Source of the DNA: Sanchytrium tribonematis
Lineage: Eukaryota
Length of the DNA stretch: 33,755 nucleotides
Reading direction: 5' to 3'
Assembly: GCA_018985235.1 (NCBI GenBank)
Contig: JADGIG010000042.1
Location: 1-33,755, forward strand
The stretch's first letter is position 1. The number at the start of each line of letters is the position of its first letter. Shown here piece by piece: positions 1 to 33,755 of this stretch. A model generated the notes under the pieces. It searched no databases. It saw only the letters and a program-made list of their open reading frames with translations, and was not told where the DNA came from. The position numbers and the translations under genes are program-made.

Positions 1-110
1 TATAGTAATAGAGATATGATTCTTGACTACGATTTCTAAAGATAGTTGACAGAGCTCATTATCTTTTTGAACTTTTAGATTGAAAAACATTTAAGGAGAT
101 TGATTGTTTT

Positions 111-479
111 ATGGTAAATCTGTTTTCTTTAATGGAAGTCGCTCCAAATTGTACCGATGAAGAATTATATGAACAATATAAAAAATTGGCTTTACAAAAA
201 CACCCAGATAAACATGGAGGTTCTCATCAGGATTTTTGCGATTTGCTTGATGTGTACAATTTTTTAAAAACAAAGAGAAAAATTTATTCTGACATGGTTT
301 ATGGTAATGCAGTCATATATGAGGAGATCAATCTAAAAGATATGGAATTTGATGGTAAAAATTACGAGTATGACTGTCGATGTGGAGGGAATTATACACT
401 GGAGCCAATTGATTTGAAAGTTAAGTTCAACAAGATAATCTGTTCAAATTGTTCACTTTGTGTCGAAATATTTTACTAA
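111..479 (+). CDS. DPH4: Diphthamide biosynthesis protein 4 (J-domain + CSL zinc finger; Dph4/Jjj3/DNAJC24)
   Basis: J-domain with HPD motif (LQKHPDK) followed by a CSL zinc finger (YDCRCGG...ICSNCSL). Confidence 0.9.
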   Translation: MVNLFSLMEVAPNCTDEELYEQYKKLALQKHPDKHGGSHQDFCDLLDVYNFLKTKRKIYSDMVYGNAVIYEEINLKDMEFDGKNYEYDCRCGGNYTLEPIDLKVKFNKIICSNCSLCVEIFY

Positions 480-486
480 ATGACTA

Positions 487-2674
487 CTAGATGCTCGCTA
501 ATACTTCACTGGCTTGTTTATACTTCGCAAGTATTTCCTTGACTTTCAACCTTTCTTTCGCAATCATTTCATCTTCCATGAAGAGTTCTTGAAGGTTATC
601 GGGCTTGTAGAGATTCTCAACTAAATTAGGATGTAAATCAGTAGTCACTGCATTTACGAGATTATGCATGATGGCTTTTGGGACCATGTCCAAGAGCGAC
701 GAGCGAACAATTTCAAAATAAGATATCATTAGTTTTCTGATCAATTGAACTTCAAATTGTTCCTTTTCACTTAATTCAACTTCTTGTGTAAAGGGTGTCA
801 CAATTCCAGGAACAGGCGATGGCAGATTCGAAAGTGAAAATCCATCATTTGGATTTGACAGTATTGGGGACTTTCTTAAAGTATTAGTGCCAGAGGTCGG
901 ACTAGTATTGGTAGGTTTTTGGTCTCGTTTCTTAAAAAAGTATTGCAATAAAGATTCTTTTTGTTCATCTTCGCCAGATATTGCAATTGCAGGCTCTTCA
1001 ACATTGGACTTTTCCGAAAAAGTATCAAAATTGCTGATATTTGGCCCACGAGGTTGAGGCGATCTTGATCTTTGGCGATATGTAGCTGATCGTTCAGTTC
1101 TTGCCTCTCGTTCGATGCCAGGACTTAAAGACCCAGGTGAAATTTTTGTATTTTTTACACTTGCTTCCATTGCAGCGCCAACTCCGATGAATTCCGGATG
1201 ATTTGTATTTATATATGCCATTTGGATTTTGACCAAACTGGCCACATATTGCCGGCAAGGTTCAAGCTTACCCCTAAGTAATTTGTCTACAATTTCTACA
1301 TTAAACATTGTTACCAGTCAGGCTACTCGCGAGTCTAGGATATCTTTGCAAATCTTTAGTGCAACATTCCAAAGATACTTTAACCAATTCGTCGTAAACC
1401 AAATCCACGCATTTCAAAGCAGGGATCTCTAATCTCTTAAGTTGTGGCTTAATTAAAAGCTCAAAAGCTCTCTCTGGAATAAATAGTGTCGTTCGAGGAC
1501 CCGTTGCATTTCTTATAGCTGTTTTAATGTCATGATCGCTTAACTGATCTAATGGGGAGACTTTTTGTAAATGGTCTGCGTATATTGTATGGTATAGATA
1601 ATATATTCTGGCACCTGCGCACAATTCAAGAGTGTCCGCTTGACCATCTATACTCTTTGAAAACTTTTCACTATAACTACTCAAAATTCTGAGCAATGAA
1701 GCCAGACTGACCTCGTGCAACGGACCAAATTGATCATATTCAACCTGATACTGCGAGGCCATCATAGAAATTTTGGATTTTAGTTCTGGCAATTGCTGTC
1801 TAATGTGAGCAGTGAGAATCTTGTTCAGTAGCTGTAACAAATAAGTGACACCACATTTGTGAGCAATAGAAGGGAAATGAGTGGTAAATAGTTCGTGCTC
1901 AAGCTCTCTAGATTCCACATGAGATTTTTGAAATTCTCCAGGCTTACCTGGTTGGTTAATAACGGCAGTAAATCCATAATAAAGTGGATACGTTTTGCCA
2001 ACAAGAATTTCGTGAAGTGAATGTAGACCCATTTTAGTTTTTTCTTCGTTTTCGTTTCTTAAACTATTGAACAACATGTCGCATTTTGTTAAAACTCCAA
2101 TGGTTCTTTTTCCATTCGGATCTACCATTCTGCAAAGTCTCAAAGCATCGCTAGTAGACAAATCATTCATACACGTTGAAATAGCCAAAAGAAGCGCATT
2201 TTCTTTCTTAGCATAGTGAGAAACTAATTGAAATATTTGATCGTCGAGATCATTTGGTTGGTGAATAGTAGGAATTTGAATTAGACCAGGTAAGTCTATC
2301 AAAGTTAAATTAACAACATGTTTCGAATACAATTTTAAGTAAATCGGTGTTGAGCTAATATGTTGAACACTCTTGGCTACACTAATAAGTTCATTTTGAA
2401 CATTTGCAATTGGGACACTATTTTTCAAATGCAAAAATTCTGCATAGTCTTCGTTTTCACTCGCATCTTCTAAATGCACTAATTGCAAAATTAAAGGCTG
2501 CTTAGTGACCATATCCATACCGATAGGTAATATTTCATATCCACATAGGTGATTTATGAGTGATGACTTTCCGCTACTTTGAGCGCCAATAACTACCAAC
2601 GAAGGTAGATCAACCGATAAATGTAAAGTTTGAAGTTGATTAATTAATTCTATGACATTAAGTGAGGCAGACAT
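487..2674 (-). CDS. DNM1: Dynamin-related GTPase, Dnm1/Drp1-like; two exons (2674-1315, 1295-487), 722 aa
   Basis: G1 GAQSSGKSS, DLPG and TKCD motifs; middle domain ELCAGARIYY and AYINTNHPEFIG; C-terminal GED (LMISYFEIVRSSLLDMVPKAIMHNLVN). The two ORFs join in frame (RYPRLASSLT-E-IVDKLL) after removing a 19-nt intron. Confidence 0.85.
1296..1314 (-). other. 19-nt spliceosomal intron (GTAACAATGTTTAATGTAG), phase 1
   Basis: GT..AG; removal fuses the two dynamin ORFs in frame; contains the in-frame TAA that ends the upstream ORF. Confidence 0.93.
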
Positions 2675-2922
2675 GGAAATGATTATGAAACTGGGATTTT
2701 CCAGCTGCTGTCCATAAATAGACCATTAAGAAATTAAACAAAATAACAGCTAATATTTATTTGTCATACATTTCATGAAAATCTATCATCCAGAATCGAG
2801 AATCGAATGCTATAAACACAAACTAGCACAAACAAAATAGTACAAAAATTGATTGGTGTGGAAGAGAGTCAGGTTTGTAGGACAATGTTATAGATTTTTC
2901 CCTCTAGGGGTATATCCAAACA

Positions 2923-3852
2923 ATGAATTTACGAATTCTCTCTGCAACAGCAAGCTTTCTTGGCGCATTGATTCTGTTATTTTATCTATTTTGTATAGTT
3001 GGTGGATATAATGCAGATGGTTTACGGGAATCTTATTTTATTCAAATACAACGGGATTTTAGTGCAATGATGAACCCTATGATGGGCGGAATGGGAGGAA
3101 TGGGAATGAATCCCATGATGGGCGGTATGGGTATGAGTCCTATGATGGGCGGAATGGGCGGAATGGGAATGAATCCTATGATGGGTGGAATGATGACGCC
3201 CTCGTACAAAATTACAATGGCTTTGAGAAACTGGTGCATTTATCAATACAAAATTGGCAACGGGATGCCAACACCCTTGTGGGGAGATTTTGGTTCGTTG
3301 CCTACTTATGAAATTAAAATTGAAGACGAGAGTGTGATCCAATGTGTTCATCCATCTGTGGCAATGAACGATGAACGGATATTGATTGCAATTACTAGCG
3401 TGATAGGATTGCAGTCTCCAATGATGTATGCAGGGTATGGATATGGCGATTCATTTTTTTTTGATCGAGCATCAACCTTGTATTATGGACTGGAAGCACT
3501 GTATTACATTCTCTTAACAATGGCTTTGATTTGTACAGTGTTGTCGGGATTGAGTATAGCTATGAAAAATGCAAAAATCCCAATGATTTCTGCAATATGC
3601 TCTTGTTGCTTACTCATACCAGGTATCATTGCTTTTTCTATTTGGACTTTTATTTTTGCAAGATTACAAGCATACGCTCAGTTTGGAAATATGTGGGAAA
3701 ATGACGTTTATGTACAAGTTGGTACATCGTATGTATTGACAATTTTAGCAGTCGTTTTTTCATTTATTCTAGTGAGTTTGTCGGGGCTCATTTTTGCAAG
3801 AGAACGAAAATCACACCAAATTGTAACGCAAAAAATTACGGTGACTGCATAA
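2923..3852 (+). CDS. Four-TM membrane protein, SUR7/PalI/Fig1 (claudin-like) topology, with a Met/Gly-rich repeat in the first loop
   Basis: N-terminal hydrophobic helix, long loop containing LRNWC and further Cys, then three C-terminal hydrophobic helices. Family assignment is by topology only. Confidence 0.55.
   Translation: MNLRILSATASFLGALILLFYLFCIVGGYNADGLRESYFIQIQRDFSAMMNPMMGGMGGMGMNPMMGGMGMSPMMGGMGGMGMNPMMGGMMTPSYKITMALRNWCIYQYKIGNGMPTPLWGDFGSLPTYEIKIEDESVIQCVHPSVAMNDERILIAITSVIGLQSPMMYAGYGYGDSFFFDRASTLYYGLEALYYILLTMALICTVLSGLSIAMKNAKIPMISAICSCCLLIPGIIAFSIWTFIFARLQAYAQFGNMWENDVYVQVGTSYVLTILAVVFSFILVSLSGLIFARERKSHQIVTQKITVTA
3067..3195 (+). repeat. Coding tandem repeat encoding (N/S)PMMGGMG(GMG)M, about 4 units
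   Basis: Repeated atgaatcctatgatgggcggaatggg-like units visible in DNA and protein. Confidence 0.9.
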
Positions 3853-3867
3853 TTTATATTAAATAGT

Positions 3868-4611
3868 TTATATGTTTTCCGCTTTTATTTTCTCGGTCCA
3901 ATTATCTATAATTATTTTGCATTTGTTTGGTATATCGATTTTGATCAACTGAGTTCCTAAAGTTGTTTTAGGCGGTTTACTCGCTATATATCCAAGTACA
4001 TGTCCAATTCTGGTATCCTCTATAAGTCTAAAGTTGATGTCTTGAATAGCACTTAACCAGCTGAGAGCTTTGTCTATTTTATCGACATTAAGTTTCAGGC
4101 TGTGCTTCCCGTATATTCTATGCGATAAGTATCGCTTCACTTTTACGATTTTTTCAAAATCCTTGTGATATACTTTTTTTCGCTTACTTTTTCTGGTCGA
4201 GCTTGATTTTCGGGGAGACTCTGATAGATGCTCACTTTTGATTGATTCAGCAAGTGTTTTAGGTGCTGGGAGGTCAATTTGCATCTCTGTTGCCATATTC
4301 TCCATTAGTTCTGCTGGGGTCACAGTTTGAGCATGAGTGATGGCTTTTATCAGATCCTTTCTTTTTGTAAGCATGGCTTCTACTAAATGATCGTCAAATT
4401 CTTTAAGCTGGTCAATCTTTACAAGAGCAAAATCCATACTTCCATAGAAGAGAATTCCAAGTTGTTTATCCGTAGCTGATTTAAACGAGTCAGGATATTT
4501 ATCAAGAGGAATGACTGCTCCAGGCCAATAAGGGTATCCAGGCACTTTTGCAAAAACTCGAGAATATGGCTTGAATCCGATGATTGGGCTCGTCTTTGCT
4601 CTTAGGTTCAT
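3868..4611 (-). CDS. PWWP-domain chromatin protein with a probable C-terminal TFIIS-N/IBD-like helical domain
   Basis: VFAKVPGYPYWPG...ILFYGSMDFALV is a PWWP signature; basic NLS-like stretch; C-terminal LIEDTRIGHVL...CKIIIDNW resembles TFIIS N-terminal domains. Confidence 0.75.
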   Translation of the reverse strand: MNLRAKTSPIIGFKPYSRVFAKVPGYPYWPGAVIPLDKYPDSFKSATDKQLGILFYGSMDFALVKIDQLKEFDDHLVEAMLTKRKDLIKAITHAQTVTPAELMENMATEMQIDLPAPKTLAESIKSEHLSESPRKSSSTRKSKRKKVYHKDFEKIVKVKRYLSHRIYGKHSLKLNVDKIDKALSWLSAIQDINFRLIEDTRIGHVLGYIASKPPKTTLGTQLIKIDIPNKCKIIIDNWTEKIKAENI

Positions 4612-4761
4612 TTTTCACGTTTCAAGGAATCAGCAATAAAATTTAGTTAATGATTTACAAGACTTTATTAATTTTGCACACTGGTGAGAAAGTGTTGAGA
4701 ATATGCTGAAATTTTAGAATTTTAAAGTTACAAGTCGAAGTTATGAAACCTCCTTATATCA

Positions 4762-5013
4762 ATGTCCAACAAATTTGTATTGTTTAGCTTGATAATTGAC
4801 TATCCATTGTCCATGCATAGGCACATCAATATGATACAACTAACTAAAAAGTTTAATGACCTCACACAAAATAATTACACAGTTAAGCAAATGTATGAGA
4901 TGTTGGAAGACTGCTATGATTATGACGCTTTTTCTTTTGGAGACCCGGATGAAAGACAAATACCATTTGAACTCAAATTACCTGATCAAGAAAGCATAGA
5001 AAATCCTCAATAA
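4762..5013 (+). CDS. Eaf7/MRGBP (CT20)-like NuA4 subunit, minimal
   Basis: LFSLIIDYPLSMHRHINMIQL...TVKQMYEMLEDCYDYDAF resembles the CT20 core (LF..h...P.G.++HF.M.....IW..L...YD). Recognised by eye. Confidence 0.55.
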   Translation: MSNKFVLFSLIIDYPLSMHRHINMIQLTKKFNDLTQNNYTVKQMYEMLEDCYDYDAFSFGDPDERQIPFELKLPDQESIENPQ

Positions 5014-5068
5014 AAATTAAAATGTAAATTATTGTGCAATCCCTGAAACTAAAATACTATATTAACTT

Positions 5069-6532
5069 ATGCTTCAATCTGAAAGCTCATCGGCCGACGA
5101 AAATCAATTTTTCGACGCAAAATTTAATTTCAAAGCTGGTGAAAAGCCCATCACTTCAATTTTGACTAACAAAAACTCTTCACAAATGATTGTAGGTTTT
5201 GGTCAGAATCTAAATTATTATGAGTTTCATGGAATGGACAGAGACTGTAGGCCCTTTATGTATACAGAGTGGAAAGATCAGATTATTAGCGATTTGTCTT
5301 TTGCCAAGACTTACAAGGAATTTATTGCAGTAAGCAATGCTCCTTTTGTAAGATTGTATGCTAGTAATGGAGATTTACTGGAAGAGTTTGTCCAAGGTGA
5401 TCCTTATTTAAGAGATTTAAAACAGACAAGAGGACATGTTAATGCAATAACAGGATGCCATTTTCACTCTAGGGAGCTAAAGAAATTTGTCACTAGCTCC
5501 ATCGATGGAACTATACGAATATGGAGCGTCGAACAGCAAAGAAAATCGCTTGAATGCATCAGGTTTAGTTCCGGAATGACTAGTAGTGCGCACGGTAGAA
5601 TGCCTGTCAGAAGTATGACTCTACTCGATAATTTTATTGTTGGCGCTGGAGAGAACTTTGTTAAATTTTGGGATTTTAATAACACGACGCTAGTAGCAAT
5701 GAATTTTTCTCACAATCATCAAATCAAGTATTTATGCCCGAATCCTGATGGATGCAATTTATTATTTCAAGATATTGAAAACAATGTGGTCATTTTAGAC
5801 AAAAGACAGCTTTCAGAATCTCTGAACATTTTTAAAGCAAGTTCTGCATGTAAAGCTGCATGGAGTCCCGATGGCCAAGAGATTGTAGCTCTTGATGAAA
5901 AGCTGCCGCAAGTGAATTTTTTTGATCTTTATAATTTTGATCGAACGAATACTTTTACTGTTTCTGAAAAGTCCTCATTAATTTACTGGGACAAGTCTTT
6001 AGACCAAATTATAATCGGAAAATATGATGGAGGCATTGAATTTCTATACAAAACCAGCGACAAGAACAAAGGGATCATGATTCCAGCCGCTGCTCCAGCC
6101 AAAGTGATATTAAAAGAAGATAGCAACATATCAGAAGCTCCAGGTGCTATATTTTTACCTAATGCCCTACCTGTTTATCAAATATCTCCGACAGAATTGT
6201 TGAGATCTCATCGAACTACCGCAAGAGAACTTGGTCGTTTGAGAAAGACAGATTTGACTCAGGCTATCGAAAAACCTGTTGATGGTGCTGGACAAAAAGG
6301 CAGAATAGGCACATCGAATCGCGAGGCTATAATGTCGAAAGTTTTGAAAGACATGCCACCATTAAAGCATTTCGATGATCCCAGAGATGCTATTATCAAG
6401 TATGATGGAGTGGAATCAATATATGTAGACCCTGCTTACAAGAAAACTCAGCCAAAGAAGAAATTTACAAATATGACTGCAGAGGAAGAATTTCAGGAGC
6501 CCAAGAAAAAAAAGAAAAAAGAAGATAAATGA
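5069..6532 (+). CDS. WDR70: WD40-repeat protein, WDR70/gad-1 family
   Basis: YEFHGMD, EFVQGDPYLRDLKQTRGHV, TSSIDGTIRIW; C-terminal PVDGAGQKGRIG, DDPRDAIIKY and AYKKTQPK are WDR70-type motifs. Confidence 0.85.
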   Translation: MLQSESSSADENQFFDAKFNFKAGEKPITSILTNKNSSQMIVGFGQNLNYYEFHGMDRDCRPFMYTEWKDQIISDLSFAKTYKEFIAVSNAPFVRLYASNGDLLEEFVQGDPYLRDLKQTRGHVNAITGCHFHSRELKKFVTSSIDGTIRIWSVEQQRKSLECIRFSSGMTSSAHGRMPVRSMTLLDNFIVGAGENFVKFWDFNNTTLVAMNFSHNHQIKYLCPNPDGCNLLFQDIENNVVILDKRQLSESLNIFKASSACKAAWSPDGQEIVALDEKLPQVNFFDLYNFDRTNTFTVSEKSSLIYWDKSLDQIIIGKYDGGIEFLYKTSDKNKGIMIPAAAPAKVILKEDSNISEAPGAIFLPNALPVYQISPTELLRSHRTTARELGRLRKTDLTQAIEKPVDGAGQKGRIGTSNREAIMSKVLKDMPPLKHFDDPRDAIIKYDGVESIYVDPAYKKTQPKKKFTNMTAEEEFQEPKKKKKKEDK

Positions 6533-6539
6533 AATGCTT

Positions 6540-7274
6540 TTAATAAAATGAAAAAGGGTGAGACTCTTCAAGAGTAGTTGATGGTGTATCGTAATAATCA
6601 ATATCTCTTTGAATTTCATCGGATATCGAAAGATCATAATGGACAGGCGACGGGTCAAATTGTCGCTGAATGGGTGATTTTTCGTAGGTTTGAATTGGAC
6701 GCGGCATGAGAAGCTGCATTGAATTTGATTCTGCACCACTAATGCCAGAGCCCAGCATGGAAGCGTAATCGCTCGTTTCATCTGCTTGTGAGTTGATCGA
6801 AGAGGTATCTGAGGGATGAGAGAAATTGGAAAACCCGAAACTGTCCATTTGATAATAAGACGATAAGGGTGATGCCATCAATGACATTGGACTGTACATG
6901 CTTATTTCAGAATTTGCTGGACTCATCGGAGATGGCACAATAGGTTTATAGCTCGTACTGGTAGGCACTTGAATACCTGGAACCAATTTAGTGCTGCGAT
7001 GCACTGCATTCGCGTGCTTGTTTCTGTCGTGCTTCCATTTGAAATTTTTCCCACAAACATTGCATTCATACTGCTTATACTGAATATGTCGAAACCCGTG
7101 CGACTTTAATTGATGATTTGTTTTCGCGGAATAATCGCAGCCTTCCCATTTGCAGGATTTTATTGGAGAATCGTATTGTACATTGACGTGTTTCGTCAAA
7201 TAATGGTTGTACAGCGATTTGACGGATTCGTGTTTCTCTAAACAATCAGTCCACTTGCATTTCCAATCTGACAT
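6540..7274 (-). CDS. C2H2 zinc-finger transcription factor (three fingers, PacC/Rim101/Gli-like tandem CW fingers)
   Basis: CKWTDC...HYLTKH, CKWEGC...HGFRH, YECNVCGKNFK...HANAVH, then an S/P-rich tail. Start placed at ATG 7274 (the ORF track uses a GTG start at 7373); uncertain. Confidence 0.8.
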   Translation of the reverse strand: MSDWKCKWTDCLEKHESVKSLYNHYLTKHVNVQYDSPIKSCKWEGCDYSAKTNHQLKSHGFRHIQYKQYECNVCGKNFKWKHDRNKHANAVHRSTKLVPGIQVPTSTSYKPIVPSPMSPANSEISMYSPMSLMASPLSSYYQMDSFGFSNFSHPSDTSSINSQADETSDYASMLGSGISGAESNSMQLLMPRPIQTYEKSPIQRQFDPSPVHYDLSISDEIQRDIDYYDTPSTTLEESHPFSFY

Positions 7275-7527
7275 TTGTGATTGACAGCCAATAGATAATA
7301 AATACAACATTAGCTGCGTATCATTCGTCCTCAGACCAAGTGGATGAAATATTGATTTATTTGCCCCAATCACATAAAATTTTCATAATTGCAAGTGCTT
7401 GCTCACAAAGTATGCAGGTAAACAGAATTCGAAAAATCAAAAGTCTTATGTCGATACGTGTTTACACAGGAATTGTACTGAACAGTAATTTACCAATAAG
7501 TATCCCAAGTTGACTTTGAATCAAAAC

Positions 7528-7791
7528 ATGGGAGAATTTGTAATTGATCCGGAAAATCGTTCTTTTGACAAAGTCGAGCCTATAAATGAGAAAGATGCTT
7601 ATGGCATGATGAAGATTAAGGAAGAACGCATTAGAGAGTCATGGATTAGAATAATGGAGAAAAAGATTCTCGAAGAAGAATTGTCCCTTTGTGTTTTTAG
7701 GGAACAAGTAAATGCACCGGTCAATTGTAGACCGCTTGCAATCGCTTTAGCAGAAAAAATGAAGGGTGCTTTTGTAACTAAGTCCCAATAA
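7528..7791 (+). CDS. NDUFB10: Complex I accessory subunit NDUFB10/PDSW (fungal 12 kDa type)
   Basis: EERIRESWIRIME...LSLCVFREQVNAPVNCRPL with paired Cys; first ATG at 7528. Confidence 0.75.
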   Translation: MGEFVIDPENRSFDKVEPINEKDAYGMMKIKEERIRESWIRIMEKKILEEELSLCVFREQVNAPVNCRPLAIALAEKMKGAFVTKSQ

Positions 7792-7793
7792 AT

Positions 7794-9201
7794 TTACTCA
7801 GTTGGCTCCTCTTCAGGCTGTGCTTCAGCAAGGGTCTTTTTCTCATCTTCAGGATTTGGATCCACCTCTTCGACCACATTGCTAGCATCTTCTTGGAATG
7901 GGATATGGATGGAAAGGTCAGGGGTGAAGTCTTTAATTCCGTTTCCTAAATATATATTAAAAAAGGTTCCTTGTTGAGATACGGTAAAAGCACCAGGCCA
8001 TCTGTGATTTTTAAGAACTACAGTTTTGGATTTTTCTTGTATTCCATGCATCCGAGTAGACCATGAAGGCAAATCAAAGTGGGCTAAATTAAAACTCGTT
8101 ACTTTCATCTTGGTCGATAGAACTCAACAAGCTAGGTCCAATTTCTGGCTTTTCTGCATCAGTATTTGACTCATCGGTTTCTTTCATTTCAGTTTCTTCC
8201 TCTTCTTCTAAATTGACAGATCTTTTCGAAGAAACCCAATTGCATCGGCCTTGAGGTAAAATGTAATTCACCGAATGAACCCAATTTTCTGCTTTAACCA
8301 TTTCTCCAGCGGGTTCAGGCTGAAATTCTGGATTCAGAATAATTTCAGGCTTTGCTTCTTCATCTTCCTTTTCGTCAAAAATAAAAAAATTAATAGGTGC
8401 AACTGATGTACTTGCGTTAATTCTGGCAATTAAAGCACGCAATAATTGTGACTCATTTCCAAAAAATGGCGGGTATCCACGAACGCCATTTTCCAAATAT
8501 CCCGTTAATTGAAATTTTTGGCTTCTAGATGCAACAATATGATGTGGAATGACATCGGGCAATGGCAGCCATTCATCGTAAAGTTTTTTGCAAACAAAAT
8601 AAACATATTTGTTAGGACCTTCATGTTCTTCCACAGGAACAGGTATAGAATGTTGTGCATTTTTAAACCCAACAACAGCACCATAATTTAATTTCTCATA
8701 AACAGACTTATCATAGCTATTCAGATTTTCAGTGAGTTCAGCTTCTACTACATGATAATGACAAGACTTGGCCTCAAATCTACCCCAATATCTACAAGAA
8801 GACAATTTTTTTTGTTCAGCTAATCTTTCAATAGAAATCGCAATTAAATCAAATTCGCTTTTGTCAATCTGTATGTTACCGCATTCCAATAAATATTTTA
8901 ATTTGCATATATCCTGCACAGCTCGTTCTTCTTTGGGTCTAAATTTCAGTAAGTCTTCTAGTTTTTCTTGCTCTGAAATAGTTAAATTTGAAGTTTTTGA
9001 GATTTGCGGTTTTTCCTTTGTCAGAATTCCAAATGCCTCTTTTGGGTTGGCAGGCCTCTCATGCAATATCTTTTTCATGGATTTCACTAAGTGAGCATAT
9101 AGAGATGGTTCAGAATCAAATTCCTGAGCTAAATATGCCTTTGCTTCGTCCAAATTAGAAACTGGCATACAACTCGTTTCAAAGATATTAGAAGCCGACA
9201 T
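7794..9201 (-). CDS. RSPH4: Flagellar radial spoke head protein RSP4/6 (RSPH4A/6A family); two exons (9201-8103, 8083-7794), 462 aa
   Basis: AKAYL...SLYAHL...ILHERP, RYWGRF, GPNKYVYFVC, LPDVIPHHIVASR, LRALIARINASTSVAP, NWVH...ILPQGRC, then after the intron WSTR...RWPGA...NIYLGNG. Confidence 0.9.
8084..8102 (-). other. 19-nt spliceosomal intron (GTAACGAGTTTTAATTTAG), phase 1
   Basis: Removal joins the two RSP4/6 ORFs in frame (IDQDE-T-HFDLPSWSTR); in-frame TAA inside. Confidence 0.92.
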
Positions 9202-9204
9202 TTA

Positions 9205-10065
9205 TTAAACAGGACTAGAATTGGTATCTTTTTGAGTAGCTTCCAAAGTTTTTTGAGGCATTGTCTTTAGCTCTGTTTCTATTTCTGATTCAATCTTTCT
9301 CGTTGAACCGACCCAAACGTGAACTTGATCTAAATACGAAAATACTTTTGTTGAGTTTGAATAATAAAATGCAGATACAATAGCTAATAGAGCTACAAAT
9401 ATACTTAATATGCCAACAAAATTTGAAAATTCTAGAGATAGAAAGGCAACGCCCATGGCTATATAAAAAAAAGAAGCCGCCCGGTACGATATCGTAATAA
9501 AACGCACCAGCTCTACTCTTTTTTCTTCGTCGAGTGGTAAAGTAGACAACACTTTCAATACTGTGAAATCATTCAGGATTAAAACTCCCCACATTAACGC
9601 GCTATATCCGTATGTTACTACAGGTCGTTCGATGTAAAATAATCCAGCATAATTTAACATGTTTGCGATGAAAACAGTGACTGTCACAAATAAAAAGAAA
9701 AATTGGGATTTGTATCTCCTTTCAGATATTAGCGATTTTAAACCTATGGTGAATTTTATGGACAATAATCCGTTAACGAACATGTTAAGATTGATAAATA
9801 GCTCTTCAGCGGTATTAATGGCTGCAATTGCATGAAGAGTGGCGAACTCATAAGTATAAGTTCCTTGATTCAATGCCCAAATCCGTTCTGCCAACATGCA
9901 TCCAAATGTAGGAAAAGTAACCACAAGTCGAAATAATAATGAAATTTTGAAAGAGCTTCTTAGATTTCTCAATCCAATTGTATCTTTGATTGATATTCCC
10001 ACGACAAACATGCCCCCTAGAAGAAATGCGACTTCTAACAATACAACCAAAGTCTGTTCAATCAT
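9205..10065 (-). CDS. Uncharacterised polytopic membrane protein with about 7 hydrophobic helices (GPCR-like topology)
   Basis: Seven hydrophobic stretches read by eye and a polar S/T-rich C-terminal tail; no family motif recognised. Confidence 0.6.
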   Translation of the reverse strand: MIEQTLVVLLEVAFLLGGMFVVGISIKDTIGLRNLRSSFKISLLFRLVVTFPTFGCMLAERIWALNQGTYTYEFATLHAIAAINTAEELFINLNMFVNGLLSIKFTIGLKSLISERRYKSQFFFLFVTVTVFIANMLNYAGLFYIERPVVTYGYSALMWGVLILNDFTVLKVLSTLPLDEEKRVELVRFITISYRAASFFYIAMGVAFLSLEFSNFVGILSIFVALLAIVSAFYYSNSTKVFSYLDQVHVWVGSTRKIESEIETELKTMPQKTLEATQKDTNSSPV

Positions 10066-10149
10066 CAGATGGCTCCGAATTTGCCAATCAATAACAATTT
10101 ACGTGGCTCAAATTCAGCAAAAATGAAAAAATCTCCTTAGTTTTATATT

Positions 10150-12147
10150 ATGGCGACCAGAAGCATTGGGGAGGATCTTGTCGCGTTAATGCAAAAACAA
10201 GAAGAATTTTATCTTCATTTGGAACCGGTATCTCTTGATGAAATTGAAATTAATTTAGAACTTTTAAAAAATCCAGTTAACCAAGATGCGCATACATTTA
10301 ATACATTTGTCAAGGAGCAGTCCACAATATCCAAAATTAATGCCCTAAGTGTTCAAGCCTTGGAATCTGTTCAATATCAAATTAAGAAATCTGACGCTTT
10401 AGCGGTCTTACAGCAAGTTAATCAACAGCAAACTCAACTTGCGCGGTTTTTAGAATTAAAAGAGATGCTCACTCAAATTATAGAACACTCAGTTCTAAAA
10501 CCCGAGAGTTTTGTAAAATTAACAATGACTGAAGTCAATTTGGTTTGGATTCAAGATTTCAATTCTATTTTGACAATTTTAGATCATCTTAAACATCGCC
10601 CACATTGGCAGGTCACCGGAAAGGTACTTCCTAATGTAGAGCAATTGTGTAAATACGGGCTAGACAAATTGTGTAGTTATTTAGAGACTCATTTCACTTA
10701 TATAAAAGATCATCCAAATACAAACATTACTATCCGTCATCAAAGACTTAAAATGTGTTCACCTGCTTTAAAAATGGTAAAGAAAACATTTCCGGATACA
10801 TTTAGCAAAATTCGACAAGAATATTTCATCATTGTGGAGCAATATTATTTAAGGCTATTCAGTGAATATATTGGATCACTGAGACAATCTGCGCTACCCG
10901 ATCACGAGCCCTCTCCTTTTTCAGAGTGGCTTAAGACTTCAGATTTGAAAGGTAGTGAATATTATATTGAAAATATTGACGAACTTCTTAGACCCGAGAA
11001 ATATGTTTTATTTATTAGCCCTAATCAAAAAATCACTAACATCAAAATAGCTCAAGCCCTTTTAAAGGTTCTAGTTGATACGTGGTCAAGTGAACGAAGT
11101 TTTTTATTAGAATTTTTTGCATTATCAACAATGAGTAATTCTAAAAAGGAACCTCGACATCCTGATTACGATGTGTTTAAAGGAACTCATACATTTGCAT
11201 TTAATACGATTCATCAGCTTGTTTCCAAATTTACCTTGACAAATCTTATGGTAGTATTACAGACTATAAACAGCCTCGGAAATGCCACCCCAATCTCAAA
11301 GCAAGAATTAAGAATTAGTAATTTAAGCATAGAAACTACTTCTATCATACGTAAATATCTCAAGGAGCTTATTTTGTTTTTGGAAACTAACGAGCAGCAA
11401 CTTAAAAAATCAATCAAACACAAAGCTGAATATGATACTTTAGAATGCCCTCCCCCAGATCAAATTCTAAAATTACATGGGACTCGCTGCATGGCAGACA
11501 TATTTGTTGTATCAATCCACATAAATTCGCATGGAATTATCTTTACTGAGTTTTGGGACATGCTGTATCATTCATATCAGGCTTTTGTGAGTTGCTTGCA
11601 GGGTTATTCTGGTGTTAACTCAAGCACCATTCTACACCACCATTCATTTATACTTACAAATCTTTATTTTATAGATGTTTGTATAAGGCAAAATCTAGAA
11701 AAATTTGATTTGCCACAAAAAGAGCGACATTTCAAAATTTTTGATCAATGTGTTGACGATTTTTGCAAAGATATGTTATCGATTTCTTTTCCAGGATTTA
11801 TGAGCGTTTTGCAAGAATTTACGAGTGACCAGGTTGAAGCTCCGACTCACGATTTGCTGGAGCAGATTAGTGAAGAGTTTGGAAATCAATGGAGAAATGT
11901 TTTACAAGATATAATGCAAATTATACCAATGTGTTTTGCTGTAACTGAGCTTTCTGGATTCTTGTTGAAAAAGTTTTCTGAATATTTCTTATTTACATAT
12001 TCCTCTTATTTAAATTTATTGGATAGAGTGCTTTTTAATGAGACAAAAACAAGTACAACTAATTCCACTAAGCGTTATCCATTTAAGCGGCAGCCACAGC
12101 CAATGCAATCTCTATTGGTCGAATTGAAAAAATATAATGTCATGTAA
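10150..12147 (+). CDS. VPS52: GARP complex subunit Vps52/Sac2-like
   Basis: N-terminal coiled coil, PNTNITIRHQRL, LVDTWSSERSFLLEFF, and C-terminal MQSLLVELKKY typical of Vps52. Confidence 0.7.
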   Translation: MATRSIGEDLVALMQKQEEFYLHLEPVSLDEIEINLELLKNPVNQDAHTFNTFVKEQSTISKINALSVQALESVQYQIKKSDALAVLQQVNQQQTQLARFLELKEMLTQIIEHSVLKPESFVKLTMTEVNLVWIQDFNSILTILDHLKHRPHWQVTGKVLPNVEQLCKYGLDKLCSYLETHFTYIKDHPNTNITIRHQRLKMCSPALKMVKKTFPDTFSKIRQEYFIIVEQYYLRLFSEYIGSLRQSALPDHEPSPFSEWLKTSDLKGSEYYIENIDELLRPEKYVLFISPNQKITNIKIAQALLKVLVDTWSSERSFLLEFFALSTMSNSKKEPRHPDYDVFKGTHTFAFNTIHQLVSKFTLTNLMVVLQTINSLGNATPISKQELRISNLSIETTSIIRKYLKELILFLETNEQQLKKSIKHKAEYDTLECPPPDQILKLHGTRCMADIFVVSIHINSHGIIFTEFWDMLYHSYQAFVSCLQGYSGVNSSTILHHHSFILTNLYFIDVCIRQNLEKFDLPQKERHFKIFDQCVDDFCKDMLSISFPGFMSVLQEFTSDQVEAPTHDLLEQISEEFGNQWRNVLQDIMQIIPMCFAVTELSGFLLKKFSEYFLFTYSSYLNLLDRVLFNETKTSTTNSTKRYPFKRQPQPMQSLLVELKKYNVM

Positions 12148-12181
12148 AAGAAGAATATTAATGTTTCTATAATAAATTTAC

Positions 12182-13129
12182 TTATGTCAATTTCTTGGTG
12201 CGTTTAGACGCCATGTTCACCTTTCGATCGACTTTGTCAACATCGGCATTTATGTCGTCCAAAAGACGATTCTGAAGGGCGATCTCACTACTCATATCCA
12301 ACCCAATTTGCTTTTGAACTCTTAGAGACTGGCGAATCAATTCAAGCTGTTGGTCCTGTTGTTTGAGCATGACTTGGCCATTTGGTAAGCTTGTGGAGGT
12401 GAAAGTGGGCAAGGATTCGGTTTTGTTTAGAGATCCAGGAACAAAATTGTTGTAAGAAGTCACAGGTACTGGTATAGACGTAGAAGAAGGCGAAGAGCTA
12501 CCAAGAACTCGCTTACGCGGTGACTCTTGAATTTGCTTCAATATACTCTGTACTTTCATCTCTAATTCTCTATATGATTTCATTTTTCTCTCGTATTCAC
12601 CCCCAGAACTTTTGTCCGTCTGCATTAATTGATATAATGTGGGAAGAAACTCTTTAATTGGTGTCACTTTAAGATTTATATCTTGATTGATTTTATAGGA
12701 TTGATGGATCTGATTATTACGAACGCATTCCACTCTTTTTTGTATTAATGTCTCTATATCATCCAGTTGATTTTCTATAATTTGAACATCTTTGTAAAAA
12801 TCTTTTTCGAATGTCAAGGATTGTTTAGATAGCTCAACATCGAGTCCCAAGAATTCTCTAAAAATAGGATGATTGATAAACTGAATGCACTGGAGCAAAT
12901 ATTGTCTCAGTTGAAGTTTTCTCTCATCGACTACTGCACTAGAAGTCGACCAATATCTTTTTGGTGGTAAGTTGAAAGGTGGTTTTAATTTATCATGTAA
13001 TTCTAAAAAATCAGAATATCGTTTTTTGATCGTCCATTCTTGCTGGTTGTTGTGATTAATAGTGAAAACATAGACCACATATTGCGATGCAATTGTTTCT
13101 GTTTTGACATTTATAATTTTGATCGACAT
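12182..13129 (-). CDS. VAM7: Vam7-like soluble Qc-SNARE with N-terminal PX domain
   Basis: PX domain (YVVYVF...KKRYSDFLELHDKL...LPPK...ERKLQLRQYL) plus C-terminal SNARE motif (QQDQQLE...EIALQNRLLDDI), no TM anchor. Confidence 0.85.
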   Translation of the reverse strand: MSIKIINVKTETIASQYVVYVFTINHNNQQEWTIKKRYSDFLELHDKLKPPFNLPPKRYWSTSSAVVDERKLQLRQYLLQCIQFINHPIFREFLGLDVELSKQSLTFEKDFYKDVQIIENQLDDIETLIQKRVECVRNNQIHQSYKINQDINLKVTPIKEFLPTLYQLMQTDKSSGGEYERKMKSYRELEMKVQSILKQIQESPRKRVLGSSSPSSTSIPVPVTSYNNFVPGSLNKTESLPTFTSTSLPNGQVMLKQQDQQLELIRQSLRVQKQIGLDMSSEIALQNRLLDDINADVDKVDRKVNMASKRTKKLT

Positions 13130-13159
13130 CGTGTCAAAAAAACGTTTCAGAATTGCAAT

Positions 13160-14282
13160 TTATTTTCTATAGTAATTTTGTGGCACAAACGGCATTTTAG
13201 CAATTTCAAAGTCGTAGAGCTTTTCTCTCACTTTAACTTGACCTGTTGTCTTGGGTGGCAAATAGCACATGGCAATATTTTTCTTAAGCGAAGGAGATGG
13301 ACAACCGCTTGTGATTTTTCCAATGATTTTTCCTTCTTTTAGTATTGGTGCTCCCGATCGAGCTGGAACTTTGGGTATTAGTACGCCCACTCTTTTTTTG
13401 AGTACTCCTAGTTCCTTTTGAGATTTAAAAATGTCATATCCTAGAAATCCACCTTCAGCACGTCTTCTCTTACCAACGGCAAACAATAATGATGCCTCCA
13501 GAATCGTTGTAGTCTCATCAATATCATTTCCGTATAAACACAATCCGGATTCCAGACGTAGACTGTCTCTGGCACCAAGCCCTGCAGGTAAAACCCCACT
13601 TTTTATCAGCTTTTCCGCAAAATTCTCAGCTTTGTCATTATCGATACTTACTTCGACACCGTCTTCGCCTGTATAGCTATGTTAAAAATAATTACCCGCA
13701 TCTTGTTACTCTCAAATATGTATCTTCATATCTGACATTTCGGCCATTCATGAAATATAAATTTTTTAAAGATGTTCCCATAATCTTTTCAAATTTTTCG
13801 ACTGCCCTAGGTCCTTGAATGGCTATAAGGGATTTTTGAATCTCTTTTATAGATAACGAGTTAAAATCAGAAACTTTCTGATGATTCGATAAATATTCAA
13901 TTACTTTATCTCTACATCCCGCGTTACTCACAAGGTAGAAATTATCGTCTTTGACCTTTTGCACAATTGCGTCATCCACAATTGTACCTTTTTCGTTGGT
14001 CAGCAAAGTGTACAATGCTTGTCCATCTTTCAATTCATTTATATCTCCACATGAAATTTTCTCGAGAAATTTGACACTGTCTTTACCAGTTATTGAGGTT
14101 TGCAGCATGTGGCTAACGTCAAATAAAGCTGCGTCACTTCTACAAGCCTGATGTGCTTTCGCATGACCTTCTTTGTATACTACAGGTAAATCATATCCGC
14201 AAAACGAGACCATCTGAGCGCCAAGCTTCTCATGTAGCGAGTATAGTGCAGTTTTAAGATAAGAAACTTTGGAAGTAAACAT
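13160..14282 (-). CDS. GCV1: Glycine cleavage system T protein (aminomethyltransferase), mitochondrial; two exons (14282-13696, 13676-13160), 367 aa
   Basis: KTALYSLH, LFDVSHM, GTIVDD, IAIQGP, spliced TRCGYTGEDGVE, GLGARDSLRLESGLCLYGND, ITSGCPSPSL. Confidence 0.95.
13677..13695 (-). other. 19-nt spliceosomal intron (GTAATTATTTTTAACATAG), phase 2
   Basis: Removal restores the conserved TRCG-YTGEDG motif exactly. Confidence 0.96.
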
Positions 14283-14314
14283 TTGCCTCAAAAGCGGGGA
14301 GCCATTCAAAAAAT

Positions 14315-15709
14315 TTAGTTGGAACCTTTATTTGTTTTTAAGAGCTTTGCAAGCATGAATGCTATATCCAAACTTTGTTCGTAATTGAGCCTGGGATCGC
14401 AATTCGACAAATAATTTGATGGAAGATCTTTATCAACTAATTCCATGGTACCTCCTACACATTCAGTTACACTTTCTCCTGTCATTTCTAAATGAATGCC
14501 ATTTAGTTTGGAGTTATTTTGGTGATGTATAGAAAACGATTTTTTGATTTCTTCTACAATGGATGCATAGATTCGAGTTTTCTTTCCAGACTCACTTTGA
14601 ATAGTATTTCCATGACAAGGATCTACAATCCAACATGGACGTCTATTCTCATTCGCAACAGCTCGGATTATGTTGGGCAAGTATTCTTCCACTTTATCTT
14701 TGCCAAAACGGGTGATGAGGACAATTTTGCCAATTTCTTTATCCGGGTTCAATAAATCGAGTAAATTGATGAGTTCTTGCACCTTCATGCTGGGGCCCAC
14801 TTTGACTCCGATGGGATTTGCTATGCCTCTAAAGAACTCGACATGGGCATGATCAAGCTGCCGTGTTCTATCACCAATCCACAAAATGTGAGCACTCAAG
14901 TCAAAATAGTCCTCGCCTACACTTCTAGTCATTTGTTCTTCATAATTCAGATGCAGTCCTTCATGGCTCGTGTAAAAGTCTACCGTTGACAAAGGCCCTT
15001 TGGAAGCAAATGTGGAGCCTGGGTTATAATCATCCGCTCCAACTGTTTTTAAAAATTCCAAAGCATTCATCATGTCATTTATAATATTCGTATATTCGCG
15101 TTTGATCTCTTCATTAACAACATGAGAAAAATTCCACTGATGTGGATCATGTAAATCTGCAAATCCAGAATTCAGGATTCCTCTGATGAAATTAAGAGTA
15201 GCAGAAGAAAAACAATGGCTTTGGAATAATCTGTTGGGATCAGGATCTCTGGCAGTAGGATCTGTAGAATTGATATTATCACCGCGATACGTAAGAACCT
15301 CTTTGCCCAAATGCATTTCTGTAGGACTAGACCTCGGTTTAGCATATTGACCAGCGATACGTCCAATTTTAACAACTGGGACTCTTGCCAAGTAAGAAAT
15401 AACCAATGACATTTGAAGCATAATTTTGATTTTTGACACAATCACTGACTCTTGACAATCCTCAAAAGATTCTGCACAATCGCCACCTTGCAGTATAAAT
15501 TTCTCACCAAGTGCTGCTGATCTTAACTGCTCTTTCAATTGATTAATTTCCTGAGGAAAAACTAATGGCGGCATTCGTCCCAATTGATCAAGAATTTGTG
15601 CATATGCTTCTTCGTTCTTATATTCCACCTGTTGCTTTGCGGGAAACTTCTTGTACGAGTCTTTTTTCCACATAAAATGGTTACAAGGGACTGGCAAAAT
15701 TGACAACAT
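14315..15709 (-). CDS. Class II DAHP synthase (phospho-2-dehydro-3-deoxyheptonate aldolase)
   Basis: QGGDCAESF, GRIAGQYAKPRS, YRGDNIN, FYTSHEGL, LWIGDRTRQ, DPCHGNT, GIHLEMTG, CDPRLN. Confidence 0.95.
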   Translation of the reverse strand: MLSILPVPCNHFMWKKDSYKKFPAKQQVEYKNEEAYAQILDQLGRMPPLVFPQEINQLKEQLRSAALGEKFILQGGDCAESFEDCQESVIVSKIKIMLQMSLVISYLARVPVVKIGRIAGQYAKPRSSPTEMHLGKEVLTYRGDNINSTDPTARDPDPNRLFQSHCFSSATLNFIRGILNSGFADLHDPHQWNFSHVVNEEIKREYTNIINDMMNALEFLKTVGADDYNPGSTFASKGPLSTVDFYTSHEGLHLNYEEQMTRSVGEDYFDLSAHILWIGDRTRQLDHAHVEFFRGIANPIGVKVGPSMKVQELINLLDLLNPDKEIGKIVLITRFGKDKVEEYLPNIIRAVANENRRPCWIVDPCHGNTIQSESGKKTRIYASIVEEIKKSFSIHHQNNSKLNGIHLEMTGESVTECVGGTMELVDKDLPSNYLSNCDPRLNYEQSLDIAFMLAKLLKTNKGSN

Positions 15710-15799
15710 CTGAGTAAAATTATTAAATTAAATTTAATGTAAAAGACAAAAATTCGGATTAGTTGTCTTAAACAATTGAATTCATAGTTCCCCCAAATT

Positions 15800-16582
15800 A
15801 TGATACGAGGAAGAAAGTTGAAATATATTTGGATAACCATTCCAATTTTTAGCGCTTTATTGTACGTTGATCGGACCCGAACAACGTTCAGGAGTACTAA
15901 ATTGTTTAATAAGGACATTAAAACAAATTACTTGGAGTTTAGAATCAAAGAACCCGTGAAGGCAAAAAAAATTCCGTTTTACTATGTTGTGAAAGAACCA
16001 AATATACAAGCTATCCGACAATATACGCCGATAATTCTTAAAAATGACTTCCTTCAGTTTTTTGTCAAGCTATACCCAAAAAGTCTAATGGGAAGATACT
16101 TATGCAATGTTGAGGAAATGCAATTTAAGGGACCTTATATCCATCCACAATTAGAAAGCATAGGAATCGAAAAATGTATTGAAAATAATGAAAACATCTT
16201 GTGCATTGCTGGAGGAACTGGAATATTACCATTTTATCAACTTTTACAGAAGTATGGAGAAGCTAGCCTCGATTTATTTTATTGCTCATCCGACGATTTT
16301 CTTAAAAAAGAACTTGGCTCTTTCGCTAATGTCAGATATTTCAATCCTGCCAACCCTTTGAACTTACATAGTAGCAGCAATTTGAAAAAATACAAGTATA
16401 TATTGATATGTGGCCCAGAAAGACTAACTCATGAATTGGCAGGGTACGATAACGATGAATTTTATTCCCTGGACGGCTTATACCGTCAAGAACATAATTT
16501 ACCCATAGACGTGCCTTTAAAACCACTTCGTGGTAAGTTAAAAGAACTTGGACTCAATGATGAACAAGTAGTTGTTCTATAA
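15800..16582 (+). CDS. Cytochrome b5 reductase-like FAD/NAD(P) oxidoreductase (Cyc2/MCR1-like) with N-terminal membrane anchor
   Basis: RQYTP, VKLYPKSLMGRYL, KGP, IAGGTGILPFYQL and ICGP are FNR-family motifs. Confidence 0.8.
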   Translation: MIRGRKLKYIWITIPIFSALLYVDRTRTTFRSTKLFNKDIKTNYLEFRIKEPVKAKKIPFYYVVKEPNIQAIRQYTPIILKNDFLQFFVKLYPKSLMGRYLCNVEEMQFKGPYIHPQLESIGIEKCIENNENILCIAGGTGILPFYQLLQKYGEASLDLFYCSSDDFLKKELGSFANVRYFNPANPLNLHSSSNLKKYKYILICGPERLTHELAGYDNDEFYSLDGLYRQEHNLPIDVPLKPLRGKLKELGLNDEQVVVL

Positions 16583-16631
16583 GCTGAATAAAAGTATTAT
16601 CTGAATATTTTTTTCTAGGTGAAACAAACAA

Positions 16632-18342
16632 ATGCCGAATCAAAATAATCTTGGTTCGCCCATTTTAATATATGCGGACCATATAAAATACAAGGGTTCT
16701 GTTATAAAAGGTTACCTTTACACCAAATTTATTCAAATATTAGAATCTGGAAAAATTCCTTCTGAATTAAGTGGAGTATTGCCTCCCCAAGTGGAAATAG
16801 AAATTTATGATGAAAGCCTGCAATTAATTCATAAAGATAACATAAAATTGTCTATGAGTCTTGCTGCCAAATTTACTTTAACAGAGCAGCAAGGATCATC
16901 AATTTTCGAAAATCTGCGTTTAGAACAAGATAAGTTAAAGCTGATTCCTCTGAATTTAAATAATAACCCTTTAATTTTTGTTAACAGAAAGCATGAAAAT
17001 TTTGAACAAAATTGGAGTAATACAATATCTAAAAAGAGGAAAATTATAGAAGAAGTTGAAATTTTTGAGACTACAAAAGAATTGGAAGATATTGATCTTG
17101 ATTTGTACAATATACCTGTAAATACACTTTTTATATCCAAGCATCAAAAAGTCCTTGAAGAAATCAATAAGCGGCTTTCAATTCCAATCGAGACCATCGA
17201 GGAAAGTAAGGTTAAACCGCCTAATCAAGGACACGTACTTGTGCAAACCATTAAATTCAAAAGCAAATTTCCGGAAAAGGCTACCAGTTACGCTACCATG
17301 AATCTATATTCATCCTTAAGTGTTGAGAACATAGAAATTATAATGTACTTTGGTTCTGCAGTAGATACAATTTTAAACGGGTTTAAGTATAGAATACCTA
17401 TCGGAAGGCGCGATAATATACCTACATTTGTTGAAAGAATCAAAATTAGCATGCAGAATTTTTACACGTTAGACTACGAATCAAAATTGAACATAGCCTC
17501 ACCACCTACAAGACCGATACAGACACCCGAACAGAATATGTCAGAAGATCAAAAATCTAATTTGATGCAATACCAACAGCAGATGCAGCAGCAGCAACAA
17601 CAAATTCCTCAGCAAATGCCACAACCGGTTCCACAGATGATGCAACCAGCATATGCAATGAGACCAGTATTTTTAGTTTATGTAGAATTATCCTACCAAT
17701 ATACCTCAAACTGTTGCTACTCAAAACAGCAACCCACAAGGTAGTCCTTCAATGAATAATACACACTCACCCAGACCGATTTTCTCGCCATATAATCGGC
17801 CGTATAGACCACAAATGCAGCAACAACTTCAAAATAATCCAAATTCCAGCCCACTTATGAATGGTCAAAATTACCCAGCTCCACAACACGGTTATCCAGT
17901 ATTCCAACCTACTCCTGGTTATCGGGGGCAGTTTTCACAACAGCAATACTCGCCGCAGCAATTACAACAAATGCAACAAATGCAAATGCAATATCAGCAA
18001 CATATGCATTATCAGCAGCAAATGCAACATCAAATGCCGAATCAACAAATGCAAAATCAGCAAATGCAAAGTCAACAAATGATAAACCAGCAAATGCCAA
18101 ATCAGCAAGTTCAGAATCAGCAAATGCCAAATCAAATGCCAAATCAGCAAATGATGCCACAAAATATGATGCCACAGCAACCAATTATAATACAACAACC
18201 TGTGATGCAGCAACAAATGATGCCACCACAGCCCATTGGCCGTCGTCCTACCGCGACCATGTACCGAAATTCTATAAGCAACATGAAGGCTTCTGGAATG
18301 CAGGTGCCATACCAAAGACCGCCCCAACACCCTCAATCCTGA
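16632..18342 (+). CDS. Spt20-like SAGA subunit with Q/M/P-rich low-complexity C-terminus; two exons (16632-17666, 17686-18342), 563 aa
   Basis: N-terminal ILIYADHIKY...FIQILESGKIPSEL...VEIEIYD resembles the Spt20 domain. A 19-nt intron joins the two Q-rich ORFs in frame. Confidence 0.6.
17667..17685 (+). other. 19-nt spliceosomal intron (GTATTTTTAGTTTATGTAG), phase 0
   Basis: Removal gives AMRP-NYPTNIPQ...GSPSMNN, in frame with ORF 17752..18342; matches the consensus of the other eight. Confidence 0.88.
17941..18230 (+). repeat. Low-complexity Gln-rich coding repeats (QQMPN/QQMQN units)
   Basis: Recurrent cagcaaatgccaaat / caacaaatgcaa units. Confidence 0.85.
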
Positions 18343-18367
18343 ATGCCGCAGGCTAATTAGAATGTAA

Positions 18368-19096
18368 TTAAAGTTTATTATCCATTAAAATATGTTTTTC
18401 AAATTCAATAAGTTGGCAAATAAAGCCTAAATGTGGGTTAGCGGTGGGCGACTTCTTTTTTACCAATAAAAGTGCCTCCTGAAAGCTAATTTTTTGATCG
18501 TACATTATGTAAGCAATAACAACAGAAGCACTTCTCGAAACTCCACATTGACAATGTATCATTACATTTTTGTTTTTCCGTCTTTGCTTTTCAATAAATG
18601 AGAATGCTACATTTAAATACTCTATAAAATTGTCTTGATAATGGGACCAGTTAAATTTTGCATATTCAATAGTTGAATTCTCAAATGCGGATTCGTCCAA
18701 TTCATTCAGGATTGTAGATGGCCTTCTGCCCTGAGGTCCGCCTGATTCCAAAATAGCTTGGACCGCAAGAGATGGTTTTGGAAACGAAAATGTTGGGAGT
18801 TCAAAAGCACACAATTTCTCATCCTGAGTCTCCGGCGCTGATTTTGGGCCTTCATAAAATCCATCAGTGGGAGTCTGGACTTCTTTGGCGACATTAAGTA
18901 TAGCATTAATTCTATGTTTTTTCAGTAATTGTGGATTTTCGGCAATCTTGGAAGAACCTAAAAATAAATGAGGAATGACTTCAATTGGAGTTTCAAGGCT
19001 TTCTTCAACGTAGCTCTTTTCGACTGGCTTTTCAGATTTCACCTGCGATATATTCAAAGACAGTGGCTTTGACATTTTTTTACCTTTGACTGGCAT
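18368..19096 (-). CDS. Dual-specificity (MAP kinase) phosphatase, Msg5/Pmp1-like
   Basis: PIEVIPHLFLGS, ILNVAKEV, catalytic HCQCGVSRSASVVIAYIM, PHLGFICQL. Confidence 0.9.
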   Translation of the reverse strand: MPVKGKKMSKPLSLNISQVKSEKPVEKSYVEESLETPIEVIPHLFLGSSKIAENPQLLKKHRINAILNVAKEVQTPTDGFYEGPKSAPETQDEKLCAFELPTFSFPKPSLAVQAILESGGPQGRRPSTILNELDESAFENSTIEYAKFNWSHYQDNFIEYLNVAFSFIEKQRRKNKNVMIHCQCGVSRSASVVIAYIMYDQKISFQEALLLVKKKSPTANPHLGFICQLIEFEKHILMDNKL

Positions 19097-19104
19097 GGCA
19101 ATCT

Positions 19105-19235
19105 TTTACGTGGATGAGTGATTGGCAATTTTTTAATTTTTAAACCATTTTTAAGAAAGATGATTGGTAAATGAGAATCCCATGTTGCACTAAATGAAAC
19201 AAAATTGAACACACGAGAACACCATTTTGACGTGG
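19105..19235. promoter_or_regulatory. Candidate promoter of the dual-specificity phosphatase: two CCAAT boxes (TGATTGG at 19119, 19161) and two ACGTGG elements (19108, 19230)
   Basis: Motifs are directly visible in a 162-nt intergenic gap; function is inferred only. Confidence 0.35.
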
Positions 19236-19258
19236 TAAATCAAAGTAAGGTAGAAAGT

Positions 19259-20192
19259 TTATTTGTAACGTTCAGCCATTGCTTTAGCCATTGATACACC
19301 AAGCTGCGCAGGACTGTCACAAACATGAGCACCTGCTGATCTAAGCGCCTTTACCTTATCCTCCGCCTTGCCCTTACCACCAGAAACAATTGCCCCTTAA
19401 TAAATTTTAATTACCAGCATGCCCCATTCTACGACCTGGAGGAGCGGTTCTTCCAGCAATAAAGGAAACAACAGGCTTGTTGTTGACGTTTTTCAACTTA
19501 AGATGTTCGGCCGCTTCTTCTTCAGCGGATCCACCAATTTCCCCAATAAGAATAATACCTTCTGTCTCTGGATCATTTAAAAATAACTCGACTGCGTCTA
19601 CAAAATTGGTGCCATTAAATGGATCTCCACCAATACCAATACATAGAGACTGTCCCAATCCTGCTTTGGTTGTTTGGTCCACCGCTTCGTATGTTAGAGT
19701 TCCGCTTCTAGAAACTATTCCGATGTTTCCCTTTTTATGAATTCTACCAGGCATAATCCCAATTTTACATTCTTCAGGTTTTATTATTCCGGGGCAATTG
19801 GGCCCCACTAGTCTCGACTGGGAATTTTTCAAAGCGTCCTTTACATAAATCATATCTTTTTGCGGTATTCCTTCTGTTATAGTGACTATTAAGGGAACTT
19901 CAGCCTCGATAGCTTCAATCATTGCAGCTTTTGCAAATGGCGGTGGTACATATATCACACTAGCATCAACTTGAAGATCTTTCTTTAAATCATTGATTGT
20001 AGCGTAAACTGGGAGGCCTAAGTGTTGAGTACCCGCCTTGCTTGGAGATATTCCTCCTACCATTTTCGTGCCATAATTGATCGATTGTTCGCAATGAAAT
20101 GTTGCAGTTTTACCCGTAAATCCTTGACATATGACATTGGAATTTTTATTGATTTGCAAAGCCTTCAAATGTTGTAAAAATCGTTTTTGCAT
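19259..20192 (-). CDS. LSC1: Succinyl-CoA ligase alpha subunit, mitochondrial; two exons (20192-19415, 19395-19259), 304 aa
   Basis: [36 protein letters not shown], spliced [14 protein letters not shown]. Confidence 0.96.
19396..19414 (-). other. 19-nt spliceosomal intron (GTAATTAAAATTTATTAAG), phase 1, AAG acceptor
   Basis: Removal restores the phospho-His loop GHAGAI and the missing C-terminal 45 residues. Confidence 0.95.
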
Positions 20193-20220
20193 ACTCCTTT
20201 GATTCAAAAACTATTTATTT

Positions 20221-21270
20221 TTATGCCACAATCTCGAATTCGGCTTTTCTTAAAGCGTCTTCGTCACCGTACTTGAATTCAATGTTCAACTTTATCTCAC
20301 AGTTTACGGGTGACTGGATCCAGCACCAATATTTCTCAATTCCAAAAACCATAAAGGAATTTGGCATGAAATTTGGAACCGGATCGTTTGGAATGGGCTC
20401 ATCTGCCGCCAGGGCATTCAAAGTGACCTGAAATTTTGATTCCTGGTAATGAATCGTTAATGATATAATATTATTTTGAGTATTTGTAAGGCGGATTAAG
20501 ACTTGATCATCTTGTTTTTTGTAAATCAGTGCTCGCGGCAAATATTGGTTCGCACAGAATGAAACTGTGGGCATTGTTTGATTAACCTTAGGCTCTAATT
20601 TGGTAAGCGTGAAACCACATTGGCATAAAATATCTCTTTTTGTTTTAAGTCTAATTCTTTCAGGTAAAAAATTCGTTTTATATTCTGAATTAAAAATTGG
20701 ATAATAAGAGATTTGAGCCGACTGATTTGCGTCTGGTATATTAAACAAAACTTGATCATTGTTGGAGTATGTGGTTTTTAATAAAAAAGTCATTTTTTCA
20801 TCATCGGTGGCATCAATTTCTCGCAATGGAAATTCCAAATCATCAGAAATGGGACCCTTTGAAAGTTTGTACCTATTTGGTTTACTTTGAAACGAGTGGA
20901 TATCCTTCAGATTTTGCTTTCTCTTTTCAAATTGTTTGACGAAGGCCGAGTCATTTGTTGCTTTTAAAATTTTGCCGCCAATTCCGGTACTTTTTTCAAA
21001 TTCAAGATATTGGTAATTGCAGTAGCAGCATATAAGTTTGTTTTTGTATACTGACAGAGTCACAGAGCATAAAGGACAGCACAAGCATGTTCTTGTGCAT
21101 TTACCTAAATCCTGAGTCAATGACAAACTTGGAACATCAAATAAACAATTCGGACAATATAGAGATATTACAACGTCGTCTACATTTTTTGTAAACTTAT
21201 TGCACGCAGGACAGTAGTAGAAATTGTACAATTCGTCCAAATCGTTATCAATCTTGTATAGTACAGACAT
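20221..21270 (-). CDS. DCTN4: Dynactin subunit p62 (DCTN4)
   Basis: LYNFYYCPAC, YCPNCLFDVPS, CTRTCLCCPLC, CCYC, LPERIRLKTKR..CQCGFTLTKLE. Confidence 0.85.
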   Translation of the reverse strand: MSVLYKIDNDLDELYNFYYCPACNKFTKNVDDVVISLYCPNCLFDVPSLSLTQDLGKCTRTCLCCPLCSVTLSVYKNKLICCYCNYQYLEFEKSTGIGGKILKATNDSAFVKQFEKRKQNLKDIHSFQSKPNRYKLSKGPISDDLEFPLREIDATDDEKMTFLLKTTYSNNDQVLFNIPDANQSAQISYYPIFNSEYKTNFLPERIRLKTKRDILCQCGFTLTKLEPKVNQTMPTVSFCANQYLPRALIYKKQDDQVLIRLTNTQNNIISLTIHYQESKFQVTLNALAADEPIPNDPVPNFMPNSFMVFGIEKYWCWIQSPVNCEIKLNIEFKYGDEDALRKAEFEIVA

Positions 21271-21291
21271 TTTCAAGGAGAAACATATTTA

Positions 21292-21543
21292 TTATTCGTA
21301 AATCGGTAATGGATCCGCTGTCCGCAGCATATCGGTACTGGTAATGATATAGTTTGGTCGATTTATAACTTGAAAATCATAATCAACGTCTTTTGCAAAT
21401 CGATTGTAAAGCCTATGCTCCCGAATTCCTTCTTCATTGCATTCATTTGACTTTCTTCTACGATGCAGAAAATAATGAACCAAGATATAAAGCACTGCTA
21501 CGAATAGCAGCACGATGTTGATATATAGTCCAATAGTAAACAT
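21292..21543 (-). CDS. Small single-pass membrane protein, unknown function
   Basis: N-terminal hydrophobic helix followed by RRRK; C-terminal LPIYE resembles the LPxY tails of fungal membrane proteins; fills the gap between genes. Confidence 0.55.
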   Translation of the reverse strand: MFTIGLYINIVLLFVAVLYILVHYFLHRRRKSNECNEEGIREHRLYNRFAKDVDYDFQVINRPNYIITSTDMLRTADPLPIYE

Positions 21544-21692
21544 TTACGTTTTGGGCAAATTCTCCGTATGAAATTGTATTGGTTCCAATGACGTGAAAAT
21601 CACTTTTTCTTGTTGTAAAAAACGAGGATATCAATTTTTTTAAATCGGCAACCTTTTATTCCTTTCACTGAAATTATTGCTGAAACCTTGCA

Positions 21693-22247
21693 ATGATTGT
21701 TTCACTGCTCTTGACATTTTCGTTGGATTTTAAGTTTGACCCGCAACAAAGGTATATATTATTTGCACACAATCATCGATCAGAACAGTCTGTCTGGTAT
21801 GATGAAGAATACTGGACAACATTTTCGCACAATTATAAGGGAAATATTCAATTAATGAAGATGGACGAATCTGATCCCACAACTTTGTGTATGTTTGACA
21901 TTAAAGCGTATCCGGTTGTGAGGCTAATATACAACAACACCTATGGTCGTGTTTTACAGCTTGAATCACTTAACGATATTGCAATGTACAAATTTGACGA
22001 AAGCCAAATGCCTTCAAATCTCGCTACATACTTTACAAACTATACGAACGAGGTCTCTAAAATGTGCACAGTACAAAGTAAGATATTCCATCACTTTGAA
22101 AATTTAATTTATAATTTTGAAAGTAATTATAGTGATTACCGGTCCAATTTTCCGTATCCAAGTTTGTATGCATTAGGACATGACTTACCTCTATGTATAC
22201 TATTAGTTTATTATGTCGTGAGGAAAACCTATCAGCTTTTGAAATAA
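21693..22247 (+). CDS. Secretory-pathway protein, possibly with a redox-inactive thioredoxin-like fold (TMX-like)
   Basis: Short signal-like N-terminus; IQLMKMD...LCMFDIKAYPVVRLI resembles the thioredoxin cis-Pro region; no CxxC; hydrophobic C-terminal segment. Confidence 0.45.
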   Translation: MIVSLLLTFSLDFKFDPQQRYILFAHNHRSEQSVWYDEEYWTTFSHNYKGNIQLMKMDESDPTTLCMFDIKAYPVVRLIYNNTYGRVLQLESLNDIAMYKFDESQMPSNLATYFTNYTNEVSKMCTVQSKIFHHFENLIYNFESNYSDYRSNFPYPSLYALGHDLPLCILLVYYVVRKTYQLLK

Positions 22248-22264
22248 ATTTTACTGTTATCACA

Positions 22265-22829
22265 TCATGAGAACATTGATTTCGCTACTGTCGACAGGAT
22301 TGCAAACTTTCTCAATTTATCGAAAGATATTTCTTGCTCTACCAGCTCTATGTTTTCTGAGGCAAACAATTTTCTCAAATAAAATTGTGATTCAGTTTCA
22401 TCAGGCTCAGACTCTAAACTCTCATGCGAATTTGACTCCATCTCTAGTCCATCGACTTTTGAATCTTTTTTGGAGACCGTTCTTTTCCTAAATGTTTTTA
22501 AATCTTTTGGGTTTATTCCGTGATTGACAAAAACGTGTCGGTTTAAATTTTGTTTGTGCTGTATTAATCAAAATTACCTTGAATGAATATCCACAGTCGG
22601 CAACAGGACACTCATAAGATCGAAATGGAACATGGCATTTCAAATGAGTCTTCAGTCTAAACCTTGTTGTTGTTTTAAAAGCACACTCTTTCCACAAGCA
22701 AGGTTGCCCAGACGAATTGGAAAAACACAATTTCTGCAAGTGTTGTTTTTCGATGTGTAAAAACAAATCCTTCTCTGATTCGAAGCGCGACTCGCATAAA
22801 TTCCATAAACAGATATGTTGATCTTCCAT
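22265..22829 (-). CDS. C2H2 zinc-finger transcription factor (PacC/Gli-like, three fingers); two exons (22829-22578, 22558-22265), 181 aa
   Basis: CLWNLC...HIEKQH, CLWKEC...HLKCH; the third finger CPVADCGYSFK-HKQNLNRHVFVNH is completed only after splicing; exon 2 is open to TGA at 22265. Confidence 0.85.
22559..22577 (-). other. 19-nt spliceosomal intron (GTAATTTTGATTAATACAG), phase 0
   Basis: Removal supplies both His ligands of zinc finger 3. Confidence 0.93.
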
Positions 22830-22926
22830 ATTTATTATATTAAAGGCGGTGGCTTGTCAAATTGTCTGGACTATTTTTTGTGACTGGATATGCTAGGTAA
22901 CAAGGCCAAAATTAAAAAGAATGTGT

Positions 22927-23325
22927 TTATTGACTATAGATGACGGGTTTGTAATCCTGATATGAATATTCTACAACAGAACGCGCCAATAACACTAAAG
23001 AATTAAAAGCAATGCTTATTGCACTATATTTTATAGCTGAGAGATTTCCAGACTCGTTTGCGTAAATAAAACTAATCACACTGCAGGAGCAAGAACTAAT
23101 ATGCAAAATCAAAATTGAAACCAGCCATTGTGAAGTCAAACTTGCAGCCTTATTAATAATGTAATAACTAAAATCAAATATTAACAGTATTCCTAGTAGC
23201 AGTCCAAATATAAATGAAATTTCTAATAGCAAGTTTCTTTGAGAGTAATCCATTGTTTTTTTGGTGATTTTTTCCAATTTTTCGAATTCTCTTGGAACGA
23301 CTCTTTCCAATTTTCGTTGTATCAT
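22927..23325 (-). CDS. Small membrane protein with about 3 TM helices, unknown function (start at 23325 or 23253)
   Basis: Three hydrophobic helices; stop codon embedded in AATAAA; start ambiguous. Confidence 0.55.
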   Translation of the reverse strand: MIQRKLERVVPREFEKLEKITKKTMDYSQRNLLLEISFIFGLLLGILLIFDFSYYIINKAASLTSQWLVSILILHISSCSCSVISFIYANESGNLSAIKYSAISIAFNSLVLLARSVVEYSYQDYKPVIYSQ

Positions 23326-23338
23326 GTCATAAAACAAT

Positions 23339-24043
23339 TTATTTTGGTAAAGATCCAGAGTACCAGAGCATTCTACCATCTCTATAACATTTAATCACCG
23401 AGTTATCACATGCGCCCTCTTCAAGTTTATCAGGATCTTCTAAAATCTTTTCATTGATTTCAACTGCAAACTCCAGTTCTACAGGGTTGACAGAAACAGG
23501 ATAACCTAATGATACTACTTCCATTTCTTCGAGAATAGGAGTTTTGGTTTGTAATAGAGCCTCAATAAGAGCTTTCCAAATTAAGCTGTAAATATTTCCA
23601 TCATCATTCAAAATACTTATGTCCGCATAAATACACCATGAATGTTGTTCGGAAATAATAAGCTTACTGAGATCTATAACATTCCACTCTCTAATATGCG
23701 CATTAATCAGTTCCGCGTAAGTCAGCGCTTTTTCGATTCTATCAAAATTTGTGCGGTTTTTAGTTCTTGGTAATTTGCAGTACGGTATAAAGTAGCCTTC
23801 TTCGACATCGAGTCTATTTTCTGCTATCTCTAGCCGAATCCAAATCAATACAACACTATTACCTGCCTTTGCCAAAACACAATTTTTCAAAGGTTCTACA
23901 ATCTTATGCATCTCTACCTTTCGTTTTTCATTAAAGTTTCTTTTTGATAATCTTTCATTGCTCTGAGCGTATTTTCTGACCACTAGTGGTGGATGCGATT
24001 GCAAAACTACTTTAGAATCTATTGACACAGGGAAAACATTCAT
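23339..24043 (-). CDS. RRP43: Exosome core RNase PH-like subunit, Rrp43-like
   Basis: ERLSKRNFNEKR, LAKAGNSVV, LIISEQHSWCIYADISILNDDGNI, ALLQTKTP, DPDKLEE. Start placed at ATG 24043. Confidence 0.75.
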   Translation of the reverse strand: MNVFPVSIDSKVVLQSHPPLVVRKYAQSNERLSKRNFNEKRKVEMHKIVEPLKNCVLAKAGNSVVLIWIRLEIAENRLDVEEGYFIPYCKLPRTKNRTNFDRIEKALTYAELINAHIREWNVIDLSKLIISEQHSWCIYADISILNDDGNIYSLIWKALIEALLQTKTPILEEMEVVSLGYPVSVNPVELEFAVEINEKILEDPDKLEEGACDNSVIKCYRDGRMLWYSGSLPK

Positions 24044-24112
24044 TCCTTGAAATCTCCTTATTTTAGATTGACATGCTAATCCCAGAAATATCATTGGAAA
24101 ATGCGTAATAAT

Positions 24113-25603
24113 TTAATTTACTAAACTCGAATATTTTTTAGCTGCTTTTAAATATAAATGTCGGTTTGGTTTAAATAAGCTCATTAGATGCTGCCAAATT
24201 TCAGGGTCATTGGAATCTTGAGCAAACTTAAGAATGGTTTTCGCTGAATTATCTTCGTAAAAATGGACGCATTTGATTAATTCAAAGATGTCATTGTATC
24301 TGAGCTTTGGATGATTCAAGATCATCATTATACTTTCATCACATAACATCGCATCACTTATCAGTCTATAAACCTTATCGGATAGTTTAAAATTGTTTTC
24401 AGCAAACTGATTAATTATCAAATCAATATCTTTCTCTTCAAATTTCAGTTTGCTAATTAGATCGATCTTCGTTCCCCAAGAGTAATCGGACTGCAAAACC
24501 AATTCAACAGATTCAGTCTTTAATTTTAGAAACGCCTTTTTACAACCCATTCTAGCTCCTAATTCGTAAATTCGGGTAATGCAATCTGAATCAGAATTTA
24601 TGAGCTCAACAATGTATCTGTGGGAATAGACCTGGTCTATAGAGAGTAGCCAATTTTGAAAATTAACAAATATTTCAGAATTATCACATAGCAATTCATA
24701 TTCTTTAACACAATCTACAAAAGTTGCTTGAGAGTTATTATATAATATTTCAATTAGTTTTGACTTGAACGAGTCCTCGCCAAACTTTTTGAAGCATTCC
24801 AAACTAATTTCCTTCTGTAAATGCTTAAGTTGAGGAATGAAGTCCAATTGTAAAAAAATATCATCTAATAAAGACACAAATTTCGCGACATCATCAATGG
24901 TCATAAGAATCACTTTCTTAAATAAAACATTGAAAACCTCGCTGTAATTTTCTATTTGTTTCATATTCTGAAGTTGCTGTGGCGACTTATCAAATTCCAG
25001 ACTGGTGTTGCTAATTAGTTTTGATCGTTCGTAAACTTTTTGTATATAAATACACTCTAATTTTGCAAAAGAGATTAACATATCAACGTCTTCAGTCACA
25101 AACCTTAGTCCTCTAAGCAAAACCGCCTTGGCACCCATATGATTTTGACGATCAATCATTTCATATTCTGCAGATTTTAGATACGGTGAAGCATTATTTG
25201 GAAAAAGACGAATCATCGTTGTCAATTGCGAAGATGCCCTGTTAGACATTTTGTTTTTGATAAGCCATTCAACAAATGAGGAATGATTCTCAATACTAGG
25301 AAATCTATAACACAACTTAGAGTACAAATTCATAATTCTATTTTTGATCGACCTGTCAGCCCGTGTGGACTTGTAGCTTTCATTTCCAATGGTATTTGCA
25401 TACCTCATTGCCTCGATACTCTTCTCGTAATGAATATATTGGTCATAATCAGATTCAAGAGTGATCCGGCGATGAATCCTAAACTCGTATTTCTTCCTCA
25501 TTTCGATGATTTTATCTACTTGTTCCTGGCTGAAAGCATTTTTATCCTGCAGTTCTTTTAAATCCGGAAGCATTTTTTCCAAATGATATTGTGCAACCTC
25601 CAT
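24113..25603 (-). CDS. UTP6: U3 snoRNA-associated protein 6 (HAT repeats)
   Basis: QYHLEKMLPDLKEL...IIEMRKKYEFRI...YDQYIHYE, AKAVLLRGLRF, FAKLE. Start at ATG 25603 or 25624. Confidence 0.85.
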   Translation of the reverse strand: MEVAQYHLEKMLPDLKELQDKNAFSQEQVDKIIEMRKKYEFRIHRRITLESDYDQYIHYEKSIEAMRYANTIGNESYKSTRADRSIKNRIMNLYSKLCYRFPSIENHSSFVEWLIKNKMSNRASSQLTTMIRLFPNNASPYLKSAEYEMIDRQNHMGAKAVLLRGLRFVTEDVDMLISFAKLECIYIQKVYERSKLISNTSLEFDKSPQQLQNMKQIENYSEVFNVLFKKVILMTIDDVAKFVSLLDDIFLQLDFIPQLKHLQKEISLECFKKFGEDSFKSKLIEILYNNSQATFVDCVKEYELLCDNSEIFVNFQNWLLSIDQVYSHRYIVELINSDSDCITRIYELGARMGCKKAFLKLKTESVELVLQSDYSWGTKIDLISKLKFEEKDIDLIINQFAENNFKLSDKVYRLISDAMLCDESIMMILNHPKLRYNDIFELIKCVHFYEDNSAKTILKFAQDSNDPEIWQHLMSLFKPNRHLYLKAAKKYSSLVN

Positions 25604-25750
25604 ATAAGTTTGAAGGAGTTGCATTAATTACGCTACTACTTGACAAAAACACCGTTTTTGCACTCTACAAACAACTTGAAATTTGAAAGAGGACTAATTG
25701 TTCGCCGTTTGTTGAAACGTCGAAGAAGTTTTCCCCCTCATACATAATTG

Positions 25751-26726
25751 ATGTTCTATCGTATATGGGCTATTTCTCTCGTACTGCTAGCAATTGTTAT
25801 ATTATGGCCGTCTCCGGAGTCTATTAAGACAAGAAAATCACCCACCGCACCGGTGAATGACAAAATCAGATGGCTAATTTTACATGTTGATCAAAATTTG
25901 TTATTAGATAAATTTAACAGAACTTTGGGTTCATTAAATTATAAAGATAATACTCTTTACTTTAACCCGTATACGTACAATTTATGTTATAATTTAGACA
26001 GCGTTAGCTTGCCGTCAGAATGTATCATTCATACAAATTATGAAAATTCTACTGAGCTGCTTACTCAATGCTTAATTGCAACAATGAGGGGGGACATCGA
26101 AAGAAAAGGTGAAGCATTTAAAAGATGGTATGGTGCTTCAGTCCATTTTAGCTACGATGGTGTCTTGGATATGCTCGATATTCTTGACAACTTTGCTTGG
26201 GTCAGCACCGACTTTGATGCGCAAGGTAACCTGTATTTATTTAGATTATTCGGACTATTTTCAAACTCACTATAATAACGATTCTTTGCCGTATAGTGTT
26301 TTGGTTCCTGAGGCGCCATCTGCGCAAGTACCTAGTGTCATAATGAACACCAAAAACACACAAATATGTTTGTCCTCAACTGTATGTGCTAATATCAGTA
26401 CAAGCTGTTTATATTACCCTTCTTCATTCAAAAATGCTACTGTTAATAACACACACTATATATATCAATCGAATCTGAGAAGTTTCAATCAATCTGTCAG
26501 TCTAAAATGTCAAAATACGACTGACCTATCCGGTGATATTATCAATTATAACCCGAACTTATACAAAATTCAACAAAGTATTACAAAATGTTGTAACCCA
26601 GAGATTCTTAAGCCAAATCCAGTCGTTAAAGAGAATGATGAAACTAAATTCAAAGAGAAATCAAACGGCGCATATAATGTTTTCTTGTCTGTGGGTGCAA
26701 TTTTGTTTGTCTTTCTGATTTATTAA
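25751..26726 (+). CDS. Unknown secreted/surface glycoprotein (signal anchor, Cys-rich, C-terminal hydrophobic tail); two exons (25751-26225, 26245-26726), 318 aa
   Basis: Two overlapping ORFs are merged in frame by a consensus 19-nt intron; many N-x-S/T sequons; C-terminal hydrophobic stretch with no cytosolic tail. Confidence 0.7.
26226..26244 (+). other. 19-nt spliceosomal intron (GTAACCTGTATTTATTTAG), phase 1
   Basis: Joins ORF 25748..26275 to ORF 26109..26726 in frame (FDAQ-D-YSDYF); full match to the consensus. Confidence 0.88.
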
Positions 26727-26777
26727 ATAAGAATAAATTTATTTACTTGTCACTCATAATAATTTTTAAAACCTCCT

Positions 26778-28050
26778 ATGAAAGTTGTAGTGTCCTATAA
26801 AGGTACTAAATATAGTTTCGACGTTGCGGGCAATACGATTGGAAAAGATTTTAAACAGAAAGTCTTTGAAAGAACTGAATTACAAGTCGAACGACAGAAG
26901 TTGCTCGTGAAAGGCAAGAAAATCGAAGATGATACAAATCTGAATGATATTTTACAGGAGGGTAGTGTCATCTTTTTAATGGGATCCAATGCTACAATTG
27001 CTGCGCCTAAACCTGTCGAGAAAATGGAATCAGATAAGCCTTCGTCCAAAAAAATTAGCCTTCCTGTGGGTTTGAAAAATTTGGGAAACACTTGCTATTT
27101 AAATGCTACTATTCAATGCTTCAAACTTGTTCCTGAGCTTGTGGATGGTCTGAATCTTGCAAACCCAACTCTTCAATTGCTATTTAAAGAAATGGATAAA
27201 AATGTTGAAAAACAAGAACCCGTAAATCCAATTGTATTTTACACTTTATTTAAAACTGAGTTCCCTCAATTTTCACAAACGCAAACAGTTTCCACCGGAA
27301 TGGGGAATGTTCAGACAAACGCTCAACAAGATGCTTCCGAGAGCTGGAGTCAGCTCTTAGAGTCTTTTTTTCGGAAAAATCCCAAATTGGAGGACCTGTT
27401 TAGAATCCAATTACTAGAAACACACAAATCTGAAGAGTCACCAAGTGAAACCTCGGTCAAAACAATTTTTGAGTCCATGATGAAAATCAATATCAATCAA
27501 ACCACAACTTACTTAGAAGCTGGCATAAAAGACTCGCTCCACAGCCATTTGGAAAAAAGATCTGATGTTTTGAACAAACAAATTCAATTTCAGACAACCA
27601 GCCAGTTCGCATCGTTGCCCAGATATTTAAACGTAAATTTAGTTCGATTTTACTGGAAGCAACCAAGCAATGTGAAAGCAAAAATACTGAAAAGCGTTAA
27701 ATTTCCATTTGTTTTGGATTTGTATGACCACTGCACCGACGAGTACAAAAATATAATTAAGGATTCAAGAGTCAACGCTCTTAAGGACAATCTTAGCAGT
27801 GAAGGGGAAGTAAGTGGTGTGTATGATCTAGTCGGAGTACTGACTCATATAGGAAGATCATCAGATAGTGGTCATTGTACTTTAAAATAACTTAGACATT
27901 GCTTGGATAAAAAAAGATAAGCTTTGGATTAAATGTGACGATGACACAATGAGTGTTGTTGATGAAAATGAAATTATTAAACTTTATGGCTCTGCAGATT
28001 GGCATTCTGGGTATATTTTGTTATATCAAGCCCGACTTGCCAAGAAATAA
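26778..28050 (+). CDS. UBP6: Proteasome-associated deubiquitinase Ubp6/USP14; two exons (26778-27876, 27896-28050), 417 aa
   Basis: N-terminal UBL (ERQKLLVKG), Cys box GLKNLGNTCYLNA, QQDASE, His box GRSSDSGH-YIAW restored by splicing, CDDD, ADWHSGYILLY. Confidence 0.95.
27877..27895 (+). other. 19-nt spliceosomal intron (GTACTTTAAAATAACTTAG), phase 1
   Basis: Removal restores the USP His-box SGHY motif and the C-terminal 51 residues. Confidence 0.96.
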
Positions 28051-28079
28051 ATTTCTAAATCGGACCCTTTTGAAACAAA

Positions 28080-28412
28080 ATGCTGAAGCGATTTTTTTCT
28101 ACTAAGTTTCTCAGAAACGAAATAAAATTTACAGAACAAGCCAAACAAGATTTCAAAGCACAAGCTGAACGTGAACATCACGCTGAGCAACTTGGTGATA
28201 AATGGAAAAAGGCTGCCATTTATGGTTGTGGTCCGTTAGTGGTATTATTGACCATATACAGCTTGAGAAAAGAAATGGAACATCTTTCTCATGCACATAA
28301 AGAAGATACTGAATACGAGTATCTATTTATCCGCAAAAAACCATTCCCATGGGGAGATGGTAAAAAATCATTTTTTCACTCTGATAAATTTAACCACGTG
28401 AAGGGTCAATAA
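28080..28412 (+). CDS. COX13: Cytochrome c oxidase subunit VIa (Cox13)
   Basis: EHHAE...WKK + TM helix + YEYLFIRKKPFPWGDGKKSFFH; mitochondrial presequence-like N-terminus. Confidence 0.93.
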   Translation: MLKRFFSTKFLRNEIKFTEQAKQDFKAQAEREHHAEQLGDKWKKAAIYGCGPLVVLLTIYSLRKEMEHLSHAHKEDTEYEYLFIRKKPFPWGDGKKSFFHSDKFNHVKGQ

Positions 28413-28429
28413 AAGAATGTGATCGTTAT

Positions 28430-30277
28430 TTATTCGCTTAAATGAAGAGATTTTGCCATTTGAACAGTTGAATTTCTGACATTTTTCGACACCTTTAAGG
28501 GTGGATAAACAGACAATCGTAAAACATCTTCAATGAGCTCGTAATTGCCTAAAATGTCAATGTGATCTGCAGTTTTCTTTCCACCTCTCATCATTTCTTG
28601 AGGGTCCAAACTAGATGACTCAATATGCTCATACTCTTTCACAATTACCGGTATTTTTGATGGGTTGTATTTTTTGAGTCGCCAAGCTTCAAGACAAACT
28701 CCAGATAAACTTAATAAATTCACTGTTCCGTCTCCATCGCTCATCTGGACACCGTGTCGGGTGTTGCTTTTTTCGCGTACATAAGTCACATCAATCTGAG
28801 GAGAAGTTTCTACATTACTTAGTAATTGGGCCATGTCTTTATAAAAATATTTCCTTTCAGTTGGCTTGCCATGCCCATAAAAACAGTAAATTTTAAGAGT
28901 ATTATTTAGTTCTGAGGGATGTAAAAATTTTCCAGTTTCAGTTTTTGGCTCTCGGTACATTTTAGGCAGAGCGCTTGCCAGTGGATTGGTCCACGATTTA
29001 ACAATATCATCAGGGTCTGTAAAATTCATGTCTTTGCTAAGTATAAAGTCATGACTGTAGAGATTTTTGATTTGTTTCCATTCTTTCGGCTTGTTAGAAA
29101 ACTCACCCAACATCTCCAAAAGCGAATCAACTGGTAAATTAATATTTTCATTAACAAGAGTAACCATAGCTCCAGAATCAAATCCATAATTGGCAAAATA
29201 AAAGTCAAAATTTTTCTTAGGACAAGATTGTAGCCAAGTTGTAAAACACTTTTGGTACTTACGATCCATAGTATCATCAGCTGATATCCATTCGCTTCCC
29301 CAGACTCTATTACCACCTTTTGGCAGCATTGAGAACATTCCGAACCAGCTCCAAAATAAATCTCGCCTTTCAGCACGATTAAACACAGACTCCAAGATTG
29401 CATTTCCATACGGCCCTAATTGGGCTGTATCTTTCATTTCTCCACTCAAAACGCCCGCAATTAATTTTGGGACACCTAAAAATGGAGCACCGATGTTAAC
29501 TACACTATTAATATGATCACTCACCCAACCATCGTTTTCGGAACCAGCGCCATGCTGTGATTCGACCCATTTTAAAAAATAATAGAACACTAGACCTCCC
29601 ATAGAATGAGTCAAAACCACGGCCTTGAGGCCCGTATGTCTAACCTTATTTTCTATGATTGATTTGAGTTCATTGAAATAGCCATCTCTTTTCTCTAATT
29701 GACTGTGGGCTAAGCGCCAATCGTACACAGCAGCATGAATATCATTGATATCATAGTCTAGAGCAATCAAATTTTCGACTATCCGCGCCCATACCCAATA
29801 ATTACCCATGAAATATTCCGCGGATTCCAAATCGCGAATTGGCCGAACCTTGATACCTTCAGGATCGGTGCCATTAACTAATTTCATATGGTCCATCCAG
29901 CATTGCTTGTTTGACAATAAAGCTAATATCATAGTGGGCGAACCCCAAATTTGATTTCTGAGATAATTTTTTAGGCATGTACTTTTCCAGAGCGATAAAT
30001 GAGAAGTGCCAATTCCTGGGATCAATAGTGTGAATCTTTTTTTGTAAGGTGCCTTATGTTTCTTTTTGTATTTTCTCAAAAACTCTATTGCAGGTGTTGT
30101 TTCTACCTGATTCACACCAAAAATCTGTGTAAAATTTCCACGCATAATATTGTTTAAAAAAAATTGCACCTTGTCCATGTCGTTCGATGGGGACTTTGTA
30201 AAATACACCGCGATTAAAATACCTAGAAAAATACCAAAGAATAGCCGCTTTGATACAAATTTAAAGTACGTTTTCAT
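28430..30277 (-). CDS. LRO1: Phospholipid:diacylglycerol acyltransferase (LCAT family)
   Basis: N-terminal TM, LIPGI, DPEGIKVR, YDWRL, THSMG lipase motif, SGEMKDT, GDGTVNLLS, DHIDILG. Confidence 0.93.
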   Translation of the reverse strand: MKTYFKFVSKRLFFGIFLGILIAVYFTKSPSNDMDKVQFFLNNIMRGNFTQIFGVNQVETTPAIEFLRKYKKKHKAPYKKRFTLLIPGIGTSHLSLWKSTCLKNYLRNQIWGSPTMILALLSNKQCWMDHMKLVNGTDPEGIKVRPIRDLESAEYFMGNYWVWARIVENLIALDYDINDIHAAVYDWRLAHSQLEKRDGYFNELKSIIENKVRHTGLKAVVLTHSMGGLVFYYFLKWVESQHGAGSENDGWVSDHINSVVNIGAPFLGVPKLIAGVLSGEMKDTAQLGPYGNAILESVFNRAERRDLFWSWFGMFSMLPKGGNRVWGSEWISADDTMDRKYQKCFTTWLQSCPKKNFDFYFANYGFDSGAMVTLVNENINLPVDSLLEMLGEFSNKPKEWKQIKNLYSHDFILSKDMNFTDPDDIVKSWTNPLASALPKMYREPKTETGKFLHPSELNNTLKIYCFYGHGKPTERKYFYKDMAQLLSNVETSPQIDVTYVREKSNTRHGVQMSDGDGTVNLLSLSGVCLEAWRLKKYNPSKIPVIVKEYEHIESSSLDPQEMMRGGKKTADHIDILGNYELIEDVLRLSVYPPLKVSKNVRNSTVQMAKSLHLSE

Positions 30278-30382
30278 CCCAATTAATTTGAGAGGGGTAT
30301 TGATAATTTGCACATAGCCTGAATTTAATTAATACATACTGGTTTGAAATTGAATTTCCAGAAGAAAAATCTCTCAAAACTT

Positions 30383-31072
30383 TTATTTTTCGTGTGGATA
30401 GGTAATCTTTTGGTATAGTTCAAAAGAAAATTCGAGTGGTACATTACTTAGCTCGTCACTATCTCGGGTGAATATCGCAAATTGAGTAGCGAATTCCTTA
30501 TCTTTAAATCCACAACCTCTCCACTCATATGAATAGCCGTATGAACAGGCGCTTTTGCTCCATTCCTCAAATTCAATCCTTGTCCATTCAAACTTATGAT
30601 CCAGATTCCTAAATCTATTCCAACCCATCATTTTGTTGAAATCATAATTTGGAGTGCTAATTATAACTGTTTGTGGCCTGTAAGTTTCAAATATAAGTTG
30701 CGTATATGTAGGTACATCTGTGATCTTTAAATGCTCTATGACCTCGATGGACATCAAAATATCTTTTCCAACTAGTCTCGAATCAAACTTTAAAAAGTCA
30801 CCCAGGTACGATTCGATTGTGAGTGGCTTCATTCGAGGATAGTCGATATCACGGTCGGTCACCGCAAGTAGTTCGCTTAGTTCTTTGAGTACAAAATCTT
30901 GCTGATCCACCGCTATTATCTTCTTGACCAATTCAAAATTCACTAATAAACCCAATTGCATGCCACTACCACAACCGAAATCTACCAACGTATCCCGATT
31001 CGAAATACTAGACACGATGTCTTTAACCATATGCTGCCTCTGTTCATTGAGCGGAGTTGGAAATATATTCAT
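30383..31072 (-). CDS. HEN1: Small RNA 2'-O-methyltransferase, Hen1/HENMT1 (MTase domain only)
   Basis: FPTPLNEQR (FxPP-like), DFGCGSG SAM motif, IEVIEH, STPNYDFN, FRNLDHKFEWTR, TQFAIF. Confidence 0.92.
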   Translation of the reverse strand: MNIFPTPLNEQRQHMVKDIVSSISNRDTLVDFGCGSGMQLGLLVNFELVKKIIAVDQQDFVLKELSELLAVTDRDIDYPRMKPLTIESYLGDFLKFDSRLVGKDILMSIEVIEHLKITDVPTYTQLIFETYRPQTVIISTPNYDFNKMMGWNRFRNLDHKFEWTRIEFEEWSKSACSYGYSYEWRGCGFKDKEFATQFAIFTRDSDELSNVPLEFSFELYQKITYPHEK

Positions 31073-31113
31073 GTAAAATGGTCGTACTCCTTGCACAATC
31101 AGTATTAGAATAT

Positions 31114-31713
31114 TCACAAGTTTATTGAATCTAAATACGAAGAAAGAGAGTCACTGACATAAATTGTATGTTTTTTCCAGTTGAGCGGTACTTTAAGATG
31201 CTCAGTCTTAACAGTTTCTCCTAAATTCACTTTCTCTACTTCTAAACCTACAAGCCTAAAGCACTTGACAAATTCAACAACCAGCCCGCTGAGCGTGTTG
31301 CAATAAAATGGCTTGCTGGTCAAAGACTTTTCCCTGGAAAGACCTAATGCGCCAAACCTTTTACAAATAACAACGCCTAATACCACATGAGAATATGGCA
31401 CTCTCTTGATAGAAATGGTAGAAAAGCTTATGAGAAACATTCTTATCATGTTGCAACTAATCAGATCTTTATGCCTAAATAAAAGCTCATGCATAGCGTA
31501 CAAGGTTGCATCCAAACAATTATATTCCTTGAATTCGCAAACTATATGATACCCATCCTCTATCCCGCGCGACTTTACTTTTCTCTGCAATTGCTTAGAG
31601 TAATTATGACCAAATTGCACCTGATGGCTATTATATTCTTTCTGTCTTAACAACTCTCTTATTTCGGAAATGACTTTCAGTGGTTCCATGCCACTGGCCT
31701 TTCCGAAAATCAT
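31114..31713 (-). CDS. VASH: Vasohibin-family tubulin detyrosinase (tubulinyl-Tyr carboxypeptidase)
   Basis: EYN, NCLDA (catalytic Cys), ISF, YSHVVLG (His), FGALGLSR (Ser), LTSKP, TLSGLV, KVNLG. Start at 31713 or 31689. Confidence 0.85.
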   Translation of the reverse strand: MIFGKASGMEPLKVISEIRELLRQKEYNSHQVQFGHNYSKQLQRKVKSRGIEDGYHIVCEFKEYNCLDATLYAMHELLFRHKDLISCNMIRMFLISFSTISIKRVPYSHVVLGVVICKRFGALGLSREKSLTSKPFYCNTLSGLVVEFVKCFRLVGLEVEKVNLGETVKTEHLKVPLNWKKHTIYVSDSLSSYLDSINL

Positions 31714-31806
31714 AGGCTTTTACAAGCATTTGAGGTACAAAATAAATACCGATAGAAGTTAACCATTTCCTGAAATCGCATAGCCTAGATAAGTAAAAAA
31801 GAAACA

Positions 31807-33755
31807 ATGGGGCTTCGTGGCATAACTGCAAATGGCTCGACATTTGAAATCCCAAAGACTCAAGACATGTTAAATTCCATCTTCAGGCCCAAAGAAGTCA
31901 ATTTGTTTGATGTTATTACATTGTCTTGCTTAGTTGTCCAAGCAATTGGCTTTTTTGTAGGTATGCCAAGGTGGTATACAATAACTATGTTTATATTTTG
32001 GAGACTCGCATATAACATAGGTCTTGGTTATATTCTAAAAATGCAATCCGACCACAAATGGCTTTTTTTGTTGGCAAAACAATACCAGCTTTTTGATACT
32101 GCGAAATCATCCCCATTGCAAAAATTTATTAAAACTCAACTTATCAAGAAAATGGGCAATGACTATAAGTATGAAGATGCCCCATTAGAACTGAACGTAT
32201 GGCTTCTTTTTCGAGCTTTAGTTGATATTATTTTATCGAATGATTTTTGTGCATTTGTAATTTTAACGTTGGTGCACGCAGACTATTCTTTTAAAACCTT
32301 TATGGATTTTATGCGACTTTTTATAGGTATCGGGTTATTGGTGTTCAACGTATGGGTCAAGTTGGATGCACATCGGGTAGTTGGAGATTTTGCGTGGTTT
32401 TGGGGAGACTTTTTCTTCCTATTAGATAATCCTTCTCTTTGTTTTGATGGAGTGTATGATGTCGCTCCTCATCCTATGTATTCGATAGGATATATTGGAA
32501 TGTACGGAGCCAGTTTGATCTCTAAGTCGTACACGGTTTTGTATTCCAGTTTATTAGCCCACACTTTGCAGTTTATTTTCTTGGCGGTTGTAGAAAATCC
32601 TCATATTAATAAGATTTACGGTCCTGAAGACTTTAAAAAACAATTTCTGAATTCAAATCCGCATTTATATCCTATAATTAGAACTTATTTTCAAAGAGAT
32701 TTGATTGTTTTTAAAAATTTTGATATTTTTCGCTCTCATGATCTCGCTTTAGTAATGCTAATAGTTTATGCTATTTTAATCGGTTTACTTCACCAATGGC
32801 TTGCTGTCATTCAAGCTATCTTCTGGATTATTATACATTCGTATGGAACTGGACTTGTTTTATCCTTACAAAGCGCTAGAAAATTATGGACAAGGCATTT
32901 CCTCAAAAACGGATTCTCGAACAAAGAAGCATTTGATAATTGGAAAAAGATGTATAACGCTAGTTTATGCCTGATGAATATCAGCGTCGCTGTTGCTGCT
33001 CTTCGCTACTACTCTTTTCCTGACGATTGGAGTTACGGCTCGTCCGCTTTGCAACATGTTGTTGGAGCTCTTTTAATTTTGCTTCAAGTTTACGTCAGTA
33101 TGTCCGTATACGAGGTTCTTGGAGAATTTGGCTGGTTTTACGGTGACTTTTTTTTGGAAACTGTCCCAACGCAACTCACTTATACTGGAATTTATCGCTA
33201 CATGAATAATCCTGATCGGATACTAGGTCAAGCTGGGTTTTGGGGAATCACTGTGATTTGCAATAGTTGGGTTGTATTTTCCATTACTTTATTTTCGTAT
33301 TTAAGCAATAATTTTGTTCTTCAGTTTGTAGAGAAGTATTTAATTATAATTTAGTCCTCATATGCACTATTTGTACGGTAATTTTGTGCGCAAAGAGTCG
33401 GGCGTAGAAAAGACACTGAAAAAGATTATGCCGCCACTGGCCAGGTTTCTTGAGATCTTTGAAAAGGAACGTCATCTCAACAGAAGCCAACCAACACCGT
33501 TAAGGAAAATGTCTGAGATTGTTGATAAGGCCGCACCCAAAATAAGAGATGTTTTTGACAAGGTCGAAGAAACATTAGATACGGCGCATATTAGGCGATC
33601 GTCAAGTTTCGATGTTGTCCCTCTTCCACAATCTAGCCTTGAGATTTATAGCGTCAATTTAAGCAAAAAGCAATACACACTGGCGGAGCCTGTAAAAATT
33701 AAATACACCATCCCCTCGGATCATGGAAAATTTGATTGGATTGCAATTTATAAAC
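31807..33755 (+). CDS. CHO2: Phosphatidylethanolamine N-methyltransferase Cho2/Pem1; exon 1 31807-33335, exon 2 from 33355 running off the window
   Basis: FEIPKTQDM, FWRLAYNIGLG, DFAWFWGDFFF, APHPMYSIGY, VENPHI, second PEMT repeat GWFYGDFF, spliced VENPHMHYLYG; exon 2 is open to the window end (DWIAIY). Confidence 0.95.
33336..33354 (+). other. 19-nt spliceosomal intron (GTATTTAATTATAATTTAG), phase 2
   Basis: Removal gives FVE-N-PHM, mirroring the VENPH motif of the first PEMT repeat. Confidence 0.95.

What the first reader, a model, noticed from the sequence alone, without database searches (positions are those of the whole stretch)
1296..33354. All nine detectable introns are exactly 19 nt: a uniform ultra-small spliceosomal intron system in a fungus-like genome
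Seen in sequence: nine genes are split in the ORF track, and each is repaired in frame by removing one 19-nt GT-AG segment: 1296-1314(-), 8084-8102(-), 13677-13695(-), 17667-17685(+), 19396-19414(-), 22559-22577(-), 26226-26244(+), 27877-27895(+), 33336-33354(+). In five cases removal restores a conserved motif to the residue (GcvT TRCG/YTGEDG, SCS-alpha GHAG/AI, Ubp6 SGH/Y, Cho2 VEN/PH, zinc finger FK/HKQNLNRH), so the boundaries are not arbitrary. No intron of another length was needed. Established: typical fungal introns are several tens of nt or longer and variable. Comparably tiny, near-uniform introns are known from Stentor (15-16 nt) and chlorarachniophyte nucleomorphs (about 18-21 nt), and microsporidian introns are somewhat longer. 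Inference: this lineage independently evolved fixed-length, ruler-like splicing and probably a modified spliceosome. I am not aware of this being described for a fungus, but I could not search the literature. Gene finders and aligners with a minimum intron length of 20 nt or more would miss these introns and split the genes.
Basis: partly seen in the sequence, partly recalled or inferred. Interest (0 to 1): 0.95.

Follow-up and report, generated by a model that had tools for sequence, protein, structure and literature searches.

The report
Nineteen-base introns in a sanchytrid fungus
Nine genes of an algae-parasitising fungus (a sanchytrid) are each interrupted by a segment of exactly 19 bases with splice-site ends, likely true introns and likely the shortest yet seen in any fungus, so they offer a natural test of the smallest RNA loop the splicing machine can cut.

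Summary
Confirmed. All nine segments are 19 nt, GTA...AG, with invariant T12 and A14 (-6, the likely branch point) and never G at +5. Homologues fix the boundaries for six genes: Ubp6, SCS-alpha, radial spoke, GcvT, Drp1 and Cho2. The zinc finger regains its C2H2 spacing; two unnamed genes rest on frame and consensus only.

The window groups 100/100 with Amoeboradix gromovi: Sanchytriomycota, likely Sanchytrium. Relatives break at the same codons. Of 8 read-through tails, 4 fit 19 nt, 3 fit only 22 nt and 1 is uninformative, so the length may differ by species. An uninterrupted 304-aa orthologue, likely from mRNA, matches the spliced SCS-alpha.

No RNA was laid on this DNA, so splicing is inferred, and n=9 cannot exclude a minority of other lengths. 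A. gromovi keeps U1, U2AF, BBP, SF3B1, Prp8 and DBR1 annotations, so a drastically reduced spliceosome is not supported. I found no description in 7 intron-related paper searches; the published sanchytrid proteomes were called intron-blind. The scan had not noted this before; it noted longer mini-introns on other DNA.

The parts
1296..1314 (-). 19-nt intron, phase 1, in Drp1/Dnm1-like dynamin (gene 487-2674, 722 aa spliced)
   Evidence: Pfam Dynamin_M model 3-241 then 243-285; register with human DRP1 463 to 468
8084..8102 (-). 19-nt intron, phase 1, in radial spokehead-like protein (gene 7794-9201, 462 aa spliced)
   Evidence: Pfam Radial_spoke 1-407 then 408-493; best of 14 alternatives; relative P0364 read-through decodes to a 19-nt intron plus the same exon start
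13677..13695 (-). 19-nt intron, phase 2, in glycine cleavage T protein (gene 13160-14282, 367 aa spliced)
   Evidence: 1wsr_A residue 196 then 197 across the junction; Pfam GCV_T 1-185 and 185-254
17667..17685 (+). 19-nt intron, phase 0, in an unnamed Gln/Pro/Met-rich protein (gene 16632-18342, 563 aa spliced)
   Evidence: frame joining and consensus only; no Pfam family
19396..19414 (-). 19-nt intron, phase 1, in succinyl-CoA ligase alpha (gene 19259-20192, 304 aa spliced)
   Evidence: MGHAG followed by AI in 113 and AV in 2 of 115 homologues; best of 24 alternatives; uninterrupted orthologue P0244 also 304 aa, 44 of 49 C-terminal residues identical; four relatives break at the same codon
22559..22577 (-). 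19-nt intron, phase 0, in a C2H2 zinc-finger protein (gene 22265-22829, 181 aa spliced)
   Evidence: removal restores C-x4-C-x3-F-x5-L-x2-H-x4-H (canonical spacing recalled); weak Pfam zf hits
26226..26244 (+). 19-nt intron, phase 1, in an unnamed protein (gene 25751-26726, 318 aa spliced)
   Evidence: frame joining and consensus only; no Pfam family
27877..27895 (+). 19-nt intron, phase 1, in Ubp6/USP14 just after the catalytic-box His (gene 26778-28050, 417 aa spliced)
   Evidence: Tyr follows the GH box in 112 of 117 homologues; best of 12 alternatives; Pfam UCH 1-214 then 216-254; A. gromovi and ENA relatives break at the same codon
33336..33354 (+). 19-nt intron, phase 2, in Cho2 phospholipid methyltransferase (gene from 31807, runs off the window)
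   Evidence: Pfam PEMT match stops at model position 96 of 105 at the junction; the spliced VENPH matches the same motif in the protein's first PEMT repeat

Best explanation
The nine 19-nt segments are likely ordinary U2-type spliceosomal introns shrunk to a near-fixed minimum in a compact sanchytrid fungal genome, with the length likely set by two fixed spacings: 14 nt from the 5' G to the predicted branch adenosine, and three bases from that adenosine to the AG. Shown: the segments, their shared architecture GTA-N-Y-N6-T-W-A-Y-N-H-AG, the exact restoration of conserved proteins, the lineage, and shared break positions in relatives. Inferred steps: (1) the donor is read through little more than GTA, since +5 is never G; (2) U2 pairs with the U-rich T-W-A-Y and bulges A14, giving a 14-nt lariat loop; (3) the first AG after the branch point is taken at -6, a distance at which yeast does not need Slu7, Prp18 or Prp22 for exon ligation; (4) deletion bias in a genome about 94% coding erodes introns down to a steric floor, and because the signals are so short, spacing replaces sequence as the identity element. 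The floor likely differs between species (19 here and in several relatives, about 22 in another). Intron retention would shift the frame and truncate all nine proteins.
For: Invariant GTA, T12, A14, AG and length. Best homologue fit for 19 nt in three profile tests and register with solved structures. Clade with A. gromovi 100/100 in two trees. A at intron +3 in 8 of 8 relative tails; 4 of 8 tails fit 19 nt with T-W-A-Y, and P0364 decodes to AG at 18-19 followed by (A/V)-H-F, as in the window's exon; a first stop at that codon has a chance of about 0.075 per tail. Uninterrupted orthologue P0244 on a 926-bp JGI contig that is almost exactly the 915-nt reading frame, likely mRNA-derived. Core spliceosome and DBR1 annotated in A. 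gromovi. Same design in Stentor: GTA donor, branch A at 10 or 11 of 15 or 16 (PMC9505925 passages). Slu7, Prp18 and Prp22 not needed under 7 nt (PMC3392075 passage).
Against: No RNA from this organism was laid; branch-point use is inferred from conservation only. Three of 8 tails (P0123, P0242, P0363) do not fit 19 nt with A14. P0244 could be an intron-less genomic allele. Only 9 introns, found because they break frames; no genome-wide histogram (no genome held). A coding 19-mer in Ubp6 (27743-27761) matches the loose consensus except at +5, so the motif alone is barely sufficient. No snRNA gene lies in the window, so no pairing partner was examined.
Confidence: 0.8

Rival explanations
1. The introns are real, but 19 nt is only the mode of a wider short-intron distribution (for example 18-24 nt plus some long introns), as in chlorarachniophyte nucleomorphs; the window's uniformity reflects sampling and the invisibility of in-frame introns, with no strict ruler.
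For: n=9 allows up to about 28% other lengths. Relatives' tails point to about 22 nt in another sanchytrid. Nucleomorph introns span 18-21 nt (PMC10245619 section 7). 3n introns do not break ORFs.
Against: 9 of 9 identical, with no 20-nt or other 3n+2 case, which would break frames just as visibly. No 18- or 21-nt sense-strand PWM hit. Both the donor-to-branch and branch-to-acceptor distances are invariant.
Confidence: 0.14
2. The breaks are assembly errors, pseudogene lesions or unspliced insertions bypassed at translation, not introns.
For: No RNA evidence from this organism. The only run that holds the DNA may be its source.
Against: Identical length and GT-AG/branch consensus at nine loci. 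Orthologues up to 43% diverged break at the same codon and begin the insert with GTA. Housekeeping genes are hit, in Ubp6 right after the catalytic box. An uninterrupted orthologue exists (P0244). Contigs of run X1 cross the 12,000-31,999 stretch with no indels (not independent).
Confidence: 0.03
3. The segments are excised by a non-spliceosomal route (Ire1/tRNA-ligase-type cleavage as for the 19-nt Candida HAC1 intron, or DNA elimination).
For: A 19-nt length is on record for an Ire1-pathway intron in Candida (search listing only; that it is the HAC1 intron is recalled).
Against: Canonical GT-AG ends and a branch-like A at a fixed place in 9 of 9. No shared sequence in positions 4-11 (information 0.3-1.0 bit). 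Spliceosome and debranching enzyme annotated in sanchytrids.
Confidence: 0.02

Closest known systems
Stentor coeruleus / heterotrich ciliate 15-16-nt introns (PMC9505925, passages)
   Same: GTA donor without G at +5, AU-rich body, branch A fixed at -6, near-single length, conventional U1/U2/U6 elements retained
   Different: Ciliate, intron-rich (8,806 introns); lariat loop 10-11 nt against 14 here; here an intron-poor fungus (9 introns in about 32 genes)
Mikrocytos mackini and Paramikrocytos 16-17-nt introns (PMC10245619, section 7)
   Same: Parasite, few introns, uniform length, conserved ends
   Different: Rhizarian; spliceosome cut to 17-19 proteins with no U1 listed; no introns in metabolic genes, whereas GcvT, SCS-alpha and Cho2 carry them here and A. 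gromovi keeps U1 proteins
Chlorarachniophyte nucleomorph 18-21-nt introns (median 19; PMC2483917 passages; PMC10245619)
   Same: Same modal length, donor reduced to GT(A)
   Different: Relict green-algal nucleus, intron-dense, reported to show no branch-point signature; here the branch-like T-W-A-Y is invariant in place
Encephalitozoon cuniculi introns, 22-76 nt (PMC3629993, passage)
   Same: Holomycotan parasite, intron-poor, GT-AG
   Different: Longer and variable, strict donor and branch motifs, about 30 spliceosomal proteins, U1 snRNA not identified; not a close relative of sanchytrids
Myxobolid myxozoan and Dicyema introns, lowest median 22 bp (PMC13644364, passages)
   Same: Parasitic opisthokonts with introns under 30 nt and weakened splice signals
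   Different: Animals; longer; reported as a median of a distribution rather than one length
Fixed branch-to-AG introns of Yarrowia lipolytica, Trichomonas and Giardia (PMC2483917, passages)
   Same: No polypyrimidine tract; branch point anchored a few bases from AG in intron-poor genomes
   Different: Strong branch consensus, and in Yarrowia long introns; here the 5' spacing is fixed too and the branch motif is degenerate

Membership tests
U2-type spliceosomal intron | GT...AG ends | tested here: met
   9 of 9
U2-type spliceosomal intron | Removal restores the colinear conserved protein | tested here: met
   7 of 9 with homologue, structure, repeat or motif register; 2 of 9 frame only
U2-type spliceosomal intron | Branch-point adenosine near the 3' end | tested here: inconclusive
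   A at -6 in 9 of 9 within T-W-A-Y; use as branch point not observed
U2-type spliceosomal intron | Absent from mature mRNA | tested here: inconclusive
   No RNA of this organism laid; uninterrupted orthologue P0244 likely but not surely mRNA-derived
U2-type spliceosomal intron | Host encodes the major spliceosome | tested here: met
   By annotation of the relative A. gromovi: Prp8, SF3B1, U2AF35/65, BBP, U1-70K, Sm proteins, DBR1; U1-70K and DBR1 rows also in the stored part of the S. tribonematis sheet. snRNAs not examined
Canonical fungal intron (GTRNGT donor, CTRAY branch, tens of nt; consensus recalled) | G at donor +5 and C at branch -3 | tested here: not met
   +5 is T or C in 9 of 9; position 11 is T in 7 and A in 2
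Ultra-short uniform introns (Stentor / mikrocytid / nucleomorph type) | Length at or under about 21 nt in a one-to-four-base range | tested here: met
   9 of 9 at 19 nt in the window
Ultra-short uniform introns (Stentor / mikrocytid / nucleomorph type) | Holds genome-wide | not testable with these tools
   No genome held; no sanchytrid DNA recovered from IMG/VR or JGI scans
Highly reduced spliceosome (microsporidian / mikrocytid type) | Loss of U1 snRNP and most accessory factors | tested here: not met
   U1-70K, U1A/U2B''-family, Prp40, Luc7, U2AF and BBP rows present for A. gromovi; relative's annotation, not the window's own genome
U12-type (minor) intron | RTATCCTT donor and CCTTAAC branch (consensus recalled) | tested here: not met
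   column composition
Sanchytriomycota | Groups with Amoeboradix gromovi in protein trees | tested here: met
   100/100 in DAHP synthase II (27 rows) and SCS-alpha (21 rows) trees; window GC 35.9% against 34.6-36.3% published

The most novel reading that the evidence does not exclude
Sanchytriomycota splice by a pure molecular ruler: nearly every intron in a species has one length (19 nt here and in Amoeboradix, about 22 nt in a relative), the shortest in opisthokonts. A largely complete fungal spliceosome handles them, having dropped only the step-two distance factors Slu7/Prp18, and the ruler has been reset between species by a change in one or a few spliceosomal parts. Comparing these genomes would then point to the component that sets minimum intron length.
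Probability: 0.35. Interest if true: 0.88.

Novelty: new variant of a known kind. Interest (0 to 1): 0.74.

Why it matters
What sets the lower limit of intron length, and how a spliceosome assembles when donor and branch point are 14 nt apart, is open: humans already need extra factors when that distance is about 50 nt (PMC10158995 passage). The known extreme cases are ciliates, rhizarian parasites and nucleomorphs, all far from yeast. A true fungus with 19-nt introns and a recognisable spliceosome allows residue-level comparison with yeast and human structures and with its sister phylum Blastocladiomycota. A relative with an apparently different fixed length would give a natural experiment on the ruler. 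In practice, the two published sanchytrid proteomes were called with TransDecoder on genomic contigs (PMC8371127 section 18), so intron-bearing genes are truncated or split in EukProt (shown for A. gromovi Ubp6 and SCS-alpha; BBP appears as two adjacent ORFs). With 9 of about 32 genes affected in this window, protein counts, annotation rates and some presence/absence calls for this phylum may need redoing.

Tried and rejected
No whole genome is held, so no genome-wide scan was possible.

The look-up of sequencing runs listed one DNA run, X1, possibly the source, and no RNA holder; this is no evidence on expression. X1 contigs show no indels or intron-like joints over 12,000-31,999 (not independent).

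DNA of relatives was not obtained. IMG/VR scans gave 0 loci (dynamin) and 30 distant viral USP loci. JGI scans gave none (Ubp6) and 80 SCS-alpha loci at 59-71% identity, none sanchytrid; none of the 78 with the MGHAG codons has an intron at this position, but most look bacterial or transcript-derived, so this says little about the intron's age.

Rfam found no snRNA in the window. The tenth consensus 19-mer (27743-27761) was rejected as coding, conserved in relatives. High-scoring 16-, 29- and 31-nt PWM hits lie inside intact long ORFs and would break them; the 27-nt hit in the vasohibin ORF (31475-31501) is in frame and was not tested against homologues. Five consensus hits at 24 nt did not pass the sense-strand PWM threshold. 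A GTG...GAG 19-mer near the end of the Rrp42/43-like ORF was considered and rejected because removing it would delete a segment lying where homologues continue; a search with the overlapping frame gave only chance hits.

Paper searches without a description of sanchytrid introns. Subscription journals are largely outside the library. The main supplementary PDF and one spreadsheet of PMC8371127 were too large to read and could mention introns. Absence of Slu7, Prp18, U1C and Prp39 rows rests on text searches with gene names and KOG/KEGG identifiers that I recalled, in an annotation covering about half the proteins; it is a lead only.
Full report
OBSERVATION. The nine coordinates each give a 19-nt segment starting GTA and ending AG, and removing it joins two open frames. 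Stacked without gaps, the nine share G1 T2 A3, a pyrimidine at +5 (T6, C3, never G), T12, W13, A14, Y15, H17, A18, G19; positions 4 and 6-11 carry little information. A14 lies at -6 from the 3' end. Five introns are phase 1, two phase 2, two phase 0. Every break needs a 3n+1 removal whatever boundaries are picked; if 3n+1 and 3n+2 were equally likely, that has a chance of about 0.004 (hand calculation). The window is about 94% coding, about 32 genes, most gaps under 150 bp (approximate gene list), GC 35.9%. The other genes read as single exons.

BOUNDARIES. I enumerated every GT/GC...AG pair near each junction that restores the frame: 7 to 24 per gene. Where full-length homologues were in hand, the 19-nt choice scored best. 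Ubp6: 394 bits against 373 for the next of 12 and 325 unspliced, with Tyr after the GH box in 112 of 117 homologues. SCS-alpha: 549 against 518, with AI or AV after MGHAG in 115 of 115. Radial spoke: 388 against 372 and 317 unspliced, profile from 108 of the 149 non-sanchytrid hits, those of 420 aa or more. GcvT's upstream piece ends at residue 196 of human 1wsr_A and the downstream piece starts at 197. Dynamin pieces align to human DRP1 residues 463 and 468, bridged by exactly the four residues that the 19-nt splice supplies; the 28- and 31-nt options would delete three or four. Pfam models are contiguous across dynamin (241, 243), radial spoke (407, 408) and Ubp6 (214, 216). Cho2's spliced VENPH matches the motif in its first PEMT repeat. 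The zinc finger regains canonical spacing (spacing recalled). The introns at 17667 and 26226 are in proteins with no family and rest on frame joining and leave-one-out scores of 15.6 and 14.1 (range 11.9-16.6).

OTHER LENGTHS. A consensus scan over lengths 12-60 gave 10 hits at 19 nt against 0.67 in shuffles. This is circular for the nine; the tenth lies in conserved Ubp6 coding sequence and has A at +5. Five hits at 24 nt exceeded the shuffle maximum of 4, but none passed the sense-strand PWM threshold. That scan found no 18-, 20-, 21- or 22-nt sense-strand candidate; the remaining hits are alternative ends of the known introns, lie inside intact ORFs, or straddle a gene end. In-frame introns were not excluded gene by gene. 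Nine of nine still allows up to about 28% other lengths genome-wide. No genome was available.

LINEAGE. The gene set (radial spoke, vasohibin, class II DAHP synthase, Cho2, Eaf7) points to a zoosporic fungus. The nearest named homologues are from Amoeboradix gromovi: 68% for DAHP synthase, 65% for Ubp6, 89% for SCS-alpha. In both trees the window groups 100/100 with A. gromovi and unnamed environmental proteins (27 of 120 and 21 of 121 rows, chosen by me for named taxa). The window's DAHP synthase is itself held from EukProt. The paper describing the phylum has genomes for two species, A. gromovi and Sanchytrium tribonematis, of 10.5 and 11.2 Mb and about 35% GC (PMC8371127 section 6), so the window is likely S. 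tribonematis (inference).

EVIDENCE FROM RELATIVES. Relatives' proteins were called without introns, so they run into the intron and stop, and at phase-1 introns the tail spells the intron. Eight such tails were found. All eight break at the same codon as the window and have an A-starting codon next, that is GTA. Testing lengths 12-30 against the T-W-A-Y...AG consensus: P0245 and P0246 fit only 19; P0247 (A. gromovi) fits 19 or 14; P0364 (radial spoke, 57% identical) fits only 19, and its tail continues through AG at 18-19 into an exon that can read (A/V)-H-F, where the window has T-H-F. P0124 (A. gromovi Ubp6) stops too early to tell. Against a universal 19: P0123, its near-twin P0242, and P0363 have Phe at 12-14 and the stop at 15-17, which fits only 22 nt under the consensus (17 nt with another architecture is possible). 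P0123 and P0363 both list a longest contig of 35,193 bp and likely come from one organism. A first stop at a given codon has a chance of about 0.07. Finally, P0244 from JGI is an uninterrupted SCS-alpha inside the sanchytrid clade, 304 aa like the spliced window protein, 44 of 49 C-terminal residues identical. Its contig is 926 bp for a 915-nt frame, which suits an mRNA better than a random genomic piece; an intron-less allele cannot be excluded. No RNA was laid on the window itself.

MECHANISM. Shown: architecture, boundaries, lineage, shared positions. Inferred: U2-type splicing with the donor read through little more than GTA, U2 pairing to the U-rich T-W-A-Y and bulging A14, a 14-nt lariat loop, and the AG three bases past the branch point. 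Because both spacings are invariant, position rather than sequence likely identifies the intron, and the length is the sum of two steric minima reached under deletion bias, the model proposed for mikrocytids (PMC10245619 section 7). Stentor shows the same design with a 10-11 nt loop and conserved U1, U2 and U6 elements (PMC9505925 passages). I searched the stored part of the eggNOG supplement of PMC8371127, which covers the A. gromovi sheet and the start of the S. tribonematis sheet. Rows exist for Prp8, SF3B1, U2AF35, U2AF65, BBP/SF1 (as two adjacent ORFs), U1-70K, two U1A/U2B''-family proteins, Prp40, Luc7, SNRNP40, Snu13, Sm proteins and DBR1. None was found for Slu7, Prp18, U1C or Prp39 (identifiers recalled). 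So the spliceosome does not look stripped like those of microsporidia or mikrocytids. The missing Slu7/Prp18 rows would fit the geometry, since yeast does not need them when the branch-to-acceptor distance is under 7 nt (PMC3392075 passage; 9 nt or fewer in PMC10158995 passage), but only about half of the proteins are annotated, so this is a lead.

COMPARISON AND NOVELTY. Uniform tiny introns are known from heterotrich ciliates (15-16 nt), mikrocytids (16-17) and chlorarachniophyte nucleomorphs (18-21, median 19, no branch signature reported). Among opisthokonts the shortest I found in print are Encephalitozoon cuniculi at 22-76 nt and myxozoans with a median of 22 bp; the latter 2026 paper names only ciliates, Microsporidia and Dicyemida as earlier exceptions in the passage I saw. 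In PMC8371127 and PMC10459994 the word 'intron' occurs once each, in a reference title, and proteins were predicted with TransDecoder on genomic contigs. Seven searches found no description of sanchytrid introns; subscription journals and two large supplements were not seen. Earlier scan notes report 23-24 nt (Encephalitozoon), 26-32 nt (Rozella) and about 37 nt (Neolecta) introns on other DNA, unchecked here, and nothing on this genome. The phenomenon is thus a known kind, but this looks like a new, independent case in a true fungus. It combines low intron density, extreme shortness, a positionally fixed branch point and a seemingly conventional spliceosome, with a hint that the fixed length differs between species.

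VERDICT. Observation confirmed; interpretation partly supported. Probability that these are spliceosomal introns: about 0.95. Probability of the full best explanation (near-fixed length set by geometry): 0.8. New variant of a known kind; interest 0.74.

Noticed in passing
window 23339-24094 (-) and 22927-23379 (-): The Rrp42/Rrp43-like exosome ORF ends roughly 25-30 residues short of archaeal homologues and overlaps the next same-strand ORF by 41 bp; the stop follows AAA-TAA and the +1 frame continues with a helical-looking stretch. No consensus intron explains it; true truncation, an overlap or a frameshift remain open.
   Followed up: partly
window 27743-27761 (+): A coding 19-mer inside Ubp6 matches the intron consensus except at +5 (A instead of a pyrimidine); a natural negative control or a cryptic splice site.
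   Followed up: partly
P0005, P0123, P0363: DAHP synthase II, Ubp6 and SCS-alpha of a relative all list a longest contig of 35,193 bp, suggesting the window's gene neighbourhood is kept in another sanchytrid.
   Followed up: no
window 7794-9201 (-) and 31114-31713 (-): A radial spokehead gene and a vasohibin (tubulin carboxypeptidase family) gene are retained although sanchytrid flagella are described as non-motile and lacking the central pair; the spokehead gene needs splicing to be whole and is also present in a relative.
   Followed up: no
PMC8371127 supplement 4, A. gromovi NODE_116 p11 and p12: BBP/SF1 is annotated as two adjacent ORFs on one contig, as expected if a tiny intron splits a splicing-factor gene.
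   Followed up: no
whole window: Very tight packing: about 94% coding, several gene pairs 2-7 bp apart, implying overlapping UTRs.
   Followed up: no
P0002, P0003, P0005, P0244, P0245, P0246, P0364: Several unnamed environmental sanchytrid lineages exist in ENA, NCBI and JGI beyond the two described species.
   Followed up: partly

What the first reader, a model, noticed from the sequence alone, without database searches (positions are those of the whole stretch)
8084..8102. Fixed-position branch point: invariant T12-W13-A14-Y15 in all nine 19-nt introns
Ungapped alignment: GTAACAATGTTTAATGTAG, GTAACGAGTTTTAATTTAG, GTAATTATTTTTAACATAG, GTATTTTTAGTTTATGTAG, GTAATTAAAATTTATTAAG, GTAATTTTGATTAATACAG, GTAACCTGTATTTATTTAG, GTACTTTAAAATAACTTAG, GTATTTAATTATAATTTAG. 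Positions 1-3 are GTA in 9/9, position 12 is T in 9/9, 13 is A/T, 14 is A in 9/9, 15 is a pyrimidine in 9/9, and the end is TAG (7), CAG (1) or AAG (1). TWAY resembles the core of the canonical CTRAY branch motif. Inference: the branch A lies 6 nt from the 3' end, giving a lariat loop of only 14 nt and no polypyrimidine tract, while the 5' site is reduced to GTA. U1 and U2 could hardly bind at the same time in the usual way. As I recall, Stentor introns have their conserved A at the same distance from the 3' end, which would be convergence on a minimal geometry. The coordinates given are one example.
Basis: partly seen in the sequence, partly recalled or inferred. Interest (0 to 1): 0.85.

Follow-up and report, generated by a model that had tools for sequence, protein, structure and literature searches.

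The report
Nineteen-base introns in sanchytrid fungi
Nine genes in this stretch of an algae-parasitising sanchytrid fungus are each broken by a 19-base segment with intron ends and an A six bases from the far end; these are likely real introns, shorter than any fungal intron I found in print, with that A as the likely branch point, and public protein sets for these fungi stop at them.

Summary
Confirmed, with one correction. All nine 19-nt GTA...AG segments exist. Removing them restores homologue register in 7 of 9 genes. T12/A14 invariance beats within-intron shuffles (p 0.0003; 0.004 for the seven pinned ones). The window is a sanchytrid fungus related to Amoeboradix gromovi. Read-through tails of ten orthologous genes in relatives show introns at the same positions, 19-20 nt (one likely 22). 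The motif follows the 3' end (A at -6), not position 14. The same -6 geometry is published for Stentor and Yarrowia. So the mechanism is known in kind; the lineage and length look unreported. U2AF65 loss is not supported: A. gromovi is annotated with U2AF2, U2AF1, SF1, U1-70K and Dbr1, but not Slu7 or Prp18. No RNA reads, snRNAs or lariats could be tested, so branching is inferred. The scan earlier noted longer tiny introns in Rozella and Neolecta, none in sanchytrids.

The parts
8084..8102 (-). 19-nt phase-1 intron in the radial spoke head (RSPH4/6) gene; predicted branch A at 8089, T(-8) at 8091
   Evidence: Pfam Radial_spoke: exon 1 ends at profile 405, exon-2 residue 3 is profile 409. PDB 7dmp_B 599|604 and 8j07_G 598|603 are in exact register. 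Gapless junction against P0126/P0127, and three relatives stop at the same site.
8103..9201 (-). RSPH4/6 exon 1 (366 codons)
7794..8083 (-). RSPH4/6 exon 2
1296..1314 (-). 19-nt phase-1 intron in the dynamin-family GTPase gene; predicted branch A at 1301
   Evidence: Dynamin_M profile: exon-1 residue 452 of 453 = 241, exon-2 residue 2 = 245, exact register
13677..13695 (-). 19-nt phase-2 intron in the glycine cleavage T-protein gene; predicted branch A at 13682
   Evidence: GCV_T profile 184|186
17667..17685 (+). 19-nt phase-0 intron in a Q-rich gene (Spt20-like by recall only); predicted branch A at 17680; ends not fixed by homology
   Evidence: Joins 345- and 218-codon frames; no Pfam hit; other frame-restoring excisions exist
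19396..19414 (-). 19-nt phase-1 intron, AAG end, in the succinyl-CoA synthetase alpha gene; predicted branch A at 19401
   Evidence: P0002 (91% identical, 304 aa on a 926-nt contig) reads straight through the junction into the same exon-2 peptide; four relatives stop at the site
22559..22577 (-). 19-nt phase-0 intron in a C2H2 zinc-finger gene; predicted branch A at 22564
   Evidence: zf-H2C2_2 match runs to the last exon-1 residue. Excision completes the F-x5-L-x2-H finger spacing (junction; spacing rule from general knowledge).
26226..26244 (+). 19-nt phase-1 intron in an unnamed gene with a hydrophobic N-terminus and C-terminus (secreted/anchored by inspection); predicted branch A at 26239; ends not fixed by homology
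   Evidence: Joins 158- and 159-codon frames; no Pfam hit
27877..27895 (+). 19-nt phase-1 intron in the His box of the Ubp6/USP14-type gene; predicted branch A at 27890
   Evidence: UCH profile 214|216; a GH-Y motif was found in the C-terminal half of 140 of 149 homologues
33336..33354 (+). 19-nt phase-2 intron in the Cho2-type phospholipid methyltransferase gene; predicted branch A at 33349
   Evidence: Gapless junction against 8 of 8 full-length fungal proteins aligned; three relatives and two distant fungal records stop at the site
27743..27761 (+). Decoy: full GTA/TWAY/AAG match inside the Ubp6 exon; A at +5 and A-rich; likely not spliced
   Evidence: Lies in the open frame; excision would stop the protein after 17 residues

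Best explanation
The nine 19-nt segments break nine reading frames, start GTA, end AG and share T-W-A-Y at -8 to -5; they are likely U2-type spliceosomal introns in which the A at -6 is the predicted branch point. Shown by sequence and calls: position, length, motif, frame restoration, the same intron sites in relatives, and movement of the motif with the 3' end when the intron is 20 nt. Inferred mechanism: the last 8 bases (TWAY-N-N-AG) are read as one compact 3' unit by SF1 and U2AF. U2 snRNA then pairs weakly with T(-8), W(-7) and Y(-5) and bulges A(-6), which attacks G1 to give a 14-nt lariat loop with a 5-nt tail. The first AG after the branch is used at near-minimal distance, a setting in which yeast does not need Slu7/Prp18. 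The weak GTA-N-Y donor is likely chosen by distance upstream of the branch (13 nt here, 14-16 in some relatives), which would explain the near-uniform length. Retention always shifts the frame (19 = 3n+1), so missed introns would likely be cleared by nonsense-mediated decay. The introns are likely shrunken old introns rather than new insertions. Sequential rather than simultaneous U1/U2 binding is plausible but untested (about 0.4).
For: Exact profile register in 4 of 4 genes where both exons hit one Pfam family, plus SucD, Cho2 and the zinc finger: 7 of 9 pinned. P0002 is the intron-free form of a 91%-identical relative. Shuffle p 0.00026 / 0.0041, and 1 of 37 background 19-mers. Relatives: in the 4 of 10 tails where an end AG is visible, Y(-5) is forced in 4, A(-6) forced in 3 and allowed in 1, T(-8) forced in 2 and allowed in 2. 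Four further phase-1 tails stop exactly at 12-14 (null 0.071 each) although positions 4-11 differ among them. The P0137 intron is pinned at 20 nt by out-of-frame exon 2 (7/16 identical, score 26 vs next 9) and reads AC-N-AA-Y before GTAG, a canonical-looking branch at -6. The A. gromovi annotation lists Prp8, SF3B1, SF1, U2AF1, U2AF2, U1-70K, Prp22, Prp17, Yju2, Cwc25, Isy1, Dbr1 and Upf1. The same -6 spacing is published for Stentor and Y. lipolytica. Slu7 is unnecessary at 9 nt or fewer (PMC10158995 passage).
Against: No transcript, lariat or snRNA of this organism was seen; P0002 could be an intronless gene rather than an mRNA. n = 9 from one window, and 2 of 9 have ends not fixed by homology. 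A full motif match sits in a coding exon (27743-27761), so the listed signals are not sufficient. Position 13 is T in 3 of 9, a mismatch to canonical U2, and predicted U2 pairing is weak. Relatives' introns are back-translated, not read: lengths for P0125 and P0138 assume the stop is the terminal TAG, P0121 fits only if it is 22 nt (or 25 or more), and three of the four 12-14 stops are the same gene. Slu7/Prp18 'absence' rests on an annotation of 3,755 of 7,220 intron-blind protein calls.
Confidence: 0.85

Rival explanations
1. The introns are real, but T(-8)/A(-6) is an extended 3' splice-site word read by a protein such as U2AF (as with the extended acceptor of C. elegans), and branching happens at a variable upstream A.
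For: The motif moves with the 3' end, which this reading also predicts. U2AF1 and U2AF2 are annotated in A. gromovi. In myxozoan short introns the A-rich spot moves away from the AG as length grows (PMC13644364).
Against: The pattern has the shape of a branch core (T two before, pyrimidine after the A). One relative shows AC-N-AA-Y at this place. No other inner column holds an invariant A. An upstream A would make the loop shorter still.
Confidence: 0.08
2. The invariance is a by-product: AT-rich background, choice of intron ends by the motif, or selection for an in-frame TAA stop.
For: Inner positions are 88% A+T. In 3 of 5 phase-1 window introns the first in-frame stop is the TAA at 12-14.
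Against: Composition-preserving shuffles give p 0.0041 on the seven homology-pinned introns alone. The motif also holds in the 4 phase-0 and phase-2 introns, where 12-14 is not a codon, and reads TTA in 3 of 9. A 19-nt intron shifts the frame anyway.
Confidence: 0.04
3. The segments are not spliceosomal introns but assembly errors, pseudogene lesions, mobile insertions or sites of another excision chemistry.
For: No RNA of this organism was examined.
Against: All nine have GT..AG ends and one length but unrelated inner sequence. The same sites are interrupted in 10 of 10 truncated close-relative records for three genes and in two distant fungal Cho2 records. Core spliceosome and debranching genes are annotated in A. 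gromovi.
Confidence: 0.03

Closest known systems
Stentor coeruleus 15-16-nt introns (PMC9505925; parts 1-3 of 6 read)
   Same: GT-AG, strict GUA start, AU-rich, branch A at -6 at both lengths, 5-nt 3' tail, minority of genes interrupted (18% there; 9 of 32 gene models here).
   Different: Ciliate, independent origin. Loop is 10-11 nt against 14 here. The paper finds no strong branch consensus, whereas T(-8) and Y(-5) are invariant here. It reports a 5' positional bias; here all nine lie at 46% or later in the coding sequence.
Yarrowia lipolytica fixed branch-to-AG spacing (Irimia and Roy 2008, PMC2483917; passages read)
   Same: A fungus with the branch A at -6 (TACTAAC + 2 nt + AG) and no pyrimidine tract.
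   Different: Long introns, strong ACTAAC branch and GTGAGT donor; here 19 nt with a four-base branch core and a weak donor.
Bigelowiella natans nucleomorph 19-nt introns (PMC2483917; passages read)
   Same: Same length, donor largely GT(A).
   Different: Relict endosymbiont nucleus of an alga; that paper reports no branch signature, whereas one is visible here.
Mikrocytos mackini 16-17-nt introns (PMC10245619; passages read)
   Same: Parasite with uniform ultrashort introns.
   Different: Rhizarian; 224 introns and a 17-19-protein spliceosome with no U1 snRNA among those identified. A. gromovi is annotated with a much fuller set, including U1-70K.
Encephalitozoon cuniculi introns, 22-76 nt (PMC3629993, PMC6349667; passages read) and myxobolid introns, median 22-27 nt (PMC13644364; parts 1-2 of 3 read)
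   Same: Ultrashort introns in opisthokont parasites; reduced GTa donor in myxobolids; branch core near the 3' end in E. cuniculi.
   Different: All nine here are shorter than the E. cuniculi minimum and the myxobolid medians, and have one length. E. cuniculi introns are few, 5'-biased and have strict motifs. Myxobolid A residues shift with length.

Membership tests
U2-type spliceosomal intron | GT...AG ends whose removal restores the protein | tested here: met
   9/9 GT-AG; register exact in 7 of 9, frame-joining only in 2
U2-type spliceosomal intron | Branch-site core with an A flanked by T(-2) and a pyrimidine | tested here: met
   TWAY 9/9, shuffle p 0.00026; A(-6) forced in 3 of 4 relatives' tails with a visible AG
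U2-type spliceosomal intron | Removal from RNA in this organism | tested here: inconclusive
   No reads could be laid; only the intron-free P0002 of a 91%-identical relative
U2-type spliceosomal intron | Lariat formed at the predicted A | not testable with these tools
   Needs lariat sequencing
U2-type spliceosomal intron | U1, U2, U4, U5, U6 snRNAs with matching recognition sequences | not testable with these tools
   No genome held; no Rfam match in the window
U2-type spliceosomal intron | Major-spliceosome proteins in the lineage | tested here: met
   Published eggNOG table of A. gromovi: Prp8, SF3B1, SF1, U2AF1/2, U1-70K, Prp22, Dbr1. This is a relative's annotation, not the window's genome.
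Stentor-type ultrashort introns with fixed -6 branch | Branch A counted from the 3' end across lengths | tested here: met
   19-nt (window, P0138) and 20-nt (P0137 pinned, P0125 inferred) cases all place A at -6
Stentor-type ultrashort introns with fixed -6 branch | Length 15-16 nt | tested here: not met
   19 nt in 9/9; works like them, is not a member by descent
Stentor-type ultrashort introns with fixed -6 branch | Genome-wide uniform length | not testable with these tools
   One window only; relatives show 19, 20 and likely 22 nt
U12-type intron | Extended RTATCCT donor and CCTTAAC branch (motifs recalled) | tested here: not met
   Column counts show no such motifs

The most novel reading that the evidence does not exclude
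Sanchytrid fungi carry the shortest genome-wide intron set of any opisthokont: some thousands of near-uniform 19-nt introns defined by a branch-anchored ruler. They are spliced by a spliceosome that keeps U1 and U2AF but has lost the second-step pair Slu7/Prp18 because the AG always lies 5 nt from the branch, and whose U1/U6 have co-changed to accept a pyrimidine at +5. Published sanchytrid proteomes, and some gene-loss calls made from them, are distorted by these unseen introns.
Probability: 0.3. Interest if true: 0.8.

Novelty: new variant of a known kind. Interest (0 to 1): 0.6.

Why it matters
It adds an independent origin of ultrashort introns inside true fungi, below the 22-nt minimum reported for E. 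cuniculi, and it lands on the same -6 branch spacing as Stentor and Yarrowia. That points to a physical lower limit of the spliceosome. Sanchytrids grow in culture on algal hosts (recalled) and their relatives vary between 19 and about 22 nt, so the 3'-anchored ruler and the predicted dispensability of Slu7/Prp18 are directly testable. In practice, 9 of 32 gene models here are interrupted, and the public protein records stop at the introns. The published proteomes were called with TransDecoder on genomic contigs, so they need re-annotation before phylogenomic or gene-loss use.

Tried and rejected
No whole genome is held, so no genome-wide logo or snRNA search was possible. No RNA holder was listed for window 13000-22900; this is no evidence either way, and read laying was not used. 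Scans of viral contigs (2) and genome contigs (1) with sanchytrid alignments found no relative. The Ubp6 search of 50% representatives returned no separate sanchytrid record. Rfam and ARAGORN found nothing in the window. Introns of other lengths were sought three ways: a motif-blind frame-joining scan (119 excisions passed, 24 AT-rich ones inspected), a motif scan at 14-40 nt, and a relaxed 15-25-nt plus 5' micro-exon scan. None was convincing by inspection. Stop-free 3n introns without the motif could still be missed. Two GTG-starting 19-mers (minus strand 20211-20229 and 23380-23398) were rejected because they would fuse separate genes; the second carries TWAY and was not tested against homologues. 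The careful Cho2 tree did not finish; the quick tree is quoted. Two exon-2 look-ups found no exact record. Earlier-findings look-ups by genome and by relatives were empty.

Full report
Observation. The column counts are as stated: GTA 9/9, T12 9/9, position 13 A6/T3, A14 9/9, position 15 T7/C2, ends TAG 7, CAG 1, AAG 1. The same pattern search returned a tenth match, 27743-27761, inside the open frame of the Ubp6 gene; cutting it out would stop the protein 17 residues later. The motif therefore fits all nine but is not sufficient.

More than chance. Inner positions are 88% A+T, so I shuffled positions 4-16 within each intron 200,000 times. Two or more invariant columns appeared in 0.00026 of shuffles for all nine and 0.0041 for the seven whose ends are fixed by homology; a shared T-N-A at any offset appeared in 0 and 0.00017. 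Of the other 19-mers in the window, 1 of 37 GTA..AG and 8 of 183 GT..AG have TWAY at 12-15. A scan that ignores the motif and asks only for GT-AG excisions of 12-60 nt joining long frames passed 119 excisions; the 24 AT-rich ones I inspected include all nine. Scans for other lengths and for short first exons gave nothing convincing.

They behave as introns. In 4 of 4 genes where both exons hit the same Pfam family, the profile positions run on without gap or overlap after removal of exactly 19 nt: Dynamin_M 241|245, Radial_spoke 405|409, GCV_T 184|186, UCH 214|216. For the focal intron, two solved radial-spoke chains give the same register, and the junction aligns without a gap to P0126 and P0127. 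For SucD, P0002 (91% identical, 304 residues on a 926-nt contig) reads through the junction into the peptide that exon 2 encodes. It is either an mRNA contig or an intronless gene; I cannot tell which. Cho2 aligns gap-free across the junction with 8 of 8 full-length fungal proteins used. Excision in the zinc-finger gene completes a C2H2 finger (spacing rule from general knowledge). The Q-rich gene and the unnamed secreted-type gene have no homologue support, so 2 of 9 rest on frame-joining and composition.

Organism. The nearest named homologues are Amoeboradix gromovi proteins: SucD 89%, radial spoke head 56%, Cho2 75%. A. gromovi belongs to Sanchytriomycota. In a quick Cho2 tree of 22 chosen rows the window groups with A. 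gromovi and two unnamed records (support 100) and these join Allomyces (94, flagged as long branches meeting). The window has 36% G+C, and 32 gene models cover 96% of it. I read it as a sanchytrid related to, but not the same as, A. gromovi.

Relatives show where the anchor is. No relative's DNA could be fetched, but public proteins called without splicing run into the intron and can be back-translated. Ten such tails were examined (SucD 4, radial spoke head 3, Cho2 3; P0136 and P0405 repeat two of them and were not counted). All ten break at the window's intron site. One is uninformative. Four phase-1 tails have their first stop exactly at positions 12-14 while differing from each other at 4-11; the null chance is 0.071 each and 0.0008 for 4 of 7, but three are the same gene, so they are not independent. 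In four tails an end AG is visible: Y(-5) is forced in 4, A(-6) forced in 3 and allowed in 1, T(-8) forced in 2 and allowed in 2. Two of these are 20 nt long. P0137 is pinned at 20 by its out-of-frame run into exon 2 (7 of 16 residues identical to the window's exon 2 in that frame, score 26 against 9 for the next length) and reads AC-N-AA-Y-GTAG. P0125 is 20 nt if its stop is the terminal TAG. P0121 excludes the motif at 17-21 nt and fits at 22. So the literal T12-W13-A14-Y15 fails in 3 of 9 informative relatives, whereas a motif counted from the 3' end can be placed in all 9, with the caveat that length is a free choice in several. Two distant unnamed fungal Cho2 records (P0154, P0170) stop after the same residues, which suggests an old intron position that shrank; parallel gain is not excluded.

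A second signal. Position +5, canonically G, is a pyrimidine in 9/9 window introns. The shuffle p is 0.006 for that column but 0.05 for any column, so it is weak alone. In relatives G is excluded at +5 in 7 of 9 informative tails, and the exonic decoy has A there.

Machinery. The eggNOG table for A. gromovi in PMC8371127 (supplement 4, 3,755 rows; the Sanchytrium sheet is cut to 171 rows) lists SF3B1, U2AF1, Prp8, SF1/BBP, U2AF2, U1-70K, Dbr1, Upf1, Yju2, Cwc25, Isy1, Prp22, Prp17 and a U1A/U2B'' protein. So loss of U2AF65 is not supported. Slu7, Prp18 and U1C gave no row by name or orthologue code. Only about half of the 7,220 intron-blind protein calls are annotated, so this is a lead. It fits published yeast work: Slu7 is unnecessary when branch and acceptor are 9 nt or less apart (PMC10158995, passages), and Prp18 is proposed to impose a minimum distance (PMC10711555, passages).

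Mechanism. Shown: sites, length, motif, frame restoration, 3' anchoring in relatives. Inferred: a major spliceosome reads TWAY-N-N-AG as one unit, U2 bulges A(-6), a 14-nt loop with a 5-nt tail forms, the AG is used at near-minimal distance, and the weak donor is picked by distance. Predicted pairing to a canonical U2 is weak and rich in G-U pairs. Retention shifts the frame, and Upf1 is annotated in the relative. Whether U1 and U2 bind in turn could not be tested; Stentor splices 10-11-nt loops with all five snRNAs conserved.

What is known. The -6 spacing is published for Stentor (PMC9505925, parts 1-3 of 6 read) and follows from the 2-nt branch-to-AG distance given for Y. lipolytica; 19-nt introns are known from the B. 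natans nucleomorph (PMC2483917, passages). Mikrocytids have 16-17 nt (PMC10245619, passages), E. cuniculi 22-76 nt (PMC3629993, passages), myxobolids medians of 22-27 nt (PMC13644364, parts 1-2 of 3), and two Rozella introns are given as about 30 nt (PMC6349667, passages). Searches for sanchytrid + intron (2 papers), Amoeboradix + introns (6), Sanchytrium + intron (8) and ultra-short introns/fungi/Rozella (15 of 330 listed) showed no title or abstract start on sanchytrid nuclear introns. In the two sanchytrid papers that I searched inside, 'intron' occurs once each, in the reference list. The library lacks most subscription papers, and the main supplementary PDF of PMC8371127 could not be read, so 'unreported' is provisional. 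That paper called proteins with TransDecoder on genomic contigs. Accordingly 7 of 7 unspliced window frames looked up are EukProt records, as is the SucD one, and 3 of 3 named A. gromovi orthologues end at the intron. At 9 introns per 33.8 kb, a genome of about 11 Mb would hold roughly 3,000; this is an extrapolation from one window.

Verdict. A real feature with a known kind of mechanism, in a new lineage and at a length I could not find reported for any fungus. Branch use, snRNAs and genome-wide uniformity remain untested. Interest 0.6.

Noticed in passing
all nine introns: Every intron lies in the middle or 3' part of its gene (46-88% of the coding sequence where the gene is complete), one per gene, with no motif-conforming 5'-proximal intron; intron-poor genomes usually show the opposite bias. 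Post hoc chance about 0.004.
   Followed up: partly
window 7794-9201 (-): An intact radial spoke head gene, with orthologues in three relatives, in a lineage described as having non-motile flagella without a central pair.
   Followed up: no
window 23380-23398 (-): A GTG...GAG 19-mer with TWAY whose removal would fuse the RNase PH-family gene to the overlapping 155-codon frame; read as coding overlap, not tested against homologues.
   Followed up: partly
window 14315-14327, 23339-23394, 31114-31150: Stop-to-stop frames of neighbouring same-strand genes overlap by 13, 56 and 37 nt, and many gaps are under 20 nt.
   Followed up: no
window 31114-31719 (-) and 30383-31150 (-): A vasohibin-family gene (Pfam E 4e-17) next to a methyltransferase that looks like Hen1 by recall (only a weak Methyltransf_23 hit).
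   Followed up: no
window 14315-15727 (-): Class-II DAHP synthase (Pfam E 1e-184) in a fungal parasite described as metabolically reduced.
   Followed up: no
P0121 and P0137: SucD and Cho2 orthologues both list a longest contig of 35,193 nt, hinting that the two genes are linked in that relative as in the window and that it has longer (20 and likely 22 nt) introns.
   Followed up: partly
window 7489-7791 (+): A 100-codon frame resembling complex I subunit NDUFB10 by recall; no Pfam hit.
   Followed up: no
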